In this document: positions 1 to 64,000 of the stretch, in pieces
Numbering within the stretch: the stretch's first letter is position 1
How the letters are laid out: each line of letters starts with the position of its first letter
Source of the DNA: an uncultured Verrucomicrobiota bacterium
GTDB taxonomy: Bacteria; Verrucomicrobiota; Verrucomicrobiia; Palsa-1439
NCBI GenBank assembly: GCA_903825435.1
Contig: CAIKAP010000081.1
Coordinates: forward strand, 13,118 to 77,117
Length of the DNA: 64,000 bases
Direction: 5' to 3'
Notes under the pieces: model-generated
Databases searched by the model: none
What the model was told of the DNA's origin: nothing
Seen by the model: the letters and a program-made list of their open reading frames with translations, nothing else
Translations under genes and position numbers: made by a program

Positions 1-2625
1 CCGGATGAACTCGCGCCACGCGTCGCGCAGGTCGTACGTCGTGCCGCGCGCCACGATCATGTTGCCGCCGAAGTTGGCGAGCCGCTGCGTCTGCGGCACG
101 AACAGTTCCCACTCCGCGTACGTCGTCTGCATGTCCGTCACCGGTGCCGACAGCGCCAGCTCGCGCGGCCAGAGCGATTTCAGAGAGCCGACCGATTTCT
201 TGTACACGATGTCCACCGCAAACGCCTCGTCGCGGTTGACGCCGCGCGGCAACGGCACCAGCAGTTTGTCGCCGCTGCGCTCCGGTTTCGCCGGCTCGCT
301 GCGGACGTAGCACGACCAGAACTCCGCGCCCGTGGGCAGCGTGAAGCTCTGGAATTGTTTGTCGTTGTTTTTCACGAGGAACGACGCCTGCGTCAGCGTC
401 TGGCCGTCCTCGGTCACCACCGTCGTCAACTGCGTCCGGTCCGCCACCGCCTCCAGCACCGGCAGTTCCTCGAACCGCGTGACCTCGGTGATGACTTCGT
501 ACGCGTCGCCCGTGTACTGGTACGCCAGCAACACCGGCCGTGTGATCAACGCCCGGTCGTGCGCCGCCAGTTCGCCCTCGTCCACGCGGCGAATCGTCGC
601 CGCCGGCGCAGCAGGAACATTTCCGGAACTTGACGCCGGCACGGTCGCTTCGACGCCGGCGCTCTTTTTGCCCTCGGCAATCTGCAAATTCGAGGCGCTG
701 GTGACGGCGATGCTGCCGGTCTCGCGCTCGACACCGGCGCAATGGATGCCGCCGACCGGCAACGCGGCCTTGTGCGGATCGAACTGCATATCGTACGTCA
801 CGACGAGCGTGTAGCCGCCCCACGCTTTCTCCTGGAGACCGATGACCCAGACGTCGCCCTGTTGTTCCTTGCGCCGGATGTTCGGCCCGGTGAAATCAAT
901 GTTCTTCCAGAGCGCCGGTAGCTTGAGGCGAAACTCCTGCACGCCTTGGTTGAGGATGGCGTAGCGAATCGTCGCACTGCCGCCGACAATGCCGTCGCCG
1001 ACGGTGACGAGGTTGAAGATGTCGGCGGTGATCCGCGCGGCGAGCCGCTCGGCGGTCAACGTCAGTTTCCAGTCCGCCTGCTCGGCGTTGTAGGCGAGCA
1101 CCTCGTCGGTGCGGTTCGCCAGCAAATTGATCGGGACTTCGCGCAACCCGGCAAGGCCGTCCGCCGCCGTCTTGATCTGGATGCCCGCTGCCGCCGCCAC
1201 GCCGACTTGCGCCGTCTCCTTCGCCGCGCCGGTCAGGCGCAACGGCAGGATGACCACCTTACGGATGTTGTCCGTGGGAGCGGTTTGTAACCGCGACTTC
1301 TCCGCCTCCCGGTCGCGGATGGAATCCGCTCCCACAGGAGTAAGCGCTTGTTCGAGTTGCACGTCCAGCGTCCGTTTGCCGAGCACCCGGCTCGCAAACG
1401 TCACCGTCAATTTGCCGCCGGAAGATTTCCAGTCCTCGACGCCTTCGCCGCGCACGTCGGCCACGACGAACCCGGTCTGCGGCGCGAGTTCGAGCGCGTA
1501 GATACCGGCTTTCTCGACGCTGAGCGACAGCGCGTGCGTGACCAGCAACCGCGATTCCTCCAGCCGCGTCGTCACCCGGTCCACCACGTTCACCACCGGC
1601 TCAATCCGGCGCAGTTTCAACGCCAGCCCGATGGGCCGCGCGTGGAACTGGTACGCCGCGAGTGCGCCCGCCGCCGCGTTGACTTGGCGCAGGCCGTCTG
1701 CCTTCTCGATCTCGACAAGCACGTCCTCCGCCGACACGGTCAGCGCACCCGCTTCGCGCTCGACTTCGAGCGGTTGCGGCGGCACGACGCCCACCGTCGC
1801 CGCCGCGCTCTCGACCGTCTGCTCCGAGAACAACGTCAGCGCGTAGTTCTTCTCAACAGGACGGACAAACTCGATGACAAGCGTCTGCTCCTTCACCTGC
1901 CAGTCGCGGACGTTCTCGCCTTGCAGCTTCGTGAGCGCCTGGTTCGGCGGCAACGTGACTTGGAGCTGTTTGATGCTTCCCTGGACGACCTCGTACCGCA
2001 ACGCCGTGTTGTACTTCACCACCGTCGGCGTGATCTGGACCGCGACGACGGAGTCGCACGTCAGCAACGCCTTCCGCGCGACCTCGGCGATCTTGCTTTG
2101 CCAGCGGAGCGCGACGGTCTGCTCCGCGCCGAGGAACCCGGCGACGCGCGCCGCGCCGCTGTCCGACACCGTGCCCTTGAGCAACTGCACCTCAACGCCT
2201 TCGCCCGCCGCCTGCGCCTTCACCGACGCGATGGCGGCGACAGGCCCGTTGAACGTGATCTGGTTCCACGGCTCGGCCCGCGTGATCTTGGCGAGCAGGT
2301 CGAGCTTGAGTTTGTGACGGCCTTCCTTGGTGATGACGAGCGTGTACGCCGGGCCTTTGCGCTCCAGCGTCACTCCCTCCGGGAACTTCGAGGTCAACAC
2401 CGCCACGTCGCCGTCGAACAACGGCACCGCGGCCTCGCCCTTGCCCGTGACCTGCACGTCCACCTCGGCGGTGAACCGCGCCTCGGTGTCGGAGAGCTTG
2501 CCGTCGTAACGCACCTCGCGCACCGTCACGTCCGGTTCCGGCGTCGGCAACGGAGGCGCATCATTGGCAAAGAGATTGGCGGCGAACAGAACGGAAGCGA
2601 TCAGACAAGTGAACCGGCGCATGGC
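1..2625 (-). CDS. large secreted hypothetical protein (partial, C-terminus beyond window start)
   Basis: minus-strand ATG at 2623-2625 preceded by GGAGGA; N-terminus MRRFTCLIASVLFAANLFA is signal-peptide-like; minus frame appears open to position 1 while every plus-strand ORF here is an Arg-rich antisense artefact; absent from ORF track because its stop lies outside the window. Confidence 0.55.
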
Positions 2626-2708
2626 GTCCTCCATCGTTAGAGTTATTGTACTCACGCCAGCAGTCTAACATCATACTGAGCCATCTGTTAAGTAAAAGAC
2701 CTGTAAAA

Positions 2709-2731
2709 ATGTTCCGGCTTTGTTCCGGCTG
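2709..2731 (+). repeat. GTTCCGG direct-repeat element (ATGTTCCGGCTTTGTTCCGGCTG)
   Basis: two GTTCCGG heptamers 11 bp apart; member of a 13-copy family in this window; lies in the promoter region of the secreted-protein gene. Confidence 0.8.
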
Positions 2732-2904
2732 CCCTGTCAAAAAATCAGAAGGCCGCGCCAGCGGCGCGATCTCCTTGTGATGATGCTGTTGCCGTCTTAC
2801 GGCACGGTGACCAACGCGGGATCGCTCCAGCCACCGGTATTATGGCTGCCTTTGGCGGCGACACGCATTCAGACACGGCTGACCGGCGGCGCAACGAAGC
2901 CGTG

Positions 2905-3040
2905 TTGCTGGTGAACAACGTCGTTTCGTTCCGGGGAGATGCACTGTTGTCGTTGAACAACGCGCCATTGTCGTCGAACCTACTGGCATTGTCGTTAAAC
3001 AATGCGGCGTTGTTCTCGAACAAAATGACGTTGTTCCATC
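2905..3040. repeat. array of ~6 tandem 21-bp units each containing a TTGT(C/T)(G/C)T-N2-GAACAA inverted-repeat site (iteron/operator-like)
   Basis: TTGTCGTTGAACAA at 2947, TTGTCGTCGAACC at 2968, TTGTCGTTAAACAA at 2989, TTGTTCTCGAACAA at 3010 (perfect 6-2-6 palindrome), degenerate units at 2905, 2926, 3031; spacing exactly 21 bp. Confidence 0.75.
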
Positions 3041-3222
3041 ACTTTTCCGCCTTGATCAACGCTGGAAAGACCGCATTTCAAGCAACTTACACGCTTTTAC
3101 CAGAAAACAGGCTACCGGTGAGATGGTCAAGTGGTCAGCGCCTGCCCGCCGTCCCACCATCCGTTGGTATCCGGGCAAAAAATAGCGGCAAGTCACTTCC
3201 CAGCGAACTCAAATTAAGCGTG

Positions 3223-6039
3223 CTAGAGCTGCCGCGATTTCCGTTTTGGTCGAGCCGCCGCGACGAGCGGGGCGGTGATCTTTTCGTAGAGGGCGAACAG
3301 GTATTCGACGCGGTGGCGGTCGCTCGCGAATGGTTCGGGCCGGTAACAGCGATCCACGGCGCGGTCGAGGGCTTGATGCGCTTTCAACAGCGGCGCGGGC
3401 ATCGTCAACGGATCGTAGAGATCGGCCAGCGTCGCGGTCGGATACTGCGCCCGCGCGTCCAACACCGCCTGCGCCGCCGCGGCCACCGCCGCCCGCTGCT
3501 TCTCCGTCACCGCCCCCGGCCACGAATACGTGTTGTAAACCATGCTGCCAGAATACCGGTAATCTGACTTCAACCGACCGCCGACTTGCCTTACCCACGC
3601 CATGTGCATTGCCGACGTGAGCACGCCGAAAAGGTAAAGGCTGTCTGATGGCACGAGGAAATTCGTGTTTGCCGAAATCACAGTCGGTGACATGAAGCCG
3701 ATGGGAATGTAGTTGCGACGCTCGGAAGAAACTTCCGGAATGAGGATGTATTTGGTTGCCGGCTGCGAGATATAAAAGAACAGCGTTGGTGTCTGCGCGG
3801 CTTTGCGCGTGGGTGCAGCGGTGCTTTTCGCGCGGAACTCTTTCACAGCTTGCACGCGCTTCATGACTTCAGGCAAGTCGCGAAACTCTGACGGGCTGGC
3901 GTCCTTGAGCCAGAGACACCAGCGCATGTTGCCGTTGATGAATTCTTCGGAGCCGGTAAAGCGTTTGAGAAATTTCACGGCTCCCGGCTCGACGGCGAGG
4001 AGTTCCTTCTTCTCGGCGTCAGTGAGGATGAAGTTACCGCCGTCAGACGGCTTGTTACCGCAACGCATCTCAGGCACGTCCGCAAGTGGTGTGGTGCGCT
4101 TGGTGACGAAGCTATCGGAGCCGGGAGTCAGATACGGGCTGATGTTGGCGGCTTCGCTGACGACCGGATGCTCATCGTCGGTGTCGTAGTCGTAGATGCG
4201 CTTGTTGCCGGTGTCGAATGCGCCGAAGCCGATGATAACGACGTGAACGTGTGCCTTGCCGCGCGCTTCGCTTTCCCAAGCGAAGGTGCGGTGCGCGAAG
4301 TGAATCTTCACCCGGTAACGGCCAAAGAGTAGCCCCCAAACGATTGGGACTTGCTCGCCTTGCGTGATGGAGTTGGTGGCGACCAAGCCGACGCGGATCT
4401 GCGTGCCCTGAATATATTCGGCGGCCCGGTAGAACCACGAGACGACGTAATCCATGTCGCCGGTATTCTTGAAGTCACGGAAAACGATAGCCATGTCAGC
4501 ATGTTGGTCGGCATTTTGGTAATGCTTTCCAACGAACGGCGGATTGCCGAGGACGAAGGAGCATTGATCGGGCGGCAGGACGGTGCGCCAGTCGGTGCGA
4601 AGCGCGTTGCCGACTTGGATTGTCGGCTTGGCGCGGAGCGGCAGGCGTTGGTACATCTGACCGAAGGCTTGCGAGAGCGCGACGTTGGCTTGGTGGTCGG
4701 TGAGCCAGAGCGCAACCTCGGCGATGCGTGCCGGGAATTCCTCGACTTCGATGCCGTAGAACTGGTGAACGTTCAACTTGGAAAGCTGGTTCACGGCGTC
4801 GAGGGACATCTCGTGTTGCGCGCCGTGGAGTTCGAGGAGGACTTCGAGTTCGAGTTTGCGGAGTTCGCGGTAGGTGAGGACGAGGAAGTTGCCGCAGCCG
4901 CAGGCGGGATCGAGGAAGCGGAGTTTGCTGAGCTTGTCGTGAAACTCCTGGAGGCGCGCGGTGCGGCGGGTGGACCGGTCGGCTTTGATGGTCTCGAACT
5001 CGGCGCGGAGGTCGTCGAGGAACAGGGAGCGGATGAGTTTGAGGATGTTCTTCTCGGCGGTGTAGTGCGCGCCGATCTGGCGGCGGGCCTTGCTGTCCAT
5101 GACGGCTTGGAACAGCGAGCCGAAGACGGCGGGGGAGATGGTTTCCCAGCGGAAGGCGCAGCAGGCGAGGAGGCCGTTGCGCATGTCGGCGTTGAACTCG
5201 GCGAATTCGAGGTGCTCGGCAAAGAGGTCGCCGTTGACGTAGGGGAACTGGCTGAGTTCCTCGTCGAGTTTCTTCTGGCGTTGTGGGGTGTCGGTGTTGA
5301 GGACGCGGAAGAGTTGTTCGAGGCGGACACCGAGATCGGAGCCGTCCTCGGCAGTGCGGTCGCGGATGAAGAGTTCGAAGGCTTTCTGGGGGAAGATGCC
5401 GTTGTCCTCTGCGAAAAGACAGAAAAGGATGCGGACGAGGAAGCGTTTGAGTTCGTGGCCGGTATAGCCGCCCGTTTCCAACGCGTCGTGCAAGTCGCAC
5501 ATGAGTTGCGTGGCGACGAGGTTGGCGGGGTCTTCGGGATTGAGCCGGTGATGGGTATAGCCGGCGATAAAAGCGAAGTGGCGGACGTGCTTGTGGAGTT
5601 CCGTCAGTGGAAATTCGATGGTGGGCGGGAGGCGCTGGAACAAAGGTGCGTCAGGGTCTTGCTCCGGCTCCAGATCGTGAATAGCGATGCGGGCGAAGTC
5701 GGAGACAATCAGCCAGCGGGGAATCTCGCGGTCACGGCCGGTATCCTTGAGACCGCGGATGTAGGCCATGCCTTGCGCGTGGGCCTTGCCGAGTTCTGCC
5801 CCAGCGGACTTGTGCTCGACGAGCAATCGCCCCGGCCAAAACAGGTCAATGAATCCCCAATCGCCGGAGAGTTTCTTGACCGGCTCCTCGAACGTGGCAA
5901 CGGTGCGGCGGCGGACGCCAAAGACGTTGAAGAACTCATTCCAGAAGGTTTGGCGCTCGGCGGCTTCACGCGTTTCGCCTTTCCAGTCTTTGCTAAAGGC
6001 GATGGCGCGGTGGCGAATCTCATTCCATGACAGCGGCAT
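3223..6039 (-). CDS. MmeI-family Type IIL restriction-modification enzyme (N-terminal PD-(D/E)XK nuclease + gamma-class N6-adenine methyltransferase + TRD in one chain)
   Basis: 938 aa; N-terminus MPLSWNEIRHRAIAFSKDWKG and FIDLFWPGRLLVEHKS (D-X9-EXK) align with MmeI; motif I LDPACGCGNFL; motif IV NPPF; GAHYT motif X. Confidence 0.85.
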   Translation of the reverse strand: MPLSWNEIRHRAIAFSKDWKGETREAAERQTFWNEFFNVFGVRRRTVATFEEPVKKLSGDWGFIDLFWPGRLLVEHKSAGAELGKAHAQGMAYIRGLKDTGRDREIPRWLIVSDFARIAIHDLEPEQDPDAPLFQRLPPTIEFPLTELHKHVRHFAFIAGYTHHRLNPEDPANLVATQLMCDLHDALETGGYTGHELKRFLVRILFCLFAEDNGIFPQKAFELFIRDRTAEDGSDLGVRLEQLFRVLNTDTPQRQKKLDEELSQFPYVNGDLFAEHLEFAEFNADMRNGLLACCAFRWETISPAVFGSLFQAVMDSKARRQIGAHYTAEKNILKLIRSLFLDDLRAEFETIKADRSTRRTARLQEFHDKLSKLRFLDPACGCGNFLVLTYRELRKLELEVLLELHGAQHEMSLDAVNQLSKLNVHQFYGIEVEEFPARIAEVALWLTDHQANVALSQAFGQMYQRLPLRAKPTIQVGNALRTDWRTVLPPDQCSFVLGNPPFVGKHYQNADQHADMAIVFRDFKNTGDMDYVVSWFYRAAEYIQGTQIRVGLVATNSITQGEQVPIVWGLLFGRYRVKIHFAHRTFAWESEARGKAHVHVVIIGFGAFDTGNKRIYDYDTDDEHPVVSEAANISPYLTPGSDSFVTKRTTPLADVPEMRCGNKPSDGGNFILTDAEKKELLAVEPGAVKFLKRFTGSEEFINGNMRWCLWLKDASPSEFRDLPEVMKRVQAVKEFRAKSTAAPTRKAAQTPTLFFYISQPATKYILIPEVSSERRNYIPIGFMSPTVISANTNFLVPSDSLYLFGVLTSAMHMAWVRQVGGRLKSDYRYSGSMVYNTYSWPGAVTEKQRAAVAAAAQAVLDARAQYPTATLADLYDPLTMPAPLLKAHQALDRAVDRCYRPEPFASDRHRVEYLFALYEKITAPLVAAARPKRKSRQL

Positions 6040-6246
6040 GGCGACGGAGTGTAGTCGGTAGGAAAGAGCAGGACAAGCACGATGCTTATCCGACGCGGAC
6101 GCCTCAGCGAGGCGTTCCTACCAACAACCAGAATCGCAGTTCCGGCAATAGGCCCGATTGACGTTGACGGCGCAATCAGGCCGTGATGAACGCTGCCGAT
6201 CTGGTATTACGGTGAATAATTGGCTTCAAGAAATGTCCAAAAGCAA

Positions 6247-8115
6247 ATGAAGAAGATGAATTACTTGATACTCATCAGTATTGCTTTGACCGCGCTAGCG
6301 AATGCCGCGGAAAACGTCACCCCAAAAGTCGCCGACGCGCTCGTGTCGCCACGGCCGGGTAGCGTGACGTTTACCGGCTGGTTGGGCGAAAATCTGGAGA
6401 CTTGCAGACAGGGGCGAATCTTCGGCCAAAGCGTGCCCGACTTGGTTAGGCCGTTTGCGGTGCGCGAGGAGGACAAGATGTGGCGTTGCGAGTTTTGGGG
6501 CAAATGGTTCACCTCGGCCGCGCTTGCCTATCGGTACCAGGCCGATCCAAAACTGCATGCCATTCTTGATGAAGCCGTCACAGGCCTGCTAGCCACGCAA
6601 ACGTCCGACGGTGGAATCACGACCTACAAACCGGCTGCGGAGTTTTCCAACTGGGACACCTGGGGCCGCAAATACAGTTTGCTCGGCCTGTTGGCGTACT
6701 ATGACCTGACTGGTGATGCCAAAACACTCGACGCCGCATGCCGGCACGCTGACCGTGTCCTCAAACAATTCGGACCAGACAAGGCCGACATTGCTGCCAA
6801 TGGTTGGTGGACCGGCATGGCCGCCAGCAGCATCCTCGAACCGATGGTGTTGCTCTACCGCCGCACCGGTGACGAGCGGTACCTGCGTTTTGCCGAGTAC
6901 ATCGTCCAGTCGTGGGAAGGCCCGAAAGGCCCCGACCTCGTCCGTAAGGCGCTTGCCGGTACGGCGGTCTTCAAGATGTTTCCCGGCCCCGATCCGAAAC
7001 AGAAAGGTTACATGGGCGGCGGTTCCTCAAAAGCCTACGAAATGATGTCCTGCTACGAGGGCTTGGTTGAACTCCATCGCGTCACCGGCGAACCGAAGTA
7101 CCTAGAAGCAGCTCAGAAAGTCTTTGCCAGTATTCGCGACACCGAGATCACATTTATTGGTTCCGGTTCGAATTGGGAACGTTGGTGCAACGGCCGCGCG
7201 CGCCAAATCGAACCGTTACCGGAATGGATGGAAACATGCGTCACGGTGACGTGGATTAAGTTAGCCGCGCAGCTCCTGTGCGCGACCGGCGACCCGCGTT
7301 ACGCCGACGAAATAGAACGGAGCGTTTACAACGCGCTGTTGGGCGCACAGAAAGACGACGGCACGTGGTGGTGTCATTACAACCCACTCGAAGGCCGGCG
7401 CAGGGCTGCACCCGAGCATTGCAAGATGCATCAGAATTGTTGCGTCGCCAACGGCCCGCGCGGCCTGATGTTATTGCCGACGCTGGCTGTGATGACCAGC
7501 AAGGATGGCCCCGTCGTAAATCTCTATGAGCCATGCAAGACGACACTCCTCGACATTGACAGCGATTACCCGCGCGACAACGTCGTGGACATCACCATCC
7601 ACCCGCCATCACCACAACACTTCACGCTGAGTCTGCGAATCCCCGCGTGGAGCCGTGCGACCAAACTGGAGGTCAACGGCAAGCCAGTGGCAAACGTTCA
7701 GCCCGGCGCCTACGTGCGGCTGTCGCGCACATGGAAGCAGGGCGACAAAGTCCGGCTCACGCTCGATTTCACGGTTCATTGCGAGAAAGACCCCGGCGGC
7801 TCCGGCCGCGTGGCGATCACGCGCGGTCCGGTGGTGTTCGCGCTCGACAAGAGGATCGCGAACCCGTCGACAGGCGAAGGCGTGGTAATGGCTGCCGCAG
7901 ACGGCAGCGTGAAAGCTGTCGCTGTCAAAACTGACGGCGTGCGGATAACGCTGGACGTGCCGTTCGATACAGGAGGCAAAAATTCGCTGCTGCGGTTTTG
8001 CGACTATGCCTCTGCCGGGCACACGTGGGCAGAAGACTCCATGCTGCGGGTTTGGCTGCCGCAGCCGCTGAACCTAGCGGACCCGTTTGCCGGTATCGCG
8101 CCGAAAAAGAAATGA
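6247..8115 (+). CDS. glycoside hydrolase family 127 (beta-L-arabinofuranosidase-like, DUF1680) with signal peptide
   Basis: signal peptide MKKMNYLILISIALTALANA; GH127-type Cys cluster HCKMHQNCCVANGPRG; length ~620 aa; start chosen at internal ATG 6247 (ORF opens at 6220). Confidence 0.65.
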   Translation: MKKMNYLILISIALTALANAAENVTPKVADALVSPRPGSVTFTGWLGENLETCRQGRIFGQSVPDLVRPFAVREEDKMWRCEFWGKWFTSAALAYRYQADPKLHAILDEAVTGLLATQTSDGGITTYKPAAEFSNWDTWGRKYSLLGLLAYYDLTGDAKTLDAACRHADRVLKQFGPDKADIAANGWWTGMAASSILEPMVLLYRRTGDERYLRFAEYIVQSWEGPKGPDLVRKALAGTAVFKMFPGPDPKQKGYMGGGSSKAYEMMSCYEGLVELHRVTGEPKYLEAAQKVFASIRDTEITFIGSGSNWERWCNGRARQIEPLPEWMETCVTVTWIKLAAQLLCATGDPRYADEIERSVYNALLGAQKDDGTWWCHYNPLEGRRRAAPEHCKMHQNCCVANGPRGLMLLPTLAVMTSKDGPVVNLYEPCKTTLLDIDSDYPRDNVVDITIHPPSPQHFTLSLRIPAWSRATKLEVNGKPVANVQPGAYVRLSRTWKQGDKVRLTLDFTVHCEKDPGGSGRVAITRGPVVFALDKRIANPSTGEGVVMAAADGSVKAVAVKTDGVRITLDVPFDTGGKNSLLRFCDYASAGHTWAEDSMLRVWLPQPLNLADPFAGIAPKKK

Positions 8116-8267
8116 AACGCGCGAGCTAGTGGGTAGCTCAAGACCGACAACCTCGAAACAGTTCTGCTCGCGATAAAAACCGCGCGTACTGAGCGTTTCG
8201 GTACATTGGAGTCAGCCGTTTGAATCAAGCTTGCTGTTGGTTTGTCTTGGCGGTAGAAAAAAGTATC

Positions 8268-9797
8268 ATGAAACCGCTTCTTGCCTTTATCGCTCTTGCC
8301 GCCACGCTGGCCGGCGCCGCGCCGCGTCCAAACATCCTGTACATCATGTCCGACGACCACGCTGCGCAGGCAATCAGCGCCTATGGCAGTCCCATCAACC
8401 AGACGCCGAACCTCGACCGTATTGCCCGTGAAGGGATGCGGTTTGACCGCGTGTTCTGTGTGAACTCGATCTGCACGCCGAGCCGCGCGACGATCCTCAC
8501 GGGTAAGTACAGCCATATGAACGGCGTGCCGGTCTTCAACCGGTTCGACGGCTCTCAGCCGACCGTCGCGAAATATCTTCAAGCCGCCGACTACCACACA
8601 GGTATGATCGGTAAATGGCACCTCGGTAGCGACCCGACCGGGTTTGATTACTGGACAGTCCTGCCCGGCCAAGGCGTCTATCACGACCCGTCGTTCCTCG
8701 AACCGACCGGCCGTCGCGTCATCCAAGGTTACGCCACCGACATCATCACCGACCTCGCACTTGATTTTCTCAAGAACCGGCCGAAGGACAAACCGTTTTT
8801 CCTGATGTGCCACCACAAAGCACCGCACCGTTCGTGGGAACCCGATGCGAAACATAAGGCGATGTTTGCCGGTAAGCAGATTCCCGAACCGACGACACTC
8901 TGGGACGATTACGCGACACGCACCGACGCCATCCGCGAGTGTCGGCAGAAAGTGTTCTACGACCTGACCCGGTACGACTTAAAACTCGAACCGCCAACCA
9001 ACTTGAAGGGACCGGAGCGCAACAAATGGCTCAGCGTCAAACCGACCGAAGTCGAAATCGAAGTCAACGGTCAAAAGAAGACGCTCACCGGCAACGAGTT
9101 GAAGAAGTGGAAATACCAGCGTTACCTGCAAGACTACCTCGCCTGCGTCCAGTCCATCGACGACAACGTCGGCCGGTTGCTCGACTACCTCGACCAAGCC
9201 GGTCTGCGCGAGAACACCATCGTCATCTACACCAGCGATCAAGGCTTCTTCCTCGGTGAACACGGCTTGTACGACAAACGTTTCATGTATGAAGAATCGA
9301 TTCACATGCCATTCCTCATCCGCTGGCCCGGCGTCACCAAGCCCGGCACCGTGCAACCCGCGATGGCGATCAACCCCGACTTCGCGCCCACATTCATGGA
9401 CATCGCCGGGCTGGCCGTGCCCGCCGACATGCAAGGCCGCAGCCTCGTCCCGCTGCTCAAAGGCGAGCGCCCCGCCGACTGGCGCACGAGTTGGTACTAC
9501 CGCTACTACCACGATCCCGGCAACCACAACACGCGTGCCCATTACGGCGTCCGCACAGAAACGCACAAACTGATCTACTTTTGGAAGCAAGATCAATGGG
9601 AGCTTTATGACCTCGTCGCTGACCCGTATGAACTCCACAACATCTATGACGATATTGCCGCCGCCGATACCGTGGCAAAACTGAAAACGGAGATGTATCG
9701 GTTGAAGAAAGAGTTGAGAGACGACGACCAGTTTGCCAATAAACAGCCGACGGATAACGTGGATAGCCAGCCGGTCAAGTATAAGAAAGCGCCATGA
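8268..9797 (+). CDS. sulfatase (formylglycine-dependent)
   Basis: signal peptide MKPLLAFIALAATLAGA; SDDHAAQAISAYG and the C-T-P-S-R-A sulfatase signature (CTPSRATILTGKY). Confidence 0.85.
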   Translation: MKPLLAFIALAATLAGAAPRPNILYIMSDDHAAQAISAYGSPINQTPNLDRIAREGMRFDRVFCVNSICTPSRATILTGKYSHMNGVPVFNRFDGSQPTVAKYLQAADYHTGMIGKWHLGSDPTGFDYWTVLPGQGVYHDPSFLEPTGRRVIQGYATDIITDLALDFLKNRPKDKPFFLMCHHKAPHRSWEPDAKHKAMFAGKQIPEPTTLWDDYATRTDAIRECRQKVFYDLTRYDLKLEPPTNLKGPERNKWLSVKPTEVEIEVNGQKKTLTGNELKKWKYQRYLQDYLACVQSIDDNVGRLLDYLDQAGLRENTIVIYTSDQGFFLGEHGLYDKRFMYEESIHMPFLIRWPGVTKPGTVQPAMAINPDFAPTFMDIAGLAVPADMQGRSLVPLLKGERPADWRTSWYYRYYHDPGNHNTRAHYGVRTETHKLIYFWKQDQWELYDLVADPYELHNIYDDIAAADTVAKLKTEMYRLKKELRDDDQFANKQPTDNVDSQPVKYKKAP

Positions 9798-9798
9798 G

Positions 9799-10524
9799 AT
9801 GAGATGGGCGACCACAACGTCACCCCGGCGGCGAATCGTTTTGGCCATCATTAAAACGATTACGCTGACCGCTTTACTGTTGTTGATGCTGAGTACAGAG
9901 GCGTTGCCTGCGGAGGACATTCGCAAGACCATTGGGAATCTCGGTCGCGAACAGTTTGCCGTGCGTGAGGAGGCACAGCAACGCCTGGTAAAACTCGCCG
10001 AGTCGGACCACAAAGCCGTGCTCGCCGCGTGTGTACTGATCTACCGGCAGACGCAAGACCCGGAGGTGAAGACGCGACTCAAGGACGTGATGGAGACGGT
10101 GGTGGACCGGTATCTATTCTGCGTGCCGCGCGGTTATCTCGGCGTTCGATTGAACTGTGTGAACATCAAAGGCGGCCAGCCTGTCGTGCAGGGAACGACC
10201 GCGCCGCCGGGCGCTGCATGGGTGTCGCAAGTAATGGACAACACCGGCGCTCAGAAAGCCTGGGTGCAAGCGAACGATTTTATCATTGGCGTGGAAGGTA
10301 GCCGCTGGGAGTCGGGTCCTGACGGCTTCATCGAGTACGTCCAGTCCAAACGTCCCGGCGATCACCTGAAGCTTTCCTTATTGCGAGGTACGGCTACGAA
10401 CGCTGCCGACGCTGTGCTCGGCGAGCTTCCGCAGACCGAAGCGGAACGCGTCTACACGAAGGAGCGCAGCAAAGAGTTCTTCAATCGCTGGCTGAACGAA
10501 CAAACCGAAAAGCAAAGTCAGTAA
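9799..10524 (+). CDS. secreted PDZ-domain hypothetical protein
   Basis: ATG overlapping sulfatase stop; hydrophobic N-terminus; PDZ-like core GYLGVRLNCV...GAAWVSQVMDNTGAQKAWVQANDFIIGVEG. Confidence 0.5.
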   Translation: MRWATTTSPRRRIVLAIIKTITLTALLLLMLSTEALPAEDIRKTIGNLGREQFAVREEAQQRLVKLAESDHKAVLAACVLIYRQTQDPEVKTRLKDVMETVVDRYLFCVPRGYLGVRLNCVNIKGGQPVVQGTTAPPGAAWVSQVMDNTGAQKAWVQANDFIIGVEGSRWESGPDGFIEYVQSKRPGDHLKLSLLRGTATNAADAVLGELPQTEAERVYTKERSKEFFNRWLNEQTEKQSQ

Positions 10525-10568
10525 TGCAAACTTCCCTTCGGCACTTTGTTTTTGATAACATGGCCGCC

Positions 10569-11987
10569 ATGAGATTCATCTTCGTCTTCGCCCTGCTGTT
10601 GGTCGCGCTCCCGACCCAAGCCCGGTTGAATGTGTTGTTTATTGCGAGCGACGACATGAACTGCGACCTCAGCTGTTACGGCAATCCCGTGATCAAGACG
10701 CCGAACCTCGACCGGCTTGCGGCGCGCGGTACGTGCTTCGAGCGAGCGTACTGCCAGTTCCCGTTGTGCAGTCCGAGCCGAACATCGTTGATGACGGGGC
10801 TGCGTCCCGACACGACGCAGGTGTTCGACCTGAAGAAACATTTCCGCTCCGTGCTGCCCGGCGTGGTGACGTTGCCGCAGTTGTTCATGACCAACGGTTA
10901 CTACGCCGCGCGCGTCGGTAAGATCTACCACTACGGTGTGCCCAGCGAAATCGGCACCAGCGGCCTCGACGACCCGGCCTCATGGCAGAAGGTCGTCAAC
11001 CCGCGCGGCCGCGACAAGGACGAGGAGGGCAAACTCACCAACTACACGCCTCACCGACCCGGCCTCGGCAGTTCGTTGAGTTTCCTCGCCGCCGACGGCG
11101 CCGACGAGGAACAAACCGACGGTATCGGCACGACGGAGGCCCTCAACCTGCTCGAAGCGAACAAAGACCGCCCCTTCTTCCTCGCAATGGGCTACTATCG
11201 GCCGCATTGCCCGTACGTGGCGCCGAAGAAATACTTCCAGCGCGTCCCGTTCGATCTAGTGCGGATGCCGGAGATTTCCGAGGTGTGGAAAGCGCAGGTG
11301 CCGCCGCCCGCGACAGCCTCGACGCAACCGTGGCCGTGGTTCGGTGTGACCGAGTCGCAGGCCCGCGAATCCAAACACGCCTACTGGGCGGCCATCGAAT
11401 TCGTGGACGCACAGGTCGGCCGCCTGCTGGAGGCGCTCGACCGGCTGAAACTCGCCGACAACACCATCATCGTGTTCTGGGGCGACAACGGCTATCATGT
11501 CGGCGATAACGGCATGTGGAAGAAAATGAGCTTGTTCGAGTACTCCGCGCGCGTGCCAGTCATCATCGCCGCGCCGGGACAGAAGACGCGAGGCGGCGTC
11601 AGTCCGCGCACCGTGGAACTGCTCGACCTCTATCCGACGCTGGCTGAGTTGTGCGGCCTCAAGCCGTTGCATAAACTCGACGGACGCAGCCTGAAGCCGC
11701 TGCTCGACGACCCGCGTGCCACGTGGGACAAACCAGCGTTTACGCAAGTCTGGCGCGGTAAGTTCGCCGGCCACAGCGTGCGAACCGAGCGGTGGCGCTA
11801 CACCGAGTGGGACGACGGCCGCGAGGGCGCTGAGCTTTACGATTATGCCGCCGACCCCACCGAACAACACAACCTCGCCTCCGATTCAAAGCATGCCGCC
11901 GTCATCGCAGGGTTAAAACCTCTTCTCCAAGCCAACTGGACCAATCCTTACCGGCCCACTGCTAGGCCGAGCAAGAAAGGCAAGTGA
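10569..11987 (+). CDS. sulfatase (iduronate-2-sulfatase-like)
   Basis: signal peptide MRFIFVFALLLVALPTQA; SDDMNCDLSCYG; C-S-P-S-R signature (CSPSRTSLMTGLRPD). Confidence 0.85.
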   Translation: MRFIFVFALLLVALPTQARLNVLFIASDDMNCDLSCYGNPVIKTPNLDRLAARGTCFERAYCQFPLCSPSRTSLMTGLRPDTTQVFDLKKHFRSVLPGVVTLPQLFMTNGYYAARVGKIYHYGVPSEIGTSGLDDPASWQKVVNPRGRDKDEEGKLTNYTPHRPGLGSSLSFLAADGADEEQTDGIGTTEALNLLEANKDRPFFLAMGYYRPHCPYVAPKKYFQRVPFDLVRMPEISEVWKAQVPPPATASTQPWPWFGVTESQARESKHAYWAAIEFVDAQVGRLLEALDRLKLADNTIIVFWGDNGYHVGDNGMWKKMSLFEYSARVPVIIAAPGQKTRGGVSPRTVELLDLYPTLAELCGLKPLHKLDGRSLKPLLDDPRATWDKPAFTQVWRGKFAGHSVRTERWRYTEWDDGREGAELYDYAADPTEQHNLASDSKHAAVIAGLKPLLQANWTNPYRPTARPSKKGK

Positions 11988-13270
11988 ACAAGACCTCCGC
12001 GCCACACGTTCGTTACATGGTGATTTTCTTTGCGATCACGCTCGCGATCATCACGTATGTGGACCGCGTCTGCATGTCGCAGGCGGCGAAATTTATACAA
12101 GATGACCTGCACTTCAGTAAGGAACGGATGGGGCTGGTGTTTGCGGCGTTTACATTGGGGTACGGATTGTTCGAGGTGCCGGGGGGCTGGCTCGGCGACA
12201 AGTTCGGGCCGCGACGGATGCTATTGAGGGTCGTGCTGATGTGGTCGCTGTTCACTGTGGCGACAGGCTGGGCGTGGAACTGGACGGCGCTGCTGGTCTG
12301 CCAGTTTCTGTTTGGCGCGGGCGAGGCAGGGTGTTTTCCTAATCTGACGAAGGTGTTCACGATCTGGCTGCCGAAGCACGAGCGGGTCCGTGCGCAGGGT
12401 TGGATGTGGTTGAGTGCGCGCTGGGGCGGGGCGTTTACGCCGTTGTTGGTGGTGTGGGTGCTGAGTTTAGTGAGTTGGCGGTGGGCGTTTGGAATTTTTG
12501 GCCTACTCGGCGTGGTATGGGCCATCTGGTTCTACCGCTGGTTCCGTGACAATCCGCGCGAGCATCCCAATATGAGCGAGGAGGAACTGGCGTTGCTGGA
12601 CGGCGCGGAGCTGCCCGCGGCCGGGCGCGTCAAGGTGCCATGGAAACGTCTGTTGACCAGCCCGCGGATATGGCTCTTGTTCGTGCCGTTCTTCTGCATG
12701 AACTATGGCTGGTATTTTTACGTGACTTGGCTACCGACCTACCTGCGCGAAGCGCGTCATGTCAGCCTTGAAAAAAGCGCACTGCTGGCCGGGCTGCCGT
12801 TGTTTTTTGGTGGACTGGGCAGCCTGTTCAGCGGCTTGATCGCCACGCGCGCCGCCAAGTGGCTCGGCAATACCACCTGCGCCCGTCGCGCGCTTGCCTT
12901 CACAGGCCTAGCCGGCGCGGCGGTGATGATGCTCTGGTCGCCGAGTATCGAGAGCGCGACGTTGGCGATGATCGTGCTCGGCGTTGCCAGTTTCTCCAAC
13001 GACCTCGCCATGCCCGGCGCCTGGGGCGCGTGCATGGACATCGGCGGCCGCTACGCCGGGTCGCTTTCAGGAACGATGAACATGATGGGCCAGGCCGGCG
13101 GCACGCTTTGCCCGATCGCCGTCGCCTACATCCTTAAGCACACCAACAGCAATTGGAACGTGGCGTTCTGGGCCGCCGCCGCCGCCTATGCGATCGGCGC
13201 ACTTTGCTGGCTGTTCATTGACCCTGTAACACCGCTGGAGGAGGAGCCTCGGACGAAAGCAGCAACATGA
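11984..13270 (+). CDS. MFS transporter (sugar/hexuronate-type)
   Basis: 12-TM-like hydrophobic profile; MFS motif GWLGDKFGPRRMLL; start overlaps sulfatase stop. Confidence 0.7.
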   Translation: MNKTSAPHVRYMVIFFAITLAIITYVDRVCMSQAAKFIQDDLHFSKERMGLVFAAFTLGYGLFEVPGGWLGDKFGPRRMLLRVVLMWSLFTVATGWAWNWTALLVCQFLFGAGEAGCFPNLTKVFTIWLPKHERVRAQGWMWLSARWGGAFTPLLVVWVLSLVSWRWAFGIFGLLGVVWAIWFYRWFRDNPREHPNMSEEELALLDGAELPAAGRVKVPWKRLLTSPRIWLLFVPFFCMNYGWYFYVTWLPTYLREARHVSLEKSALLAGLPLFFGGLGSLFSGLIATRAAKWLGNTTCARRALAFTGLAGAAVMMLWSPSIESATLAMIVLGVASFSNDLAMPGAWGACMDIGGRYAGSLSGTMNMMGQAGGTLCPIAVAYILKHTNSNWNVAFWAAAAAYAIGALCWLFIDPVTPLEEEPRTKAAT

Positions 13271-13347
13271 AGTGTTGCTGCTTCATCAAGACCAACGCAA
13301 AACTGTTCGCGTTAAAACTCACGGCGCATGGCGGATATTCTATTTGT

Positions 13348-13923
13348 TCAAAAAGTGCAGTCCAGCTCTATTGATCGCTTCAACAAGCGCAGATACTCGC
13401 ATCGCGGAATCTCCATCGTGCCGAATTGCGCCAGGTGCGGCGTCTGCCATTGCGTGTCCAGCAGCGCAAACCCGCGGTCGCGCAATCGCTCGACCAGCGC
13501 CACCAGCGCCACCTTCGACGCGTCCGTCGCGCGGTGAAACATGCTCTCGCCGAAAAACGCCCCGCCGATGTGGACGCCGTACAAGCCGCCGACGAGTTTG
13601 CCTTCGAGCCGCATCTCGACGCTGTGGGCGAAGCCGAGCTGATGAAGCTGGCAGTAGCTGGCGACGATCTCCTCTGAGATCCAGGTCCCTTCCGGTCGTT
13701 TGCAGCATTCGCGCATGACCCGTTCAAATTCGAAGTCGAACGTCACGGTAAACTGATTCTTCTTCAACGCCCGACGCAAGCCGTGCGGGACATGAAAGTG
13801 GTCGTCCAACGGAATCACGGCGCGCGGGTCGGGCGAGAACCAGCCGATCTCGTCGCGCTTGTCCATCGCCATCGGGAAAATCCCCCGGCAATAGGCCCCA
13901 ATCAGGACTTCGGGCGTCAGCAT
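13348..13923 (-). CDS. aat: leucyl/phenylalanyl-tRNA--protein transferase
   Basis: 191 aa; GAYCRGIFPMA, WFSPDPRAVIPL and GESMFH motifs typical of L/F-transferase. Confidence 0.85.
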   Translation of the reverse strand: MLTPEVLIGAYCRGIFPMAMDKRDEIGWFSPDPRAVIPLDDHFHVPHGLRRALKKNQFTVTFDFEFERVMRECCKRPEGTWISEEIVASYCQLHQLGFAHSVEMRLEGKLVGGLYGVHIGGAFFGESMFHRATDASKVALVALVERLRDRGFALLDTQWQTPHLAQFGTMEIPRCEYLRLLKRSIELDCTF

Positions 13924-13966
13924 GGTTTAATTCTAGCACACGTTTCGCCTAGGATGCGCGGCCATT

Positions 13967-14887
13967 GTGACCGAACGACAAAAAGGAATCATCGCACTGG
14001 CGGTCGTGTTGGTGGCGTGGAGCCTGTCGAGCGTGTTCGTGAAGTACCTGATCCGCGAAGGCTACGACGCGCATACGCAGAACTTCTACCGCTACGCCGC
14101 CGGCACGCTCGTCGTGTTGCCGTTCCTGGCCCGCAGCGTCCGCCAGCGCGGCGTGAAACCGAACCGGCGGTTGCTCCTCCTGCTGTTGCTGGCGACGATT
14201 CCCAACCTGAGCCATCAGATTTGCTGGACCGTGTCGCTGAACTGGATCAACCCAGGCCTGGCGTCGTTCCTGAACAAGTCCAGCGTCCTGTTCGCCGCGC
14301 TGCTGGCGTTCGTGTTGTACGCCGAGGAACGCTGGCTGTGGCGGTCGCGCCGGTTCCTGGCGGGGCTGGGGCTGACGATTCTCGGCACCGTCGGGCTGGC
14401 GCTGCTGCGGGGCGACCTCGGCCGGGTCGAGTCGAACCTCGGCGTCGTGCTGGTGTTGATCGCGGCATTTTCGTGGGCCATGTACAGCGTCGCCGTCAAA
14501 CAGCCAACTTCGGAGGCCGGTTCGACGTTTTCGTTCGGCGTTGTCGGCCTCTACACCACGGCGGTGTTGTGGCTCGCGGCGCTGCGCTGGGGCGACCTCG
14601 GCCTGTGGTGGCGCGCCCCGTGGCACGTGAACGCCATCATGATTCTCTCCGGCGTGTTCTGCATCGGCATCGCGCACACCTGCTATTATTACGCCATGCA
14701 GCGGCTGACCGTTTCGGTGTGCGCCACGATGCTGCTGACAACGCCGGTGGGCACGCTGCTGATCTCGCGGTGGATGTTCCACGAGGAGATGACCGCCGGG
14801 CAACTCGTCTCGGGTGTGGTCCTCATCGTCGGCGCCTTCCTGACGCTGCTGGCGAAGGACAAAACTGTCGTGGCAGAACCGGTTTAG
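13967..14887 (+). CDS. EamA/DMT-family transporter
   Basis: 10-TM protein with two EamA-like halves; 306 aa. Confidence 0.6.
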   Translation: MTERQKGIIALAVVLVAWSLSSVFVKYLIREGYDAHTQNFYRYAAGTLVVLPFLARSVRQRGVKPNRRLLLLLLLATIPNLSHQICWTVSLNWINPGLASFLNKSSVLFAALLAFVLYAEERWLWRSRRFLAGLGLTILGTVGLALLRGDLGRVESNLGVVLVLIAAFSWAMYSVAVKQPTSEAGSTFSFGVVGLYTTAVLWLAALRWGDLGLWWRAPWHVNAIMILSGVFCIGIAHTCYYYAMQRLTVSVCATMLLTTPVGTLLISRWMFHEEMTAGQLVSGVVLIVGAFLTLLAKDKTVVAEPV

Positions 14888-16332
14888 CGATGCCCGCCGA
14901 GATCGGAATCGTACACGTAGCCTTCCTCGCCGTGTTCGCTGACGTCGAGGCCTTGCATCTCAAGCTCCGGTTCGACGCGGAGGTCGCCCAGTAACTTGCC
15001 GACGAGCCACGCGATGGCCAGCGTGGCACCGACCGACCATACCAACATCAGGCCGCCAGCCTTGAGCTGTTCCAGCCAGAGCGTCTTGCCGACGAGACCG
15101 TTCAGGTTCGTCGCGAGGTTCGGGTTGATCTTCGTCGAGGCAAACACCCCGGCCAGGATCGTCCCGAGCGTGCCGCCGACGGCGTGGACGCCAAACGTGT
15201 CGAGCGAATCGTCATAGCCGAACTTTGATTTCAGCTTGCTGCACGACAGGAACGTCGCCGTGCCCGCCACCGCGCCAATCAGAATCGCCGAACCGGCGCT
15301 GACAAAACCGCAGCCGGGCGTGATCGTCGCCAGACCCGCGACGGCACCGGAACAGAAGCCGAGCACGCTCGGTTTGCCGCGCGTGATGTACTCGATACCG
15401 GCCCACGCGACGCTACCGACTGCGGCGGCCAACGTGGTGGCGACAAACGCGTTCGACGCGATGCCGTCGGCCGCGACCGCGCTGCCGGCGTTGAAGCCGT
15501 ACCAGCCGACCCACAACATGCCGGTGCCAACCATGCAGAGCACCATCGAGTGCGGCGGCATCGGTTCCTTGCCGTGGCCGAGACGTTTGCCGAGGAAGAT
15601 GCAGAGCGCCAACGCCGACCAGCCGCTGGTCATGTGAACAACGATGCCGCCTGCGAAATCAATCGCCTTGATCTTGGCGTCGGGATTGGCGAGGCCGTTC
15701 ATCCAGCCGCCGTTGCCCCAGATCAGGTGCGCCGCGGGGAAATAGACGATGAACATCCAGAGCGTGCTGAACAACAGAATGGCGGAGAACTTCATCCGTT
15801 CGGCGATGGCGCCGATGATGAGCGCCGGGGTGATGATGGCGAACATGAGCTGATAGATCGCGAAGATGTTGTGCGAGACCCACGAGGCGTAGTCGGGGTT
15901 CGGCGTGGCGTCAACGTTTTTGAAGAAGGCAAATCCAAATCCGCCGAGGAAGCCGTTGCCCTTGCCGAAACAGAGGCTGTAGCCAACGGCCCACCACAAC
16001 ACCGACACCAGCCCGGCAAGGCCGAGGCATTGCGCCAGCACCGAAAGCACGTTCTTGCGGCGCACGAGGCCGCCGTAGAACAGCGCCAGCCCCGGCAACG
16101 TCATGAACAACACCAGCGCCGACGAGACCATCATCCAGCCGTTGTGGCCCGGCCCCGGCCCGGCGACCTTGGTTGCCGTGGTGGTGCGGGCCGTGTTGTT
16201 GAGGTAAGCCTCAATGTCGGCGACGCGCTGTTCGAGCGTCGGTTCCTTCGCGGGCGCGTCCGCGGCGCGAAGCGTGTTGGCAAAACACAGTGCGAGCAAC
16301 AAAACGACACAATACCGGCGTATCAAGTGCAT
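14884..16332 (-). CDS. amt: ammonium transporter with N-terminal signal peptide/coiled-coil extension
   Basis: Amt signatures (GGIVVHMTSGWSALALCIFLGKR); start set at MHLIRRY (ATG 16330-16332, AGGAG upstream) rather than ORF start 16416. Confidence 0.85.
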   Translation of the reverse strand: MHLIRRYCVVLLLALCFANTLRAADAPAKEPTLEQRVADIEAYLNNTARTTTATKVAGPGPGHNGWMMVSSALVLFMTLPGLALFYGGLVRRKNVLSVLAQCLGLAGLVSVLWWAVGYSLCFGKGNGFLGGFGFAFFKNVDATPNPDYASWVSHNIFAIYQLMFAIITPALIIGAIAERMKFSAILLFSTLWMFIVYFPAAHLIWGNGGWMNGLANPDAKIKAIDFAGGIVVHMTSGWSALALCIFLGKRLGHGKEPMPPHSMVLCMVGTGMLWVGWYGFNAGSAVAADGIASNAFVATTLAAAVGSVAWAGIEYITRGKPSVLGFCSGAVAGLATITPGCGFVSAGSAILIGAVAGTATFLSCSKLKSKFGYDDSLDTFGVHAVGGTLGTILAGVFASTKINPNLATNLNGLVGKTLWLEQLKAGGLMLVWSVGATLAIAWLVGKLLGDLRVEPELEMQGLDVSEHGEEGYVYDSDLGGHR

Positions 16333-16365
16333 AACAAAACTCTCCTTCGTCAGGAGGCCGTCGGA

Positions 16366-16382
16366 ATGCAATACCTGTGCCA
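16366..16382 (-). promoter_or_regulatory. sigma-54 (-24/-12) promoter for amt
   Basis: minus strand reads CTGGCACAGGTATTGCATT = TGGCAC-N5-TTGCA, about 45 bp upstream of the amt ATG. Confidence 0.7.
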
Positions 16383-16471
16383 GTCGCAATGGTGTGGTTT
16401 TCAACCTCCACCACAACAGTCACTTCCGGTTTTGCGATGAACACACACCAACATCGCTGGTCGTCGAAAAC

Positions 16472-16496
16472 TGACCAGCGTGGTCAAATCACGCCA
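16472..16496. promoter_or_regulatory. palindromic upstream site TGACCAGCGTGGTCAAATCACGCCA (putative enhancer-binding-protein UAS)
   Basis: TGACCA-N3-TGGTCA inverted repeat ~90 bp upstream of the sigma-54 promoter; related copies at 18424, 29767, 36667, 43288. Confidence 0.5.
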
Positions 16497-16508
16497 ATAC
16501 CGTTTCGC

Positions 16509-18285
<1,777 letters not shown>

Positions 18286-18319
18286 GACAAATCTCCTTCG
18301 TCGGTTGACTGGCACGAAT

Positions 18320-18335
18320 GCACCGCCTGTGCCAG
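18320..18335 (-). promoter_or_regulatory. sigma-54 promoter for amt (second paralog)
   Basis: minus strand CTGGCACAGGCGGTGCA = TGGCAC-N5-GTGCA (GG/GC correctly spaced). Confidence 0.6.
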
Positions 18336-18382
18336 TGGCGGGGGCGATTTCGACAAACGAAGCCGGTGCAAGCACTTCCGCA

Positions 18383-18450
18383 CAACCGGAATAAAACCGG
18401 AACATGACGCCGGTGCGGTCAACTAACCAACGTGGTCAATTTCCGACACC
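18383..18450. repeat. 68-bp composite repeat: GTTCCGG element (rc) + TAACCAACGTGGTCAATTTCCGACACC upstream site; left copy of kdp-flanking direct repeat
   Basis: about 91% identical to 29727-29792; lies in the divergent amt/kdpA intergenic region. Confidence 0.75.
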
Positions 18451-18523
18451 GTTAACAACTTTTTAGCACTTCCGCTCCGCCTTTTAATTATGCGGCTCGC
18501 GCGTGCCGTGTCACGTTCGTTCC

Positions 18524-20176
18524 ATGAAACAGAACGAAGTCTTTCAACTGCTGGCGTTCTTCGGACTGCTCGTCGCGCTCGCACCGTTGCTTGGTGCGTA
18601 CATGGCGCGGGTTTTCGATGGCCAGCCACGTAAATTGGAGCGGCTGATCTACCGGCTCGGCGGCGTACGTGCTGACGAGGAGATGTCGTGGAAACGATAT
18701 TTTGCCGCGGTGTTGCTGTTCAATGTCGTCGGTATAGTCACGCTGATGGCCATCGAGATGACGCAGGCGTGGCTGCCATTCAACCCTCAGCATCTCCCGA
18801 ATGTTCCGTGGGCGCTGGCGTTGAACACCGCCATCAGTTTCATCACGAACACCAACTGGCAGGCGTACTCTGGTGAAAACACGATGAGTTACTTCACTCA
18901 GATGGCCGGGCTGGCGGTGCACAATTTCCTCAGCGCCGCCACCGGCATCGCAGTGTTGCTGGCGCTGGCGCGCGGCCTGAAACGCGCCTCGGCACAGTCA
19001 CTCGGCAGTTTCTGGGTGGACCTCACGCGCGCGACACTCTACGTGCTGCTGCCGTTGTCATTGGTCCTGTCTGTCATATTAGTCTCACAAGGCGTCGTAC
19101 AAAATCTCGCACCCTACCGGACCGTGAAGACACTCGAAGGCGCAGAACAAGTCATTCCCGGCGGCCCGGCCGCATCTCAGGTTGCGATCAAACAACTCGG
19201 CACCAACGGCGGGGGCTTCTTCGGCCAGAACAGCGCGCATCCGTTCGAGAATCCGACGCCGCTCAGCAACTTCGTCGAGATGTTCGGCTTGCTGATTGTG
19301 GCGGCATCGCTGGTGTACGCGTTCGGCTTGCTCGTCGGCGACAAACGGCATGCCTGGTGTCTGTTCGGCGTGATGTTGGTCCTGTTGGTTGGCAGCTTCG
19401 CGGTGGCGTGGTGGGCCGAAAGCCAGTCCGCCGGCAACATGGAAGGCAAGGAACAACGCTTCGGCGTCATGAACAGCGTGCTCTTCGCCGTCGCCACCAC
19501 AGGCACCTCTTGTGGCGCAGTAAACGCGATGCACGACAGTTTCACGCCGCTGGCGGGGCTGATGCCGATGTGGAACATGATGCTCGGCTGCATCGCGTTT
19601 GGCGGCGTCGGCGCCGGTCTGTATGGAATGATGATGCACGTGCTGTTGACGGTGTTCATCGCCGGGCTGATGGTCGGGCGGACGCCGGAATATCTCGGCA
19701 AGAAAATCCAGGCGTGGGAAGCGACGTGGGCCGTCGTGGCGATTCTGATCCCGAACTTCCTGATTCTGATCGGCTCGGCGGTCGCGTGCAGCGTCGCGAC
19801 CGGGCTTGCCGGCCTGAACAACGCCGGGCCGCACGGCTTGAGTGAAATCTTTTACGCCTACGCCTCCGCCTCGAACAACAACGGCAGCGCCTTTGCCGGC
19901 CTGAACGTGAACACCTACTTCTACAATCTCACGCTCGGCGGCGCGATGTTCCTCGGCCGGTTCGGCGTCATCCTCGCCGTGCTCGCCATTGCCGGTCACC
20001 TTGCCGCGAAGAAGACCGTACCGGCGTCACCGGGAACGTTCCCGACCAACGGACTGACGTTCGCCTGTGTGCTGTTCGGCGTCATCATCATCATCGGCGC
20101 GCTGACGTTCTTCCCCGCGCTTTGCCTCGGGCCAATCGTCGAGCATGGACTCATGCTGACCGGAAGGAATTTCTAA
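18524..20176 (+). CDS. kdpA: potassium-transporting ATPase subunit A
   Basis: aligns along its length with E. coli KdpA ([35 protein letters not shown]); start at MKQNEV preferred over ORF start 18503. Confidence 0.9.
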
Positions 20177-22230
20177 TGAGTACCAAAGTCGAAATCAAAT
20201 ACTCCGAGCTGGTCCGCCACGCGGTCATTGACGCCTTCAAGAAGCTCGACCCGCGCGACGAGATCAAGAACCTGGTCATGTTCGTCGTCTATGTTGGCGC
20301 GATCCTGAGCACCGGCGTTTTGTTCCGGAATTGTTCCGGCTTCAATATCCAGATCTGCCTCTGGCTCTGGTTTACGTGCCTCTTCGCGAATTTCGCCGAG
20401 GCGATGGCCGAGGGCCGCGGCAAGGCGCACGCCGACGCGTTGAAGAAGATGCGGACGAAGACGCTGGCCCGCAAACGCGACGGCCAGCGAGTCAACGCCG
20501 CCGAGCTGCGCAAGGGCGACGAAGTTGTCTGCGAAGCCGGTGACACCATCCCCGCCGACGGCGAAATCATCGAAGGCATCGCGACCGTTGACGAATCCGC
20601 CATCACCGGCGAGTCCGCGCCCGTCATCCGCGAAAGCGGCGGCGACCGCAGCGCCGTCACCGGTGGCACGCGCGTCATCAGCGACAAGATCATCATTCGC
20701 GTCACCGCCGATGCCGGCAACTCGTTCCTCGACCGGATGATTTCGATGATCGAAGGCGCGCGCCGGCAAAAAACACCGAACGAAATCGCGTTGAACATCC
20801 TTCTCGTCAGCCTGACCGCACTGTTTATCCTCGTCGTCATCACGTTGCCGGCGTTCGCCCGGTACAACGAGAAGGCCGCGAGCCAGACCGGTGTGGTGCT
20901 CACAACGCTGCCGGTGTTGCTGGCACTGATTGTGTGTTTAATCCCGACGACCATCGGCGGCCTGCTCAGCGCTATTGGCATTGCCGGCATTGACCGGTTG
21001 ATGCGGCGCAACGTGCTCGCCACCAGCGGACGCGCCGTCGAGGCGGCGGGTGACGTGGACGTGTTGCTGCTCGACAAGACCGGCACGATCACACTCGGCA
21101 ACCGGATGGCGACGGAATTCATTCCTGCGCCCAGTGTGAAGATCGAGGAACTCGCCGACGCCGCGCAACTCGCGTCGCTTGCCGACGAAACGCCGGAAGG
21201 ACGTTCCATCGTTGTGCTCGCGAAGGAAAAACACGGACTCCGTGGCCGCGAAGTCGCCGAGCCGCACGCCGTGCCGGTGCCGTTCACGGCGCAGACCCGG
21301 ATGAGCGGCGTGGATTTTGGCGACGGCACGCGCCGCATCCGCAAAGGGGCGACCGAGGCCGTCCAGGCGTTTGTCGAATCGCAAGGCGGTGTCATGCCGA
21401 AAGCTGTGACGCAAATCGTCGAACAGATTTCGCGCAGTGGCGGCACGCCGCTAGTCGTGTGCGACGGCAAGAACGTGCTTGGTGTCATCCAACTCAAGGA
21501 CGTTGTCAAAGGCGGCATCAAGGAGCGTTTCGCCCAGCTCCGCAAAATGGGCGTGCGCACCGTGATGATTACCGGCGACAACCCGCTGACCGCCGCCGCC
21601 ATCGCCGCCGAGGCGGGCGTGGATGATTTCATCGCGCAGGCGAAACCCGAAGACAAACTCGCCCGCATCCGTCACGAGCAAGCTGGCGGCAAATTGATCG
21701 CGATGATCGGCGACGGCACGAACGACGCTCCTGCGTTGGCGCAAGCCGATGTCGGCGTCGCGATGAACACCGGCACGCAAGCCGCCCGCGAAGCTGGGAA
21801 CATGGTGGACCTCGACTCGAATCCGACAAAGCTGATTGAGGTCGTCGAGATCGGCAAGCAACTCTTGATGACGCGCGGCGCGTTGACGACGTTTAGCATC
21901 GCCAACGACGTGTCAAAATATTTCGCAATCCTGCCGGCAATGTTCGGCGTACTCTACGCGACGACTGCGCTGGGTAAAGGCCCGCTCGACAAGTTGAACG
22001 TCATGCACCTGCACTCGCCGGAGAGCGCAATCCTTAGTGCGGTGATTTTCAACGCGCTGATCATCGTCGCGCTGATTCCGCTGGCGTTGCGCGGCGTGAA
22101 GTACCAGCCGCTCGGCGCCGCCGTAATCCTGCGCAAGAACATGCTGATCTACGGCGTCGGCGGCCTCATCATTCCGTTCATCTTCATCAAACTGATCGAC
22201 ATCGCGCTCGTCGCATTGAGGCTCGCATGA
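20176..22230 (+). CDS. kdpB: potassium-transporting ATPase subunit B (P-type ATPase)
   Basis: [21 protein letters not shown] motifs; ATG overlaps kdpA stop (TAATGA). Confidence 0.9.
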
Positions 22231-22769
22231 AACTACTCATCCAATCCATTTTGTTGACGGTCATTTTCACCATCATCACCGGCATCCTGTATCCGCTGGC
22301 GATTACCGGCATCGCACAAGTCGCGTTTCCCCGGCAAGCCAACGGCGACGTGACGCTGCTGGCGCAGAAATTTACCGGCGATAAATACTTCTGGCCGCGT
22401 CCGTCGGCCTGCGATTACGCGACCGTGCCGTCCGGCGCCAGCAACCTCGGCCCGACCAGCGCAGCGCTGCAATCCAACGTCGCCGCGCGCGTGGCGTTGC
22501 TCGGCACGAATGCACCCGCCGACATGCTGTATGCTTCCGGCAGTGGGCTTGACCCGCACATCAGTCCGGAGGCGGCACGCTTTCAAGTTAAGCGCGTCGC
22601 GGCGGCGCGCACCGCCGAGGTCGCCAAGGTGAGCGCGCTCGTTGAAAGGTTCATCGAGCCGCTGCAGTGGGGCTTTCTCGGCGAGCCGCGTGTGAATGTT
22701 TTGAAACTAAATCTGGCGCTCGACCAACAAGAATCAGGAGGGCATCATGAAGATCAAGCCCGGCATTAA
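22227..22769 (+). CDS. kdpC: potassium-transporting ATPase subunit C
   Basis: 180 aa, N-terminal TM helix, KdpC-like; overlaps kdpB stop. Confidence 0.85.
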
Positions 22770-23667
22770 AGACGTTCTGTGGATGGCCGCCGGTGCGGCT
22801 ATCCTGCTCGTGGTCATCGTGGCGATGTTGCATTTCTACAAAGACTGGAATCCTGCTGCGCAACTCGCCTTCAAAGCCCGTCGAGGTGATCTGGTGGGAC
22901 GGATGCAATTGGACCTGGCCTCTGCCTCGGAGACGGAGAAAAGTGCGGTTCTCGCCATCACCGATGAAGAGTCACAGAAGTTCGCCGACCAAGCCCGCGC
23001 AGCGTCGGCAAAGGTGGAGCAGGAACGTCGTGAACTCGGAGAACTTCTGGCGGCAGGCGGCACGCAAGGCGAGAAGGATCTGCTGGCTCAATTCGCCACG
23101 GCTTTCGCCGAGTTTCAGCACATTGACAACGATCTGCTCGCGTTGGCGGTCAAGAACACCAACCTCAAGGCGTCCAGCCTCACGTTCGGCCCGGCCGCCG
23201 CCGCGCTGAAGGAAATGGACGCCGCGCTGGCGCGGCTCATGACCGACGACGCGAAAGTCGTGCGCCTCGCTGACGACGCACGGATCGCCGCGTGGCGGCT
23301 GCTGGCGTTGCTGCCGCCGCACATCGCCGAGGAGGACGAAAAGAAGGAAGACGCGATGGAAGCGTTGATGGCCACGGAAGATGCGCAGGTCCGTAAAAAT
23401 CTGGATATGCTCGCGGCGCTCCCGCAATTCACCAGCAATCCCGAACTGGCAACCGCCGCGGCGCGTTATGCCGAGTTCAGCAAACTCAAAACACAAATCC
23501 TCGCACTCTCCCGCGAGAACACCAACGTCCGTTCGCTGTCCATATCGCTGAATCAAAAGCGCAAGGTGACACTGGTGTGCCAGGACGCGCTGAACGCCTT
23601 GCAGCAGGCCATCCAGGCGGAACCCATCGCCGGGGTTACGTACGGAAAACCGATGAGTCCGCGTTGA
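22747..23667 (+). CDS. membrane-anchored coiled-coil hypothetical protein, translationally coupled to kdpC
   Basis: overlaps kdpC 3' end by 23 nt; single N-terminal TM then helical Ala/Leu-rich domain; no recognisable catalytic motif. Confidence 0.45.
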   Translation: MKIKPGIKDVLWMAAGAAILLVVIVAMLHFYKDWNPAAQLAFKARRGDLVGRMQLDLASASETEKSAVLAITDEESQKFADQARAASAKVEQERRELGELLAAGGTQGEKDLLAQFATAFAEFQHIDNDLLALAVKNTNLKASSLTFGPAAAALKEMDAALARLMTDDAKVVRLADDARIAAWRLLALLPPHIAEEDEKKEDAMEALMATEDAQVRKNLDMLAALPQFTSNPELATAAARYAEFSKLKTQILALSRENTNVRSLSISLNQKRKVTLVCQDALNALQQAIQAEPIAGVTYGKPMSPR

Positions 23668-23729
23668 CTGGCGGCAGTTGCAGTTACCGTCCTCTCTTTG
23701 TTGTAGATGCTTGCCTCCCGATGTGGCTT

Positions 23730-24683
23730 CTAAAGTGAGCAAAGCCAGCGCGTCAAAGAGGCGATTTGGCCTTCGTCGGTAAGGTTGGCAGCATTTTCAA
23801 TCTTACCGGATTGAAGCTGCGACCAGATTTCTTTTGCCATTTTCGTTTCGATGGCCGCGCCAATGAAGAACGTGTGGGGTTTCTGTTTGTGCTTGGCGAA
23901 CGATGTTTGGATGCGATCCAGAGCGGTGCGGGCGGTCTTCCAGTGTTCGTCCGCACCGGCAGGGTCAATGCCGCCTTTCAATTCGCCGAGTGCGATGTAG
24001 GCTGCGGCGTTGCCGTATACCTGCCGGCACAGGGCTTCGGGGGCGGAGTTGAAAAGCGACAGATCAACGTTGTTGCGAAATAACGGCACCGTCAGGTTGT
24101 AGATCAAGGTTCTGGTCTTACCATTGATCTGCCAACTCAGGCCGCGGACGTGGAGTTCTATGTCGGCGTCATCTTCTGGCGTGTCCGACCAGACGTTGCT
24201 CTCACCGTGCAACCACCGGTAGCCGTTGCCCGCTAATTTGAGGTGCGCGATGATCGAGCGCGTAAGTTTGCACTGTGCCATGAAACCGCCAGCATTTCGC
24301 ATTGAGCCGCCCAACGTATCGCCGCGTGTGAGCAAGAATCGGAAGACAAGTTCCTCAACAAAATTCATACCGGCTGGTTCGAGAAAATTCGCGATTAGCT
24401 CTTCGACGGCTTTGCGCTTGTCGGCCTTTTGTAGGTGGTTCGCAGCCTTGTCGGAAATGCCGGCTGCCGTTACCAGTCCGGATTGGATTGCTGGAATCTT
24501 CAGGAGGTCAGACGGTCGCTGTGCTTGAGATGCAGCAGCCTTCAAGGCACGCGCCTGAACCACATAGGGAGTCGCTCGGCGGTTCTTCTCCAATGCGAGC
24601 GCGACAAAGCCGGCACGAACGGCTTCATAGGTGGTTTCAAGATCAGCCGCAGACTTCAGGTGGGAGCGATAGGGTTTGTTCAT
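23730..24683 (-). CDS. putative Type II restriction endonuclease (partner of adjacent methyltransferase)
   Basis: 317 aa, no recognised family; tail-to-head with the MTase 3 bp away; reduced GC; assignment is by context. Confidence 0.45.
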
Positions 24684-24686
24684 GGT

Positions 24687-26276
24687 TCAACGTTTCCGCC
24701 AGACGTACACGCATTTTCGCAGCGGGTCGCGTCCGTGTGCGCCCATTTGTTGGCTGCTGTTTCCTTTTCCGTTTGGCAAAACCAAAATGCTTTCGATGTT
24801 GAAGCCGAGTTGTGCGGCCATTTCCGAGAGAATAAGGTCCACCGCAATGCTCGCACCGGCATAGCGCACGTTGTCATTGACCATGATAAGCGGCGCGCCA
24901 CGTTTCAACACGCGGACACTCTCGGCAATGACACAGGCCATTTCGTAGAAGTACCCTCGCACCATACGAGGAATGCCGGTATTGTTCAGCAGGTCGAGTT
25001 CTCGCTGAGAATCCAGATACCGCAGGATGCGTTGAAGCAGGGGGAGTTCGTTTGCCACGGCCAGAGCGTGTTTCCACTTTGGATTGAGTGCAAGCATGTC
25101 CTTCTCACGGTTCTCGACGGTGCAACTTAACATAGCCTGTCGCAGTTTAACCAAGCCAGCCTCGTCCACGCCGAGCAACGCAAGTTCCAACGCGTATGTG
25201 CGGGTGTAGTCGTAGCGGTTGCAGTAGGGCGGCGATGTGAGAATACAGTCGTAAGCAGCAGCTTTGAACGTCGGCATGATCTCCAAACAAGAACCGCTGT
25301 GCAAAACCACGTCGGCGCGCGAGTGTGTCGTGAAAAACAAGTCTTCGGGAATTGTTGCTGCTCCGAGATCGTCAACGATCTCGCCGAGTTTGCCTTTGAT
25401 GGCTTCATCGAAAGGTTGAATCCGTCCTTTGTCGAAGATCTTCTTCCCGATACGACGACCGGAACGATAATCCCATCGCAGATACTGCCCATCCTTGCGC
25501 GTAAAACCGACCGACTCAAGAACGCAAAGCAATGCGAACCGTAGAATCGCCTTCACAACGTCGTTCTCATGCTCGGAAGCGGCCAAGTATCTCCCGATGG
25601 CTTTGACTGTCGCCGGTGGGTACGCCCCCTTCGTGATGCGTAGTTCGTTAATCGAACGGCATTCCTTGGAGTGTTGCCACGGTTGCCGAACCTTCCATCG
25701 TGTGAGCGTTTCGATGTCTGGAGGACGGAACTCCAAATCAATCATCTGCTTGGTTTCGATGATGGTCTGCCCGATTGGCAGAAGTTCGATTCCTTCCGCT
25801 TTCATTCCCATCGCGCCAGCCGCAAACAAGGCCGTGCCACTCCCTGCAAATGGATCGAGCAGGACGCCGGAGGACAAATGGAAACGATTCAGAAAATGCT
25901 CAACCAGTCCGGCGGAAAACGCTTCCTTGTATTTGTACCACCGGTAAACGGCGCGGCTTTTGTTCGCCTGAAAGCTCACGAGCGAGCGCGTCAGTTCGTT
26001 GGCGACAACGATCTTGTGTCGCCAACGACGCTCCAAATCAGAACTTAAGGCGTCAATCTCCCGCAGTGCCGGGGAATCCACAACCTCGCCGTTCTTGGGC
26101 TCGCGCGCATCATCTAAAACGGCCGGAGACGCCAGCGCAAAAGATACAGACTGCACCTTCCTTGGCGGCTGTTCCATCGTTTGGGTGCCGAGCGTTTCCT
26201 CACGCACACGGGGTGTGCGGCGCTTCTTCGGCAAATACGTGACTTGTTTCCTCGGCATCAGCGCGGAGTATGCCAA
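24687..26276 (-). CDS. alpha-class DNA methyltransferase (N4-cytosine or N6-adenine; motif I ... TRD ... SPPY)
   Basis: motif I LLDPFAGSGT about 280 aa before motif IV ILTSPPYCNRYDYT; true start may be internal (MEQPP). Confidence 0.75.
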   Translation of the reverse strand: MAYSALMPRKQVTYLPKKRRTPRVREETLGTQTMEQPPRKVQSVSFALASPAVLDDAREPKNGEVVDSPALREIDALSSDLERRWRHKIVVANELTRSLVSFQANKSRAVYRWYKYKEAFSAGLVEHFLNRFHLSSGVLLDPFAGSGTALFAAGAMGMKAEGIELLPIGQTIIETKQMIDLEFRPPDIETLTRWKVRQPWQHSKECRSINELRITKGAYPPATVKAIGRYLAASEHENDVVKAILRFALLCVLESVGFTRKDGQYLRWDYRSGRRIGKKIFDKGRIQPFDEAIKGKLGEIVDDLGAATIPEDLFFTTHSRADVVLHSGSCLEIMPTFKAAAYDCILTSPPYCNRYDYTRTYALELALLGVDEAGLVKLRQAMLSCTVENREKDMLALNPKWKHALAVANELPLLQRILRYLDSQRELDLLNNTGIPRMVRGYFYEMACVIAESVRVLKRGAPLIMVNDNVRYAGASIAVDLILSEMAAQLGFNIESILVLPNGKGNSSQQMGAHGRDPLRKCVYVWRKR

Positions 26277-26304
26277 CGCGGGCCGGTTGGCGCAAGCTTG
26301 CGTT

Positions 26305-26327
26305 ATGTTCCGGTTTTGTTCCGGCTG
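26305..26327 (+). repeat. GTTCCGG direct-repeat element (ATGTTCCGGTTTTGTTCCGGCTG); opens 15-codon uORF 26305-26352 (MFRFCSGCFLAFGLR)
   Basis: between MTase start and kdpD ATG (26371); uORF stop TAA at 26350-26352. Confidence 0.8.
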
Positions 26328-26370
26328 CTTTCTTGCGTTCGGACTTCGTTAAGTACATACTCCCGTCACC

Positions 26371-29025
26371 ATGACCGAGCCGCAACGACCGGATCCGGAC
26401 AAGCTGTTGGCGTCGCTCCAGCGCGCGGAGGCGAAACGTCAGCGGGGACGGCTGAAGATTTTCTTCGGCATGTGTCCGGGTGTCGGCAAAACCTACGCGA
26501 TGCTGGAGAGCGCGCGCCGGTTGGTGGCGCAGCGCGAGGATGTCGTGGTCGGGCTGGTCGAGACGCACGGCCGGACGGAGACGGCGGCGTTGCTGGAAGG
26601 TCTGACTATCGCACCACGCAAGAAAATTCCCTATCGCGGCGTGACGCTGGAGGAAATGGATCTCGACTGGATTCTCCAGCGACGTCCGCAGGTCGCAGTC
26701 GTGGACGAACTGGCTCACACGAACGCGCCGGGTTCGCGTCACGTGAAGCGGTACCAAGACGTACTCGAATTGCTGGATGCCGGGATTGATGTGTTGACGA
26801 CGTTGAATGTCCAGCACATCGCCAGCCGGGCGGACACGGTGCGGCAGATTTCGGGCGTGGCGGTGCACGAGACGGTGCCGGACACGGTGTTCGAGGCGGC
26901 GGATGAGATCGAGCTGGTGGATTTGTCGGTCGAGGATTTGCGGAAGCGGCTGGAGGAGGGGAAGGTTTATCTCGGCGAGCGCGCGATGACGGCGGCGGAG
27001 AATTTCTTCCGGGAAGGCAACCTGAGCGCGCTGCGCGAAATGTCGTTGCGGCTGACGGCCGAGCGCGTGGACCAACAGGTGCGCGAGTCGCGCGAGGACC
27101 AGCAGGTTGCGGAAGTCTGGAAGGCAGGCGAACGGTTGATGGTCGCGGTGAGCAGCAGCCCGGCGTCGGCGCGGTTGATCCGGTGGACGCGACGGATGGC
27201 GTTTGCGTTGAAGGCGCCGTGGCTGGCGGTGTGTGTGAAGCCGACGCGCAAGCTGACGGAGGACGCCGAGCGGCAGTTGACGAGCAACCTCGAAGTGGCG
27301 CGCGAACTCGGCGCGGAAGTCGTGATGACCAGCGGCGACGATATCGTCGAGGCGCTGTTGCGCGTGGCGCGCGAGCACAACGTCACGCAGATTGTCGTCG
27401 GCCAATCCGGACAACATCCGCTTATCGAGATGTTGCGTGGCGGCATCGTGAACCGGCTGACGCGGCTGGCGGGCGACATTGACGTGTACGTCGTGCGCTC
27501 GGAAAGCGGGCAACAACGGTGGCGGTGGCGTCTGCCCGAGCCGTCGTTGCGGTCGCCGCCGCGCGAGTACGCGATCAGCGCGGCGACGGTGGCGGGGTTG
27601 ACGCTGGTGAACTGGTTTATCGCGCCGGTGGCGGGTTACCAGGCGGTGGCGTTGTTCTATCTGCTGGCAATCGTGGTGCTGGCGCTGGCGCTCGGACGCG
27701 GTCCGGTGATGCTGGCGGCGCTGTTGGGCGCGCTATTGTGGGATTACCTGTTCATCCCGCCGTTGTTTACGTTCTACATCTCGAAGTTTTCCGACATCAC
27801 GATGTTGGCGGCGTACTTCGTCGTGGCGCTGGTGACCGGCCACCTGACGTCGCGGCTGCGCGCGCAACAGATCGCGGAGCGGCGCCGCGAAGAGCGCGCG
27901 ACGGCGTTGTACGAGCTGGCGCGCGACGTGGCGGGCGCGGCAAATCTCAGCGAGGTGATCGGCTTGGCGTCGCGGCAGGTGGGGGCGTTGTTCGGTTGCG
28001 ATCTGGCGGTGTTGTTGCCCACGGCCAACGGCCTCGCCGCGCACGCGGCCGGCAGCGCGATGGTGGACGAGAAGGAGCGTGGCGTGGCGCAATGGGCGCT
28101 CGATCACCGGCAGACGGCGGGCCGGTTCACGGACACGCTGCCGTCGTCGCGCGGGATGTACGTGCCGTTGCGGGCGGCGAGCGGCTGCGTCGGCGTGATG
28201 GGCGTGTTGTCGCGCGAGGAGCGGGAGTTGACGCTGGAGCAGCGGGATTTGCTGGAGACGTTCGCGTCGCAGATCGCGATGGTGATCGAACGGGAACGGT
28301 TGCAGACGGAGGCGCACGGCGCGGAGGTGCTGTCGCAAGCGGAGCAATTGCACCGGACGTTGTTGAACTCGGTGTCGCACGAGTTGCGGATTCCAATCGC
28401 CGCTGTGCTGGCGGCGGCGGAAGGCTTGGAGAAACGGGTCGCGCCGACGGAGAATTCGCTCGTCGGCGAAATCCGCGAGGCGGCGCTGCGATTGAACGCG
28501 CTCGTGCGAAACCTGCTGGACATGGCGCGGCTGGAGTCGGGGATGTTGAAGCCGAAGATGGAATGGTTCGAGGTCGGCGAACTGGTCAACGCGGTCGTGG
28601 AGGAACATTTCAAATTGTTCGAGCATCACGAGCTGTCGTTGTCGCTGCCGGACGGGCTGCCGTTGGTGTACGGCGATTTTGGATTGCTGCAACAAGCGCT
28701 CGGTAACCTGCTCCAGAACGCGCGCCGCTACACGCCTTCCGGCACCGAGATCAAAATCTCGGCGGCGGTGGACGAGCGGGAGTTGTTGTTGAGCGTCGCC
28801 GACAACGGTCCCGGCTTCGGCGTGGACAATCCGGAAATGTTGTTCCAGAAATTCCAGCGCGGCGCGGGCGCGGCGCCGGGCGGAGCGGGGCTTGGTCTGT
28901 CGATTGTAAAAGGTTTTGTCGAAGCGCACGGCGGGCGCGTCGAGGCGCGCAATCGCGACGACGGCGGTGCGCAGGTGACGATCCGGTTGCCGCTGCCGCA
29001 ACAACCGAAGGAGCTGGCGACATGA
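26371..29025 (+). CDS. kdpD: KdpD sensor histidine kinase
   Basis: N-terminal KdpD domain (KIFFGMCPGVGKTYAML), Usp-like domain, 4 TM, HisKA (LNSVSHELRIPI) and HATPase (GLGLSIV) regions. Confidence 0.9.
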   Translation: MTEPQRPDPDKLLASLQRAEAKRQRGRLKIFFGMCPGVGKTYAMLESARRLVAQREDVVVGLVETHGRTETAALLEGLTIAPRKKIPYRGVTLEEMDLDWILQRRPQVAVVDELAHTNAPGSRHVKRYQDVLELLDAGIDVLTTLNVQHIASRADTVRQISGVAVHETVPDTVFEAADEIELVDLSVEDLRKRLEEGKVYLGERAMTAAENFFREGNLSALREMSLRLTAERVDQQVRESREDQQVAEVWKAGERLMVAVSSSPASARLIRWTRRMAFALKAPWLAVCVKPTRKLTEDAERQLTSNLEVARELGAEVVMTSGDDIVEALLRVAREHNVTQIVVGQSGQHPLIEMLRGGIVNRLTRLAGDIDVYVVRSESGQQRWRWRLPEPSLRSPPREYAISAATVAGLTLVNWFIAPVAGYQAVALFYLLAIVVLALALGRGPVMLAALLGALLWDYLFIPPLFTFYISKFSDITMLAAYFVVALVTGHLTSRLRAQQIAERRREERATALYELARDVAGAANLSEVIGLASRQVGALFGCDLAVLLPTANGLAAHAAGSAMVDEKERGVAQWALDHRQTAGRFTDTLPSSRGMYVPLRAASGCVGVMGVLSREERELTLEQRDLLETFASQIAMVIERERLQTEAHGAEVLSQAEQLHRTLLNSVSHELRIPIAAVLAAAEGLEKRVAPTENSLVGEIREAALRLNALVRNLLDMARLESGMLKPKMEWFEVGELVNAVVEEHFKLFEHHELSLSLPDGLPLVYGDFGLLQQALGNLLQNARRYTPSGTEIKISAAVDERELLLSVADNGPGFGVDNPEMLFQKFQRGAGAAPGGAGLGLSIVKGFVEAHGGRVEARNRDDGGAQVTIRLPLPQQPKELAT

Positions 29026-29693
29026 GTCCGGTGGCGTTGATCATCGAGGACGAAATCCAGATGCGGCGCCTGTTGCGCGTCGGCCTGGAAGGCGCGGGCT
29101 ACAAAGTCGGCGAGGCGTCGGACGGCCAGCAGGGATTGCAGGAGATCGTGTACCAGCGACCCGACGTGGTGCTGCTCGATTTGGGATTGCCCGACATGGA
29201 CGGCGTCGAGGTGCTGAAACGGTTGCGCGAGTGGTCGCATGTGCCGGTGGTGGTGTTGACAGTGCGCGAGGACGAACACGACAAGGTCCGTGCGCTCGAC
29301 GCGGGCGCGGACGATTACCTGACGAAACCGTTCAGCACGGCGGAACTGCTGGCGCGGTTGCGGGCCGTGCAACGGCGCGCGCCCGAGGCGCAGGAGGAAC
29401 CGGTGTTTGTGTGCGGTGATCTCACGATGGATTTCGTCGCGCGAACGGTGGCGGTGAAGGGCAGGGAGGTGCATCTGACGGCGACGGAGTATTCGCTATT
29501 GCACGAACTGGTTCGCCACGCAGGTAAGGTGGTGACGCACAAACAACTGTTGCGCGCCGTCTGGGGACCGCAGGCCGAGACGCAGTCGCAGTACCTGCGC
29601 GTCTACATCACGCACGTGCGCCAGAAGTTGGAGTCCGCGGGCCGTCTGATCCGCAACGAGCCTGGTGTCGGCTACAGGTTGCTCACCGGCTAG
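29022..29693 (+). CDS. kdpE: KdpE OmpR-family response regulator
   Basis: receiver domain (VLLDLGLPDMDG) + winged-helix C-terminus; overlaps kdpD stop. Confidence 0.9.
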   Translation: MSPVALIIEDEIQMRRLLRVGLEGAGYKVGEASDGQQGLQEIVYQRPDVVLLDLGLPDMDGVEVLKRLREWSHVPVVVLTVREDEHDKVRALDAGADDYLTKPFSTAELLARLRAVQRRAPEAQEEPVFVCGDLTMDFVARTVAVKGREVHLTATEYSLLHELVRHAGKVVTHKQLLRAVWGPQAETQSQYLRVYITHVRQKLESAGRLIRNEPGVGYRLLTG

Positions 29694-29726
29694 ACACGGA
29701 TTGGTACCAGAAACCGGTAAAAACGC

Positions 29727-29792
29727 AGCCGGAACAAAACCGGAACATGACGCCGGTGCAGTCAACTAACCAGCGTGGTCAATTCCCGACAC
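29727..29792. repeat. right copy of 68-bp composite repeat (GTTCCGG element rc + TAACCAGCGTGGTCAATTCCCGACAC)
   Basis: about 91% identical to 18383-18450, same orientation, 34 bp after kdpE stop; no sigma-54 promoter or gene follows it. Confidence 0.75.
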
Positions 29793-29817
29793 TGCGTCGC
29801 ACCGCGTTGGCGAAACT

Positions 29818-30837
29818 TTAGCTTTGGCCGCTTTCTGCCTGCCGTGTAATCGCCGGTAACTGAAGCCTCTCGATTCGTTGCATGCCGAGAGGTTGGGGAC
29901 TTCCACCCGCCAGTACGCGACCGACGTTTTCTTGAATTGATACGACATCCCACTGAATGGTTTGATAGATCACATAGCGATCCTGCCACACATGCACGTG
30001 GTCGCGCATTTCCTTGACAAGAAGCTTTCTCGCTTTGTCGGACTGTTGAATCGCTTCTTCAAGCGGGACTTTGTAGGTCGGACTTGTGATGTAATTCAAC
30101 ATCTGTGTTGCCACGCGGTTCTTTTCTTCACCGTCCAGCTTCGCCTTGGTCATTTCGACGATGTGAGCGCGGCAAAGATGCGCGAGGGGCACAACTCCGA
30201 GTGGTGCAACGATCAGGACGTTGCCTTCACGCCCCAAACCGGTAAACCCCTTCTTGATACCCGTCGTGATTAGAATCGCGAAGTGAGCCTCACGAATTCG
30301 CTTTGCCTCCGCTGTTTGGTGAATGTGTGACGGCAAAATGCTGGGTGTTCGTTTGCACTCGTAGATAATCACACCAGCCTGACGCCCTTGAAAGATGACA
30401 GCATGGAGAATATCCCCTCCCTTGCCCTTGTGCTCGATTCGATCCTGAGGAAACTCCTTCTGTAGGCGTCTGCACAGTGTATCTTCAAACTCCAAGCCTT
30501 CTGTTTGCGGCGTCGTCCCTTTGGCCAATTGCGCGATGCGCGCATTCGCAATCTCCAACTTCTTCTGTAGTCCAGCCGTCAACCGTTCCTGCCGCTTTCT
30601 CTCCACCAGTGCTCCCTTCTTTTGCCCGTCTGCGTCTGCCTCTTTTAATCGTTGGCGTGTTTGGGAGAGTTGCTTCTTCAAGGAACTCGTGGCTTGTTGT
30701 GCCTGATGCAGCAGGCGATTGGCCTTCTCAATGTCTGCCTTCTGAGCCTTCTCCCTCTCGGCCTGAATATGCAGAACCGCTTCGTACTTGCCCTTCGCTA
30801 ACGTGCTTCCACAGAGCGGACACTTGTATGTCTTCAT
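29818..30837 (-). CDS. DUF2130-family protein (N-terminal zinc ribbon, coiled coil, C-terminal PD-(D/E)XK-like nuclease core)
   Basis: start MKTYKCPLCGS (GAGGAG RBS; ATG at 30835-30837); coiled-coil middle; D...ECK motif (GGDILHAV...IIYECKR); GC about 50%. Confidence 0.65.
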   Translation of the reverse strand: MKTYKCPLCGSTLAKGKYEAVLHIQAEREKAQKADIEKANRLLHQAQQATSSLKKQLSQTRQRLKEADADGQKKGALVERKRQERLTAGLQKKLEIANARIAQLAKGTTPQTEGLEFEDTLCRRLQKEFPQDRIEHKGKGGDILHAVIFQGRQAGVIIYECKRTPSILPSHIHQTAEAKRIREAHFAILITTGIKKGFTGLGREGNVLIVAPLGVVPLAHLCRAHIVEMTKAKLDGEEKNRVATQMLNYITSPTYKVPLEEAIQQSDKARKLLVKEMRDHVHVWQDRYVIYQTIQWDVVSIQENVGRVLAGGSPQPLGMQRIERLQLPAITRQAESGQS

Positions 30838-31112
30838 AGTCTCCTCGTGTAAGAAGGTTGCGACCGCTGGAGCGGTCTTGACCAATCAAAACCACTTCTG
30901 GCGAACGCTTTTGACGGGACTCGTGAATAGTCCGGAGATTTACTCCTGACACCGAACACTCGTCGGTGTTCCGGCAACACCGTATCTGCTGGCGTTTGTA
31001 GCAGTGTGGGCGCTTGAGCATTCTGTCCAGCGGCTTCTTCCTTCGTTTTCATTCCGCCACTTTATGCGAGGACATGGCAGCATAAAACAGACACGCGGTC
31101 TGAGGGGATGTC

Positions 31113-31883
31113 CTATTTTTTTGAGCGCGGCCGGCCGCGTTTTTTGAAGTGCAATCCGATTCGCCGACAGAGTTGCTGTACCATTTGCTGGTCTGCGAGT
31201 TCCAGTTCCGGTGTCTTGCCGCGCATTGAGGGAATGCGCGCCGTAAGCCAATGATACAACTCAGTCGTGCTACCGAGTGCTGAGACTTCCCACCAGTTTT
31301 CAAGCAGCGCCGAATAGATCGGTAAAGCGGTCGTGTGTCTGGCCGGCCTGCCCTGATCATCTAGAAGCTTAACGTGCAGTCCGCGAGCAAAGCCATCAAA
31401 CCACGCAATCGCGTGTTGGAAGGAAAAGAACTTCGCAGAGCCTATGCGCTGTTTGAGCGATTCAATCTGTTCTTCGTCCCTGAATAGTTTGTGTTCCTCT
31501 GTTGGGTGAAACTCTGAAGCCATCAAACAACCAGCATAAAAGCCTTCTTTTCGGCTCAAACTTTCTGGTGTCGCGTCATCTTCAATCTCCCATTTCGGCA
31601 ATGGAAACATCGCTTGGATTCTTTGACGAACAGTGACGACCCATTCAGGAACTGTTCGCTCCGACCAGAAGAGAAGCTCTTCCAACTCCTTTGGAACACA
31701 GTTTTCTCGTTTTATGTCCTCAAGAATGTCGTTCGGGAACATCGAGCGGATCATGGCGGACATCCATCGCACCAAGTAAAGCAAGCCCTCTATTTCGCGC
31801 GGGGGTCGTACCCCACGCCGCTTACAGTCCTCCGCAATCTCAATAACCTTGCGGAGTGCATCTTTGCTGGTGTCGTCCGACAT
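31113..31883 (-). CDS. hypothetical protein (no recognisable domain), co-oriented with the DUF2130 gene
   Basis: 256 aa, low GC, no TM; a GC-rich hairpin and stop codon lie at its 3' end. Confidence 0.5.
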   Translation of the reverse strand: MSDDTSKDALRKVIEIAEDCKRRGVRPPREIEGLLYLVRWMSAMIRSMFPNDILEDIKRENCVPKELEELLFWSERTVPEWVVTVRQRIQAMFPLPKWEIEDDATPESLSRKEGFYAGCLMASEFHPTEEHKLFRDEEQIESLKQRIGSAKFFSFQHAIAWFDGFARGLHVKLLDDQGRPARHTTALPIYSALLENWWEVSALGSTTELYHWLTARIPSMRGKTPELELADQQMVQQLCRRIGLHFKKRGRPRSKK

Positions 31884-31916
31884 GCAAGCATCCTACCTGT
31901 CATGTCGCCGGCACGC

Positions 31917-31985
31917 AAGCTGGAGTCCGCGAGCCGCCTGATCCGCAACGAGCCGGGCATCGGCTACCGGCTGTTGGCGGACTAA
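31917..31985 (+). pseudogene. orphan 3' fragment of an OmpR-family response-regulator gene (kdpE-like tail KLESASRLIRNEPGIGYRLLAD*)
   Basis: about 80% nucleotide and 18/22 amino-acid identity to the kdpE 3' end at 29625-29693; no receiver domain upstream. Confidence 0.7.
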
Positions 31986-34126
31986 GCCTGTGGCGGGCGG
32001 CCTTTCCGGAAGAGGCGGATTGGCAGAATCACCACAGGCACACCGGCGAAACGGAGGCGGCGCTGGATGAAATAGGAGGTGTCGTTGTGCAGCATCCGGT
32101 CGTACCAGCGCGGTTCGTCGAACACGATCTCGCCGGCAAAGACGACGGCGCGCGGATATTCGCGGTGCATCTCCAGGCAGAGCGTGGAGACTTCCTCGAC
32201 GACGTCCAACCCGATGCGGTGCGCCCCGCGCGCGGGCACGCCGAGGCGATGGGAGAACTCGATGTATTGGTCGAGGGTGTCACGCGTGCGTTTCTCCAGA
32301 TGCTCGACTTGGTTTTCGCCCTTGAAGAACTCGGAGTTCATCACGCCGACGGAGACGAAGACGACGTTTTGGAACGTCTTCGGGAACATGCGGAAGATGT
32401 TCAGGAGGCAATGGATGCCGAGCTTGGCACTGCCGCCGACGAGGATGACGGCAGTCGGTTTCTTCGGGTCGAACTCGGGCAGCGTTGATGCGTTGGTGCT
32501 GGTGGGAATGTTGTCGAGGGAGCTTTCGACTTCGCGGACACGTCGGGCAACGTCGCGATAGTGCGAGCGGATGAGGAAACAAAGGCCAATGCAGAGGCCG
32601 GTCACGGCGAGTGTGACCCAGCCGCCTTCGCCCAGTTTCTCGATGAGCATCACCGCCAGGATCGAAAGGCACAACACCAGACCGGTCGCGTGCACGGGCA
32701 AATGTTGTTTCCATTTTGGGTCGGTCTTGCGGTGTCGGATCCAGAACCGGACCATGCCCATTTCCGAGAGCGAGAACGTGGCGAAGACGTTGATGCTGTA
32801 CATGACGACCAGCAACGTAATACTGCCGCGCGTGTACGCCAACGCCCCCGCGGCAGCGGTGCCGATCAGTAGCACGCCGTTCTGTGTCGTGAGCCGGTCG
32901 GAGAGCGCGGCGAACCGGCGTGGTAACCACGAATCGAGCGCCATGTTGGCCATCACGCGCGGGCCGTCAATGAAACCGGTTTGCGCCGCGACGAGCAGCA
33001 GGACCGATTCCGACAGAATCGTGACCGCCGCGAACCATTTCCCGACCGGTAACCCGGCGACCTGCCAGTTGCCGGCAAACGCGTTCGCGAGGACGGTGTT
33101 CAGGGTTTGACCCTCGACGGGTTTCACGCGGAAGAGCATGTAGCAGAGGAGCAGTCCGCCGGCGGTCAACGCGAGCGAGACGGCCATGTAGGTCATGGTG
33201 CGTTTGCCGGTCTGGACTTTCGGGTCGCGCATGATGCCAAGGCCGTTGGACACGGCCTCGATGCCGGTGTAGGTGCCCGCGCCGAGCGAGTAGGCGCGCA
33301 TGACCAGCAGGAATAATTTCCAGCCGCCCAACATCAACCACGCCTCGCGCCAGCCGGCGCGCGCCTGGTGCACCACCATCGGCGCGTCGCCGACGTGCAT
33401 CAACAGGCCGCCACCGATCAGGATGATGTGCGTGACGATGAACGTCAGGAACACGGGCACGAGCATCGAGACTGATTCCTTGACGCCGCGCATGTTCATC
33501 ACGGTCAACAACACGATCGTGCCGAACTCCACCGGCAGCTTGAAATGCTGGTAGTGCAGCGGCAACAAACTGAACAGGGCGTCAGTGCCGCTGGCGATGG
33601 AGACGGTGATGGTGAGGATGTAGTCCACCAGCAACGCGCAGCCGGAGACAACGCCGGCAGTGTTGCCGAGCAGTTCGGTGGCAACGACGTAACCGCCGCC
33701 GCCATGAGGGAAATGCTCGATGATGCGGCTGTACGCGTAGGAAATGATGAACACCGTAAGTGCCGTTGCCGCGGCGAGCACGACGGCAAGCCAGACATTG
33801 TTGCCGAGCGCCTTGTATGCTTCCTCGGGGCCGTAAGCTGACGACGACAGGCCGTCCGCGCCAAGGCCGACCCACGCAAGAAACGCGATGAGCGAAATCT
33901 TGTGGACAAGCGACGGGTCTTTCAGGTCGCGCGGAGCGCCGAGCACGGCGCGTCGCAACTTCTTACCAAACGTTTGGGGCAATTGCCCCGGTGCAACCGG
34001 TTCCATACTGTCCTCTCGCTTGCCTACGAGGTTAGCTGACGGGCTAAGAGGGAGAAGAACGACTCTCTTCTCCGAACATGTCGGAGTTAGCCCCAAACGA
34101 CTTGGGTCCCCCGTTCCGCGCGACAC
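31982..34126 (-). CDS. APC-superfamily amino acid/polyamine permease with extended cytoplasmic C-terminal domain
   Basis: 12 TM APC-like core (GAGTYTGIEAVSNG) + ~220-aa soluble C-terminus; real start probably internal (MEPVAPGQ, near 34005). Confidence 0.6.
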   Translation of the reverse strand: MSRGTGDPSRLGLTPTCSEKRVVLLPLSPSANLVGKREDSMEPVAPGQLPQTFGKKLRRAVLGAPRDLKDPSLVHKISLIAFLAWVGLGADGLSSSAYGPEEAYKALGNNVWLAVVLAAATALTVFIISYAYSRIIEHFPHGGGGYVVATELLGNTAGVVSGCALLVDYILTITVSIASGTDALFSLLPLHYQHFKLPVEFGTIVLLTVMNMRGVKESVSMLVPVFLTFIVTHIILIGGGLLMHVGDAPMVVHQARAGWREAWLMLGGWKLFLLVMRAYSLGAGTYTGIEAVSNGLGIMRDPKVQTGKRTMTYMAVSLALTAGGLLLCYMLFRVKPVEGQTLNTVLANAFAGNWQVAGLPVGKWFAAVTILSESVLLLVAAQTGFIDGPRVMANMALDSWLPRRFAALSDRLTTQNGVLLIGTAAAGALAYTRGSITLLVVMYSINVFATFSLSEMGMVRFWIRHRKTDPKWKQHLPVHATGLVLCLSILAVMLIEKLGEGGWVTLAVTGLCIGLCFLIRSHYRDVARRVREVESSLDNIPTSTNASTLPEFDPKKPTAVILVGGSAKLGIHCLLNIFRMFPKTFQNVVFVSVGVMNSEFFKGENQVEHLEKRTRDTLDQYIEFSHRLGVPARGAHRIGLDVVEEVSTLCLEMHREYPRAVVFAGEIVFDEPRWYDRMLHNDTSYFIQRRLRFAGVPVVILPIRLFRKGRPPQA

Positions 34127-34177
34127 GCGGATTCGGCATCGGCGGGGAAGATAGTCCCCGCCGCTGTTTTGTCAAGC

Positions 34178-35263
34178 TCACTGGCGAAACTCCGGGTAAC
34201 TCATCAATCCCGTCTCGCCGATATCCAGTCCTTCCCATTCGACCTCCGGCGCCACGCGCATCGGTGTCAACCGGTCCAGCGCCTTGAACAACACCCATGC
34301 GGCCGCGAATCCACCGCCGCCGAGCGCCGCCATGCCGGCGACTTGCGCCGCAAAATGTCCAGTACTGGCAAACGACGCGGCCAAAACGCCGCAGAGGCCG
34401 CCCGCGCCGTGGATCGAGATCGAACCGGCTGGGTCGTCAATTTTCACGCGGTCGAACCACGGCACCAGCACGCACGCCAGCAACCCGGCGACTGCGCCGG
34501 TGAACAGGCCGAACGTCGGCCCCGCGATGGCGCCGCTGGCGGCCAGCCCGGCCAACAGGCCGGTCACCGCGAGCGTCGGGTCGGGTTTGCCGTTTCGCAA
34601 CGTCATGAAAGTGACCGCAGCGATCGTGCCGCCTGCGCCCGCCAGCGCGGTGGTGGCGGCGTCGGCGTTGAGCGCGAGCCAGCCGACGCTGAGCAGCATG
34701 CTGCCGGTTAGCGCGAGCGGAACGTTGTGTGCAGGGATCGGCAGCGGGCGGCCGTCCTTGTTGTAGCGGCCGAGACGCGGACCGATGACCAGCGCACCGG
34801 CCAGTGCGACCGCGCCGCCGAAAAGATGAATCACGCCGGAGCCGCTGGGGTCGAGGTAGCCGAGCTTGGCGAGCCAGCCGCCATTCCAACTCCAGAGTGC
34901 GGCGACCGGCCAGAGCACGCCCGCAATGGCGAGCGCGCTGAGGTAGAAATGTTTAAGGCTCCAGCGTTCCGCGAGCGCGCCGATGGGGATGCAAACGACA
35001 ATCGCGGTGGTCGCGGCACGGAAAAGAAAGAGGGTGTTGTTGTCCGGAACATTTCCGGAACATCGGCTGCCGAGGAGCCAGAACGCGGCGAGCGCGAGCG
35101 CGGTGCCGAACAACGCGAGGAAAATGGTGTGACTGGCGTTTTTGGCCCGGCTCAGCCCGGCGGCCAGGAGAGAGAGGCCGCCGGGCATGAGGAGGACCAA
35201 CACGGCCGCCGCCGTAACCGACGAAGGAGACGCACTGACGACCGTGTTGGTGGGTATGGGCAT
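34178..35263 (-). CDS. short Amt/Rh-type ammonium channel (third paralog)
   Basis: 361 aa; VIHLFGGAVALAGALVIGPRLGRY and HGAGGLCGVLAA motifs; contains an in-frame GTTCCGG element (35044-35063) encoding RCSGNVPDN. Confidence 0.75.
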   Translation of the reverse strand: MPIPTNTVVSASPSSVTAAAVLVLLMPGGLSLLAAGLSRAKNASHTIFLALFGTALALAAFWLLGSRCSGNVPDNNTLFLFRAATTAIVVCIPIGALAERWSLKHFYLSALAIAGVLWPVAALWSWNGGWLAKLGYLDPSGSGVIHLFGGAVALAGALVIGPRLGRYNKDGRPLPIPAHNVPLALTGSMLLSVGWLALNADAATTALAGAGGTIAAVTFMTLRNGKPDPTLAVTGLLAGLAASGAIAGPTFGLFTGAVAGLLACVLVPWFDRVKIDDPAGSISIHGAGGLCGVLAASFASTGHFAAQVAGMAALGGGGFAAAWVLFKALDRLTPMRVAPEVEWEGLDIGETGLMSYPEFRQ

Positions 35264-35268
35264 GGCGT

Positions 35269-36492
35269 TTAGAATACGTAGGCAACGCCAACGCCCAAGA
35301 GGACCTGATCGCTCTTGGCGGTGTTACCACTGGTGAACGGTTCTTTCTCGCAGTGATCCCAGCGAATCTCGGGACGCACTTGGAGGTTTGGCAGCGGTGT
35401 CAGGCTCAACGTTGCTGTCAGGCTGGCAACGTTCGGCGAGCTGCCTGCCGGGCCTGCCCCAGTACGGGTGGCGCCGTCGTCCACGATGTAGTCGCCGCGC
35501 AATGCAAGGCCGACCTTGTCGGTGAACTGATACACGCCCCACAATCCGGCGCCGTACCATTCGGCTTTGGCGACGGTGCCGGAGACCGGGTGAGCGGCGT
35601 TGTCTTCCGTGCCGTAGTCGAGCTGTCCGTACAGCGTGAGCTTCGAACCGACCTTCTGGGTGACTATGACTTCGCCGCCTTTGCGCCAGCTCGAGGTATT
35701 GCCGGTTTGTTCGGGGCCGCCGTAGCCGAGCAACGAGATGGAGGTCTTGTCGCTGAGCGTCAGGTTTATCTTGCCCATGTAGGAGTAACCGCTGTTGTTG
35801 TCGGTGACTTTGTCCCAGCCGTTGAACACGGCAGCCTGAACTTCAACCTTGTCGTTGAACTTGTACGAAAGCAGTGCGCCGACCTGTGAGGTGTTCTCGA
35901 CGTACAGGAACTGATTGCCGAGTGTCCAGTTCGGGTTGGCGGTTTCCTCGACGACCTCGACGCCCATCAACGTCACCATCTTACCGATCGCGACCTTCAA
36001 GCCGTTGCCGATGGGCACGTTGATGTTGACGTAGGCCTGTTCGAGGCAGATCGGGTCGCGACCACTGCCAAGCCCGGACGTGAAGCTGTTGATGAACTTC
36101 GCGTCCTCACCGACGATGAGGTCGGCGCGGTAACCGATGTCGAACTTGTCCTTGTTGTAGTCAACGGGTTTTCCCAGCGCCAACTTCAGCTTGTTGGCGG
36201 CGAACTGGTCGTTCTTGTTGACGTAGCCGCCGACGGGCGCGCTGTCGTTGAAGTTGTGGAAGAACGAAGAGGAAACGTAGCCGCTGAGCGTGGACTTCCC
36301 GAGGAAGGCCAGCGTCTGGGCCGGCAACGTGTTCGTCGTCAGCGCGGAGCCTTCCAACTGCGCTACGCGCTGTTCGAGCGCCTTGATCTTGTCGAGCAAC
36401 TCCTGTTCGCCGGCGTAGGCGGTGCCGCAGAGCAGCACCGCTGCGGCTACAGCCGGTCGCAGTTTCGTCATCCATCGCATTCGGTCTTTCAT
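35269..36492 (-). CDS. outer-membrane beta-barrel porin with N-terminal coiled coil, co-transcribed with the short Amt
   Basis: signal peptide MKDRMRWMTKLRPAVAAAVLLCGTAYA (GGAGGAAAT RBS); alternating beta-strand pattern; C-terminal VGVAYVF; ORF track start 36633 is inflated by the element ATG. Confidence 0.6.
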   Translation of the reverse strand: MKDRMRWMTKLRPAVAAAVLLCGTAYAGEQELLDKIKALEQRVAQLEGSALTTNTLPAQTLAFLGKSTLSGYVSSSFFHNFNDSAPVGGYVNKNDQFAANKLKLALGKPVDYNKDKFDIGYRADLIVGEDAKFINSFTSGLGSGRDPICLEQAYVNINVPIGNGLKVAIGKMVTLMGVEVVEETANPNWTLGNQFLYVENTSQVGALLSYKFNDKVEVQAAVFNGWDKVTDNNSGYSYMGKINLTLSDKTSISLLGYGGPEQTGNTSSWRKGGEVIVTQKVGSKLTLYGQLDYGTEDNAAHPVSGTVAKAEWYGAGLWGVYQFTDKVGLALRGDYIVDDGATRTGAGPAGSSPNVASLTATLSLTPLPNLQVRPEIRWDHCEKEPFTSGNTAKSDQVLLGVGVAYVF

Positions 36493-36526
36493 ATTTCCTC
36501 CAACGGTTGAGTTTGCGTTTTCGTAT

Positions 36527-36546
36527 CCGGAACATTTCCGGAACAT
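36527..36546 (-). repeat. GTTCCGG element (rc: ATGTTCCGGAAATGTTCCGG) in porin 5' leader
   Basis: lies between the putative sigma-54 promoter and the porin ATG; same 24-nt string as at 35044-35067. Confidence 0.75.
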
Positions 36547-36560
36547 CGGCAGACCACATT

Positions 36561-36577
36561 CGCAGTGCCCGTGCCAG
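36561..36577 (-). promoter_or_regulatory. putative sigma-54 promoter for porin-amt operon
   Basis: minus strand CTGGCACGGGCACTGCG (TGGCACG-N4-CTGCG; GG and GC correctly spaced). Confidence 0.45.
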
Positions 36578-36666
36578 CAGTGGAGAGGGTTTCCGTAAAC
36601 GCTTGGCGTGCAATTCACTGTGGGAAGCGACAAAGTTCAGCCGGTGCAGAAGAAGACAACAGCGGT

Positions 36667-36690
36667 AGCCAGTCTGGTCAAATCACGCCA
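36667..36690. promoter_or_regulatory. UAS-family site AGCCAGTCTGGTCAAATCACGCCA
   Basis: 16/16 identity with TGGTCAAATCACGCCA at 16481-16496. Confidence 0.5.
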
Positions 36691-36734
36691 CGGCGCGCTT
36701 GTCGAAACGGCGATGACTGACTACACTGCGCGAT

Positions 36735-39203
36735 ATGGTCAAAAGATTCTCCACGTTTAGGGCGGCTCTTGTTAAGTCCAAGACTGAAGAGGAAGTCAAA
36801 CATGCCTACGCCGAACATTTCGGATTGGATTATGACACGGAGTTTCGCCACGACCTGTATTCCCGGGAAGTCTTCTACGAATTCAAATTCTCGCGCAGTC
36901 TGCAAAAGCGGGAGTCTCGCGCTGCCGTCATCGCGCAAGTGTTGTATTACGTTCGGCAACTGCGTTTTGGTCACGCAGACAAGGTTGTTCCGCCAGTGAT
37001 TTGCATTGCGGAGGGAAAGCAGGCTTTTTTCACAGAGACGAACAAGTGGCGGAAGTTTTATAGCAACGACAGCAAATACGATTGGGAACTTGCTCCGAGC
37101 AATCCGGACAAGCAATTGATTGCAGACCTCGTCGCTTTTCCGGAGACGAACAGCATCAAGGTCTTTGATGTTCTCGATGAAGCCGAGTATGAGATGTTCA
37201 AGCAGCTTCTTGAACATCATCGCGCTACGCAGCTTGCGTTGGATTTCCGAGTTAAGAAGCTCATCACCGAGGACAATTTCGAGGAAGTTTTTGATTATTG
37301 GAACAAATGTTTCGGCGAAGACGTCCGCAACGGAACGAAACCTTCGCGTTACTTTTTGTGCGACATCCAGCAAGGCCGTTCGCTCTACGATCGGAAAGAA
37401 AATAAAGTCGTATTTTTTGTTGGCCCGGAGGAGAAGCGCGCGAAGAAAATCCTGCCGAAAGAATATGAGTGGTTTTGGTCGAACTACGAGAAAGTCACCA
37501 ATGCTGACACCGCGCGCAACATCCTTGCGAAAGTCGACCGTCTGACCGAGGAGCCGATCCGCCGATTCACGGGCGAGTTTTTTACTCCTGTTCCTTTTGC
37601 TCGGAAGGCTCATCAATATCTTGAAAGGGTTCTCGGACCGAAGTGGTGGACGAAGAATTATCGCCTTTGGGATATGGCAGCAGGCACGGGAAATCTGGAA
37701 TGGTTTCTCCCCGCCGATTCTTACAAGAGCATTTACCTTTCGACGCTCTATGAAGAGGACGTGCAGCATTGCAAGCGCGTGTTTCCGGGGGCGACCATTT
37801 TCCAGTATGATTATCTGAATGATGACGTTGACAGTGTTTTTGATCAGCAATTACTCTTTAAGCAGCCCCGCAAAATGCCCGAGAGTTTATTGCGAGATCT
37901 GGCAAATCCAAAAATCAAATGGATCGTTTTCCTCAACCCACCGTTTGCCACGTCGAATAAGACGGGTTTCACCGGCGAAAGCAAGAAAAGCGTGAGCGAC
38001 ACTAAAATCCGCCCGCTCATGCACGAGCAGGGCCTGGGCGAAGTCTCGCGTGAATTGTTCGCGCAATTTGCTTTTCGCATCCAGCGGGAGTTCAGCGGCA
38101 AGAAGGCGTTTCTCGGTCTTTTCTCCAAGCTCAAATATGTCAACGCCAATAACGACCAGAAATTCCGTGATAACGTTTTCCAGTTTTTATTCAAAGACGG
38201 CTTTATGTTTTCGTCGGCGACATTTTCAGGCACTCAGCCAACGAATTCATTTCCGGTCGGCTTCCTAATTTGGGATTTATCGCGCCGCAAAAAACTTGAA
38301 GAACAAAACATTGAAGTCGCCATCCTCGATGCCGACACGAGCAAAATTGGACGAAAACGAATCGTCGCCGAACATCGCTCGCGCTTCTTGAGCAAATGGA
38401 TTGACCGACCGCCAACCACGGAAATCTTTCCGCCGTTTAGCAGCGCAATTTCTGTGAATGACGGCAACACAGACATCCGCGACCGTGTCGCGAAAGGTTT
38501 TCTTGCTTCGTTCATGTGCAAGGGAAACGACGTGCAAAATCACAACAACGTCGCCTTGCTCTCCGGCCCGTATGTCAGCGCGGGCGCGTTGTCCGTCGTA
38601 CCGGACAACTTCGATAAGGCGATGGTCGTTCACGCCGTCCGCAGGAGCGTTCGCCAGGGTTGGATTAACGACCGTGACCAATTCCTCCAACCCAAAGAAC
38701 AACCGGGCGCGAGTTTTGTGGTGCGCTGCGTGGTCAGAAGTCTGTTCGCCAATTCCAATGAGACCGTTTCACTGCGGAACGTTGCGTACGAGGGGAACAC
38801 GTTTCAGGTCGTTAATCATTTTTTCCCATTCAAAGTTGCCGTACTAAAGAAGTGGGAAATTTCCGATTCCGACATCAAGCATTCACTGGCGCGCGACACC
38901 GACGACCGCTTCGTTGCTAACTGGCTGGCAAAACAAAAACTGGACGCATCCAGCCGGGAACTGTTGGAACTCGGTCGTGAAATCTACAAGGCGTTTTTCA
39001 AGAACTTCAAAGATCTGCCGACCGCAAAATACAAAATCGAGCATTGGGATGCCGGTTGGTGGCAAATCAAACGATGCCTCGTCGAAGCCGGCTTGGAGAA
39101 AGAGCGCTTTGCACGAGTTGAAGAAATCAAGAAACAGTTAAACGCCGAAATTAGTGAAACGGCCTTGCAGTTGGGGATGATTGCCACCGTAGATTTGTTC
39201 TGA
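36735..39203 (+). CDS. Type IIG-like restriction-modification enzyme (N-terminal nuclease-like region + gamma-class N6-adenine MTase + C-terminal TRD), horizontally acquired
   Basis: 822 aa; motif X GEFFTP, motif I WDMAAGTGNLEW, motif IV FLNPPFATSN; candidate D...EGK nuclease motif near residue 80; GC well below flanks. Confidence 0.7.
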   Translation: MVKRFSTFRAALVKSKTEEEVKHAYAEHFGLDYDTEFRHDLYSREVFYEFKFSRSLQKRESRAAVIAQVLYYVRQLRFGHADKVVPPVICIAEGKQAFFTETNKWRKFYSNDSKYDWELAPSNPDKQLIADLVAFPETNSIKVFDVLDEAEYEMFKQLLEHHRATQLALDFRVKKLITEDNFEEVFDYWNKCFGEDVRNGTKPSRYFLCDIQQGRSLYDRKENKVVFFVGPEEKRAKKILPKEYEWFWSNYEKVTNADTARNILAKVDRLTEEPIRRFTGEFFTPVPFARKAHQYLERVLGPKWWTKNYRLWDMAAGTGNLEWFLPADSYKSIYLSTLYEEDVQHCKRVFPGATIFQYDYLNDDVDSVFDQQLLFKQPRKMPESLLRDLANPKIKWIVFLNPPFATSNKTGFTGESKKSVSDTKIRPLMHEQGLGEVSRELFAQFAFRIQREFSGKKAFLGLFSKLKYVNANNDQKFRDNVFQFLFKDGFMFSSATFSGTQPTNSFPVGFLIWDLSRRKKLEEQNIEVAILDADTSKIGRKRIVAEHRSRFLSKWIDRPPTTEIFPPFSSAISVNDGNTDIRDRVAKGFLASFMCKGNDVQNHNNVALLSGPYVSAGALSVVPDNFDKAMVVHAVRRSVRQGWINDRDQFLQPKEQPGASFVVRCVVRSLFANSNETVSLRNVAYEGNTFQVVNHFFPFKVAVLKKWEISDSDIKHSLARDTDDRFVANWLAKQKLDASSRELLELGREIYKAFFKNFKDLPTAKYKIEHWDAGWWQIKRCLVEAGLEKERFARVEEIKKQLNAEISETALQLGMIATVDLF

Positions 39204-39270
39204 AAAGGCATCTCTTCCCGTTCGCGCGGGGATGACGGCTCGCAATAGCGTGCCTTTCCGACTCACCGTC

Positions 39271-39292
39271 ATGTTCCGGTTTTGTTCCGGCT
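39271..39292 (+). repeat. GTTCCGG element (ATGTTCCGGTTTTGTTCCGGCT)
   Basis: in the convergent gap between the Type IIG gene and the PP2C-kinase gene; 26-nt identity with the 29727 copy. Confidence 0.8.
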
Positions 39293-39293
39293 T

Positions 39294-41084
39294 TTATTTC
39301 GGCGGGTGGAAGATCAGCCAGATGATCAAACCGAGAATCACCAGCAGCGGCAGGCCGATGGCGAGAATGACGGAGCGATAACGTCGCAGTGCAGATTGCA
39401 TCGGGGTGGCGGCTTGAAGCCGGTCGGCGCGGCCGGTGACGGTGACGAGTTCGGGGGAGTCGAGGTCAGCTTTCAACTCGGCGGCAGAGGCATAGCGGTC
39501 GTTGGGGTCGCGGGCCATCGCGTGCAAGATTATTTCTTCAACCTGTGGCGTGAGCGCCGGGTTGTGTTTGCGTGGCGCTTCGGGATCGCCGATGAGGCGG
39601 GCATTCATGACGACGAGCGGGTTGTCACCTTCGTACGGCGCGTGGCCGGTGAGCATTTCGTAGAGGATGGCGCCGAGCGAATAGATGTCGGTGCGGGCGT
39701 CGCCACGTTTGCCGCGGACTTGCTCGGGTGCCATGAAATCGGGCGTGCCGAGCGCGGGACTGAACCCGGCAAAGGTGATACGTTTTCCAGCCGCGCCGGC
39801 GATGCCGAAGTCCATGAGGCGGATCGTGCCGTCGGGACAGATCATGATGTTCTGCGGTTTCAGGTCGCGGTGGATGATGCCGTTTTGGTGGAGATAAATC
39901 AGGGCGTCGGTGACGCGGCTGGCAATGGAAAGGGCGTCGCGCGGTGGTAACGGGCGGACATTGGTGAGGAGGTGGGCGAGCGTGTAGCCGCGCAGGTATT
40001 CGGTGACGATGTACGGGCGGCTTTTGTTTTCGACTTTGATGAATTTGAGGATGAAAGGATGGTTGAGGCGGAGGCCGATGTCTTCTTCGCGCTCGAAGCG
40101 GGAGAAGAATCCGGGGTCGCTCTCGAACTGGAGGTGCGGGACTTTGACGGCGACGTATTGTTTGTCGTGGGCGAGGTCCTGCGCTTTGAAGATGGTGGCC
40201 ATGCCGCTGCGACTGATGGTCTCGGTGACGAGGAAACGGTTGTCGAGCGTCTGGCCGGGCTGGACTTCGGTGGTTGAGGCGGACGGCGCGGCGGGCGTGT
40301 GATAGACGGGGACGCCACGGTACGAACCGACTTCCTCGACGGCGTTGATCTGGACGACTTGGACGCTGACGTTATCTTCGGTGCCGCGTTGTTCCGCGAG
40401 GGCGACGAGCTGGCGACCGGCGGCGCTGGGATTGAACCGGCTGACGATGTCGCAGATCTCGCCGTCGGCGACACAACCGTGCAGGCCGTCGGTGCAGAGG
40501 ATGAGCCGGTCACCGGCGAGGAGATTGGTGTCGTCCACGTCAATGCGGATGGTCGGCTCCTGGCCGATGGTGCGCGTGAGCATGGAGCGGTTCTCGCTGG
40601 TGCGCGCGTCGGCCTCGTTGATGAGGCCGAACTTGCGCTGCATGGCGACGTAGGAATGATCGGTAGTGAGCTGGCGGATTTCGTTGCGGCGGGCGAGGTA
40701 GACGCGAGAGTCGCCGACGTTGCCGATGGTGGCGGTGTTGTGACGGAGGATGACGACGGCCAGCGTGGTGGCGATGCGGCTGCGACCGTGCTCCTTCATG
40801 CCCTCGTCGTACACGGCGAGGTTGGCGGCTTGAAAAATTTCGGTGATGAGTTGCTGCGGCGCGGTGCCGGGTTTGGCTTCGCGGAATATCTTGAGCGCAG
40901 CGTCAACGGCGAGCCGGCTGGCGACTTCGCCGCGCTGGAGGCCGCCGAGGCCGTCGGCAATGACGACGATACTGCCGCGCTCGCGTTTCTCGTCGAGTGA
41001 GTCGGGCTTCCAAAAACCGACGCTATCCTCGTTGTGGTCGCGAACGGGGCCTGCGGTGGTGAGTTCAGCGTAGGTCAGTTCCAT
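39294..41084 (-). CDS. bifunctional PP2C phosphatase / Hanks-type Ser/Thr protein kinase with C-terminal TM anchor
   Basis: N-terminal PP2C (NEDSVGF, IADGLGG, DGLHG), central kinase (VAVKV, HRDLKPQNIM, DFGIA, APE), C-terminal hydrophobic helix. Confidence 0.8.
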   Translation of the reverse strand: MELTYAELTTAGPVRDHNEDSVGFWKPDSLDEKRERGSIVVIADGLGGLQRGEVASRLAVDAALKIFREAKPGTAPQQLITEIFQAANLAVYDEGMKEHGRSRIATTLAVVILRHNTATIGNVGDSRVYLARRNEIRQLTTDHSYVAMQRKFGLINEADARTSENRSMLTRTIGQEPTIRIDVDDTNLLAGDRLILCTDGLHGCVADGEICDIVSRFNPSAAGRQLVALAEQRGTEDNVSVQVVQINAVEEVGSYRGVPVYHTPAAPSASTTEVQPGQTLDNRFLVTETISRSGMATIFKAQDLAHDKQYVAVKVPHLQFESDPGFFSRFEREEDIGLRLNHPFILKFIKVENKSRPYIVTEYLRGYTLAHLLTNVRPLPPRDALSIASRVTDALIYLHQNGIIHRDLKPQNIMICPDGTIRLMDFGIAGAAGKRITFAGFSPALGTPDFMAPEQVRGKRGDARTDIYSLGAILYEMLTGHAPYEGDNPLVVMNARLIGDPEAPRKHNPALTPQVEEIILHAMARDPNDRYASAAELKADLDSPELVTVTGRADRLQAATPMQSALRRYRSVILAIGLPLLVILGLIIWLIFHPPK

Positions 41085-41175
41085 GTTGGCGGGTGCAGGC
41101 TAATCGGCGTTGGAGGAAATTGCAAGGCGGTCGTCCTGCTCGCGCAAGACGACCGCCCTGGATTTAGGTTATTGT

Positions 41176-43137
41176 TTAGGCCGTTACGGTGCCGGTCTCC
41201 GGCCGTTCGGTGAGGAGGATCTCCTTTCCTTTGGCTTTGCTGGCGCGCACGAAATACAACGCGCCGTACACGCCCCAGACACCGACGAAGCCGAGGGCGA
41301 TGAACGGTTCCTTCCAGCTCATGCCGGCGACAGTGAACGGTCCAACCAGGTAGAACAGCATGCAAGCCAGATTCGCCACCAATCCGAAGATCGGCACAAA
41401 CATGTGCTTGAATCCGTTGAAGGAGTGGTGCTCCTTGAACGCCACCATCGCGATCACGCAGGTGATCATGTAGAGCAGGAATGTGCCGAAGTTGCTGATC
41501 AACGTAACGATAACCAGCGTGTTCGGAAGTTTCGCGTAGGTTTCCGGCTTAAAGATACCGAAGCTGTACCAGATGCTATGATACTTCGCATCCAACGCCG
41601 CCGGTGTCGTTCCGCCGAGGTACACCAGCACCGTAGCGATGCCAACTACCGCCGAGATTGCCGCCAACGTCCAGATGGCGCGATACGGCGAGAGGGTCCG
41701 GCCATGCACCAGCCCGAAGTGCGACGGCACTTCCTCGTCGCGGCCCATTGCGTAGGTCACGCGAGCACCGGTGCTGAGGCAGCTTAACGTGGTGCCAACC
41801 AGCGCCAGGAACACCGTGGACGCTTGCACGAGCATGAACGCCCGGCCAGCCGAGTAGCTTCCAAACAGCCAGGTGCCGACAACGACCATCATGTCACCGA
41901 CGGGCGCGCCCGAGGCGCCGGCGTTGGGCATAGTGTAGCCGTTGTGCAGGAAGTAGTTCGCTGCGAAGTATTCGATGAAATAGCAGAAACAGCCTTGAAT
42001 CAGCAGCGACAACAGCACGGCCCGCGGAATGTCGCGCTTGGCATTCTTCGCTTCCTCACCCATCGCGGTGACGGACTCGAATCCGACGAGGATCAGAATC
42101 GCGATGCACGCTTGGATGAAGATGAAGTTGAACCCATGTGGTTTCACCACCGACGAGGCGTTCTCGTGGAAGTTGAAGGTGGTGACACCTTTGTCATCCT
42201 TCGTAACAGCTTCCTCAGCTTTGTAGCTGACGGTGAACGGCACTGGTTTGCCATCTTTCATCTCCGGATACGGATCGCCCTCGGACAAGCCCAGTCCCTT
42301 GGGCAACGTCGCGAGATCTTCCTTCGCTACGGCTTTGTCACCCATCACGAACACGGGCTTGCCGTCTTTGTCCATCGTCGGCTTACCGGCTGCATCCAAC
42401 ACCGGCGTCGGTTTGCCATCGGCGCCTTTGACTGGCTCTTGCGCGACGTTGTAACTGACGGCAATGCCGTTGGACAAGTGATAGCCTTGTGAGTCTTGCG
42501 GGTGGCGCATCCGGTACGCAATCGCGATCACCGAGAACACCAACAGCGCAGAGATCTGGACGACGTTGATCAACGCGTTCACGCCCGTCGTGCCGCCGAC
42601 ACCACGGAAGGCGATGTAGGCCACGCCGAACGCGAATATGACGCAGAACAGAATCATGAACAGCGGGCTGTTGTAGTTGCCCGCGAACGTGTCCGGGAAG
42701 AATTGATTCAACAGATAACCGCCCAGAATCGCCGTCACACCGACCATACATCCTGGATAGATCCAGTAGTACAAGTGCGACGCCCAGCCGGTAATGAATT
42801 TCGCCAGCCGCGCGAATTTGTAAGCCTTGGTCTTCGACAAGAACGCTTGTTCCGCGTACAAGTACGACGACCCGGCGCCCGGATAGAGCTTGGACAATTC
42901 CGCGTAGCTGATCGCCGTGGCGAAGCACAGAAGCAGCGCCAGCAAAATGCCGAACCACATCGCACAACCCGCCATCGGCGCGCCGTAAAGCGATTGCATC
43001 TGGAACGTCAGCCACAGGAACGCGCCCGGCGCAATCAGCGCCATGGCATTCGAGGTAAGCCCCGTCAATCCCAGCGTCGCCTTGCTGGAGGGCTTATCGG
43101 TTGATGTTGATGTTGTCGACATTTGAGTTTCCTCCAT
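41176..43137 (-). CDS. APC-family amino acid permease with large extracytoplasmic loop
   Basis: 653 aa, APC core motifs, ~100-aa Lys/Asp-rich insert. Confidence 0.65.
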   Translation of the reverse strand: MEETQMSTTSTSTDKPSSKATLGLTGLTSNAMALIAPGAFLWLTFQMQSLYGAPMAGCAMWFGILLALLLCFATAISYAELSKLYPGAGSSYLYAEQAFLSKTKAYKFARLAKFITGWASHLYYWIYPGCMVGVTAILGGYLLNQFFPDTFAGNYNSPLFMILFCVIFAFGVAYIAFRGVGGTTGVNALINVVQISALLVFSVIAIAYRMRHPQDSQGYHLSNGIAVSYNVAQEPVKGADGKPTPVLDAAGKPTMDKDGKPVFVMGDKAVAKEDLATLPKGLGLSEGDPYPEMKDGKPVPFTVSYKAEEAVTKDDKGVTTFNFHENASSVVKPHGFNFIFIQACIAILILVGFESVTAMGEEAKNAKRDIPRAVLLSLLIQGCFCYFIEYFAANYFLHNGYTMPNAGASGAPVGDMMVVVGTWLFGSYSAGRAFMLVQASTVFLALVGTTLSCLSTGARVTYAMGRDEEVPSHFGLVHGRTLSPYRAIWTLAAISAVVGIATVLVYLGGTTPAALDAKYHSIWYSFGIFKPETYAKLPNTLVIVTLISNFGTFLLYMITCVIAMVAFKEHHSFNGFKHMFVPIFGLVANLACMLFYLVGPFTVAGMSWKEPFIALGFVGVWGVYGALYFVRASKAKGKEILLTERPETGTVTA

Positions 43138-43287
43138 TTGTTGTTGGGTTCAGTTGTTTCGGTCGGTTGGCACATCAACACCTGCTGTGCCACGGCCGGA
43201 GCGATTCGCTCCAACTACGCAGGAAAGAAGCCTTTAGCCGGAATGTCGTGGCAACACGCGCCGCGGGGCTGTTCCATTTTGCTGCCC

Positions 43288-43310
43288 ACGCTGGTCAAAA
43301 GCCGACACGC
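43288..43310. promoter_or_regulatory. UAS-family-like site CACGCTGGTCAAAAGCCGACACGC
   Basis: resembles CGTGGTCAATTYCCGACAC copies; ~65 bp upstream of the MmeI-like gene. Confidence 0.35.
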
Positions 43311-43375
43311 GCCCGGCCGCCGACCGGTAAGGACAGGCTTGCCGCAGCCTGTGTGCGTTGGCATACTGCGCAGGC

Positions 43376-46075
43376 ATGAACGCTTCCGATTTCATCGCCA
43401 AATGGAAACCCGTTGACCTCAGCGAGCGTTCCGCCGCCCAGCAGCATTTCCTCGATCTCTGCGAACTCGTCGGCCATCCCAAGCCGGTCGAAGCCGACAA
43501 GACCGGCGAGTCCTTCTGTTTCGAGAGAGGCGCGGCGAAGCAAGACGGCGGCGACGGCTGGGCCGACGTGTGGAAGAAAGACTTCTTCGGCTGGGAGTAC
43601 AAAGGCAAACACAAAGACCTCGATGCCGCCTACGACCAGCTCCTGCAATACCGCGAATCCCTCGAAAACCCGCCGCTGCTGGTCGTCTGTGACATGGACC
43701 GGATCATCGTCCACACGAACTTTACCAGCACCAAGGCCCAGACCTTTGCCATCCCGCTCGCCGAACTCGACACGCCGCGCAGCCTCGAAATCCTTCGTTC
43801 CGTCTTCTTCACCCCGGACAAGTTGAAGCCCGGCGTCACCAGCGAGGCCATCACCACCGCCGCTGCCCAGCGCCTCGCCGACGTGGCGCTGAAAATGCGC
43901 GACCGGGGACTCGACCCGCAAGCCGTCGCCCATTTCCTCGACCGCATTGTCTTCTGCCTATTTGCCGAGGATGTGGGACTGCTCCCGCGCGACTTGTTCA
44001 GCCAGATTGTTACCAAGTGCGCGCATGACCCGAAACGCTTCGGCAAGTACGTCGCTGACCTGTTTGTCGCGATGGCCAACGGTGGCGAATGTCTCATGCA
44101 AGACATCCGCCATTTCAACGGCAACCTCTTCGATGAATCTCCCGTGCTCGAACTCACCGGCGACGAGATCGCCAGTGTTCAAGCCGCCGCCGAACTCGAC
44201 TGGAGCGAGGTCGATGCCTCCATCTTCGGCACGCTCTTCGAGCGCGGCATGGACCCCGCCAAGCGCTCCCAACTCGGCGCGCACTACACCAGCCGCGACG
44301 ACATCACCACCCTCGTCGAGCCGGTTGTCATGCAACCGCTCCGCCGCGAATGGACCGACGTGCGCGCGAAGATGGATAAACTCCTTGCCGGCGACGCCAA
44401 GAAAAACCGCGCCGCCGCCGAGAAACAATTCCTGCAATTCCTCCAACGGCTCCAAGGCGTCCGCATCCGCGACCTCGGCTTCACGCCCAGCTTCCCGCAG
44501 GTCAACCCGCAGCAACTTCACGGCATCGAAATCAACCTCTACGCTCACGACCTCGCCCAGATGACTTGCTGGATTGGCTACATCCAATGGCTCCGCGCCA
44601 ACGGTTACGGTTTCCCCGCCGAACCCATCCTGCGCCGCCTCGACAAAAACTTCCAATGCGCCGACGCCCTCACTGCCACCTGGCCCGCCGTGGACTTCAT
44701 CGTCAGCAACCCGCCATTCCTCGGCGGAAAGAAGATGCGCGCCGAACTCGGTGACGAGTACATGGACAAGCTTTTTGCCGACTGGGGTGACCGCGTGCCG
44801 CCGGAAGCGGACTTCTGTTGCTACTGGTTCGAGAAAGCGCGCGCCCATCTCGAAACTGGCAAGGTGCAGCGGGCCGGGCTGCTCGCCACGCAAGCCATTC
44901 GCGGCGGCGCAAACCGGCAAGTCCTCAAACGCATCAAGGATACCGGCGACATCTTCTTTGCCGAGAGCGACCGCCCGTGGATTCTCGACGGTGCCAACGT
45001 CCACGTCTCCATGATCGGCTTCGACAATGGCAGCGACAAGACGCGCATCCTCGACGGCCTGCCGGTGCCGACAATCAACGCCAACCTCACCGCCGTGGCA
45101 GACGTGACGCAAGCCAAGCCGGTCGCCGCGAATCTTAACCTCTCCTTCATGGGCACGACCAAGGGCGGCGCGTTCGACATTCCCGAGACGCTCGCGCTGG
45201 AACTTCTCCGCCAACCCAATCCGCATGGCCGCCCCAACTCCGACATTGTTGTGCCGTGGGTCAACGGCCTCGACGTGACGCGCCGCTCACGCGGCATGTG
45301 GATTATTGATTTCGGCGTCGGCTTGCCGGAACAGGAAGCCGCCAAGTACGAAGCACCTTTCGAATATGTTCGGCAACACGTGAAACCGGAACGCGAGAAG
45401 TCGCGCACAACAATCTCGGAATGGTGGTTGCAGGAACGACGGCGTGAAGATATGCGTATCGCACTTGCGCCTTTGCCGCGTTTCCTTTGCACGTGCCGGG
45501 TATCCAAGCACCGCATCTTCATCTGGCTCACCGCGCCGACGCAACCGGACAGCGCGACATTCGCCTTCGCCCGGGCCGACGACTACTTCTTCGGTGTCCT
45601 GCACTCACGGGCGCATGAAGTCTGGGCGCTGAAACTCGGCACGCGATTGGAGACGCGACCGCGCTACACGCCGACGACCTGTTTCGAGACGTTTCCATTT
45701 CCCGGCGCGACGCCGGAGCAACAAGCCGCGATTGCCGCCGCCGCGCAGGAACTCGACACGCTTCGCACCAACTGGCTGAATCCGCCCGAATGGACGCGCG
45801 AAGAAGTCTTGGAGTTTCCCGCCCGCGCCGATGGCCCGTGGGCGCGGTACGTCCAGAACGGCGTTGCCCGCTACCCGCGCCTCGTGCCGAAGGATGCCGA
45901 CTGCGCCAAGAAACTCGCCAAGCGCACGCTGACCAATCTCTACAACGAGCGTCCGACGTGGCTCGCCAACGCCCACGCGAAGTTGGATGCCGCCGTTTTC
46001 GCCGCCTACGGCTGGCCGGTGACGGTGACGGACGAGCAAATCCTGGAGAGATTGCTCGCCTTGAATTTGCAGTAA
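43376..46075 (+). CDS. MmeI-like large SAM-MTase-family protein (nuclease motif and NPPF present, glycine-rich SAM loop apparently absent)
   Basis: D-X9-EXK (DVWKKDFFGWEYK); GAHYTS motif X; SNPPFLGG motif IV; region corresponding to FFDPACGCGNFL replaced by RDLGFTPSFPQ; start taken at MNASDF. Confidence 0.65.
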   Translation: MNASDFIAKWKPVDLSERSAAQQHFLDLCELVGHPKPVEADKTGESFCFERGAAKQDGGDGWADVWKKDFFGWEYKGKHKDLDAAYDQLLQYRESLENPPLLVVCDMDRIIVHTNFTSTKAQTFAIPLAELDTPRSLEILRSVFFTPDKLKPGVTSEAITTAAAQRLADVALKMRDRGLDPQAVAHFLDRIVFCLFAEDVGLLPRDLFSQIVTKCAHDPKRFGKYVADLFVAMANGGECLMQDIRHFNGNLFDESPVLELTGDEIASVQAAAELDWSEVDASIFGTLFERGMDPAKRSQLGAHYTSRDDITTLVEPVVMQPLRREWTDVRAKMDKLLAGDAKKNRAAAEKQFLQFLQRLQGVRIRDLGFTPSFPQVNPQQLHGIEINLYAHDLAQMTCWIGYIQWLRANGYGFPAEPILRRLDKNFQCADALTATWPAVDFIVSNPPFLGGKKMRAELGDEYMDKLFADWGDRVPPEADFCCYWFEKARAHLETGKVQRAGLLATQAIRGGANRQVLKRIKDTGDIFFAESDRPWILDGANVHVSMIGFDNGSDKTRILDGLPVPTINANLTAVADVTQAKPVAANLNLSFMGTTKGGAFDIPETLALELLRQPNPHGRPNSDIVVPWVNGLDVTRRSRGMWIIDFGVGLPEQEAAKYEAPFEYVRQHVKPEREKSRTTISEWWLQERRREDMRIALAPLPRFLCTCRVSKHRIFIWLTAPTQPDSATFAFARADDYFFGVLHSRAHEVWALKLGTRLETRPRYTPTTCFETFPFPGATPEQQAAIAAAAQELDTLRTNWLNPPEWTREEVLEFPARADGPWARYVQNGVARYPRLVPKDADCAKKLAKRTLTNLYNERPTWLANAHAKLDAAVFAAYGWPVTVTDEQILERLLALNLQ

Positions 46076-46095
46076 TCGGCCTTCCGCTGACCGTT

Positions 46096-46386
46096 TTACC
46101 GCACTGGTTCGTGCGCTTGGCGGCCGGTCACCTTGGCGTAGGCACGGCAAAATGGGCAGGTGTGGATCTCAATCCTCTTGACCAACTCGAACGCGACGCC
46201 GCGTTGCTTCTTGCGGGCACGCCGACAGACGGGGCAGACCGCGCAGACTTTGGCAAGTTTCCGGTCAAGCGCCGTGATGGTGGTTTGGCTCATGGCGCGC
46301 AGCATGAACGTTCCGCGGTCGCCCGTAAAGCCGGAACCATCATCCATTCGGACACTGCCATTGACGAACGGGGGTATGTGCGGCAT
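46096..46386 (-). CDS. small putative zinc-ribbon protein
   Basis: CAVCPVC...HTCPFC (two CxxC pairs); 96-aa ORF, start uncertain; could be spurious. Confidence 0.3.
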   Translation of the reverse strand: MPHIPPFVNGSVRMDDGSGFTGDRGTFMLRAMSQTTITALDRKLAKVCAVCPVCRRARKKQRGVAFELVKRIEIHTCPFCRAYAKVTGRQAHEPVR

Positions 46387-46400
46387 CTGTTACAGCAGAA

Positions 46401-46913
46401 ATGAAAACCATCACGCCCACCGAATTGCTGAAACTTCTCGCCACGCAGCCGGACTTGTCGTTGATCGATGTCCGCACCCCGGTGGAATTCGCCGAGGTCC
46501 ATGTGCCGCAAGCGCGGAACGAACCGCTTGATGAGTTCAAGCCGCGCAACGAACCGGTTTATCTCCTCTGCCGTTCCGGCAACCGCGCCGCGAAGGCGGC
46601 GGCGAAATGTCCGCAGGGCATCGTGGTCGAGGGCGGCACGCTGGCATGGATTGCGGCGGGCCTACCGGTCACGCGTGGCACCACCAAAGTCATCAGCCTC
46701 GAACGGCAGGTCCGCATCGCAGCCGGCGCGTTGGTGCTGGCCGGCGTGATACTCGGCTGGCGCGTGCATCCCGGCTTCTACGGGCTGTCGGCATTCGTCG
46801 GCGCAGGGCTTGTGTTCGCCGGTATCACGGATTTCTGCGGCATGGGATTGTTCCTGGCAAGAATGCCGTGGAATCGCGCGGCCGGTGCGGCGGTTTCCTG
46901 CAAGCTGTCCTGA
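46401..46913 (+). CDS. rhodanese-domain protein fused to DUF2892-like membrane domain
   Basis: rhodanese active-site loop LLCRSGNRA; C-terminal two hydrophobic helices. Confidence 0.65.
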   Translation: MKTITPTELLKLLATQPDLSLIDVRTPVEFAEVHVPQARNEPLDEFKPRNEPVYLLCRSGNRAAKAAAKCPQGIVVEGGTLAWIAAGLPVTRGTTKVISLERQVRIAAGALVLAGVILGWRVHPGFYGLSAFVGAGLVFAGITDFCGMGLFLARMPWNRAAGAAVSCKLS

Positions 46914-46917
46914 CGTG

Positions 46918-46939
46918 ATGTTCCGGTTTTGTTCCGGCT
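46918..46939 (+). repeat. GTTCCGG element (ATGTTCCGGTTTTGTTCCGGCT)
   Basis: in the convergent gap between the rhodanese gene and the PP2C gene. Confidence 0.8.
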
Positions 46940-46949
46940 TCCGGGGCGA

Positions 46950-47684
46950 TCAGACTTCGACGACCTCAATCACTTGGGCGGAGGTGTTGTCGGTCGTGCT
47001 GCGCTGCATCGCCAACGCTATCAGTTGCCGGCAGGCCGCGACGGGATCGAGCTGGTGGACGATACGGGCGATTTCGAGGTCCGACACGCACCCGTGCAGG
47101 CCGTCGCTGCACAACACCACGCGGTCGCCAGCGAACACCGGGGCTTGATCCATGTCCACCCGGACTTGCGGGTCCACGCCGAGGCCACGGGTGATGAGGT
47201 GGCGTTGATCGCTCATGCGCGATTCAGCTTCGGTGATGTGGCCGAACCGCCGTTGCATGCCGACCAGTGAATGATCCACGCTGAGCTGTTTGATCATGCC
47301 GCGGTGAACCAGATAGACGCGCGAGTCGCCGACGTTGCCGACGACAATGTCGCGCGCGCCAAACACCGCCACGGCCATCGTCGTCGCGATGTGGCCGGGG
47401 CCATCGGGCTCGAACCCTTTGTCGTAAACGGCCCAGTTGGCGGCCTTGAACAGCTCCAACATGCGCTGGTGTCGTGATGCGTCGGAGGGCGCCTCGCGGA
47501 ACGAGCGCAGGCCGGTGGTGATGGCGAGCGAGCTGGCAATGTCGCCGGAGCCGAGGCTGCCGACGCCGTCGGCCAGCAGCGCAATCGCGCCGCGTTCGCC
47601 GCCGTCGTCCTGCCAGAAGCCGACGCTGTCCTGATTGGTCGGGCACGGTCCGGTCACGGAAAGTTCTGCGTAATTCAGTTTCAC
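46950..47684 (-). CDS. PP2C-family Ser/Thr phosphatase
   Basis: 244 aa; NQDSVGF, LADGVGS, DGLHG motifs; N-terminal region ~50% identical to the PP2C domain at 39294-41084. Confidence 0.8.
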   Translation of the reverse strand: MKLNYAELSVTGPCPTNQDSVGFWQDDGGERGAIALLADGVGSLGSGDIASSLAITTGLRSFREAPSDASRHQRMLELFKAANWAVYDKGFEPDGPGHIATTMAVAVFGARDIVVGNVGDSRVYLVHRGMIKQLSVDHSLVGMQRRFGHITEAESRMSDQRHLITRGLGVDPQVRVDMDQAPVFAGDRVVLCSDGLHGCVSDLEIARIVHQLDPVAACRQLIALAMQRSTTDNTSAQVIEVVEV

Positions 47685-47773
47685 CGTGTCGCCATTCTAG
47701 CAACAACTCCTGCCGGGTCAATGCGCGGCGCAAGTATTGCGTTGGAGGCGCCGGTTCGGGTATTCTGGCGGGC

Positions 47774-48757
47774 ATGAACAAACCGATTCGTGTGATTCAG
47801 TGCGGGCTGGGCGCCATCGGCCGCAGCGCGGCGCGGTTGGTGTTGGAGAAGAAATCGTTGCGGCTTGTCGGCGCGGTGGACCCGCTCCACGCCGGGCGCG
47901 ATCTCGGCGAGGTGCTCGAACTCAACCGCAAACTCGGCATCCGCGTCAGTGACAAGCTTCCGGCAATCGAGGCCGACGCGGTGCTGCATTGCACCGGCTC
48001 GACGTTCGCTGGCGTGTACGGACAGTTCGCGGAGATTGTCGGCGCGGGGCTGCATTGCGTGTCGTCGTGCGAGGAGGCGTTGTTCCCGTTTTACCGCGAG
48101 CCGAAACTGGCGGCACAACTCAACCGGCTGTGCGCCCGCCACGGCGTGAGCGTGCTCGGCACGGGCGTCAATCCGGGCTTCGTGATGGACACGCTGGCGG
48201 CTGTCTCGACGGCGGTCTGCCAGCGCGTGGACGCGGTGCGGGTGTTGCGCGTGGTGGACGCGGGGACGCGACGCGAGGCGCTCCAGCGTAAGGTCGGCGC
48301 GGGCCTGCCGGCGTCGGAATTTTGCAAGCTGGCAAAGAGCTTGAAGATCCGGCACGTTGGGCTGAGCGAGTCGCTGGTGTTCGTCGCGGAAGCGTTCGGC
48401 TGGGACTTGGACGAGGTGGACGAAACGATCGCGCCGGTGCTGGCGGAGCGGACGATCCGGACGAAATACCTGACGGTGCCGAAGGGGAGCGCCGCCGGTG
48501 TGAGGCAGGTGGCGACGGGCTGGCACGGCAGTCGGAAGGTGCTGGAGTTGGAGTTGCAGATGTACGTCGGCGCGAAAAATCCGCGCGACGAGATCGTGGT
48601 GGAGGGCGTTCCGCCAATGCGGGTGGTGGTGGACGGCGGCACCGCTGGCGACTTGGCGACGCCGGCGATTCTGGTGAATTGCCTGCCGCGTCTGATGGAG
48701 GCGAAGCCGGGGTTACACACGATGTTGACAATCGGGTTGGTGCGGGCGATTGGCTGA
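47774..48757 (+). CDS. DapB-like NAD(P)-dependent oxidoreductase (dihydrodipicolinate-reductase/amine-dehydrogenase family)
   Basis: N-terminal Rossmann IRVIQCGLGAIGRS; 327 aa. Confidence 0.45.
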   Translation: MNKPIRVIQCGLGAIGRSAARLVLEKKSLRLVGAVDPLHAGRDLGEVLELNRKLGIRVSDKLPAIEADAVLHCTGSTFAGVYGQFAEIVGAGLHCVSSCEEALFPFYREPKLAAQLNRLCARHGVSVLGTGVNPGFVMDTLAAVSTAVCQRVDAVRVLRVVDAGTRREALQRKVGAGLPASEFCKLAKSLKIRHVGLSESLVFVAEAFGWDLDEVDETIAPVLAERTIRTKYLTVPKGSAAGVRQVATGWHGSRKVLELELQMYVGAKNPRDEIVVEGVPPMRVVVDGGTAGDLATPAILVNCLPRLMEAKPGLHTMLTIGLVRAIG

Positions 48758-48767
48758 GTCAGGTGTC

Positions 48768-49301
48768 ATGGCGAACATAGTTTATTTTGATCTGGAGACG
48801 CAGAAGAGCGCGGCGGAAGTCGGCGGCTGGAACCGCAAGGCTGACATGAAGATGTCGGTCGGTGTGACGTTCAGCACGGGGTCGGGCGAGTATAAGATTT
48901 ACGACGAGGCACACGTGCAGGACTTGGTGAAGGAGCTGATGCGTGCCGATCTGGTGGTGGGATTCAACATCTTGAATTTCGACTACGCTGTCCTTGGCGG
49001 ATATTCGCCGCTGGATTTGACGCAGGCGCCAACGCTGGATTTGATGGCGGACTTGGAGACGATCCTCGGGCACCGGTTGTCGCTGGACGCGGTGGCGAAG
49101 GCGACGCTGAATGCGCCGAAGATCGCGGATGGGATGCAGGCGCTGCGGTGGTGGAAGGAAGGCAAGCTGTTGGAGATCGCGGAGTACTGCTGTTTCGACG
49201 TGAAGATCACGAAGGACGTGCACGAGTACGGGAAGTCTCGCGGTGAGCTGTTCTACGTTGACCGGCTCGGCCAGAAGAAGTCCGTCAAGGTCAAGTGGTG
49301 A
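48768..49301 (+). CDS. DEDD-family 3'-5' exonuclease domain protein
   Basis: Exo I YFDLETQ, Exo II NILNFDYAVL, Exo III CCFDVKITKDVHEY. Confidence 0.55.
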   Translation: MANIVYFDLETQKSAAEVGGWNRKADMKMSVGVTFSTGSGEYKIYDEAHVQDLVKELMRADLVVGFNILNFDYAVLGGYSPLDLTQAPTLDLMADLETILGHRLSLDAVAKATLNAPKIADGMQALRWWKEGKLLEIAEYCCFDVKITKDVHEYGKSRGELFYVDRLGQKKSVKVKW

Positions 49302-49882
49302 ACCCCTCTGATGCCGATGCCGAGTTGATGTTGCGCGTCCGGCGCGGCGACCGCGCGGCGTTCCGCGAACTGGTCGAGCGCCACCAGCGTGGCGTCATCC
49401 AAACCATTCACCGCGCCATCGGCGACGCCTGGGAAGCTGAAGACCTCGCGCAGCGCGTCTTCGTCCAAGTCTGGCGCTCCGCGGGCCGCTACGAGCCGAC
49501 AGCGAAATTCACAACGTGGCTGTTCACCATCGTCCACAACACCATCCTCAACGAACACCGCCGGCGCGCCCGGCGCGGCGCGGAGTCGCTCGACGCGCTC
49601 GCGCAATCCGACGAGGAGACTGAGACCCTAGGGGCACAGTTTGCCGACGCGCAGTCGCCCGACCCGGCGCGCGCGGCGTCCGAGCGTGAGTTGCAGGCGC
49701 GCATCGGCGCGGCCATTCGCCGGTTGCCCGACAACCAGCGCACGGCGGTGGTGCTCTGCCGGTTCGAGGGCTTGTCCTACGAAGAGATAGCGAAGGTGCT
49801 ACATTGCTCGGTCCCGGCAGTCAAATCGCTCCTACACCGGGCGCGCGAGGCGCTGAAAGAAGAACTGCAAGGCTGGTGCTGA
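49295..49882 (+). CDS. ECF-type RNA polymerase sigma factor
   Basis: sigma-70 region 2 (EDLAQRVFVQVWRSAGRYEP...FTTWLFTIVHN) and region 4. Confidence 0.8.
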   Translation: MVNPSDADAELMLRVRRGDRAAFRELVERHQRGVIQTIHRAIGDAWEAEDLAQRVFVQVWRSAGRYEPTAKFTTWLFTIVHNTILNEHRRRARRGAESLDALAQSDEETETLGAQFADAQSPDPARAASERELQARIGAAIRRLPDNQRTAVVLCRFEGLSYEEIAKVLHCSVPAVKSLLHRAREALKEELQGWC

Positions 49883-49903
49883 CGAAACCTTTTCCCAGCA
49901 TCG

Positions 49904-50383
49904 GTGTTGAAAGAAAGCGAGGACACAATGAACTGCAAGGAAACACAGGCCAACTTCGATGAGCGGCTAGACAGCCGCCTCGATGTGGCATACAGCGCGG
50001 CATTCGACGCACACGTTGCCGACTGCCCCACCTGCGCAGCGCAGTGGCGCGCCTATGCGGGCGTGTGGAGTGCGGTCGCGCGGCACGTTGCGACAGAACC
50101 CTCAACCGGTTTCGCCGAGCGCACACTGCGGAGGCTGGACGAGACGCTGACGGAAAAACCACGTGGCTGGCTGGCGCCGTTGTGGCGCTGGGCACTGGCG
50201 GGTTCCTTGATCGTGACGCTCTCCGGTGCGGGATGGCTTGGCTGGCAACGCACCCACCACACCAACATGCAGGTCGAAGCATATATCACAGCGCAACAGG
50301 ATCGCTTGGAAGATTTCGACGTTGTGGCCTCGCTTCATTTGTTGAATGGAAACAATCCCCATGAGAAAGCAAACGTTAACTAG
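49904..50383 (+). CDS. anti-sigma factor (zinc-finger ZAS-like N-terminus, one TM)
   Basis: HVADCPTCAAQW motif; TM WRWALAGSLIVTLSGAGWL; directly downstream of ECF sigma. Confidence 0.7.
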   Translation: MLKESEDTMNCKETQANFDERLDSRLDVAYSAAFDAHVADCPTCAAQWRAYAGVWSAVARHVATEPSTGFAERTLRRLDETLTEKPRGWLAPLWRWALAGSLIVTLSGAGWLGWQRTHHTNMQVEAYITAQQDRLEDFDVVASLHLLNGNNPHEKANVN

Positions 50384-50837
50384 CCTCCTCGCGGTCATGC
50401 TGCTGCTGACGCTCTCGGGTAATGCGCCTACCGAGGAACCGCGCACCGCCGCCCTCGACGAAACGAAGTTGAACGAGATGTGGAACGTACTCTCCCCGCA
50501 CGACAAAGCGTCGGCGTTGCGCCTGCACAGCACCCTGCGCCAGATGCCGGCGGAAGAACGCAAATTCATCCACGAACGAATCGAGCGGTTCATGCAAATG
50601 CCGGCCGAAGAACGCCGCAAGCTCAAGGAAAACAACGAGCGCTGGGAGAAAATGACACCCGAACAGCGCCAGCAGGCACGCGACAAATTCAGCCAGCACC
50701 GCAAGGAATTCGAAGAGAAGTGGCGCAAGGAACACCCCGGCCAAGAGCCGCCACCTTTCCCGTATCATCACCGCAAACCCGACGGCTCCACCAACACCAT
50801 TTCCACATTGTCCGAACCAAAACCAAACAACCCATAG
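50361..50837 (+). CDS. DUF3106-like secreted protein (ECF-sigma-associated)
   Basis: signal peptide; repeated PAEER...L..N.ERW..M.PEQR motifs. Confidence 0.6.
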   Translation: MRKQTLTSLLAVMLLLTLSGNAPTEEPRTAALDETKLNEMWNVLSPHDKASALRLHSTLRQMPAEERKFIHERIERFMQMPAEERRKLKENNERWEKMTPEQRQQARDKFSQHRKEFEEKWRKEHPGQEPPPFPYHHRKPDGSTNTISTLSEPKPNNP

Positions 50838-50848
50838 GAGTTAGTATC

Positions 50849-51277
50849 ATGAAGTATCGTATACTCATCACCGCCCTCGCGTTGGCCCTGATCACCGGGA
50901 TCAGCGTCCGCGCCGAAGATCAACCTGCCGCCAAGCCCGGCCACGAAGGCCACCATCGTCCGATGGGCTTCCTCCCGCCGCCCATGGTGGAGAAACTCAC
51001 TGTCGATCAGAAGACCAAGTACGACGCCATCGTCGCGGACTTCCAAAAAGACACTCCAGATCTGCGTGAAAAGATGAAAGCTGCCCGTGAGGCCAAGGAC
51101 GAGGCAAAGATCAAAGAGCTGCGCGAGCAGATGGCGCCTTTCTTCAAAGCCGCCATGGGGAAAGTCATGGATATCCTCACCGACGAGCAGAAGGCCGAAC
51201 TCAAGAAGATGCGCGAACAGCGCGGCGGCCAACACGGCGGCGCTCACGGAAAGCCTGCCGTTGCCCCGCAGCAATGA
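50849..51277 (+). CDS. Spy/CpxP-family periplasmic protein (LTxxQ motifs)
   Basis: signal peptide MKYRILITALALALITGISVRA; LTVDQ and LTDEQ motifs; 142 aa. Confidence 0.65.
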   Translation: MKYRILITALALALITGISVRAEDQPAAKPGHEGHHRPMGFLPPPMVEKLTVDQKTKYDAIVADFQKDTPDLREKMKAAREAKDEAKIKELREQMAPFFKAAMGKVMDILTDEQKAELKKMREQRGGQHGGAHGKPAVAPQQ

Positions 51278-51338
51278 CCGTCACAACCGTCTAACCCACG
51301 CGACGAACACACCATTCCTGACGTTACGTGGCGGAAAA

Positions 51339-51413
51339 GTCGAACGCGTCGCCTCGAGCGAAAACTCCGGGAGCAAAGCTTGGAACCTCTCGGCGACGCG
51401 TTCATTTTTCTCC
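51339..51413 (+). terminator. long-stem hairpin followed by T-run (terminator-like or structured RNA)
   Basis: GAACGCGTCGCC (51342-51353) pairs with GGCGACGCGTTC (51392-51403), 38-nt loop, then ATTTTTCTCC. Confidence 0.4.
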
Positions 51414-51787
51414 GTCTTCACTTTTGCACGTGCTGTAGACCGGCGCGCCAAAGTCTTCCCGTCACAACCACGCGCTCACGAACCGCAACGACGACGAACG
51501 CGCCCGTTTCATTCACCACTGGGTGCGGAGCCGTCTTCAGGAAGAAAAACTAGTGCAAACCCAGCTTGATGATCTCGCCCACCACCGGCCGTGGCAACTT
51601 CTACGCCTGTCCAGACAATAAAAACCACAGAGCCAGTTACTGTTGCGGACAACCATAGAGCAACTCTGTTACCAATGCCTGATCCGTCGCCGACAACGCC
51701 GCCTTCGCGTGAGTTTACGTCGCGAAGTTAACACAATCCGCTTGCCTTTGACCAGCGACGACCTAACATATGCGCCTGCGAGTCCTT

Positions 51788-53191
51788 ATGTCGTCAATCC
51801 CCAACATTCTGGCAATCGTCGGCCGTCCCAACGTCGGGAAGAGTGCGCTTTTCAACCGCATCGTCGGGCGCCGCATCTCCATCGTTCATGAACAAGCCGG
51901 TGTCACCCGCGACCGCGTCAGCGCCACCGCCCGCTGGAACGACAAAACCTTCGAGGTCATCGACACCGGCGGCATCGCCTTCATGGACGACGAGAAAACC
52001 GGCGATGTGATCGCTACCGCCACGCGTCGCCAGGCCGAGGTCGCCATCGAGATGGCCAACGCCCTCATCCTCGTCGTGGATGTGATGGAGGGCCTCACGC
52101 CGCTTGACCGCGAAATCGCCCGCAAGCTCCGCACCAGCGGCAAAAAAGTTTTCCTTGCCGTCAACAAAGTGGACAACAATACCCGCGTGCGCGGTGCCGA
52201 CGAGTTCGCTGAGCTAGGGTTCGATCCTCTCTTTCCCATCGCCGCCATCCACGGCCTCGGTGTCGAGTCGCTCGTCACTGCGGCCACGGAGGACTTTGTT
52301 TCGGCCACCGCGACAGAGACGGCTCCGCCGACGCGGATCGCGATCGTTGGGCGGCCCAACGTTGGTAAATCATCGCTCATCAACGCCATTCTCCAAAGTG
52401 AACGCACCATCGTCAGCGAGATTGCCGGCACCACGCGCGATTCCGTAGACGCGCCGTTTACGCTTGGCGATAAACCGTACATCCTTGTGGACACCGCGGG
52501 CCTGCGTCACAAGCGCAAGATCGCGTCGTCGGTGGATCAGTTCGGCCTGATGCGCGCCGAGCGCAGCATCCGAGAGTGCGACGTTGCGGTGCTCATCCTC
52601 GACGCGATTGACGGCGTGACGAAGCAGGACAAGAAAATTGCCGGACAAATTCGTGAAGCCAATCGCTCGTGCGTGATCCTCGTCAACAAGTGGGACCTCG
52701 CAGCAGACGAAGATCGTCGAACAAAAAAAACATTTCGGGAGAAATACCTGGCGGCGCTGCATAAGGAGTTGTTTTTCCTGGACTGGGCGCCGGTGTTGTT
52801 CGTGTCGGCGAAGACCGGGCAAAGTGTTCCGGATTTGTTCCGGCAGGTGGCGATCATCGAGAACGAGATGCACCGGCACATCGACACGCCGGAGTTGAAC
52901 CGCATGCTGTCGCGCGCGACGCAATCGTATCCGGCGCCGCATGTCGGCGGGCATCGGTTCAAGATTTACTACGCCTTTCAAAAACCGGGAGCGCCGCCGA
53001 TGTTCACGCTGTTTGTGAACGACGAGCACAGCCTGACGCAACATTACGAGCGGTTTTTGGTGGACCGGATCCGTGCGGCGTGGGGTTTCACGGGCTGTCC
53101 GGTGCGACTACAATTGCGTCAGCGTGAGCGCCGGCCGTTTGTGCGCGGCTCCGGAGAAAAAAAGTTTCGTTCCCGAGAAGATTTTTCTTGA
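51788..53191 (+). CDS. der: ribosome-associated GTPase Der (EngA), tandem GTP-binding domains + KH-like domain
   Basis: two G1 boxes GRPNVGKS, DTGG/DTAG, NKVD/NKWD; start at MSSIPNILAIVG. Confidence 0.9.
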   Translation: MSSIPNILAIVGRPNVGKSALFNRIVGRRISIVHEQAGVTRDRVSATARWNDKTFEVIDTGGIAFMDDEKTGDVIATATRRQAEVAIEMANALILVVDVMEGLTPLDREIARKLRTSGKKVFLAVNKVDNNTRVRGADEFAELGFDPLFPIAAIHGLGVESLVTAATEDFVSATATETAPPTRIAIVGRPNVGKSSLINAILQSERTIVSEIAGTTRDSVDAPFTLGDKPYILVDTAGLRHKRKIASSVDQFGLMRAERSIRECDVAVLILDAIDGVTKQDKKIAGQIREANRSCVILVNKWDLAADEDRRTKKTFREKYLAALHKELFFLDWAPVLFVSAKTGQSVPDLFRQVAIIENEMHRHIDTPELNRMLSRATQSYPAPHVGGHRFKIYYAFQKPGAPPMFTLFVNDEHSLTQHYERFLVDRIRAAWGFTGCPVRLQLRQRERRPFVRGSGEKKFRSREDFS

Positions 53192-53269
53192 AACCACAAC
53201 TAATGGTGTTATACGGTCACGTTCGTCGCAATTACGTGGGGTGGGGAACCTCGCTGAAGTTTAACCGCA

Positions 53270-56200
53270 GTGAATTATTTTTATCCGGTGCGTTGCACGC
53301 GCAAGGAGGGAACAGTGATTACAGTAAGAGAGAATTCGGGGCGCCTTTCTGTGAATAAGGCGAAACAAGTACGTAAAGAAATCGTGACAGAAGTCGTCGC
53401 CGGCAACGGCACGGCCAATGGGAAGCGTAACAAACGCGTCGTTCAGGCCACTTCGCCAAGGAGAAGTGGCCTGACCGTCCCACACGTGTTCAGCCGGCCC
53501 GGCGTCCATCCGTTCGACGAGATGGAGTGGGATCGCCGTACCGCTGAGATTACCGACGATGCCGGCAAGACAATTTTCCGGCAAGAGAACGTCGAGGTAC
53601 CGAAGAATTGGTCGGTGCTCGCCACGAAGGTGGTCGTCTCGAAATATTTTTATGGCGAGAACGGCACCGCCGAGCGCGAGCAGAGCGTCAAGCAGTTGGT
53701 TCACCGCGTCACGCGCACCATCGCCGATTGGGGAAAAGGCGACGGCTATTTCGCGAGCGAGAAAGACGCGGAGACTTTTTGCAACGAGCTGACGTGGCTG
53801 TGTGTAAATCAGTACGGCTCGTTTAATTCGCCGGTCTGGTTCAACTGCGGCCTGCATCATATTTACGGCGTCGGCAAAAACAGCAGCGCCGGTAATCTGC
53901 ACTGGGACCCGTCGGCGAAGACAATTCAGCGCGCGCCGACGCAGTACGAATTCCCGCAATGTTCGGCCTGTTTCATCCAGTCGGTCGGCGACACGATGGA
54001 AGACATCATGGAACTCGCCCGCAGTGAGGCGATGCTTTTCAAATACGGCAGCGGCACCGGCACCGATCTCTCAACGTTGCGCAGCAAACGCGAAAAACTT
54101 TCCGGCGGCGGCCGCCCGAGCGGCCCGATGTCGTTCCTGAAAGTTTATGATGCCATCGCCAGCGTCGTGAAGTCCGGCGGCAAGACGCGCCGCGCGGCGA
54201 AGATGAACACGTTGAAAGTCTGGCATCCGGACATCAAGGATTTCATCGAGGCGAAATTGAAAGAAGAGCGCAAAGCACGGTCGCTGATTGATCAAGGCTA
54301 CGCTGGCGATTTTAACGGCGACGCGTACGGTTCCGTCGCGTTCCAAAATGAAAATCTCACCGTGCGCGTGAGCGACGATTTCATGCGCTCCGTACTCGAC
54401 GACAAGGATTGGACGACGCATTGGGTCACCAACGCGAACAAACCCGGTCCGACGTACAAAGCGCGCGAACTGATGCTCGGTATCGCCGAGGGTACGTGGA
54501 CTTGCGGCGATCCCGGCTGCCAGTACGAAGATACAATCCAGCGTTGGCACACTTGCAAGCACACCGCGCCGATCAATTCCTCGAATCCGTGCAGCGAGTA
54601 CATGTTCCTCGACAACTCCGCCTGCAATCTCGCGTCGTTGAACCTGATGAAATTCCTCCGCGACGACGGTAGCTTCGATGTCGAGCGTTACAAAGCGGCG
54701 GTGGAAATTTTTATCACCGCGCAGGAAATTCTCGTGGATCACTCCAGTTATCCGACCGAACAGATCGCGATGAACAGCCATCTGTTCCGCCCGCTCGGCC
54801 TCGGCTACGCCAATCTCGGTTGCCTGCTCATGGCGCTCGGCTTGCCGTACGACAGCGACGAAGGCCGCACGATCGCGGGCGCGCTCACCGCGATCCTGCA
54901 CCTGCACGCCTACACGCAATCGGCGCGTCTCGCCGAGAATGTCGGCACGTTTGAAGGATTTTTCGCCAATCGCGAGCCGATGCTTCAGGTTGTCGAAATG
55001 CACCGCGACAGCGTTAAACGTATCCACGTCAGTTGCCCCGACTATCTCCGCGCCGCGGCGCAACGTTGTGGCGACGAAGCCGTCGAACTCGGACGCCGCT
55101 CCGGCTACCGCAACGCGCAAGTCACCGTACTCGCCCCGACCGGCACCATCGCGTTCATGATGGATTGCGACACCACCGGCGTCGAGCCGGACATCGCGCT
55201 CGTAAAATACAAACTTCTCGCTGGCGGCGGCATGCTCAAGATCGTCAACCGCACCGTGCCGATGGCGTTGCGCAAACTTGGCTACAGCGCCGTCGAAATC
55301 GAAGCGATTGATAAATTTATCGAGGACAACGACACCATCGAAGGCTCGCCCGGCTTGAAGGACGAACACCTCCCGATTTTCGATTGCGCGTTCCGTCCCG
55401 CCAAAGGCAAACGCAGCATCCAATACATGGCGCACCTGCGAATGATGTCGGCGGTGCAGCCATTCATCAGCGGCGCGATTTCCAAGACGGTCAACATGCC
55501 GCAGGAATCCACCGTCGAAGACATCATGCAGACCTACATCGAAGGATGGAAGCTCGGCCTCAAAGCCGTCGCCATTTATCGCGACGGTTCCAAATATTCC
55601 CAACCGCTGAACACATCGAAGGGCGGCAACAACGGCGGCGCCAAAGCCGAAGCCGAGGCGGCCAAAAACGAAATCGAGATGCTCAACGCGCGCGTCCTCG
55701 AACTCGAAAAAGAAATCCAGGAACTCCGCCTGCGCGAAGCCACGCCGATCCGGCATCGTCTGCCCGACACGCGCCGCGCCATCACGCACAAGTTCGACAT
55801 CGCCGGACACGAAGGCTACATCACCGTCGGCCTTTACGAGGACGGCACGCCCGGCGAGCTGTTCATCACGATGGCCAAGGAAGGTTCGACCATCGGCGGA
55901 CTCATGGACACCATCGGCACGCTTGTCAGCCTCACGTTCCAATACGGTGTCCCGCTCGACACGCTCGTCAAGAAATTCGCCCACCAACGGTTCGAGCCGA
56001 GCGGATTCACCAAGAACACCGACATTCCGATCGCCAAATCCATCATCGATTATTTGTTCCGTTGGCTCGGCTGCCAGTTCATCCTCGGCTATCGCGAAGA
56101 GAATTCGCCCGCCGTCCAGCCCGAGTTGCCATTGAAGGAAATCGCCGAACAGGAAAAGAAGGCCCTCAACAAGCCGGTGCAGGAACTCGAAAAGACCGGC

Positions 56201-56392
56201 GAAGAACAGCCGACTGTAGTCGCGGGGCCGTCCGCGCGTCCCTCCGGGCTGTCGGCGGTGCAGGCGTTGAGCCGGACCGTCCAGCATTTCATGCAGGACG
56301 CGCCGACCTGCGACACCTGCGGCGCGATTACCGTCCGCAACGGCGCCTGCTACAAATGCCTGAATTGCGGCGCCTCCATGGGCTGCTCGTAA
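53270..56392 (+). CDS. nrdJ: adenosylcobalamin-dependent (class II) ribonucleotide reductase
   Basis: 1040 aa; RNR core motifs; C-terminal zinc ribbon CDTCGAITVRNGACYKCLNCG; exact start uncertain. Confidence 0.8.
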   Translation: MNYFYPVRCTRKEGTVITVRENSGRLSVNKAKQVRKEIVTEVVAGNGTANGKRNKRVVQATSPRRSGLTVPHVFSRPGVHPFDEMEWDRRTAEITDDAGKTIFRQENVEVPKNWSVLATKVVVSKYFYGENGTAEREQSVKQLVHRVTRTIADWGKGDGYFASEKDAETFCNELTWLCVNQYGSFNSPVWFNCGLHHIYGVGKNSSAGNLHWDPSAKTIQRAPTQYEFPQCSACFIQSVGDTMEDIMELARSEAMLFKYGSGTGTDLSTLRSKREKLSGGGRPSGPMSFLKVYDAIASVVKSGGKTRRAAKMNTLKVWHPDIKDFIEAKLKEERKARSLIDQGYAGDFNGDAYGSVAFQNENLTVRVSDDFMRSVLDDKDWTTHWVTNANKPGPTYKARELMLGIAEGTWTCGDPGCQYEDTIQRWHTCKHTAPINSSNPCSEYMFLDNSACNLASLNLMKFLRDDGSFDVERYKAAVEIFITAQEILVDHSSYPTEQIAMNSHLFRPLGLGYANLGCLLMALGLPYDSDEGRTIAGALTAILHLHAYTQSARLAENVGTFEGFFANREPMLQVVEMHRDSVKRIHVSCPDYLRAAAQRCGDEAVELGRRSGYRNAQVTVLAPTGTIAFMMDCDTTGVEPDIALVKYKLLAGGGMLKIVNRTVPMALRKLGYSAVEIEAIDKFIEDNDTIEGSPGLKDEHLPIFDCAFRPAKGKRSIQYMAHLRMMSAVQPFISGAISKTVNMPQESTVEDIMQTYIEGWKLGLKAVAIYRDGSKYSQPLNTSKGGNNGGAKAEAEAAKNEIEMLNARVLELEKEIQELRLREATPIRHRLPDTRRAITHKFDIAGHEGYITVGLYEDGTPGELFITMAKEGSTIGGLMDTIGTLVSLTFQYGVPLDTLVKKFAHQRFEPSGFTKNTDIPIAKSIIDYLFRWLGCQFILGYREENSPAVQPELPLKEIAEQEKKALNKPVQELEKTGEEQPTVVAGPSARPSGLSAVQALSRTVQHFMQDAPTCDTCGAITVRNGACYKCLNCGASMGCS

Positions 56393-56393
56393 C

Positions 56394-57113
56394 CTACTTC
56401 ACCGCGCAGACAAAAATCTTGTACGGCAACGCCGGCGTTTCCCAGTCGGTAAAAATCTCTGCGACCCGCGCGGTCCTCGCGTCCGACAGCCGGTAGCGCC
56501 GCGCGAGTTCGGCGACCGTCAACGGCAACGGCGGTGCGTCGCCCGCCGACGTCGCCGGCAACCCGGCCTCGGACAGGTGATGGCGCAACTCGCGGCTCGT
56601 CGGCAACCATTTACCCGTTTTCATCAACGCGTACGTCCGGTTCGAGTATTCCGCCTCGCGCCGGCGCGGGAAACAGACCGTCTGGTGCACGAACCGCTCG
56701 CCCGGCCGCATCTGCCGGCGCAGGTGACGCAGCAGCGGCAGCAGGCCGTCGCGCCCGGCGTAGTGCAACACCGAGCGCATCACGAACAACACCGGCCCGC
56801 GCGCCCGCAGGTCGGCGCGGCGAAATTCCTCGACGGATTTATGGAGTTGCTCGATGCGGTGGTGGTTTACGACTGCCAGTTGCGCGGGCGAGGCGTCGAG
56901 GTTGATCAGCCGGAACATTTCCGGAACATTTGACCGCGCCAACTCGGAGAGGATGAAACCGGTGCCGCCGCCGAGATCAACGACGGTTGTCGCGTTCCCG
57001 ATGGCGCGACGGATAGCGGCGATGAGTGGACGCGCCGCGTTGCGGTTGGAGAAATAACCTTCGTGGACGGAGTGCCAGGTGTCGCCGTAAACGTGTTCGT
57101 GGTGCGCCGGCAC
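56394..57113 (-). CDS. class I SAM-dependent methyltransferase (small-molecule/protein type)
   Basis: VVDLGGGTGFIL motif; 239 aa; contains in-frame GTTCCGG element at 56910-56929. Confidence 0.65.
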   Translation of the reverse strand: MPAHHEHVYGDTWHSVHEGYFSNRNAARPLIAAIRRAIGNATTVVDLGGGTGFILSELARSNVPEMFRLINLDASPAQLAVVNHHRIEQLHKSVEEFRRADLRARGPVLFVMRSVLHYAGRDGLLPLLRHLRRQMRPGERFVHQTVCFPRRREAEYSNRTYALMKTGKWLPTSRELRHHLSEAGLPATSAGDAPPLPLTVAELARRYRLSDARTARVAEIFTDWETPALPYKIFVCAVK

Positions 57114-57116
57114 GGC

Positions 57117-58490
57117 TCAGTTCCGCAGCGATTGGATCGGCGCGGGGATGCGGCCGCCGAGACGGACGAACGCGGCGCTGGCGCCGGTGTTGCGAATTTC
57201 CATCACCGTCGCGGAGCCGAACAGGCCGCCGAACTCGACCAGCTCGCCCGTCTTCGCGCCGGGCACGGGAATCAGGCGGACGCCGGTGGTTTTGTTGTTC
57301 ATGACGCCGATGGCCATCTCGTCGGCGATGATGGCGGAGATCGTCTCGGCGGGTGTGTCGCCCGGGATGGCGATCATGTCGAGGCCGACGGAACAGACAC
57401 TGGTCATCGCTTCGAGTTTCTCCAGCGTCAGGTGACCTTTCGCGGCGGCGTCGGCAAGCGCGCTGTCTTCGCTGACGGGAATAAACGCGCCGCTCATGCC
57501 GCCGACGGAACTCGACGCGAATGCGCCACCTTTCTTGACGGCGTCGGTCAACATCGCGACGGCGGCGGTCGAGCCGGGGGCGCCGATCTTCTCGATGCCG
57601 AGCGTGCGGAGGATTTCGCCGACGCTGTCGCCGACTTCCGGCGTCGGGGCGAGCGAGAGGTCAACGATGCCGAACGGCACGCCGAGTTCGGCGGCGACTT
57701 CGCGCCCGATGAGTTCGCCGACGCGAGTGACGCGGAAACTGGTGATTTTGATTTCCTCGGCGAGGTCGCCAAGCGTCAGCGGTCCGCCAAGCTGGATGCG
57801 GCGGTGCAACGCGCTGCTGACGACGCCGGGACCGGAGACGCCGATGTTGATGGTCGCCTCGGCTTCGCCTTCGCCATGGTATGCACCCGCCATGAACGGG
57901 TTGTCCTCGGGGATGTTCGAGAAAATGACGAGCTTGGCGCAGCCGAACCCGCGCTGCGCTGCCGTGGCCGCGGCGATCTTCAGGAGGATCTCGCCCATCT
58001 GGCGGACGGCGTCCATGTTGATGCCCGCACGGTGGCTGGCGACGTTGACGGAGGCGCAAACGCGCTGTGTGGAGGAAAGGACTTGCGGCAGGCTTTCCAT
58101 GACGATGGCGTCGCCGCCGCTGATGCCTTTCTGTACGAGCGCGGTGAAACCGCCGACGAGGTTGATGTTGCACTCCTTCGCGGCGTCGTCGAGCGTTTGC
58201 GCGAGACGCAACGCGGCGCCGTGGCCATGTCCGGCTAGGAGATGCGAGGCAGGAGAGATGGCGAGGCGTTTGTTGGTGACGGGAATGCCGTACTTGCCGC
58301 CGACGCGGTCGCAGGTGCGCACGAGCGTCGAGGCGTGGCGGAGGATTTTCTCGCGGAGCTTCCGGCAGACGTTGTCCACGCTGGAAGCGGCGCAATCGTT
58401 GACGTTCAGGCCGAGCGTCACGGTGCGGACGTCGAGGTGCTCGGCGTGCAACATCTGGATGGTCGAAAGAATTTCGTCGGTGCGGAGCAT
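57117..58490 (-). CDS. UPF0210/DUF711 (PFL-like) family protein
   Basis: 457 aa; N-terminus ILSTIQMLHAEHLDVRTVTLGLNV typical of UPF0210. Confidence 0.6.
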   Translation of the reverse strand: MLRTDEILSTIQMLHAEHLDVRTVTLGLNVNDCAASSVDNVCRKLREKILRHASTLVRTCDRVGGKYGIPVTNKRLAISPASHLLAGHGHGAALRLAQTLDDAAKECNINLVGGFTALVQKGISGGDAIVMESLPQVLSSTQRVCASVNVASHRAGINMDAVRQMGEILLKIAAATAAQRGFGCAKLVIFSNIPEDNPFMAGAYHGEGEAEATINIGVSGPGVVSSALHRRIQLGGPLTLGDLAEEIKITSFRVTRVGELIGREVAAELGVPFGIVDLSLAPTPEVGDSVGEILRTLGIEKIGAPGSTAAVAMLTDAVKKGGAFASSSVGGMSGAFIPVSEDSALADAAAKGHLTLEKLEAMTSVCSVGLDMIAIPGDTPAETISAIIADEMAIGVMNNKTTGVRLIPVPGAKTGELVEFGGLFGSATVMEIRNTGASAAFVRLGGRIPAPIQSLRN

Positions 58491-58768
58491 GCGGGCAACA
58501 TTCTAGGGACGAAGCCGGCACGAGACAAGCGCCGAAATCGGCCTTGTGTCACCGCTGCTGGGCGCGCTAGGGCAGTTCCAAACAGCCCGCATGGAGGGCG
58601 GCAACTCACCATTTGTGCATCGCTGGTCGTGCGGCTTGACTCCGAATTGGTTTTTGCACAGAATCCGCATTCGAAAGGAAAGAGAACGTGCCCAGAGGAG
58701 AATATCGCAAGCGTCACGAACGCTTCGGGCTGTCAGCCGAGGTTCAGGACTCCCCCCTTACCCCCTCC

Positions 58769-59392
58769 CTACTGGCGCCCATGCGACGCCTCTGCTGAAA
58801 AGCAATTTCCTATCAGTTGGCCTCCGGGGAGGCGGAGTTGGTTGGTGGCGACGAAGATGTTCTCGTGCTGGACGCGCGCGCTAAAACCTTCCTCGCGTCC
58901 CATCTCATCGAGGTCGGCCTGCAGGAGCGCCAGTTCCCAGCGTTTCGGAATCTCGACCTGCGCCGTCAACACGAAGTCCTCGCCTGCGCAATCCCAGTAG
59001 AGGTCCACGATGTTGATGTCCTTACCGGCGAGGTACTGGCTGAACCGGTGAATGATGCCGGGTTTGTCCTTGCCGAGAGCGGTGATGACGAACCGTTCAC
59101 CCATTTTGTGTTCGACTGGTGTAACGGGCGCCGCGTACGGCCGGGCTGCGACTTCCAACGCGCCGCCCGGTGGCGCCGCTTTCTGGATGCGCACGACGAT
59201 GTCCTGCGCCGCGACGGTTTTCGGAAAGCTGACAACGAGGATTTGCGTGAAATAGCCGCCGAGCACGGTCTGCGAACAGGCGTCGATGTTGCCGCCGAGC
59301 GCGACGATGACGCCACTGACCGCCGCGATGATGCCGGGGCGGTCGTCGGCCATCACGTTGAGGACGTACGCATGTTCAAAGCGGGTCTTCAT
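58769..59392 (-). CDS. tandem ACT-domain protein (GcvR/UPF0237-like)
   Basis: two ACT repeats (HAYVLNVMADDRPGIIAAVSGV; RFVITALGKDKPGIIHRFSQY); start at MKTRFEHAY. Confidence 0.6.
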   Translation of the reverse strand: MKTRFEHAYVLNVMADDRPGIIAAVSGVIVALGGNIDACSQTVLGGYFTQILVVSFPKTVAAQDIVVRIQKAAPPGGALEVAARPYAAPVTPVEHKMGERFVITALGKDKPGIIHRFSQYLAGKDINIVDLYWDCAGEDFVLTAQVEIPKRWELALLQADLDEMGREEGFSARVQHENIFVATNQLRLPGGQLIGNCFSAEASHGRQ

Positions 59393-59484
59393 TGGAAATG
59401 TTACACATTCTAGCGCAAGAGCGACAGGAAGGGAAGCGTATCGGAGGTTGTAGTCGCTGCGCCATCCCTGCACGCCGATGGTGG

Positions 59485-59835
59485 CTACGACGATGATGAA
59501 AGCTCAATCAGCAAGAAAATGAGTGCGATAACAAGCTCGATGATTCCGATGATTATAAACCACGTCAGAACCTTTCTCCGGATCCAAACAAGCGCGGATT
59601 CCAGCCAACGTGGATAAAAAACGGCCCATAAGAATAGGATTGTCGCAAATAGGAAAAGCGTTCCGAAAAACTCCAGCAAGAGAAACCGACCTGCTATTCC
59701 TTCCGGGCTAGTTGCCTCCTGTTTATACAGGAAGTAGGACAAGCCTCCGAGGACACAGGCAATCAGTGGAGTAAACAACGCCAGCAACCAACGATCACCT
59801 GTACTGAGTTCGATGTTGGAGCGGTCCGACAGCAT
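59485..59835 (-). CDS. small membrane protein (3-4 TM), hypothetical
   Basis: 116 aa, hydrophobic segments, lower GC than flanks. Confidence 0.4.
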   Translation of the reverse strand: MLSDRSNIELSTGDRWLLALFTPLIACVLGGLSYFLYKQEATSPEGIAGRFLLLEFFGTLFLFATILFLWAVFYPRWLESALVWIRRKVLTWFIIIGIIELVIALIFLLIELSSSS

Positions 59836-59848
59836 CCAATCAACGTCC

Positions 59849-62040
<2,192 letters not shown>

Positions 62041-62050
<10 letters not shown>

Positions 62051-63117
62051 GACAGCAGCACCCGTATGCCCTTGAGAATATCCACGGCACGTTGGAGGAC
62101 GACGTCGCGGACGGACGTGTCCTTGGATTTATCGGAGTCGGCGCCGTTGGTCTTGTTGGTGGACGATTTGACGCCGGGCAGATCGAGCGATTCGCCGCGG
62201 TGATATTTCACGAGGTCGGCTTCGGTCATCATCTTGTGGGTCTGCTCGGCGGTGAGACTGGCGGTGAGCGTCATGTTGGTCGAGTTCAACATCGCATTCT
62301 GCTCGGCCTTGGCGTCAATCTTCACAGGCACATCTGGCGTGATACCGCCGGGAAACATGTTGCCCTTGGGCAACTCAATCTTGGCGGCGGCGATGCGCAG
62401 TACGCGTCCGTCGGAGAGCGGCAGGTCCTCCCAAACGAGCGCGTCACCAGAGGTGGCAGCGCCGATAACGATACCACGGTCCTGGGCGCGCAACGCGCCG
62501 GCGAGCACCTCGGCGGCGCCGCGCGTGCAATGGTTCACAAGAATCATCAGCGGCGCGTCAGCCATGTTGGCGCTAGCGCGCGTGTCGGAACGGAAAGGCA
62601 CGGGCGGTTTGTCGGAAGACTTGATGGTGAACAAATCCTGGCCATCGCGCAGGAAACGGCCAGCCAGCGCGGCGGCGGCAGCGTAGTTGGTGCCATCGGC
62701 GAACCGCAGGTCGAGCACGTAGCCCGTCACGCGTGCCGCGGCAAACTTCGTCAGTTCGGCGTCGAGTTCCGACACCGCAGCCTGCTCAACATCGGCCAGC
62801 CGGATGTAGCCGATCTTCGGGTTAATCACTTCCGCACGCGCCAACCGCTGTCCAGTTTGGGCGCAGGCTTCGATCGCGGGGACTTTAGATTTTGCCTCCT
62901 CGGCGGTGAGCAGTTGCGCGCCAGCGCCGAGCGCCTTCAATAGGCCGGTAATCGTGGCGTCGCCGAGCTGTTTCCCGTCGAGCTGGCCCGCGTCGACGTA
63001 ATGAGATTTGAGCAAGCCGATGATCTCGGTCGTCTGCTTCAACTCGACGTCGTTGTCATCGGCGATGCAACCGACCGCCGCCAGTCCGATGGAAAATCCA
63101 ACGAGTAACTTCTTCAT
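62041..63117 (-). CDS. S41-family (C-terminal processing) peptidase, lipoprotein-like
   Basis: signal peptide + Cys (LAAVGCIA); [17 protein letters not shown] and GAATSGDA motifs; 3' end overlaps the fusion ORF start by 10 nt. Confidence 0.6.
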
Positions 63118-63126
63118 AATTCCTTC

Positions 63127-64000
63127 CTACCTTTTCCGCAACGCGCGGCCCGCAATATCGCGCCGGTACTGCATTCCGTCAAAATGAATCCGCGCCACCG
63201 CCTCGTAGGCCCGCGCCACCGCGCCCGCGATGCCGTCCCCGAGCGCCGTCACGCCAAGCACGCGGCCACCGTCGGTCACGATTGCGCCATCTGCGCCTGC
63301 CTTCGTCCCCGCATGGAAAACCGTCACGCCTGGTAACTTTGCCGCGTCATCGAGGACGGAAATGACCTTGCCCTTCGCGTAATCACCGGGGTAACCGCCG
63401 GAGGCGAGCACGACGCAGACGGCGGCTTCCGGTTTCCACGCGAGCGTCATTTCGCCGAGCTTGCCGTCGGCGGTCGCGCGACACGCTTCCGCGAGATCAA
63501 AATCCATTCGCGGCAACACGACCTGCGTCTCCGGGTCGCCGAACCGGCAATTGTATTCGAGCAACATCGGCCCGTGATCCTTCGTCAGCATGATACCGGC
63601 GTAGAGGACGCCCCGGTAATCAATCCCGTCGGTCTGCAATCCGGCGAGGGTGCGTTCGAAAATGTTCCGGATTTGTTCCGGTGGAACTTTGTCGAGCGCC
63701 GGTGTCGGCGAATACGCGCCCATGCCGCCGGTGTTCGGGCCGGTGTCGTTGTCGCCGATACGTTTGTGGTCCTGCGCGGCGGCGAGGATGCGGAAACATT
63801 TGCCGTCGGTGAGCGCCATGACGGACGCTTCCTCGCCGACGAGACATTCCTCGACGATGAGTTGGTCGCCCGCCGCGCCGAAAACCTTCTTCTCCATGAT
63901 GTCAGCGATGGCTTGTTCCGCCTCGGCGACGGTCTGCGCGACGATGACGCCTTTGCCGGCGGCGAGGCCGTCGGCCTTGACGACGACGGGCGCGCCCCAC
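63127..64000 (-). CDS. purD: phosphoribosylamine--glycine ligase (partial, N-terminus beyond window end)
   Basis: ATP-grasp core VVKADGLAAGKGV (63898-64000, upstream of ORF-track ATG) and C-terminal PurD domain; frame open to window edge. Confidence 0.85.
   Translation of the reverse strand, partial: WGAPVVVKADGLAAGKGVIVAQTVAEAEQAIADIMEKKVFGAAGDQLIVEECLVGEEASVMALTDGKCFRILAAAQDHKRIGDNDTGPNTGGMGAYSPTPALDKVPPEQIRNIFERTLAGLQTDGIDYRGVLYAGIMLTKDHGPMLLEYNCRFGDPETQVVLPRMDFDLAEACRATADGKLGEMTLAWKPEAAVCVVLASGGYPGDYAKGKVISVLDDAAKLPGVTVFHAGTKAGADGAIVTDGGRVLGVTALGDGIAGAVARAYEAVARIHFDGMQYRRDIAGRALRKR

Follow-up and report, generated by a model that had tools for sequence, protein, structure and literature searches.

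The tandem word described here is a lineage-specific genomic word of several related freshwater Verrucomicrobiota, in which it occurs at approximately one copy per 5-10 kb. It is maintained at the DNA level irrespective of strand, reading frame or gene, and it arises where point substitutions convert sequence that was already similar to it. On the best reading, the word behaves as a DNA-level self-signature and not as a gene switch or a jumping element. We tentatively interpret it, with somewhat less than even confidence, as a candidate self-recognition word of the USS/DUS kind that would be read by a head-to-tail protein dimer. We found no published description of this word in the literature.

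Count and geometry of the tandem word

The window, which is the whole 64,000-nucleotide stretch of DNA analyzed here, was scanned for GTTCCGGNNNNGTTCCGG, the pattern GTTCCGG-N4-GTTCCGG, with at most one mismatch, and 100 dinucleotide shuffles provided the null. The scan returned 13 matches versus 0.07 expected (shuffle maximum 1), an excess of about 180-fold. These are the same 13 sites, to within 2 nt of flank, that a sequence-only reading of this DNA had proposed, and its estimate that a pair in fixed register should occur far less than once holds (Table 1). Perfect copies account for 11 of the 13, the other two having one mismatch. For 0, 1 and 2 mismatches the window contains 11, 2 and 1 sites versus 0.03, 0.03 and 1.5 expected; the family is all-or-none, and beyond one mismatch only chance levels are found.

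Table 1. The 13 copies of the tandem word in the window
Copy	Core	Strand	Mismatches	Spacer	Location	Residues encoded
1	612..629	-	1 (GTTCCTG)	AAAT	within long ORF 1-2655(-)	SGNVP
2	2711..2728	+	0	CTTT	intergenic, between hairpin/T-run 3' of MmeI-like gene and start of ORF 1-2655(-); antisense to both	
3	18386..18403	-	1 (ATTCCGG)	TTTT	amt2/kdpA divergent region	
4	20322..20339	+	0	AATT	within kdpB	FRNCSG
5	26307..26324	+	0	TTTT	94-nt divergent gap, DNA methylase gene/kdpD	
6	29729..29746	-	0	TTTT	35 nt past kdpE stop codon	
7	35044..35061	-	0	AAAT	within short Amt-family gene 34178-35263(-)	SGNVP
8	36527..36544	-	0	AAAT	~40 nt upstream of likely GGAGG-ATG start of BBP2 porin gene	
9	39273..39290	+	0	TTTT	90-nt convergent gap, 3 nt from stop codon of PP2C-kinase gene	
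10	46920..46937	+	0	TTTT	most of 36-nt convergent gap, rhodanese/PP2C genes	
11	52826..52843	+	0	ATTT	within der	VPDLFR
12	56910..56927	-	0	AAAT	within SAM-methyltransferase gene	VPEMFR
13	63664..63681	+	0	ATTT	within purD, antisense	PEQIRN (gene)

The refined unit is (A)TGTTCCGG-WWW-TGTTCCGG(C), 20-22 bp long, in strict 11-bp register and with an information content of about 35 bits. The spacer is WWWT across the family; in the window it is TTTT five times (all intergenic), AAAT four times, ATTT twice, and AATT and CTTT once each. Among 181 unique copies collected from 733 kb of motif-bearing DNA there is no conservation beyond the 20-22 bp word. The long identities that had been noticed between individual window copies are real, extending over 26 nt between 29727-29752 and 39267-39292 and over about 25 nt between copies 7 and 8. 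Copies 3 and 6 each lie in one copy of a 67-nt duplicated segment, which at copy 3 contains a TTGACCA..TGGTCAA palindrome.

Half-sites are enriched only as pairs. The window contains 37 single half-sites versus 14.7 expected, the latter close to the earlier estimate of about 14; the 13 that are unpaired represent the chance level, the pairs account for the whole excess, and 11 bp in the same orientation is the sole recurrent half-site spacing. This bears on the possibility that the word is a DNA modification or restriction target, whether of the two MmeI-family enzymes, of a BsoBI-like system or of GTTC/GAAC phosphorothioation. The window does encode three restriction-modification systems, and CCGGAAC is in what we take to be the style of MmeI-family sites, but restriction sites are normally avoided rather than enriched, half-sites on their own are at chance frequency and only the 11-bp pair is enriched, which makes this explanation extremely improbable.

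The copies are spaced at one per 4.9 kb, with gaps of 1.5-7.6 kb save one of 15.7 kb, and the expected use of both orientations was found, seven copies lying on the plus strand and six, intermixed with them, on the minus strand. By GC skew the window is one replichore, the cumulative skew climbing from -0.05 to 0.40 in a nearly continuous course broken by small dips. A signal polarized with replication, like Chi (RecBCD/AddAB) or KOPS (FtsK), would likewise mark self DNA, and one copy per 5 kb or so resembles the density of Chi in E. coli; however, the interleaving of the two orientations on an apparently single replichore, and a length far greater than that of known polar motifs, leave this explanation close to refuted. 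An RNA hairpin or terminator is not supported, the repeats being direct rather than palindromic and the seven intergenic window copies forming no stem-loop or T-run.

Two identical 8-bp units in strict 11-bp register, separated by an obligatory A/T spacer, suggest recognition by a head-to-tail protein dimer. Such a reader would sit on one face of the helix, docking as iteron-binding proteins and PhoB/OmpR-type winged helices do.

Substitution at orthologous sites and distribution across lineages

The origin of individual copies can be followed in alignments of orthologues. At the der site, GTTCTGGACCTGTTTCGC in a relative at 78% Der identity aligns without a gap to GTTCCGGATTTGTTCCGG in the window; four synonymous sites, including the shift of the spacer to A/T, and one Leu-to-Pro change have moved toward the motif. 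In the columns of VPDLFR, relatives that lack the motif show VLDLFR or VNDLFG, ungapped. Synonymous sites and two amino acids of der have been driven to the motif. The 78% relative carries the copy 12 site in the same place with two core mismatches, and at one further locus comparison with an outgroup lacking the motif revealed 10 substitutions packed into 18 nt without an indel. The motif takes the place of variable residues in der, kdpB and purD, and no motif-sized insertion is seen: copy 4 falls in a variable loop of KdpB, 7 aa shorter than its E. coli counterpart, and the PEQIRN of PurD aligns without a motif-sized indel to HQRTME, a variable stretch of the E. coli protein. The long ORF that hosts copy 1 has no Pfam match. 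Orthologous empty sites are equal in length to motif-bearing ones, and motif positions are kept between species whose flanks are just 75-85% identical.

The earlier judgment that the word is not an inserted mobile sequence is thus borne out by substitutions without motif-sized indels, and insertion of a mobile element is further argued against by the lack of conserved flanks and of a hairpin. A selfish micro-repeat that gives the host no advantage, propagated through gene conversion of short patches, through templated repair or as a tiny non-autonomous mobile element, is a distinctly unlikely explanation. It would account for near-identical copies with no degenerate tail, for their patchiness among close lineages, for the filling of tiny intergenic gaps and for the 10 clustered substitutions, which could be a converted patch. 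Yet indels, target-site duplications and flanking conservation were all unseen, as was an associated transposase or RAYT, and a non-palindromic word without a hairpin is unlike REP or MITE elements. Moreover, graded relatives exhibit intermediate states of 1, 2, 4 and 5 mismatches at orthologous sites, which fits stepwise substitution better than patch copying.

The window copies are not an assembly artefact, a concern raised at the outset, because five assemblies made independently from this species all contain copies 10, 11 and 12 in identical form. High densities of the word are seen in the window species and in relatives with Der identities of 83% and 76%. When loci were selected by der, independently of the motif, three lineages had 13 copies in 64 kb, three in 21 kb and six in 6.8 kb; the word was not found in 73 kb of der-chosen loci from four neighboring lineages, and sister lineages with the same gene order are entirely without it. 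In 116 lake-metagenome contigs and two Verrucomicrobiota MAGs the 22-mer is found in exact form, and metagenome loci contain additional copies at about one per 10 kb. In a genome collection, multi-copy occurrence with A/T spacers was confined to two Verrucomicrobiota MAGs, CAZNOK01 and VHCW01; the other 73 matches had random spacers, and the tandem word was absent from other phyla. One relative, L237, has a local cluster of seven half-sites in a single intergenic region, which is more reminiscent of an operator or iteron array.

The persistence of site positions despite diverged flanks would also be expected if the word were bound by a chromosome-organizing or nucleoid-associated protein, resembling Noc, SlmA, MatP or RacA but with far more numerous sites, that structures, anchors or compacts the chromosome or acts as a roadblock to transcription or replication. 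The strict register and A/T spacer are a protein-like geometry, copies are tolerated anywhere including ORFs, the spacing is moderately regular, and a multi-unit cluster exists in L237. We nonetheless consider this unlikely. Known systems have tens of mostly palindromic sites in one macrodomain, with several hundred sites, selection on any single one would be insufficient to hold at least 16 perfect bases and to override amino acid choice in Der, and sister lineages of the same gene order manage without any copy.

Genomic context and proposed function

Seven of the 13 window copies are intergenic, as had been reported, and non-coding DNA is 9.4% of the window, near the 10% assumed earlier (binomial P=6.7e-5). 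The six in-gene copies had been described as in frame; this does not hold, since they use all three sense frames and, in purD, the antisense strand. Among the 181 unique copies, 75 (about 40%) are located well inside ORFs, with all six frames represented, and 19 of 32 sense copies share one frame; as genes in the metagenome loci were called with a home-made codon model, these and the following context statistics are approximate. Intergenic copies are mostly beside stop codons or within tiny convergent gaps, divergent promoter regions are depleted (2 copies observed versus 6.3 expected), and orientation relative to the downstream gene varies (7 same, 14 opposite).

This context weakens the earlier lead of a large regulon in which an OmpR/PhoB-family response regulator, either KdpE or one for nitrogen, uses the copies as operators. 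Half-site, spacer and period do match Pho boxes and KdpE sites, kdpE is in the window, kdpD, the porin-amt operon, amt2/kdpA and a secreted-protein gene all have copies upstream, and the relative at 83% Der identity has a perfect copy upstream of its porin-amt operon too, but at a different position. However, nearly half of the window copies and a comparable share overall are inside unrelated ORFs such as der, purD and the methyltransferase gene, many others are in convergent gaps or abut stops, orientation is unfixed, distances of 27-46 nt to start codons are unlike those of an activator at the -35 position, and a degenerate tail of weaker sites is absent. We regard a regulon of this kind as very unlikely. 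Genes for nitrogen and potassium transport (amt, porin, kdp) have several copies in their vicinity, and at some sites the word may have a regulatory role.

Among the readings offered earlier, an abundant DUS-like genomic word fits best. Under the USS/DUS-like interpretation, DNA-uptake or other machinery that distinguishes self from foreign DNA during processing would prefer fragments bearing the word, and the resulting bias, a molecular drive, would spread perfect copies wherever they are tolerated, which would be in variable protein segments, at gene 3' ends and in convergent gaps. We know of neither competence nor any uptake signal in the Verrucomicrobiota host lineage. It is possible, if rather doubtful in its entirety, that an uncultured freshwater Verrucomicrobiota clade tags its chromosome with a dimeric tandem word and that a new head-to-tail receptor reads the tag in natural transformation or in other discrimination between self and foreign DNA. 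If true, this would be the first uptake-signal-type self-DNA tag outside the Proteobacteria.

Comparison with known systems

The geometry is that of the Pho box and other OmpR/PhoB-family sites (PhoB, KdpE, CtrA-type), as the sequence-only reading had pointed out: 7-8 bp direct repeats, a 3-4 bp A/T-rich spacer and an 11-bp period. Unlike Pho boxes, the copies are near-identical rather than degenerate, nearly half are in ORFs and many at gene ends, they have no fixed promoter position or orientation, and they probably number hundreds per genome. REP/BIME elements, MITEs and other small repeats are likewise short, abundant, near-identical and frequently located at gene 3' ends or between convergent genes, whereas the tandem word is non-palindromic, has no flanking element or insertion signature and is often present in ORFs through substitution.

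The same TGTTCCGG octamer, tandemly phased, is found in the replication-origin iterons of P4-like and phi3-like phage primases: Pseudomonas-phage-like contigs carry TGTTCCGG arrays of 10-14 units, phased at 9-11 bp, upstream of a primase gene, which shows that the octamer can be read in tandem by a protein. These phage arrays are single, local, beside a replication gene and Proteobacterial, in contrast to isolated pairs scattered across the genome in a phylum unrelated to theirs, and the shared octamer is probably coincidental. Origin iterons do not fit the window, where the pairs are isolated and have no rep, primase or other replication-initiator neighbor, arrays being found just in the unrelated phage-like contigs and in the seven-unit L237 cluster. 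HIP1 (GCGATCGC) of cyanobacteria is also a hyper-abundant, phylum-restricted word, both genic and intergenic, of obscure function and under selection at the DNA level, but it is an 8-bp palindrome occurring about once per gene rather than a 20-bp direct repeat found once per 5-10 kb.

Intergenic enrichment, placement at gene 3' ends and reading-frame bias have been reported for DUS/USS (bioRxiv 10.1101/2025.10.24.684340). The tandem word differs from these in being a direct repeat of two 8-mers (about 20 bp) instead of a single 9-12 bp core, in being 5-10 times less dense than their approximately one copy per kb, and in lying merely near stop codons, whereas about half of DUS/USS copies are in intrinsic terminators, often as inverted pairs. 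It resembles them as a hyper-abundant, over-represented, clade-specific word common to related species, with perfect copies dominating, present on both strands in coding and non-coding DNA without replication-strand polarity, and enriched between genes and at gene 3' ends or, within genes, in tolerant segments and favored frames.

The tandem word and its placement in the window

The pattern GTTCCGG-N4-GTTCCGG is matched 13 times in the window with at most one mismatch, and 11 of the matches are perfect, against 0.07 expected from dinucleotide shuffles. The sequence-only reading had reported 13 copies and judged them to be far above chance; all 13 are found at its sites, at a frequency well above that of shuffled sequence. 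Alignment of the window copies gives the unit (A)TGTTCCGG-WWW-TGTTCCGG(C). The spacer is TTTT in intergenic copies and AAAT, ATTT or AATT in copies within genes, the last being an addition to the variants first described. A distance of 11 bp in the same orientation is the sole recurring half-site spacing in the window. The single half-site occurs there 37 times compared with 14.7 expected, and since 24 of the 37 belong to pairs, the unpaired half-sites are at chance level. The mismatch spectrum is all-or-none: 11, 2, 1 and 17 matches at zero, one, two and three mismatches, where a Markov model of the window predicts 0.03, 0.03, 1.5 and 14.3. In five independent assemblies of the window's species, three of the copies reappear without change, and the copies are therefore real sequence rather than the assembly artefacts that had been a concern.

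The gene map of the window was drawn from Pfam scans (Table). Only 9.4% of the window is non-coding, yet seven of the 13 copies are intergenic (P = 6.7e-5), which upholds the intergenic enrichment proposed earlier, and two of the seven occupy almost the whole of convergent gaps, 36 and 90 nt long, beside stop codons. The other six lie inside genes as originally noted, but not in a single frame. Sense copies span three frames (SGNVP twice, FRNCSG in kdpB, VPDLFR in der and VPEMFR in the methyltransferase gene) and the purD copy is antisense, the gene encoding PEQIRN there; three sense frames and one antisense rule out a peptide-level repeat. Copy orientation is seven forward and six reverse, interleaved under a cumulative GC skew that climbs almost steadily across the window, so that replication polarity is absent, and a Chi or KOPS signal is all but ruled out by this lack of polarity.

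Several other conventional explanations were rejected. Folding both strands of the seven intergenic copies gave no common hairpin or terminator, and at most a 4-bp CCGG:CCGG stem; an RNA motif or terminator is ruled out by the absence of structure together with the occurrence of both orientations. A REP or MITE is ruled out because the word is not palindromic. Readings of the copies as ECF (GGAAC) or sigma-54 promoters, judged by eye, fail because any -10 or -12 element is at the wrong distance, and the in-gene copies lack such an element. Three restriction-modification systems are encoded inside the 64 kb; a link between their genes and the word is unlikely because single half-sites are neither enriched nor avoided.

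Features of the window and half-site arrays elsewhere
Feature	Location	Position (strand)	Source
Long ORF without Pfam match	Left end of window		Pfam scan
MmeI-type restriction-modification genes (MmeI-family fused enzymes)	Window	3223-6039 (-); 43358-46075 (+)	
BsoBI-like restriction-modification pair (endonuclease and adjoining DNA methylase)	Window	23730-26276 (-)	
Glycoside hydrolase and sulfatase cluster	Window		Pfam scan
Two amt paralogues, in tandem	Window	14884-16416; 16861-18405 (-)	Pfam scan
TTGACCA-N3/4-TGGTCAA repeat	Window	16469-16496; 18421-18448; 29764-29791; 36663-36690	
67-nt duplicate	Window	18383-18449; 29726-29792	
kdpABC and kdpDE	Window		Pfam scan
Duplicated kdpE 3' end	Window	29625-29692; 31917-31984	
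Region between duplicates	Window	29800-31900	
Riboswitch-controlled permease (APC family)	Window	31982-34126	
c-di-AMP (ydaO-type) riboswitch	Window	34006-34148 (-)	
Porin and short-Amt operon	Window		Pfam scan
PP2C-kinase gene; rhodanese gene	Window		Pfam scan
ECF sigma factor cluster	Window		Pfam scan
der, ribonucleotide reductase, methyltransferase, DUF711, peptidase, purD	Window		Pfam scan
SHMT fusion	Window	59849-62050 (-)	Pfam scan
Half-site array	L237 (relative at 76% Der identity)	4910-5015	
Phage arrays (examples)	IMG/VR contigs L111; L114	3890-4150; 4250-4575	

The window has further features of its own. A second, unrelated motif, the inverted repeat TTGACCA-N3/4-TGGTCAA, is present in four copies and looks to be an operator for a nitrogen regulator; three of the four precede ammonium-transporter genes or porin-Amt genes. 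The tandem ammonium-transporter paralogues, approximately 81% identical over 300 nt, each have their own upstream palindrome. The fourth copy, at 29764, is downstream of kdpE with no called gene after it, within a 67-nt segment (word plus palindrome) that has a duplicate at 93% identity. A second duplication, at 81% identity, involves the 3' end of kdpE, and because the 2 kb between the duplicates holds no convincing gene, this locus has probably undergone rearrangement or decay. The sole Rfam find in the window is the riboswitch (71 bits), directly ahead of the permease gene and near kdpFABC and kdpDE; the permease may be a KimA-like K+ importer. A single ORF, kept in relatives, joins low-molecular-weight phosphotyrosine phosphatase, RpiB and serine hydroxymethyltransferase domains.

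Origin of the copies and their distribution

Comparison with orthologues shows that the word arises in place by substitution, selected or driven at the DNA level, and is not inserted. In the alignment of Der homologues, the six motif-encoded residues fill existing columns without a gap, and the VP-D-LFR form is confined to the closest relatives, other homologues having VLDLFR, VNDLFG or LNQLFE. The corresponding der DNA is GTTCTGGACCTGTTTCGC in the relative at 78% Der identity and GTTCCGGATTTGTTCCGG in the window. Four synonymous positions agree with the motif in the window relative to that genome, among them GAC-CTG to GAT-TTG, which gives the A/T-rich spacer despite a genome of 60% GC, and a leucine-to-proline change also agrees with the motif. 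E. coli KdpB and PurD can be aligned across the codons of the motif, which fall in variable segments, and show no insertion of motif size. When 143 motif flanks were compared against all fetched DNA, the informative orthologous pairs were ungapped with a single exception. At one site an outgroup shows ACAGTGACCGGGCGAGCGCCGGCTTT, against ACATGTTCCGGTTTTGTTCCGGCTTT in three species, a difference of 10 substitutions and no indel. We sought conserved flanks, longer repeat families and indels relative to orthologues and found none except the local 67-nt duplication, the sole longer repeat, which merely happens to contain one copy. A mobile insertion is therefore ruled out, as the sequence-only reading had surmised. 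A selfish element spread by gene conversion, which we rank third, seems improbable.

The window and 116 metagenome loci were pooled into a sample of 733 kb with 181 unique copies, in which conservation is limited to 20 to 22 bp and the flanking sequence is uninformative. By the approximate calls of a home-made gene caller, 75 of the 181 copies lie deep inside ORFs in all six frames, with one sense frame in excess (19 of 32), and of the intergenic copies in short gaps, around half have a stop codon no more than 11 nt away. Convergent gaps hold nine copies against 5.2 expected and divergent promoter gaps two against 6.3 (overall P 0.06), and orientation relative to adjoining genes is not fixed. 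The GTTCCGG strand weakly tends to be the template (about 77 opposite versus 49 same, by approximate calls with coding and flanking copies pooled), a tendency that could reflect an A-over-T preference in mRNA rather than function.

A search of the genome collection with a 17-base pattern matched at least 98 stretches. Many copies with TTTT or AAAT spacers are found in two Verrucomicrobiota MAGs, CAZNOK01 (at least 18 contigs) and VHCW01 (at least four); the loci of these MAGs that were compared share none of the window's genes and show no nucleotide or protein similarity that would relate them to it. Among the matches listed, other phyla account for 73 single copies with random spacers, one of the 73 being WWWT. 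Within the JGI collection the exact 22-mer was matched by 116 contigs belonging to a few lake metagenomes, where by our own estimate well under one would be expected by chance, and the plasmid collection gave only a 24-nt chance match in enterobacterial relaxase genes. Loci anchored on der, and so unbiased with respect to the motif, hold 13 copies in 64 kb (the window), three in 21 kb (83% Der identity) and six in 6.8 kb (76%); four neighbouring lineages (80, 78, 74 and 74%) have none in 73 kb. Graded relics with two to five mismatches persist at the der and methyltransferase sites of neighbouring lineages. In the motif-free relatives, covered over 9 to 21 kb per lineage, no other abundant word emerged from a k-mer search.

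One intergenic region of the relative at 76% Der identity, which runs from the terminator of the ribonucleotide reductase gene to the gene that follows, contains seven TGTTCCGG-like half-sites (four forward, three reverse), the sole array-like arrangement seen in the clade. The IMG/VR scan returned nine loci, eight of them TGTTCCGG iteron arrays beside the primase of Pseudomonas phi3/PaBSM-like phages. These temperate-phage contigs have 10 to 14 units phased at 9 to 11 bp upstream of the primase gene; each array is probably an origin with iterons, and we take the arrays to resemble P4 type-I iterons. The octamer is readable in tandem there and was matched by chance in the viral scan, and because the hosts are unrelated the phage arrays serve as an analogy only.

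Recognition of the word and comparison with uptake signals

With its pair of identical 8-mers, strict 11-bp register and obligatory A/T spacer, the word points to recognition by a protein dimer that would bind head-to-tail on one helix face, as PhoB-type winged helices and iteron-binding proteins dock. The sequence-only reading had accordingly favoured a regulator of the OmpR/PhoB type. However, a regulon operator of this kind has become very improbable, ranking behind the selfish element: the placement is wrong, the copies lack degeneracy, and too many of them fall in unrelated ORFs. Its alternative of a DUS-like genomic word has fared better. We rank a USS/DUS-like self-recognition word first, if tentatively, because the genome-level footprint matches that of known uptake signals; a chromosome-organising binding site comes second and appears unlikely.

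A full-text literature search found no description of the word and no report of an uptake-type signal in Verrucomicrobia. If the self-recognition reading is true, self-preferring gene exchange or other genome-wide self-marking would have arisen independently in this uncultured lineage of the PVC group, and its recognition architecture, the tandem dimer, would be a different one. Whatever its function, the word offers a 22-bp taxonomic tag, ready for use in binning these genomes, and a defined bait for its binding protein, from lake samples or expressed MAG genes, and the question is thus directly testable.

Sequence-specific DNA uptake is known from Neisseriaceae and Pasteurellaceae alone, according to a 2025 survey that also summarises its footprint (bioRxiv 10.1101/2025.10.24.684340). 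Like those uptake signals, the word has an excess of hundreds-fold with perfect copies dominant, is indifferent to strand and frame, is made by motif-ward substitution even where amino acids are altered, and is clade-specific, with relics in neighbours and copies gathered where sequence is least constrained. Counting against a USS/DUS-like word, DUS and USS are denser and shorter and often form inverted pairs in terminators, which the word does not, and one relative has the seven-unit cluster. The word belongs to the known class of hyper-abundant genomic words, from whose other members it is set apart by its tandem-dimer architecture and its host phylum.

Follow-up and report, generated by a model that had tools for sequence, protein, structure and literature searches.

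The GTTCCGG element of this uncultured Verrucomicrobiota DNA is a real 19-bp word, formed of two identical 8-mers one helical turn apart, and is a candidate for a lineage-specific, genome-wide protein-recognition word. Across the stretch analysed (64 kb, hereafter the window) and its relatives, the word appears to act more like a DNA-uptake-type "self tag" than like a docking site for cargo-installing enzymes. Our best explanation, to which we give a probability of roughly two in five, is that the word serves as a transmission-bias tag, comparable to DUS in Neisseriaceae and USS in Pasteurellaceae, for which a tandem DNA-binding protein would be the reader. Verrucomicrobiota is a phylum for which we know of no uptake sequence.

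The 19-bp word and its distribution

The unit is a bipartite 19-mer, TGTTCCGG-N3-TGTTCCGG, in which N3 is mostly WWW. In the window 11 copies are perfect, one has one mismatch and one has two (Table 1), where base composition predicts ~5e-5 copies. A preliminary description had named the element as the heptamer GTTCCGG. That sequence is real, and a copy is present at each of the seven positions it listed (the one at 18386 with one mismatch), but the unit is the 19-mer pair: the heptamer occurs 37 times in the window against 14.7 expected, 23 of the 37 sit in pairs, and the 14 others are about as many as chance would give. Single octamers outside pairs are likewise at chance level. Information content across 36 non-redundant copies is limited to the two octamers. 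The spacer is A/T-rich, variable and loosely constrained (TTT in 18/36, AAA in 8/36), and flanks beyond ~6 nt are unrelated among copies. There is a weak extended consensus, GCGTnA...CTGC, reaching ~30–35 nt in intergenic copies (GCGTCA-word-CTGCgtt). The 11-bp period places both octamers on the same helix face. Seven of the 13 window copies lie on the plus strand and six on the minus strand, and within genes they occupy all three reading frames in either orientation, while between genes they lie in 5'/5', 3'/3' and tandem gaps alike.

Table 1. Copies of the 19-bp word and associated repeats in the window
Feature	Position	Strand	Context
Copy, two mismatches, AGTTCCGG-AAA-TGTTCCTG	612..630	-	inside 877-aa ORF 1-2634(-)
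Perfect copy, spacer CTT	2710..2728	+	intergenic; 75 bp upstream of start of ORF 1-2634(-); 494 bp from 3' end of MmeI-like gene 3223-6039(-)
Tandem array, 21 bp x 3.2	2947-3013		between copy 2710..2728 and MmeI-like gene 3223-6039(-)
67-nt direct repeat, copy A	18383..18449	-	UAS-like box and word; positional orthologue of relatives' amt2 upstream region
Copy, one mismatch, TGTTCCGG-TTT-TATTCCGG	18386..18404	-	divergent gap amt2/kdpA; second unit ATTCCGG
Perfect copy, spacer AAT	20321..20339	+	inside kdpB, sense strand, ~codon 49
Perfect copy, spacer TTT	26306..26324	+	divergent gap BsoBI-type methyltransferase/kdpD, 46 bp upstream of kdpD ATG
67-nt direct repeat, copy B	29726..29792	-	93% to copy A, 97% to CAZNOK orthologue
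Perfect 26-nt inverted repeat	29727-29752 / 39267-39292		around copies 29729 and 39272
Perfect copy, spacer TTT	29729..29747	-	convergent gap kdpE/DUF2130, 35 bp from kdpE stop; in repeat copy B
kdpE 3'-end remnant, 68 nt	31917..31984	+	81% to 29625-29692
Perfect copy, spacer AAA	35044..35062	-	inside amt3 (34178-35263, -), sense strand
Perfect copy, spacer AAA	36527..36545	-	porin-amt3 operon leader; 15 nt after sigma54-type promoter CTGGCACGGGCACTGCG, 34 nt before porin ATG
Perfect copy, spacer TTT	39272..39290	+	convergent gap 822-aa low-GC gene/PP2C-kinase gene, 3 bp from kinase stop
Perfect copy, spacer TTT	46919..46937	+	most of 36-bp convergent gap rhodanese/PP2C, 12 bp from PP2C stop
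Perfect copy, spacer ATT	52825..52843	+	inside der/engA, encodes S-V-P-D-L-F-R
Perfect copy, spacer AAA	56910..56928	-	inside SAM methyltransferase gene 56394-57113(-), encodes N-V-P-E-M-F-R
Perfect copy, spacer ATT	63663..63681	+	antisense inside purD (63127-64000, -)

The word is present in the window species, the MAG CAZNOK01, VHCW01 and two metagenomic relatives. Among the matches listed in a genome scan, CAZNOK01 contributed at least 17 stretches, VHCW01 at least four and every other genome one. No match at two or fewer mismatches was found in 978 kb from family-level relatives, and none in the loci L196-L201, L216-218 and L226. In the DNA compared, only a narrow clade of uncultured freshwater Verrucomicrobiota has the word, and sister lineages lack it. 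Copies in CAZNOK adjoin ordinary, functionally unrelated genes, with no regulon theme. The window has one copy per 5.8 kb, and the density appears to be ~3-10-fold lower in relatives (~1 per 20-60 kb; ~400 kb of clade DNA compared); a second copy was found in only 2 of 17 ascertained 8-kb CAZNOK chunks, and the 21-kb locus L214 holds one perfect and two near-perfect copies. The lower density in relatives suggests that the window, a heavily rearranged region, may be a local hot-spot.

These properties bear on a second explanation, which we consider possible although doubtful: the pairs would be in-situ sites of an abundant chromosomal DNA-binding protein, either a nucleoid-associated or chromosome-organising factor or a head-to-tail global regulator, each site being kept by selection for local bending, operon-boundary insulation or domain organisation. 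Candidates would be proteins of the OmpR/PhoB type, or a winged helix akin to the origin-binding domains of phages. Two 8-mers with an 11-bp period and an A/T spacer have the geometry of a tandem winged-helix site, and the density in relatives is like that of matS, Noc or SlmA sites. However, the very sharp match spectrum (11:1:1 for perfect, one-mismatch and two-mismatch copies) is unusual for regulator sites, the neighbouring genes have no functional theme, and absence from sister lineages would mean that the whole system had evolved very recently.

Coding copies made by point substitution

The preliminary description took the copies to be intergenic. This is correct for the seven it listed, but five perfect copies inside genes had been overlooked. 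All five lie in genes with orthologues in relatives, and there are no copies inside the R-M genes or the insertion-specific genes of the window. At the der site, the motif-free orthologue in L216 reads AGC GTT CTG GAC CTG TTT CGC and the window reads AGT GTT CCG GAT TTG TTC CGG, six changes separating the two. Each brings the sequence nearer to the word, and five are synonymous; L214 has a one-mismatch copy at the same position and is one step short. The SAM methyltransferase gene, compared with its L216 orthologue (GGC GTT CCG GAA ATG ATC CGC), displays the same substitution pattern. Codon alignments contain no indels at either site. Identity between the window and L214 is not elevated near the der copy that they share, a point against an uptake tag. 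The coding copies were, on these alignments, made by point substitution in existing codons, mostly synonymous.

Spread by transposition of a miniature mobile element (REP- or MITE-like, ~20-35 bp) is highly improbable in view of these sites. The extended consensus shared by intergenic copies, and the long inverted repeats that some pairs form, resemble such an element, but the substitution origin of the coding copies, free of indels, largely refutes it for them. Moreover, the flanks are unrelated, the unit is a direct repeat and not a palindrome, and neither a target duplication nor a RAYT or transposase gene was seen. The presence of perfect copies inside der, purD and kdpB, irrespective of frame and orientation, also argues against sites maintained for a chromosomal protein.

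Intergenic copies and the borders of inserted DNA

Intergenic DNA is enriched ~9-fold in copies (7 of 12 in 6.7% of the DNA, p ~4e-6). These 58% lie mainly at operon boundaries, with copies in 6/15 divergent or convergent gaps versus 1/22 same-strand gaps, a distribution that favors an in-situ chromosomal protein, as does the copy at 18386..18404. The latter belongs to a conserved amt2 upstream region in which a palindromic UAS-like box is followed by the word and, further downstream, by a sigma54-type promoter; its position is kept in CAZNOK-type loci (L202-204) and L205, so that it is conserved within the regulatory region in three species, with a changed spacer. Against such a protein, L214 and the window each have a copy between porin and PP2C, but the two copies are placed differently with respect to the sigma54 promoter, indicating turnover.

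The preliminary description proposed that the element is a hot spot or recognition site for recombination that installs cargo. This is supported only in part. Several copies do lie at real junctions. Copies are found at both ends of the kdp block, to the right of the BsoBI-type R-M pair, on both sides of the low-GC 822-aa gene and to the right of the block of the second MmeI-like gene and rhodanese; none is found to the left of the R-M pair (23668-23729), in the gap before the second MmeI-like gene (43138-43375) or in that beside the first (6040-6246). The label "Type IIG" given to the 822-aa gene is unsupported, since comparison with Pfam, PADLOC, NCBIfam and PDB sequences gave no match for it.

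The copies at 36527(-) and 46919(+) bound, on the left and right, a 10.4-kb insertion between porin and PP2C relative to L214 and L216; porin and PP2C are adjacent in two outgroups. The 17 kb bounded by copies 29729 and 46919 is replaced by a single gene in CAZNOK-type genomes. At the position of the window's 46919..46937, the orthologous junctions of L204 and L214 lack the word, and the "empty" porin-PP2C site of L214 holds its copy elsewhere. The two 67-bp repeat copies bracket an 11.3-kb kdpFABC / BsoBI R-M / kdpDE block. Homology of copy B stops within ~4 bp of the 3' edge of the word, and comparison of the repeats shows that at least one copy of the word, 29729, arose when a 67-bp segment was duplicated. 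The kdpE remnant and the intact kdpE end bracket DUF2130, a 256-aa gene and repeat copy B.

An in-trans recombination system that installs or exchanges cargo at the word (a tyrosine or serine recombinase, transposase end-binding, or a nicking or packaging enzyme) is nevertheless unlikely. It draws on the paired copies around the 10.4-kb and 17-kb segments, on the word-containing direct repeat around the kdp/R-M block, whose junction fits Campbell-type circle integration, on the inverted arrangement of border copies with 3' ends outward, exemplified by the 26-nt inverted repeat, and on the fact that every gap with one of the seven intergenic copies is a rearrangement junction when compared with at least one relative. 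However, positions 14-48 kb are so rearranged that nearly every operon boundary is a junction, and the association therefore discriminates little. Only 6 of ~19 junction gaps have a copy; the ~13 without include PP2C/DAP_DH, DAP_DH/177-aa, the RsmB-loss gap, RNR/MTase, the left border of the R-M pair and the gap before the second MmeI-like gene. Also against such a system are the amt2 copy kept in three species, the ordinary, unrelated neighbors of the CAZNOK copies and the differently placed copy in the "empty" site of L214. The geometry is inconsistent, direct at kdp and inverted elsewhere, and gives no consistent att arrangement; the regulatory box makes up most of the 67-bp repeat, which has the word just at its end; and substitution produced the five perfect copies in housekeeping genes. 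Target-site duplications are absent. An integrase or transposase gene was not found in the 64-kb window, as the preliminary description had stated, and the window and the related loci examined likewise lack recombinase genes, the related loci also transposase genes. Comparison with relatives largely contradicts an island-specific element, the word being genome-wide. The word is not a dedicated recombinase or transposase site, and it may mark or favor the ends of exchanged segments.

Occurrence on both strands, in all frames and in every gap type, together with substitution origin and concentration at boundaries, leads us to infer that only a force acting on the word itself, irrespective of its location, would account for the pattern. 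The best-known force of this kind is transmission bias. Exchange between cells of the clade would favor word-bearing DNA at uptake (or at packaging or recombination), as for the Neisseriaceae DUS and Pasteurellaceae USS, and a putative reader protein, possibly winged-helix-like, would bind as a head-to-tail pair. Foreign cargo with no internal word would spread best with a copy in its flanks, which would explain why copies hug several borders of recent insertions without an integrase. The coincidence of one duplication boundary with the edge of the word counts against an uptake tag, which does not predict it.

Comparison with known systems

The octamer is identical, at 10-11-bp spacing, to that of origin iteron clusters beside primase genes of P2-like phages. 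Of 93 IMG/VR matches, at least 60 have such a cluster directly 3' of a primase-helicase gene, as does Pseudomonas phage phi3, while control octamers gave 24-28 matches with 0-1 arrays. TGTTCCGG matches the phi3-type unit of these Peduoviridae origins and shares TGTTC with TGTTCACC, the annotated type 1 iteron of P4, which has the same architecture. The common spacing suggests one protein domain per octamer on one helix face, and use of the identical octamer by phage initiators fits a chromosomal winged-helix protein. It would also fit chromosomal mimics of a phi3/P4-type origin, which would either serve the host as decoys to titrate the initiator or be used by a resident element (local over-replication, or packaging that favors transduction). 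This we regard as distinctly unlikely. In phage origins, 6-20 units of both orientations surround an AT-rich region beside the initiator gene, whereas the clade sites are isolated pairs scattered over the chromosome, with no initiator gene nearby and never in clusters with an AT-rich unwinding region. A related primase was not found in the ~400 kb of clade DNA, a small sample, and we know of no phage of the clade that uses the octamer. The match may be coincidental, because random octamers also match some iteron array in a collection this large.

OmpR/PhoB boxes similarly combine a direct repeat, an 11-bp period and an A/T-rich spacer: the Pho box has 7-bp direct repeats with a 4-bp A/T spacer, PhoP binds TGTTTA-N5-TGTTTA, and the KdpE site is of this kind. 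Those boxes are degenerate, promoter-proximal and regulon-defining, whereas the word occurs as perfect copies in coding DNA and terminator-side gaps with unrelated neighbors. CAZNOK carries many copies with only a decayed kdpE, which excludes KdpE itself as the reader.

Like att sites and transposon terminal repeats, copies lie at borders of inserted blocks, as attL/attR-like direct repeats at kdp and inverted elsewhere; unlike them, they have no recombinase gene, target duplication or consistent orientation, most copies are off island borders, and coding copies derive from substitution. HIP1 (cyanobacterial, GCGATCGC), Chi, KOPS and REP are also lineage-specific, over-represented short words found inside genes. 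The word is much longer than these and bipartite; it is not palindromic, in contrast to HIP1 and REP, and in the window has no strand skew, in contrast to Chi and KOPS.

DUS and USS differ from the word in form and frequency. Known uptake sequences are single contiguous cores, of 9-12 bp in DUS/USS, and not tandem dimers, whereas the word has two tandem octamers with 16 specified bases; classical DUS/USS occur about once per kb, against 1 per ~6 kb in the window and fewer still in relatives; and the intergenic skew of 58% is stronger than that reported for them. The likeness lies in their distribution. DUS and USS are short, sharply defined and vastly over-represented words of one clade, present on both strands and inside genes in any frame, where they arise by substitution and not insertion. 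They are richer in non-coding DNA, often just after stop codons, are missing from recently acquired genes, and, like the word described here, have a weaker extended consensus around a hard core.

Sequence, layout and gene context of the word

The window contains the heptamer GTTCCGG 37 times (14.7 expected; maximum of 23 in shuffled sequences), and this excess stems wholly from pairs at a distance of 11 bp. Outside the pairs, heptamers and octamers are no commoner than chance predicts, which rules out the heptamer as the unit. The enriched word is a bipartite 19-mer, TGTTCCGG-N3-TGTTCCGG. The 64-kb window contains 11 perfect copies, one copy with one mismatch and one with two; from base composition, approximately 5e-5 perfect copies would be expected, ruling out chance or composition as the source. 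Matches with three mismatches are few and come from chance or from the FCSG peptide conserved in Amt. In a set of 36 non-redundant perfect copies drawn from four or five species, information content is restricted to the octamers. Their spacer varies but is rich in A/T (TTT 18, AAA 8), the core is extended only weakly (A at -1, CTG(C) at +1 to +4), and flanks further out are unrelated. The seven copies listed in the preliminary description are all real and correctly placed, but five perfect copies, inside kdpB, amt3, der/engA, a SAM methyltransferase gene and purD (antisense), had been overlooked.

Genes were mapped with Pfam, PADLOC, NCBIfam and a codon-usage gene caller. Seven of 12 copies are intergenic although intergenic DNA makes up 6.7% of the window (p about 4e-6); six of these seven lie in divergent or convergent gaps, and only 1 of 22 same-strand gaps holds a copy. 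Copies occur in three frames, sense and antisense, on promoter and terminator sides, and between tandem genes. The word is a bipartite, protein-type recognition word, specific to one clade; it is dispersed across coding and non-coding DNA, with a concentration at operon boundaries. No RNA family or tRNA coincides with a word site; the window has no tRNAs at all, and its sole Rfam match, a c-di-AMP riboswitch, is located away from the word.

In geometry the word resembles the boxes of OmpR/PhoB-type regulators, which are likewise paired direct repeats 11 bp apart around an A/T spacer. Such boxes are degenerate, lie close to promoters and belong to a functionally coherent regulon; the word is found in coding DNA and convergent gaps, at variable promoter positions and beside unrelated neighbors. 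A nitrogen or KdpE regulon box, suggested by the proximity of amt and kdp genes, was rejected: neighbors in CAZNOK01, a related MAG, are unrelated, only a kdpE remnant is present there, and the word has no fixed place with respect to sigma54 promoters. The word copies could still be in-situ sites of a chromosomal DNA-binding protein, an explanation that the site geometry would suit and that we consider possible but unlikely.

Several further features of the window were recorded (see table). Sigma54-type promoters (TGGCAC-N5-xTGC) lie downstream of the palindromic AACTRACCAGCGTGGTCAAWT boxes, a combination that is probably an NtrC-type enhancer architecture serving ammonium-uptake genes. At 361 aa, compared with about 475 aa, and with a weaker Amt Pfam score, amt3 may be a truncated paralogue, a leftover of the rearrangement in which the porin-amt2 operon was split. 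The permease downstream of the riboswitch is probably a KimA-like K+ importer, located near the kdp K+ pump genes. The "secreted protein" open reading frame (ORF) shares 345 bp with the MmeI-like gene and matches no family, and so may not be a real gene.

Coordinates of word copies, repeats and other features in the window
Feature	Position	Strand	Remark
Word, perfect	2710, 20321, 26306, 39272, 46919, 52825, 63663	+	window scan
Word, perfect	29729, 35044, 36527, 56910	-	window scan
Word, one mismatch	18386	-	window scan
Word, two mismatches	612	-	window scan
67-nt direct repeat (amt2 upstream region: UAS box + word)	18383-18449, 29726-29792		brackets kdp/R-M block (copies A and B)
68-nt repeat of kdpE 3' end	29625-29692, 31917-31984		brackets DUF2130 + 256-aa gene
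AACTRACCAGCGTGGTCAAWT box	16469-16496, 18421-18448, 29764-29791, 36663-36690		upstream of amt1, amt2, porin-amt3; in duplicated copy B
21-bp tandem array	2947-3013		3.2 copies, 70% matches; in 588-bp gap between ORF 1-2634(-) and MmeI-like gene
"Secreted protein" ORF	2842-3567	+	
38-nt sequence	26263-26300, 43334-43371		inverted, 76% identity
APC-family permease	31982-34006	-	
c-di-AMP riboswitch	34006-34148	-	RF00379, 71 bits; upstream of permease
amt3	34178-35263	-	
822-aa gene	36735-39203	+	between two word copies
PP2C-phosphatase/Ser-Thr-kinase fusion	39294-41084	-	
rsmB-like 3'-end remnant	51288-51473		75% identity to L214

Distribution in relatives and origin of the copies

Near-identical contigs from several lake metagenomes display the same arrangement as the window and represent an uncultured freshwater population; in a strain comparison for cargo presence or absence, contigs with identical KdpE, Der or 822-aa protein all share one arrangement. 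A scan of species-representative genomes returned at least 109 stretches, with at least 17 from CAZNOK01, at least four from a second related MAG, VHCW01, and single matches from the other genomes among those listed. No copy with up to two mismatches, and no other tandem 7-mer, is present in 978 kb of family-level relatives. The word is likewise absent from the related loci L196-L201, L216-218 and L226 (about 20 kb each; Amt 86-92% or Der 78% identical), and no "dialects" (variant tandem octamers) were found in relatives. The outgroup locus L214 (Der 83%) contains one perfect and two one-mismatch copies in 21 kb, and the copy upstream of amt2 is retained in L205 and CAZNOK-type loci. The window has the highest word density seen, 1 per 5.8 kb, compared with about 1 per 20-60 kb for the L214 and CAZNOK samples; relatives look 3-10-fold poorer in the word than the window, which is a single 64-kb sample of its species. 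The word is specific to a narrow clade, and its abundance steps among close relatives from none to rare, to about 1 per 20-60 kb, to 1 per 6 kb.

The origin of the coding copies can be followed codon by codon. In der, the motif-free outgroup locus L216 reads AGC GTT CTG GAC CTG TTT CGC, L214 reads AAT GTT CCG GAT TTG TTC CGT, and the window reads AGT GTT CCG GAT TTG TTC CGG. The six changes from L216 to the window, five of them synonymous, are all toward the word and involve no indel. The methyltransferase gene follows the same pattern (GGC GTT CCG GAA ATG ATC CGC to AAT GTT CCG GAA ATG TTC CGG). These codon alignments are decisive in pointing to substitution, rather than insertion of a mobile unit, as the source of the coding copies, with a force that would act on the DNA word itself. 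At least one copy, that at 29729, has another origin and derives from a 67-bp segmental duplication; substitution is thus joined by occasional duplication as a source of copies. Position within a gap also turns over: between the porin and PP2C genes, the copy lies upstream of the sigma54-type promoter in L214 and downstream of it in the window. Sequence identity between the window and L214 does not peak near the der copy that they share. It appears that the force acts on the word wherever it lies.

A MITE or other insertion origin is ruled out for the coding copies by the absence of indels, and the flanks are unrelated. Inverted pairs, as would be expected of transposon ends, MITEs or REP elements, are present, but target duplications are not, and we regard a mini mobile element as highly improbable.

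Rearrangements and the borders of cargo blocks

In the preliminary description, word copies were thought to border cargo blocks as a hot spot or recognition site for a recombinase acting in trans, since the window held no integrase or transposase gene. Gene mapping agrees that none is present, and confirms two Type IIG genes and a BsoBI-type R-M pair. Synteny with relatives identifies 14-48 kb of the window as a rearrangement hot spot. The porin and PP2C genes, adjacent in L214 and L216, are separated in the window by a 10.4-kb block (822-aa gene, PP2C-kinase, permease, MmeI-like #2, rhodanese) with word copies 36527(-) and 46919(+) at its edges. CAZNOK-type loci have the order PP2C, 236-aa gene, decayed kdpE, UAS plus word, amt2; by comparison, the window has an additional 29.7-46.9 kb and an intact kdp/R-M cluster. 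The 29729 and 46919 copies lie at the edges of the window's extra DNA, and the CAZNOK junctions have no word. The amt gene of L214 is the amt2 orthologue and directly follows the porin, indicating that an ancestral porin-amt2-P-II operon has been split by 18.3-35.2 kb in the window.

The repeats of the kdp region fit a single-crossover (Campbell-type) integration, in which a circular kdp segment would have entered a kdp-less allele at the UAS-plus-word, giving the layout R2-cargo-B-kdpE...kdpA-A-amt2. CAZNOK-type genomes carry such a kdp-less allele with a decayed kdpE. The junction of the circle would fall within about 4 bp of the 3' edge of the word.

An attachment-site layout is not consistently followed, with 67-bp direct repeats at the kdp block and inverted copies at the other blocks. 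About 13 of about 19 junction gaps contain no word copy, and the empty site in L214 has one copy at a position differing from that in the window. Word-bordered blocks show neither target duplication nor a recombinase gene, and no cognate integrase or recombinase was found at island edges in the window or related loci. Perfect copies within der, purD, kdpB, amt3 and the methyltransferase gene place the word outside integration loci as well. As nearly every operon boundary in 14-48 kb is a junction, the association of word and junction discriminates poorly. Some of the proposed borders are real and one junction is suggestive, but a role in recombination is not supported as the nature of the element; a hot spot for recombination, nicking or packaging is quite unlikely.

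The PP2C-kinase fusion has equally good matches in Geobacteraceae and Nitrospirota MAGs and was probably acquired horizontally. It was rejected as a synteny anchor, with no orthologue above 70% identity and similar matches in other phyla, and is probably cargo itself; its kinase domain matches PADLOC PD-T4-6 models, and it is possibly defence-related. The low-GC (about 49%) 822-aa gene encodes an orphan protein with no family in Pfam, PADLOC, NCBIfam or PDB sequences. The 38-nt sequence lies just upstream of the starts of the BsoBI-type methyltransferase and MmeI-like #2, and may be a shared R-M promoter or operator. In L214 and L216 an intact rsmB-like gene separates the LTXXQ gene from der; it has been lost from the window save for a remnant of its 3' end, with no word copy at the deletion.

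Phage iteron origins and DNA uptake sequences

The octamer TGTTCNNN recurs in the window with the 10-11-bp period of P4/phi3-type iteron origins. A scan of viral contigs yielded 93 stretches. In at least 60 of them, 4-14 TGTTCCGG-like units recur every 10-11 bp, in both orientations, to form a cluster. These clusters directly follow the 3' ends of primase-helicase genes and precede terminase genes. With two composition-matched control octamers, 28 and 24 stretches were obtained, of which one and zero, respectively, were arrays. In Pseudomonas phage phi3 (L372, NC_030940), a 440-bp gap after the primase gene (5189-5629) holds ~20 units around an AT-rich stretch. Dense TGTTCCGG/CCGGAACA/CTGGAACA clusters with an AT-rich centre are shared by phi3, L227, L234, L239, L245, L256, L261, L289 and about 55 other IMG/VR loci, all P2-like temperate phages. 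The cluster 3' of the phi3-type primase gene resembles an iteron origin of the P4 ori/crr kind; the annotated type 1 iterons of P4, TGTTCACC, have the same architecture. As the phi3 reference record leaves this putative origin unannotated, a by-product of this analysis is a candidate iteron origin for phi3-type Peduoviridae. Nucleotide searches with a viral cluster against phage and E. coli collections gave no match, and genes beside miscellaneous arrays in other phyla have no common neighbor.

The window octamer is identical to the phi3-type unit. In sequence and spacing the pair therefore matches an iteron pair bound by an initiator, which favors recognition of each octamer by one protein domain; for the clade, the likeness may go no further than site geometry. 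Sites in the window and clade are isolated pairs, with two (rarely three or four) units within 320 bp versus 6-14 in viral clusters. There is no adjacent initiator gene in the window, and tblastn with four phage-type primases found no homologue in about 400 kb of clade DNA. Mimicry of phage origins, as decoys or as exploited sites, is a very unlikely explanation.

Transmission bias is the best-documented force acting on a DNA word. It operates on the DUS of Neisseriaceae and the USS of Pasteurellaceae, where competent cells prefer word-bearing DNA by means of a receptor and competence machinery; these words occur roughly once per kb, evenly along the chromosome. The word shares with them its presence on both strands and in any reading frame, the origin of its coding copies by indel-free substitution, its restriction to one clade with absence from sisters, and, as judged from one 64-kb window of the species, an orders-of-magnitude excess with few near-misses. 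By this likeness it is classed with the lineage-specific hyper-abundant DNA words (DUS/USS-like) as to putative function. A transmission bias of this kind is our best reading, with a probability of roughly 0.4. Foreign genes contain no internal word, and copies at their borders would aid spread without an integrase. A fuller proposal, which as a whole we find doubtful, is that the clade's own self-DNA tag equals the phage origin iteron pair, promotes horizontal transmission (by uptake, packaging or recombination), has been driven by substitution into housekeeping genes, and brackets cargo (defence, K+ and NH4+ transport genes) that is exchanged at operon boundaries without an integrase. Literature searches on the motif, Verrucomicrobia uptake sequences and the P4 iteron string found nothing relevant.

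The word at borders of integrase-free insertions suggests that uncultured freshwater bacteria may swap cargo such as restriction-modification genes, a kinase and transporters without dedicated mobile-element machinery. Even if the reader is an intracellular DNA-binding protein, a 16-base-specified site imposed on coding DNA by synonymous change is unusual. To our knowledge, only two proteobacterial families have sequence-specific tags for DNA uptake, and how the specificity of such tags evolves is an old question. If the self-tag reading is true, the word would belong to the first uptake-sequence-like system outside Proteobacteria, possibly with a phage-derived reader. It is interesting to speculate that such a third independent tag, in the PVC superphylum, with its tandem-dimer architecture and its abundance gradient among close relatives, would make the evolution of specificity testable by comparative genomics.

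What the first reader, a model, noticed from the sequence alone, without database searches (positions are those of the whole stretch)
2905..3040. Array of six to seven 21-bp-spaced palindromic sites (TTGTTC-N2-GAACAA) between the MmeI-family gene and the secreted-protein gene
Units at 2905, 2926, 2947, 2968, 2989, 3010 and 3031 are phased exactly two helical turns apart. The 3010 unit is a perfect 6-2-6 palindrome and the others differ by 1-2 nt. The array is non-coding, 280-400 bp upstream of the minus-strand secreted-protein start (2625) and downstream of the MmeI gene. Phased palindromes suggest cooperative binding of a dimeric regulator along one DNA face, as with an operator array or a plasmid-like iteron/partition (parS-like) site. 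The GAAC/GTTC arms resemble, in reversed arrangement, LexA-type GAAC-N4-GTTC boxes. A single GTTCCGG half-site (2928-2934) is embedded in it.
Basis: seen in the sequence. Interest (0 to 1): 0.6.

Follow-up and report, generated by a model that had tools for sequence, protein, structure and literature searches.

The report
Orphan 21-bp phased repeat array
The repeats are real. They are a gene-less leftover copy of a previously undescribed kind of 21-bp repeat region that, in at least two and probably three bacterial phyla, sits just upstream of a small conserved gene of unknown function and is often found beside restriction-enzyme genes.

Summary
The 21-bp array at 2905-3051 is real and agrees between independent assemblies. 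Only one unit (3010-3023) is a perfect TTGTTC-N2-GAACAA palindrome; the usual unit is TTGTCGTTGAACAA plus a 7-nt linker.

The array is the core of a sharply bounded 322-bp element (2797-3118). A second copy, 83-95% identical and with four extra units, lies after a type I hsdR gene, almost certainly in the same Verrucomicrobiota genome.

Related arrays are widespread. Arrays with a strict 21-nt period (6-34 units, lineage-specific and partly dyad-symmetric) lie 40-330 bp upstream of a conserved ~210-aa gene (helical domain plus fn3, here called "fn3-210"). This held in 10 loci found by pattern and in 6 of 6 families found from the protein alone. Seven of about 15 loci adjoin restriction or defence genes.

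The window copy shares the post-array spacer with an intact locus. It breaks off about 55-60 nt before the expected start codon, so it lacks both promoter and gene: it is an orphan.

The best reading is a helically phased DNA platform upstream of a promoter, here a relic at a restriction-cassette junction. It is not a LexA site, a plasmid iteron or parS, a heptad micro-protein, or an operator of the secreted-protein gene. The binding factor and function are unknown.

The parts
2797..3118 (+). Whole conserved element ('orphan array element'). The + strand is the orientation in which intact relatives have the fn3-210 gene downstream.
   Evidence: blastn against the paralogue L002 gives window 3118..2797 = L002 2513..2919, with 83% identity in the spacer-side part and 95% over 238 nt. 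Both ends are sharp. Contig L001 ends exactly at 2797, and contigs L053/L054 start inside the paralogous element.
2797..2904 (+). Distal, G+C-rich part, in register with the array but without the palindrome. It is probably made of decayed units, like the G+C-rich distal sub-arrays of L023, L066 and L071.
   Evidence: Register listing. 95% identical to L002. Compared by eye with the distal units of L023, L066 and L071; this part is inferred.
2905..3051 (.). Seven 21-bp units (2905, 2926, 2947, 2968, 2989, 3010, 3031). The usual core is TTGTCGTTGAACAA plus a 7-nt linker.
   Evidence: The paralogue has the same units plus four more.
3010..3023 (.). The only perfect TTGTTC-N2-GAACAA palindrome.
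2926..2946 (.). Odd unit TCGTTCCGGGGAGATGCACTG. It has lost the palindrome but keeps the 21-bp length, and it contains GTTCCGG. It is conserved in the paralogue.
3061..3083 (+). Post-array hairpin GCTgGAAA-GACCGCA-TTTCaAGC. The loop (A/G)CCGCAT is conserved and the stem differs in L002 and L023.
   Evidence: Sequences. The L002 stem is GGCTGGAA/TTCCAGCC and the L023 stem is GGCTCAA/TTGAGCC, with one G-C to C-G swap.
3104..3113 (+). AAAACAGGCT, the last conserved spacer motif. Homology stops at 3118 (ACCGG|). In intact loci (L023, L066) TTTTCCAG, a (TA)nnTTTG element, a C/A-rich leader and the ATG follow.
2741..2769 (-). Intrinsic terminator on the minus strand, just outside the element. It separates the element from the secreted-protein gene.
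   Evidence: The paralogue has an unrelated terminator at the equivalent place.
3223..6039 (-). MmeI-family type IIL restriction-modification gene. It is convergent with the element's '+' orientation and occupies the place where the fn3-210 gene would be expected.
   Evidence: Pfam hits MmeI_N, MmeI_hel, MmeI_Mtase, MmeI_TRD and MmeI_C, with E-values from 1e-24 to 1e-89.
2745..3023 (-). 92-aa open frame reading LFxNNxA heptads. It is judged not to be a gene.

Best explanation
The array is the core of a 322-bp gene-less, promoter-less copy (an 'orphan') of a conserved upstream repeat region.

In intact loci of Verrucomicrobiota, Bacteroidota and probably Acidobacteriota, 6-34 head-to-tail units of exactly 21 bp, each partly dyad-symmetric, run up to the upstream edge of the promoter of a ~210-aa cytoplasmic protein. 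That protein has long N-terminal helices and a C-terminal fn3 domain; I call it 'fn3-210'.

Most likely mode of action (inferred, not shown): the units act as double-stranded DNA. They present equivalent sites every two helical turns on one face of the helix, forming a platform for cooperative binding of a sequence-specific factor, or an architectural (bent) upstream region that sets promoter activity. The factor is unidentified; the adjacent protein is the only conserved candidate.

The module lies at the border of variable restriction/defence cassettes. In this genome two copies were cut at the same point between the array and the promoter. Each now abuts the 3' end of a convergent restriction gene (MmeI here, hsdR in the other copy). 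In this window the array is therefore probably a relic, or at most a titrating or boundary site. It does not control the secreted-protein gene.
For: Shown:
- The element has sharp ends and a paralogue downstream of hsdR.
- Both loci occur in the same assemblies, ERZ1426827 and ERZ1426560, and in the BUCK21-1 samples. Contigs break at or inside the element.
- A pattern scan of one genome per species found about 20 arrays with 21-nt units and a TTGTT-N4-RACAA core.
- Ten of them have a homologous 203-211-aa gene starting 50-330 nt away, always with the array upstream.
- Reverse test: six protein homologues chosen without regard to repeats (P0149, P0168, P0191, P0133, P0151, P0144) all have period-21 arrays of about 15-34 units ending 43-211 nt before the ATG. 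Their unit sequences differ from one another.
- Control: 44 kb of unrelated Verrucomicrobia DNA has a single 2-copy period-21 repeat.
- The register is kept over 450-700 bp, even across a 63-nt non-repeat stretch in L061.
- The window + strand matches the gene orientation of relatives. L024 has the identical core TTGTCGTTGAACAA and L021 has TTGTCGTAGAACAA.
- The window, L002 and L023 share CCGCATTT-N25/26-AAAACAGGCT after the array.
- No fn3-210 homologue is present in the window.
- Restriction or defence neighbours: MmeI, HsdR, HNH endonuclease, C protein-methylase-Vsr, C protein-methylase, Mrr, WYL plus DEAD/ResIII/MZB helicase.
- Strain variants diverge inside the C-protein (R-M controller) gene.
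Against: - No binding protein has been identified. The fn3-210 model shows long helices plus fn3 with no recognisable DNA-binding fold, and the N-terminal domain of the L023 protein has about as many acidic as basic residues by my own count (sequence; model and searches).
- Unit sequence does not track protein phylogeny. Window units resemble Saprospiraceae units, whose proteins are only about 25% identical to the Verrucomicrobiota ones.
- In 7 of 11 gene-linked arrays one strand (antisense to the gene) folds 4-32 kcal/mol better. This could mean an RNA, or only base skew.
- The spacer hairpin has a conserved loop and a variable stem, which is more RNA-like than operator-like.
- A 21-bp period is also what a coding (heptad) origin would give.
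- The same-genome claim rests on co-occurrence in assemblies, not on a closed genome.
- The defence association rests on about 15 loci and has no formal background test.
Confidence: 0.5

Rival explanations
1. RNA element. The array is transcribed, here on the minus strand as the 3' part of the MmeI mRNA or as a separate RNA ending at the 2741-2769 terminator. It folds into tandem short hairpins or one long imperfect hairpin that binds a protein or stabilises or insulates the transcript. In intact loci it would be a divergent or antisense RNA.
For: - Both copies are followed on that strand by unrelated intrinsic terminators.
- Folding z-scores are -2.6 (window) and -5.4 (L002).
- Units allow 5-bp stems with U-G pairs on the minus strand.
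- In 7 of 11 gene-linked arrays the strand antisense to the gene folds better.
- The spacer hairpin has a compensatory stem change and a conserved loop.
Against: - The strict 21-nt period across unrelated unit sequences has no RNA rationale.
- In intact loci the arrays lie upstream of the promoter-like element, so they are not in the fn3-210 mRNA.
- No convincing promoter precedes the element.
- The window and L002 arrays show no strand asymmetry.
- Palindromic DNA repeats give low folding energies on both strands by construction.
- No Rfam family matches.
Confidence: 0.2
2. Mobile or recombination module. The 322-400-bp element is a non-autonomous mobile element, or the crossover site at which restriction cassettes are exchanged. 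Its presence next to MmeI and hsdR would reflect how those cassettes arrived.
For: - It has sharp, identical ends in two copies with unrelated flanks on both sides.
- TTAC lies at the distal boundary, with a sub-terminal hairpin beside it.
- A 9-mer, ATGGTCAAG, lies just outside the other boundary in both copies, in opposite orientations.
- Both copies sit directly upstream of a terminator.
- Defence cassettes downstream of intact modules vary between strains.
- Seven of about 15 loci adjoin restriction or defence genes.
Against: - No terminal inverted repeats and no target-site duplication were found.
- No transposase or recombinase is nearby.
- Only two copies are known.
- There are no hits in viral, plasmid or phage collections.
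- The strain-variant breakpoints lie in the C-protein gene, not at the array.
- This reading is compatible with the main explanation rather than exclusive of it.
Confidence: 0.15
3. Small protein gene. The minus-strand ORF 3023..2745 encodes a 92-aa heptad-repeat peptide (LFxNNxA)n. A gene caller predicted the equivalent ORF for the paralogue (P0001).
For: - The frame is open in both copies.
- The LF-type frame is open in many related arrays, and in L023 it is the only open frame.
- The period is a multiple of 3.
Against: - A stop codon lies directly upstream, and the only possible start is the TTG of the first unit.
- The frame runs through the terminator and ends differently in the two copies.
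- In the non-repeat part 2 changes are synonymous and 6 are non-synonymous.
- Only one homologue exists among 5.8 billion proteins, and there is no Pfam hit.
- Arrays in L004, L016, L027, L019, L058 and L061 have stops in all six frames.
- The LF frame is co-directional with the gene in L023 but divergent in five other loci.
Confidence: 0.03
4. One reading: an operator array for the secreted-protein gene, a LexA-like site, or a plasmid-type iteron or parS site.
For: The repeats are phased and partly palindromic. The array lies 280-400 bp upstream of the gene start.
Against: - A terminator and that gene's own promoter-like site lie between them.
- The paralogue precedes obg.
- No TGTTC-N4-GAACA site is present (PMC4951493).
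- No rep or par genes are adjacent.
- There are no plasmid or phage matches.
Confidence: 0.03

Closest known systems
Plasmid iterons and multi-site operator arrays (for example the 17-22-bp iterons of R6K, pSC101, P1 and RK2)
   Same: Head-to-tail units of about 21 bp kept in helical phase, in numbers from a few to dozens, next to the start of one particular gene, with sequences that differ between lineages.
   Different: There is no Rep initiator, no plasmid context and no AT-rich or DnaA-box region. The partner gene encodes a helical+fn3 protein. Arrays reach 34 units on chromosomes of at least two, probably three, phyla. The window copy has no partner gene at all.
Repeat-type partition centromeres (F sopC: 12 x 43 bp, each with an inverted repeat; R1 parC: 10 x 11 bp)
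   Same: Tandem units each carrying a dyad, bound cooperatively into a higher-order complex. They lie beside the operon that encodes the binder and double as its operator.
   Different: No ParA, ParM or TubZ motor gene and no ParB- or ParR-type adaptor gene is adjacent. The unit length is 21 bp. Several copies can occur per chromosome, some without any gene.
Type III toxin-antitoxin antitoxin repeats (ToxI, 36 nt x 5.5, upstream of toxN)
   Same: A non-coding tandem array directly upstream of a small protein gene, found in defence neighbourhoods. In the window a terminator follows the array.
   Different: Units are 21 nt rather than 34-45 nt pseudoknots. The partner protein is not ToxN/AbiQ-like. 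In intact loci the arrays appear to lie upstream of the promoter. The genes downstream of the window and L002 copies are not toxins.
C-protein operators (C-boxes) of restriction-modification systems
   Same: Dyad DNA sites linked to restriction-modification loci that set the timing or level of expression. True C-protein genes follow fn3-210 in L066 and L071.
   Different: C-boxes are one or two operators immediately upstream of the C gene. Here there are 6-34 phased units upstream of a different gene, and in the window they lie beyond the 3' end of the restriction gene.
Intergenic minisatellites (for example mycobacterial MIRU-VNTR)
   Same: Intergenic tandem repeats whose copy number differs between copies (6-7 against 10 units).
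   Different: The association with one gene family, the fixed 21-bp period and the dyad symmetry are conserved across phyla. That is not expected for neutral minisatellites.

Membership tests
21-bp phased arrays upstream of fn3-210 genes (family defined here) | At least 6 head-to-tail units of exactly 21 bp kept in register | tested here: met
   Seven units, 2905-3051, with no indel. The paralogue differs by exactly 84 nt.
21-bp phased arrays upstream of fn3-210 genes (family defined here) | Partly dyad-symmetric unit core | tested here: met
   TTGT...ACAA is symmetric in most units, and one unit is a perfect 6-2-6 palindrome. The same core, TTGTCGTTGAACAA, occurs in L024.
21-bp phased arrays upstream of fn3-210 genes (family defined here) | Post-array spacer homologous to that of an intact locus | tested here: met
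   CCGCATTT-N25/26-AAAACAGGCT plus a hairpin is shared by the window, L002 and L023. Only one intact locus shares it closely.
21-bp phased arrays upstream of fn3-210 genes (family defined here) | fn3-210 gene starting 40-330 bp beyond the array | tested here: not met
   A profile search of all six frames of the window finds no hit. Homology stops at 3118 and the MmeI 3' end follows. The copy is therefore filed as an orphan or truncated copy, not a complete member.
Plasmid iteron origin | Adjacent replication-initiator gene and plasmid context | tested here: not met
   The neighbours are MmeI, GH127 and a 2304-aa secreted protein. No match in PLSDB plasmids.
Partition centromere (parS/sopC/parC) | Adjacent parA/parB (or parM/parR) genes | tested here: not met
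   No such genes flank the array here, in L002 or in intact loci. The rest of the window was not annotated.
LexA (SOS) box of Verrucomicrobia | TGTTC-N4-GAACA dyad in an SOS-gene promoter (PMC4951493) | tested here: not met
   No match with up to 2 mismatches within 2797-3118. The window-wide count equals chance (27 against 25.6). The arm spacing in the array is N2.
Type III toxin-antitoxin (ToxIN-like) | ToxN/AbiQ/CptN/TenpN-type toxin gene directly downstream, and repeats of 34-45 nt | tested here: not met
   The downstream genes are the secreted protein and Obg. fn3-210 has no PADLOC hit and a helical+fn3 fold. Units are 21 nt.
Protein-coding heptad-repeat gene | Start codon with upstream signal, a conserved stop, and purifying selection in frame | tested here: not met
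   A stop lies directly upstream and only a TTG start is available. The C-termini differ. Changes are 2 synonymous and 6 non-synonymous. Related arrays are closed in all six frames.
Any curated RNA family (Rfam 15) | Covariance-model match | tested here: not met
   No match at E<=1 in 2500-3400. No match at gathering score in 19 related loci, apart from an rRNA fragment.
MITE / IS200-IS605-derived element | Defined ends with terminal or sub-terminal repeats, a target signature and many copies | tested here: inconclusive
   The ends are sharp, and TTAC plus a hairpin sit at one end. However, no terminal inverted repeats or target duplication were found, only two copies are known, and no transposase is nearby.

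The most novel reading that the evidence does not exclude
The 21-bp array plus the fn3-210 gene may be a new module associated with defence islands. One possibility is a repeat-based control or immunity device that governs neighbouring restriction systems: a protein filament on phased DNA repeats, or a repeat RNA-protein pair analogous to type III toxin-antitoxins. Another is the landing or exchange site through which restriction cassettes are swapped. Orphan arrays such as this one would then remain functional as boundary or titration sites for the restriction genes they abut.
Probability: 0.2. Interest if true: 0.85.

Novelty: new variant of a known kind. Interest (0 to 1): 0.6.

Why it matters
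Phased repeat arrays are known from plasmid origins, centromeres and operators. What is new here is a chromosomal array of up to 34 units whose 21-bp period is conserved in at least two and probably three phyla (Verrucomicrobiota, Bacteroidota and probably Acidobacteriota) while its sequence drifts. It is tied to one uncharacterised protein family with hundreds of members, all annotated 'hypothetical', and it recurs beside restriction and defence genes. I found no description of this in the searchable literature, Rfam, Pfam, NCBIfam or PADLOC.

If the array-protein pair is a regulatory or boundary device for restriction cassettes, it would add a new element to how defence islands are organised and exchanged. 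It would also explain frequent assembly breaks at these loci. A cultured carrier, Mangrovibacterium lignilyticum BM_7 (L012), makes it directly testable.

For this window alone the array is probably a relic, so the immediate biological weight of the local feature is modest.

Tried and rejected
1. Heptad micro-protein. One homologue was found (P0001), but the ORF fails the tests for start, stop and selection, and related arrays are closed in all six frames.
2. tRNA or tmRNA integration site. No such gene is present in the window.
3. Known RNA family. None matched.
4. Plasmid, phage or virus origin. No matches.
5. More copies in JGI metagenomes. A 20-mer from the distal part found only the known paralogue plus three chance coding hits.
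6. Empty-site comparison through GH127 orthologues. Relatives at about 75% identity are not syntenic, so this was uninformative.
7. Antisense promoter firing into MmeI. The element is cut before the (TA)nnTTTG element seen in intact loci, and no sigma-70-like site was found.
8. A second conserved gene next to fn3-210. None was found by all-against-all BLAST of the downstream genes.
10. The search for related loci on viral contigs with the protein alignment failed, because no conserved stretch was available.
11. Programmed frameshift into the conserved TAA frame. No slippery site was found.
12. G-U against A-C asymmetry in the pattern-found arrays. This was biased by the search pattern itself, so it was replaced by the comparison of folding energies by strand.

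Full report
**Observation.** The region 2905-3051 holds seven head-to-tail 21-bp units in perfect register.
- Tandem Repeats Finder reports period 21 for 2947-3013. Autocorrelation over 2797-3222 peaks at lags 21 and 42.
- The proposed palindrome, allowing up to 2 mismatches, occurs 9 times in the window against 2.2 expected. Three of the nine are in the array.
- Only 3010-3023 is a perfect TTGTTC-N2-GAACAA. The other units carry 2, 5, 2, 4, 3 and 4 mismatches.
- Over 15 units (window plus paralogue) the consensus is TTGT(C/T)(G/C)T(N)GAACAA followed by nnYGnCn. In most units the dyad is therefore limited to TTGT/ACAA.
- An independent assembly (L001) matches window 2797-7043 without gaps, so the copy number is not an assembly artefact.

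**Surroundings.** An MmeI-family gene (3223-6039, minus strand) ends 104 nt from the element. A 2304-aa secreted protein with no Pfam hit starts at 2623 on the minus strand. Between the array and that gene lie a minus-strand intrinsic terminator (2741-2769) and the gene's own promoter-like site. GH127 homologues place the organism in the Verrucomicrobiota.

**A bounded element with a paralogue.** The minus-strand frame over the array reads LFxNNxA heptads. Searching that peptide found one predicted protein (P0001) on JGI contigs, where the same sequence lies after a type I hsdR gene and before obg.
- DNA homology is sharp. Window 3118..2797 equals L002 2513..2919, at 83% identity on the MmeI/hsdR side and 95% over the other 238 nt.
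- The paralogue has exactly four extra units, and the flanks on both sides are unrelated.
- Each copy is followed by a different terminator.
- The exact Obg protein of the paralogous locus occurs in the same assemblies as the window contig (ERZ1426827, ERZ1426560 and the BUCK21-1 samples).
- Contigs end at or start inside the element.
- The two copies are therefore very probably repeats within one genome, each convergent with the 3' end of a restriction gene.

**Not a protein, not a known RNA.**
- The heptad ORF has a stop directly upstream, and its only possible start is the TTG of the first unit.
- It reads through the terminators to different C-termini in the two copies. It shows 2 synonymous against 6 non-synonymous changes outside the repeats.
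- Several related arrays have stops in all six frames.
- Rfam gives nothing and there are no tRNA or tmRNA genes.
- Plasmid, phage and viral collections give nothing.
- A 20-mer scan of JGI metagenomes retrieved only the known paralogue.

**A wider family.** I scanned one genome per species for two core motifs 21 nt apart. This returned 40 loci (possibly a cap). About 20 of them are true 21-nt arrays of 6-18 units, mostly in Bacteroidota and one in Verrucomicrobiota (L023).
- Ten of these arrays have, 50-330 nt away, the start of a homologous 203-211-aa gene. The array is always upstream of that gene.
- The protein family is large: 481 hits at E<=1e-5, all 'hypothetical'.
- It has no Pfam domain other than a weak fn3 hit, and no NCBIfam, PHROG or PADLOC family.
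- A confident model (pLDDT 88) shows long N-terminal helices plus a C-terminal fn3 domain. Structure searches hit only fn3 domains.

**Reverse test.** The forward search was biased by my pattern, so I started from six protein homologues chosen only for contig length. All six have period-21 arrays directly upstream, of about 15-34 units, ending 43-211 nt before the ATG.
- Their unit sequences differ. L061 alternates AAAAGATCTTTT-type and ACCATGGT-type units. L055 has GGACAA..TTGTCC. L058 carries a GCAGCGCTGC-type dyad across unit junctions. L063, L066 and L071 differ again.
- The period is always 21, and the register is kept over 450-700 bp, even across a 63-nt non-repeat stretch.
- By contrast, 44 kb of unrelated Verrucomicrobia DNA has one 2-copy period-21 repeat.

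**Placing the window copy.** In gene orientation the relatives read like the window + strand. L024 has the identical core TTGTCGTTGAACAA and L021 has TTGTCGTAGAACAA.
- After the array, the window, L002 and the Verrucomicrobiota locus L023 share a hairpin with the loop (A/G)CCGCAT. The stems differ and include one G-C to C-G swap. AAAACAGGCT follows 25-26 nt later.
- In L023 and L066 the sequence continues TTTTCCAG, then an element resembling TAnnTTTG, a C/A-rich leader and the ATG. Identifying TAnnTTTG as the Bacteroidetes-type -7 promoter box rests on my own knowledge.
- In the window and L002, homology stops at ACCGG, about 55-60 nt before the expected ATG. No fn3-210 homologue exists in the window.
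- The copy is thus promoter-less and gene-less. The identical break point in both copies means they derive from one already-truncated element or from a reused crossover point.

**Link to restriction and defence genes.** Adjacent genes are:
- MmeI in the window;
- HsdR in L002;
- an HNH endonuclease in L023;
- C protein, C5 methylase, a 316-aa ORF and Vsr in L066-70;
- C protein, a methylase and a PDC-M33A-like protein in L071;
- Mrr in L025;
- a WYL protein and a 1715-aa DEAD/ResIII/MZB helicase in L036.

About eight other loci have ordinary neighbours. Strain variants (L069 against L066; L072 and L073 against L071) diverge 60-110 nt inside the C-protein (R-M controller) gene. This shows cassette turnover just beyond fn3-210. 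The association is suggestive but has not been tested against a formal background.

**Mechanism.** I favour a DNA-level role for four reasons:
- the exact 21-bp (two-turn) period is the one property conserved while unit sequences change;
- phase is maintained over hundreds of bp;
- units are dyads or direct repeats of operator size;
- intact arrays stop at the upstream edge of the promoter-like region.

That fits cooperative binding along one face of the helix, or a bent upstream region. The binder is unknown. The adjacent protein is the only conserved candidate but shows no recognisable DNA-binding fold.

An RNA role cannot be excluded. Terminators follow both orphan copies on the minus strand. 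In 7 of 11 gene-linked arrays the strand antisense to the gene folds better. The spacer hairpin also looks RNA-like. A mobile-element or exchange-site reading is compatible with the sharp ends and the restriction neighbourhood, but it lacks terminal repeats, target duplications and a recombinase.

The phased-site idea survives. The specific proposals do not. Verrucomicrobia LexA binds TGTTC-N4-GAACA (PMC4951493) and no such site is in the array. No rep or par genes are adjacent. The secreted-protein gene is insulated by a terminator, and the paralogue precedes obg.

**Verdict.** This is a real feature and an orphan member of an undescribed array-gene module. In this window it is probably a relic at a restriction-cassette junction. 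The module as a whole is worth experimental follow-up.

Noticed in passing
window 2710-2728 and 12 further sites (612, 18386, 20321, 26306, 29729, 35044, 36527, 39272, 46919, 52825, 56910, 63663): The direct repeat TGTTCCGG-N3-TGTTCCGG occurs 13 times in 64 kb, 11 of them perfect, against 0.14 expected by chance. It lies on both strands, in promoter-like positions, between convergent genes and inside ORFs, often preceded by caccggcgtca. It looks like a genome-wide dispersed motif (a regulator site or an uptake/REP-like signal). The odd array unit at 2926 carries one near half-copy (CGTTCCGG).
   Followed up: partly
window 1-2623 (-): This is the N-terminal part of a 2304-aa protein with a signal peptide and no Pfam family on record.
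   Followed up: no
window 3123-3131 (+) and L002 about 2496-2504 (+): The 9-mer ATGGTCAAG lies just outside the spacer-side boundary of both element copies, but in opposite orientations relative to the element. It could be chance or part of a recombination site.
   Followed up: no
window 2798-2800 (-) / L002 2917-2919: Homology between the two copies ends exactly at a TAA. That TAA closes a 23-codon frame (M/V-RVAAKGSHNTGGWSDPALVTVP) whose start is ATG in one copy and GTG in the other. Three of the seven differences in or just upstream of that frame are synonymous in it. No ribosome-binding site is evident.
   Followed up: partly
L053:1-30 compared with L002 and window 2870-2900: In another assembly the obg-linked copy carries the window-type variant (TCTGAATGCGTG) instead of the L002-type variant (TCTGGGTGCGCG). 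This suggests either gene conversion between the two copies or a chimeric assembly at the repeat.
   Followed up: no
L066 about 5005 against L069 4585; L071 2644 against L072 and L073: Strain variants diverge 60-110 nt inside the restriction-modification controller (C protein) gene downstream of fn3-210. This suggests cassette exchange anchored in the 5' part of the C gene or in its operator.
   Followed up: partly
L055 4500-4598 against L056; L055 4263-4335: The 8-nt repeat GCACCAGC has 12.4 copies in L055 and 4.4 in L056, two otherwise near-identical contigs. Facing 7-nt arrays (GGCGTGA)n and (TCACGCC)n lie upstream of the 21-nt array.
   Followed up: no
L008 4372-4497: One pattern hit lies inside a 757-aa ORF, on the opposite strand, where it codes PAFVVEQ-like repeats. 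This shows that the search pattern also catches unrelated coding repeats.
   Followed up: no
Protein hits P0129-P0248: Most contigs carrying fn3-210 genes are only about 0.7-1.5 kb long. This is consistent with assemblies breaking at the adjacent arrays or with multi-copy loci.
   Followed up: no
L004 440-560 (also L016 3129-3233): Between the Flavisolibacter array and its fn3-210 gene lies a 19-codon ORF (MQIKVFNPMCVKPFLSLII) preceded by a perfect AAGGAGGT. A 105-nt flank is shared by two arrays of the same MAG.
   Followed up: no

Follow-up and report, generated by a model that had tools for sequence, protein, structure and literature searches.

The kdp region of an uncultured Verrucomicrobiota bacterium is bordered on both sides by the same short regulatory sequence, and the question raised by this locus is how the second copy came to lie there. 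The stretch of 64,000 nucleotides that was analysed is referred to as the window. In the sequence-only reading, the pair had been explained by kdp being a mobile cassette that left it behind as a footprint. The direct repeat at both ends of kdp is real and unique in the window: alignment (repeat family D8) gave two co-oriented copies of a module, here called M, at 18383-18449 and 29726-29792, which are 67 nt long, identical at 62/67 positions and 11,343 nt apart from start to start. The similarity ends abruptly on both sides. Two earlier figures need a small correction: the identity is 93% (not about 91%), and 20 nt (not 19) separate the heptamer from TAACCA. Each of the module halves, AACCGGAACATGACGCCGGTGC and GTCAACTAACCARCGTGGTCAATTYCCGACAC, has only these two sites in the 64 kb at up to three mismatches, with 0 expected from 100 shuffles.

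18383..18449, minus strand: M_L, the left module copy, which acts as enhancer region for the amt2 promoter, with orthologous copies upstream of amt2 in L018 and L019
18424-18438: M_L palindrome TGACCACGTTGGTTA, first when read towards amt2
18386-18403: M_L tandem GTTCCGGTTTTATTCCGG, after the palindrome when read towards amt2
29726..29792, minus strand: M_R, the right module copy, without promoter
29767-29781: M_R palindrome TGACCACGCTGGTTA
29729-29746: M_R tandem GTTCCGGTTTTGTTCCGG

The sigma-54-dependent promoter of amt2 has M as its distal enhancer (UAS) part, as had been proposed for the left copy. It carries a TGACCA-N3-TGGTCA-like palindrome and beside it the tandem TGTTCCGG-N3-TGTTCCGG. 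In 5/5 amt-type promoters examined (amt1, amt2 and porin-amt3 of the window, and those of L018 and L019) the start of the palindrome precedes TGGCAC-N6-TGC by exactly 104 nt. Two sister species have conserved the module. Only three sigma-54 promoter matches were detected in the 64-kb window, each of them upstream of an amt-type gene.

18320..18334, minus strand: amt2 promoter of the sigma-54 type (-24/-12), TGGCACAGGCGGTGC, beginning 104 nt after the palindrome start
16861..18285, minus strand: amt2, ammonium transporter (Pfam PF00909)
16509-16895: P-II-like ORF after amt2, called on the basis of the orthologous ORF in L018
14884-16416: amt1, a paralogue of amt2 (repeat families D1, D9, D14, D16 and D17)
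16368..16486, minus strand: amt1 upstream region with the 104-nt geometry and without heptamer tandem
16472-16486: perfect palindrome TGACCAGCGTGGTCA of amt1
16368-16382: sigma-54 promoter of amt1
36562..36680, minus strand: upstream region of the porin-amt3 operon with the 104-nt geometry
36666-36680: palindrome of porin-amt3
36562-36576: sigma-54 promoter of porin-amt3

The geometry resembles that of NtrC-type UAS such as enteric glnAp2, where a dyad precedes the GG-N10-GC promoter of nitrogen-assimilation genes by a fixed distance of about 100 nt. The enteric NtrC consensus is TGCACCA-N3-TGGTGCA, and its core CCA-N3-TGG is also the core of the M dyad. Unlike in enteric sites, the half-site reads TGACCA and not GCACCA, there is a single dyad per promoter, and the amt2 promoter has the TGTTCCGG tandem between dyad and promoter. 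At porin-amt3 the heptamer tandem (36527-36544) is located downstream of the promoter. An NtrC-type activator may bind the dyad of M; a gene for such an activator was not found in the window.

The right copy lacks this context, in agreement with the earlier statement that it has no promoter or gene to serve. Neither a sigma-54 nor a sigma-70 promoter, a terminator or a gene to serve was found at M_R, which sits between two convergent gene ends, and a structured RNA was not predicted at the module (z = -0.5 and -1.7). M_R is an orphan; the break that separated it from its promoter falls exactly where the tandem ends. Between M_R and the kdpE stop codon lies a short spacer.

29694..29725: s32, a 32-nt spacer from the kdpE stop to M_R, unique in the window and in the loci compared with it

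The spacer shows no similarity to the promoter region of amt2, since 860/2000 shuffles score equally well. The novel joint probably lies at 29725/29726. The junction of kdpE, 32 nt, module and DUF2130 gene was found again in assemblies made independently, with several assemblers and from several samples (L001-L006, L020-L024), and is therefore no assembly artefact. Only the window and the 85-kb contig from which it comes showed the amt2-M_L-kdpA junction.

Between the two copies of M lies the kdp operon, interrupted by a restriction-modification (R-M) gene pair.

18503..22769, plus strand: kdpA, kdpB and kdpC (Pfam KdpA, E1-E2 ATPase, KdpC; GC3 0.72-0.80)
22747..23667, plus strand: four-helix-bundle (4HB_MCP-like) gene in the interval from kdpC to kdpD, which L017 also has
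23730..26276, minus strand: inserted R-M island with BsoBI-type endonuclease and methyltransferase (GC 0.54-0.56)
26371..29693, plus strand: kdpD (26371-29025) and kdpE (29022-29693), assigned by Pfam
29625..29693, plus strand: E3a, the last 22 codons and stop of the functional kdpE (repeat family D11), partner of E3b below

The R-M pair is a later insertion, as had been suggested: its GC content is low, and it is missing in the relative L017 between the 4HB gene and kdpD. The GC3 of the kdp genes equals that of the flanks (0.72-0.85), and integrase, transposase or recombinase Pfam domains were not found in ORFs of at least 200 aa on both strands between 18.4 and 29.8 kb. Kdp is thus of native composition and without mobility genes, and both of its neighbours look ancestral; the mobile parts are the R-M genes and a second island to the right of M_R.

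29818..31883, minus strand: Island I, about 2.2 kb (GC 0.51-0.55)
29818-30837: DUF2130 gene with a PD-ExK-like motif (ORF GC3 0.59)
31113-31883: gene of 256 aa, function unassigned
31917..31985, plus strand: E3b, relic of a kdpE 3' end (KLESASRLIRNEPGIGYRLLAD*), 55/69 identical to E3a
31982-34006, minus strand: APC-superfamily permease gene, the conserved right neighbour of kdpE
34006-34148, minus strand: c-di-AMP riboswitch ahead of the permease gene

The closest homologues of the island (83-84% aa identity) follow kdpA in L034 and a gene for a CopA-like ATPase in L035, and by its composition and distribution Island I is foreign and mobile. M_R marks the left edge of this low-GC island and the kdpE relic its right edge. 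The relic shares a 17-nt identical core, CTGATCCGCAACGAGCC, with E3a, and its stop codon overlaps that of the permease gene. As in the relative L013 an intact kdpD-kdpE is directly convergent with the same permease gene, the contact of kdpE and permease looks ancestral. All repeats are co-oriented and interleaved in the order M_L (18383), E3a (29625), M_R (29726) and E3b (31917). With M_R at the left and the relic at the right edge of the island, the locus therefore reads M-kdp-kdpE3' followed by M-island-kdpE3'.

On balance we lean towards the view that this locus consists of two versions of one segment in tandem, and that M_R is an ordinary recombination scar and not the footprint of a kdp cassette. 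Unit 1 would comprise M_L, the kdp operon and the kdpE 3' end. Unit 2, composed of M_R, the foreign DUF2130/256-aa island and the kdpE 3' relic, and abutting the APC permease gene, would be what is left of this chromosomal segment in a version without kdp, in which the island had taken the place of the whole stretch from the kdp leader up to codon 200 of kdpE. In this version M would have been retained for the sake of amt2, which depends on it, and the relic through its overlap with the permease gene end. Two related lineages, each carrying one of the versions, may have recombined once, with one homologous end (in amt2 or the permease gene) and an illegitimate join at 29725/29726 as the other. 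This could have come about by homology-facilitated illegitimate recombination or by the single crossover of a circularised fragment, and the polarity may have been either way: a regain of kdp, or an addition of the island unit. One of these polarities amounts to kdp being re-acquired beside a kdp-less allele. The earlier idea of an exchange by recombination at a repeated module survives in its general form, without the mobile kdp cassette. Two observations speak against this proposal: the hypothetical intermediate, i.e., the kdp-less version alone (amt2-M-island-relic-permease), was found in no genome, and s32 does not resemble the permease 3' end, which the ancestral arrangement predicts after kdpE.

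The hits of a metagenome-wide pattern scan for the composite, which did not return contigs of the window species itself, were confined to the upstream regions of the amt2 orthologues in two sister species. M is single-copy in these relatives, a second copy was not found, and the orthologues are identical to the window copies at 59-63/67 positions; for comparison, the amt2 coding DNA of window and sister species is about 82-85% and the promoter spacer 72-79% identical. In L018 the single M is followed by 3 kb without a kdp gene but with a large methyltransferase-like gene. In L019 the single M continues with seven identical flanking bases (CGTTAAC) and then a kdpE pseudogene, which indicates kdp loss and not an empty site. 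From these comparisons the adjacency of amt2, M and kdp appears to be ancestral as well.

M orthologues differ between species at 4-8/67 positions, M_L and M_R at 5/67. Likewise, E3a and E3b are about 80% identical, where window and L019 share 81.9% in kdpE and 81.75% in amt2. The divergence within both repeat pairs thus roughly equals that between orthologues of different species, which favours one event between lineages over an in-place duplication or a target-site duplication. M_R differs from L018 and L019 at 4-5 positions and M_L at 7-8; from the L018/L019 consensus M_R deviates at only 1-2. Private changes number four in M_L and at most one in M_R, an excess (4:0) that is not significant. 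One derived base is common to both copies (CATG; CGTG in L019 and TGTG in L018). Over the time of the relic, neutral drift would be expected to produce 6-10 changes in M_R (Poisson P = 0.017 to 0.0005), and the contrast of 5/67 with 13/68 gave a Fisher P of 0.07 with these small samples. If M_R were under selection, this timing argument would be weaker and an old in-place duplication possible.

Such a duplication of M-kdp-kdpE within one lineage, followed by replacement of the second kdp copy by the DUF2130 island and slow divergence of the remnants, predicts the same interleaved repeat pattern, and the shared derived base weakly groups M_L and M_R as sisters. We consider it unlikely. Three events (duplication, deletion, insertion) are needed, and the kdpE pair at about 80% is hard to reconcile with an M_R near the clade consensus if both evolve neutrally (P ≤0.017). 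Moreover, it is the supposedly functional M_L that carries the four private changes, and a duplication ending beyond kdpE would have copied permease sequence, whereas the 32 nt after kdpE differ. Similarly doubtful is an insertion of the island alone into the kdpE 3' end through attachment-site-like repeats, with M_R either as cargo from an amt2-M site or as the product of ectopic gene conversion from M_L, seeded at the TGTTCCGG tandem. The island is mobile and found at gene 3' ends in three species, the kdpE 3' pair has its 17-nt identical core, the region to the right of M is a hot spot for insertions (as shown by the methyltransferase-like gene in L018), and a 26-nt consensus common to the intergenic tandems could seed conversion; however, no recombinase was found in the island, and neither M nor the tandem is present at its junctions in L034 or L035.

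The claim of the sequence-only reading that the 11.3-kb kdp block is itself a mobile cassette, with a target duplication in the module or site-specific integration at M as attachment site, has become very improbable. It would account for direct repeats flanking the block exactly, for the single M in L018 with no kdp gene in the next 3 kb, and for a location that varies among relatives, the kdp operon of L015 being placed between other genes. Target duplications made by transposases are far shorter than 67 bp, so that this repeat is too long for one, and its five differences match orthologues of other species, as those of a fresh duplication would not. The native GC3, the lack of mobility domains and the ancestral adjacencies contradict it further: the kdpE relic beside the permease gene together with L013 places kdp at its present position before the event, and L019 shows a loss where an empty site would be expected. 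A chimeric assembly of two co-existing strains with the two alleles is scarcely conceivable. The uncultured organism is known from metagenome contigs only, but the joint runs through the unique spacer instead of shared sequence, and the order kdpD-kdpE-M_R-island-relic-permease recurs across independent assemblers and samples. It is also rather improbable that M_R is kept for a function, be it as a decoy or reservoir site for the nitrogen activator and a tandem-binding protein or as a boundary element between kdp and island. The copy is nearer to the clade consensus than M_L and present in all assemblies of the window species covering the site, but a recent event explains its conservation equally well; it has no promoter at 104 nt or nearby, convergent gene ends around it and no predicted RNA structure, and the sister species lack a second copy. 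This last reading concerns function and not origin, and it is compatible with the others.

For the joining of two versions, which we prefer, comparable processes are known. Events that combine a homologous anchor with an illegitimate end have been described, as have duplications of 109-950 bp by single crossover (PMC3240628). As in those cases from Acinetobacter, S. pneumoniae, P. stutzeri and E. coli, there would be one homologous anchor and one non-homologous joint, the DNA being added beside resident DNA and the homologous segment duplicated on both sides of the insert; here, the event is deduced from its product alone, and what is duplicated is a regulatory module of 67 bp. In Rhs/CDI and Vibrio cholerae T6SS effector loci the incoming version lies upstream of the resident one, and displacement leaves orphaned 3' fragments (PMC5361080). 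The displaced remnants with short repeated gene ends, and repeats diverged like alleles of different strains, resemble these orphan 3' fragments and orphan immunity genes. Unlike there, no toxin-immunity system is involved, the remnants are an enhancer module and 22 response-regulator codons, and a single displacement without array is seen.

The TGTTCCGG tandem is distributed well beyond M. It consists of two 7-8-mers with a period of 11 bp and resembles the target site of a DNA-binding protein that acts as a dimer. The window contains 11 exact 18-mers, and the density is about one per 5 kb, with an enrichment between genes, above all convergent ones, and further sites in tolerant coding parts; strand polarity is absent. 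As a lineage-restricted and hugely over-represented short word it resembles the DUS of Neisseria and the USS of Pasteurellaceae, from which it differs by being a tandem of two words and by its lower density. In two viral contigs the octamer of the tandem forms iteron-like arrays.

The 67-bp module M occurs in two co-oriented copies, M_L (18383-18449) and M_R (29726-29792), which are identical at 62 of 67 positions (93%) and lie 11,343 nt apart. The sequence-only reading had described a 68-bp direct repeat flanking the kdp region, with the left copy in the sigma-54 upstream region of amt2 and the right copy promoterless; the repeat was confirmed as 67 nt long and the description of both copies proved correct. 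Similarity between them breaks off abruptly at either end, and both halves of M are confined to these two places in 64 kb even when three mismatches are allowed (0 expected by chance). The DNA stems from an uncultured bacterium of the Verrucomicrobiota represented by metagenome contigs only, and the locus comprises the following genes and elements:

14884-16416, minus strand: amt1, ammonium transporter paralogue
16509-16895, minus strand: P-II-like ORF
16861-18285, minus strand: amt2
18503-22769, plus strand: kdpA, kdpB and kdpC (Pfam)
22747-23667, plus strand: gene for a four-helix-bundle (4HB_MCP-like) protein (Pfam)
23730-26276, minus strand: R-M pair, BsoBI-type endonuclease and methyltransferase genes (Pfam; GC ~0.55)
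26371-29693, plus strand: kdpD and kdpE (Pfam)
29818-30837, minus strand: DUF2130 protein gene with the PD-ExK-like motif IIYECK
31113-31883, minus strand: gene for a 256-aa protein of no family
31982-34006: APC-superfamily permease gene, behind the c-di-AMP riboswitch
34006-34148: c-di-AMP riboswitch (Rfam, 71 bits)

Beyond the riboswitch amt3 and a porin are encoded. The order of the decisive elements is promoter, M_L, kdp, functional kdpE 3' end (E3a), 32 nt, M_R, a low-GC island formed by the DUF2130 and 256-aa genes, a kdpE 3' relic (E3b) and the permease gene. The position of the latter next to the kdp operon and behind a c-di-AMP riboswitch suggests a putative KimA-like potassium importer. 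The genes amt1 and amt2 are tandem paralogues with ~75-81% DNA identity and a spacing of ~1955 nt (14884-18285); in the related locus L018 the same neighbours enclose just one amt copy, of the amt2 type (2373-5829). Furthermore, the clade carries an extra gene between kdpC and kdpD (window 22747-23667; L017 915-1769; L015 8369-8866), which encodes a 4HB_MCP-like protein in the window and L017 and, in L015, one with a Usp domain.

M_L occupies part of the spacer between the divergent genes amt2 and kdpA. In the direction of amt2 it contains the near-palindrome TGACCACGTTGGTTA and, after 20 nt, the tandem GTTCCGGTTTTATTCCGG, and the sigma-54 type amt2 promoter TGGCACAGGCGGTGC lies further downstream of the tandem. 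Only three matches to TGGCAC-N6-TGC exist in the window, all of them upstream of amt-type genes. In all five amt-type promoters examined, a palindrome resembling TGACCA-N3-TGGTCA starts exactly 104 nt upstream of TGGCAC. These palindrome-to-promoter regions are:

16368-16486: window
18320-18438: window
36562-36680: window
amt2 upstream region of L018, sister species
amt2 upstream region of L019, sister species

We counted as an enhancer (UAS) any site with dyad symmetry that precedes a -24/-12 promoter by 80-150 nt; M_L has such a site at 104 nt, and M_R, having no promoter, does not. Given the rigid 104-nt geometry, its dyad symmetry and a CCA-N3-TGG core that also occurs in the enteric NtrC consensus, the palindrome is predicted to bind an enhancer-binding protein that responds to nitrogen. 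A by-product of this analysis is hence a candidate nitrogen-regulator site, TGACCA-N3-TGGTCA, in fixed distance to the sigma-54 amt promoters of the clade. In the more distant relative L025 a gene encoding a GAF/sigma-54 activator adjoins the amt cluster. M is absent from the contexts of the more distant amt2 homologues P0122, P0124, P0126 and P0128, as is a neighbouring kdp operon, so that these contexts are uninformative here.

Between species, 59-63 of the 67 positions of M in L018 and L019 are identical to the window copies, compared with 82-85% identity in the nearby amt2 coding DNA and 72-79% in the spacer down to the promoter; conservation of M in these orthologous promoters exceeds the neutral level, as expected of a UAS. 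That the module might be so widespread that its pairing is coincidental was not borne out: full-length M is no dispersed repeat found at many unrelated loci, with two copies in 64 kb, and a scan of 241 million metagenome records for the composite of tandem and palindrome at this spacing hit just two loci, the amt2 upstream regions of L018 and L019. Since the composite is restricted to these orthologues and better conserved than its surroundings, M is, in the sequences compared, a single-copy component of the amt2 control region that is under constraint, neither a dispersed repeat nor a kdp element.

M_R is situated between the stop codons of kdpE and the DUF2130 gene, and its homology to the amt2 region ends right after the tandem. 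No sigma-54 promoter was found for it, at 104 nt or elsewhere, nor a sigma-70-like or terminator-like site; M_R is an orphan enhancer. A role of M as RNA element, terminator or promoter was rejected, as no such sites and no significant fold (z-scores -0.5 to -1.7) were detected and Rfam at gathering threshold returned the c-di-AMP riboswitch only. No second copy of the 32-nt spacer between kdpE and M_R was found in the window or among the loci compared. Extended homology at the borders was likewise dismissed: this spacer aligned to the amt2 promoter no better than shuffles, and the 33 nt left of E3b scored against kdpE like shuffles.

A second repeat pair was found in the last 22 kdpE codons plus stop (29625-29693), which recur 2.2 kb downstream of the functional kdpE at 31917-31985 with 55 of 69 identical positions. 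This relic encodes KLESASRLIRNEPGIGYRLLAD*, and its stop codon overlaps that of the permease gene. In L013, whose KdpD is 77% identical, an intact kdpE is convergent with, and abuts, the same permease gene, so that E3b marks where the kdp operon ended in the ancestral arrangement. The two repeat pairs are independent of each other and alternate along the locus with identical order and orientation (M_L, E3a, M_R, E3b), a pattern that can be read as two versions of one segment in tandem, with kdp in one and the island in the other between M and the kdpE end. Flanks of the kdp-bearing version were seen separately, namely kdpE-permease in L013 and amt2-M-kdpE pseudogene in L019. A kdp-less allele composed of M, island and relic was not found among the relatives' loci examined; in L034 the island lies within the kdp operon. 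A scan of genome contigs with KdpD returned distant histidine kinases only.

The DNA from M_R to the relic is low in GC (0.51-0.55), and the DUF2130 ORF has a GC3 of 0.59 vs ~0.8 in its neighbors. The nearest homologues of the island, with 83-84% protein and 78-80% DNA identity, are located directly after kdpA, where the start of kdpB is expected (L034), and after a gene encoding a CopA-like ATPase (L035). The DUF2130 and 256-aa genes are evidently a small mobile unit. In the window, where it comes after kdpE, as in L034 and L035, it follows the 3' end of a gene associated with a P-type ATPase system. Assignment as a defence system was rejected, as PADLOC gave only weak coiled-coil-type matches to LmuB and NCBIfam nothing specific.

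Both sister-species loci carry a single M. In L019 the bases next to M are CGTTAAC, the same seven that flank M_L, and then come ~170 nt of unassigned DNA and a kdpE pseudogene (1068-1660) with missing start, internal deletions and a stop; the adjacency of amt2, M and kdp therefore predates the species split. This locus lacks kdpFABCD, and after the decayed kdpE a porin-like gene homologous to window 46950-47684 follows. It represents a deletion and not an empty site, kdp having apparently been lost from the distal edge of M onwards. In L018 M is followed by a methyltransferase-like gene, a plus-strand ORF of >1000 aa with an NPPW methyltransferase motif, and the contig ends 3 kb on; because of this gene the right flank of M appears as a place where foreign DNA accumulates. 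The minus-strand ORFs right of M in L018 were discarded as antisense artefacts.

The divergence of the repeats bears on their origin. M_L and M_R differ at 5 of 67 positions, M orthologues of different species at 4-8 of 67; E3a and E3b are ~80% identical, and window and L019 share 81.9% identity in kdpE and 81.75% in amt2. Since these divergences match the between-species values, the members of each pair look as if they came from two separate lineages of the clade. We favor, with slightly better than even confidence, a model in which two alleles were joined in tandem, with a hypothetical intermediate allele. The island would have replaced the operon from the kdp leader to kdpE codon 200, creating a kdp-less allele in which selection retained M, needed by amt2, and the few codons overlapping the permease gene; the same selective filter would explain why the independent deletion in L019 also begins at the edge of M. 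Later, a single recombination event between the lineage with the kdp-less allele and one with the intact operon would have produced the tandem with its novel joint at 29725/29726, either by homology-facilitated illegitimate recombination or by single-crossover integration of a circularised fragment. Such events yield tandem products like the locus in the window, and duplications of homologous segments are documented for them (PMC3240628). Strings of displaced gene ends as known from Rhs and T6SS loci provide a parallel for the remnants (PMC5361080). With regard to polarity, the event either restored kdp or added the island unit. A recombination tract edge inside amt2 was sought and rejected, as sliding identity to L018 and L019 revealed no clear break.

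The proposal that kdp itself is a mobile cassette inserted with target duplication accounts for the direct repeats at both ends of the block (18383 and 29726), but a mobility gene, a deviating composition and near-identical repeats, as expected of a mobile element, are missing. The kdp genes have a GC3 of 0.72-0.85 like the flanks, with deviations restricted to the R-M pair (0.63-0.64) and the DUF2130 ORF. A Pfam search with ten gene-sized ORFs between 14.9 and 29.7 kb returned Kdp, 4HB and R-M domains only; the remaining ORFs of at least 200 aa overlap these genes, and no ORF of at least 200 aa in the kdp interval gave a recombinase or transposase domain. Moreover, the repeats are not near-identical: 5 differences in 67 nt correspond to the distance between orthologues of different species, unlike a fresh insertion duplication. 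A strict cassette is thus very improbable and the mobility of kdp lacks support; the broader idea that segments were exchanged by recombination at the module agrees with the data. The assumption that the kdp locus received an R-M insertion held true, as L017 possesses kdpC, the 4HB gene and kdpD without the R-M pair, which therefore evidently represents an insertion inside the operon between the 4HB gene and kdpD.

An in-place tandem duplication followed by replacement seems unlikely. M_R is near-identical to the L018/L019 consensus and M_L has four private changes; neutral drift of both M_R and the relic since a single in-place duplication predicts 6-10 changes in M_R, compared with no more than 1-2 observed (Poisson P = 0.017-0.0005). 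The numbers are small, with a Fisher P of 0.07 for the two repeat pairs contrasted; they make an old in-place duplication less likely. We consider it equally unlikely that the island inserted autonomously into the end of kdpE, M being its cargo or a product of gene conversion; the island junctions in L034 and L035 contain neither M nor the tandem. That M_R is kept because it has its own function, which would be compatible with the other explanations, is doubtful, and an assembly artefact, contradicted by independent assemblies, is hardly credible at all. For biology at large tandem joining would change little; it would illustrate that a regulatory module can occur on both sides of an operon that is not mobile, and that short displaced remnants (an enhancer and 22 codons) may record how the kdp potassium pump was once lost and rejoined, here beside a c-di-AMP-controlled permease of an uncultured Verrucomicrobium.

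A second by-product is the very abundant tandem TGTTCCGG-N3-TGTTCCGG with its 11-bp period, which is present in 11 exact and two one-mismatch copies in 64 kb:

2711, 20322, 26307, 29729, 35044, 36527, 39273, 46920, 52826, 56910, 63664: exact copies, window
612, 18386: copies with one mismatch, window

With ~1 copy per 5 kb on both strands, within and between genes, the tandem is strongly over-represented and, unlike full M, is by itself a dispersed repeat that recurs at numerous unrelated loci. Roughly half of them lie in non-coding DNA, often between convergent genes, in a window that is 92% coding; the intergenic copies share the consensus CGTcATGTTCCGGTTTTGTTCCGGCTg. Coding copies lie in variable protein stretches and encode VPEMFR, VPDLFR or LFRNCSG, e.g., VLFRNCSG in kdpB of the window vs VTIREPSS in L015. 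The tandem was not found in >100 kb of more distant relatives, and literature on GTTCCGG in connection with Verrucomicrobia yielded primer sequences only. It may be bound by an abundant DNA-binding protein or act as an uptake-signal-like word. Copies border three low-GC islands (26307, 29729, 36527/39273) and a fourth variable junction at 46920, where homology to L019 resumes. That it is a lineage-specific, genome-wide protein-binding element which, given these locations, promotes or channels the uptake or recombination of foreign DNA, that the orphan module persists as such a site and that viral arrays point to a mobile-element origin of the binding protein is a speculative reading, to which we give little credence.

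Iteron-like arrays with 10-11 bp spacing were observed in two viral contigs, consisting of seven GTTCCGG heptamers (L037 3966-4058) and five TGTTCCGG octamers (L038 400-450). The former is followed by AT-rich DNA, adjoins a gene encoding a 984-aa Toprim-domain protein and looks like a putative replication origin. The third low-GC island (36735-39203, GC 0.48-0.53) encodes one 822-aa protein without a Pfam, NCBIfam or PADLOC match and is flanked by TGTTCCGG tandems at 36527 and 39273.
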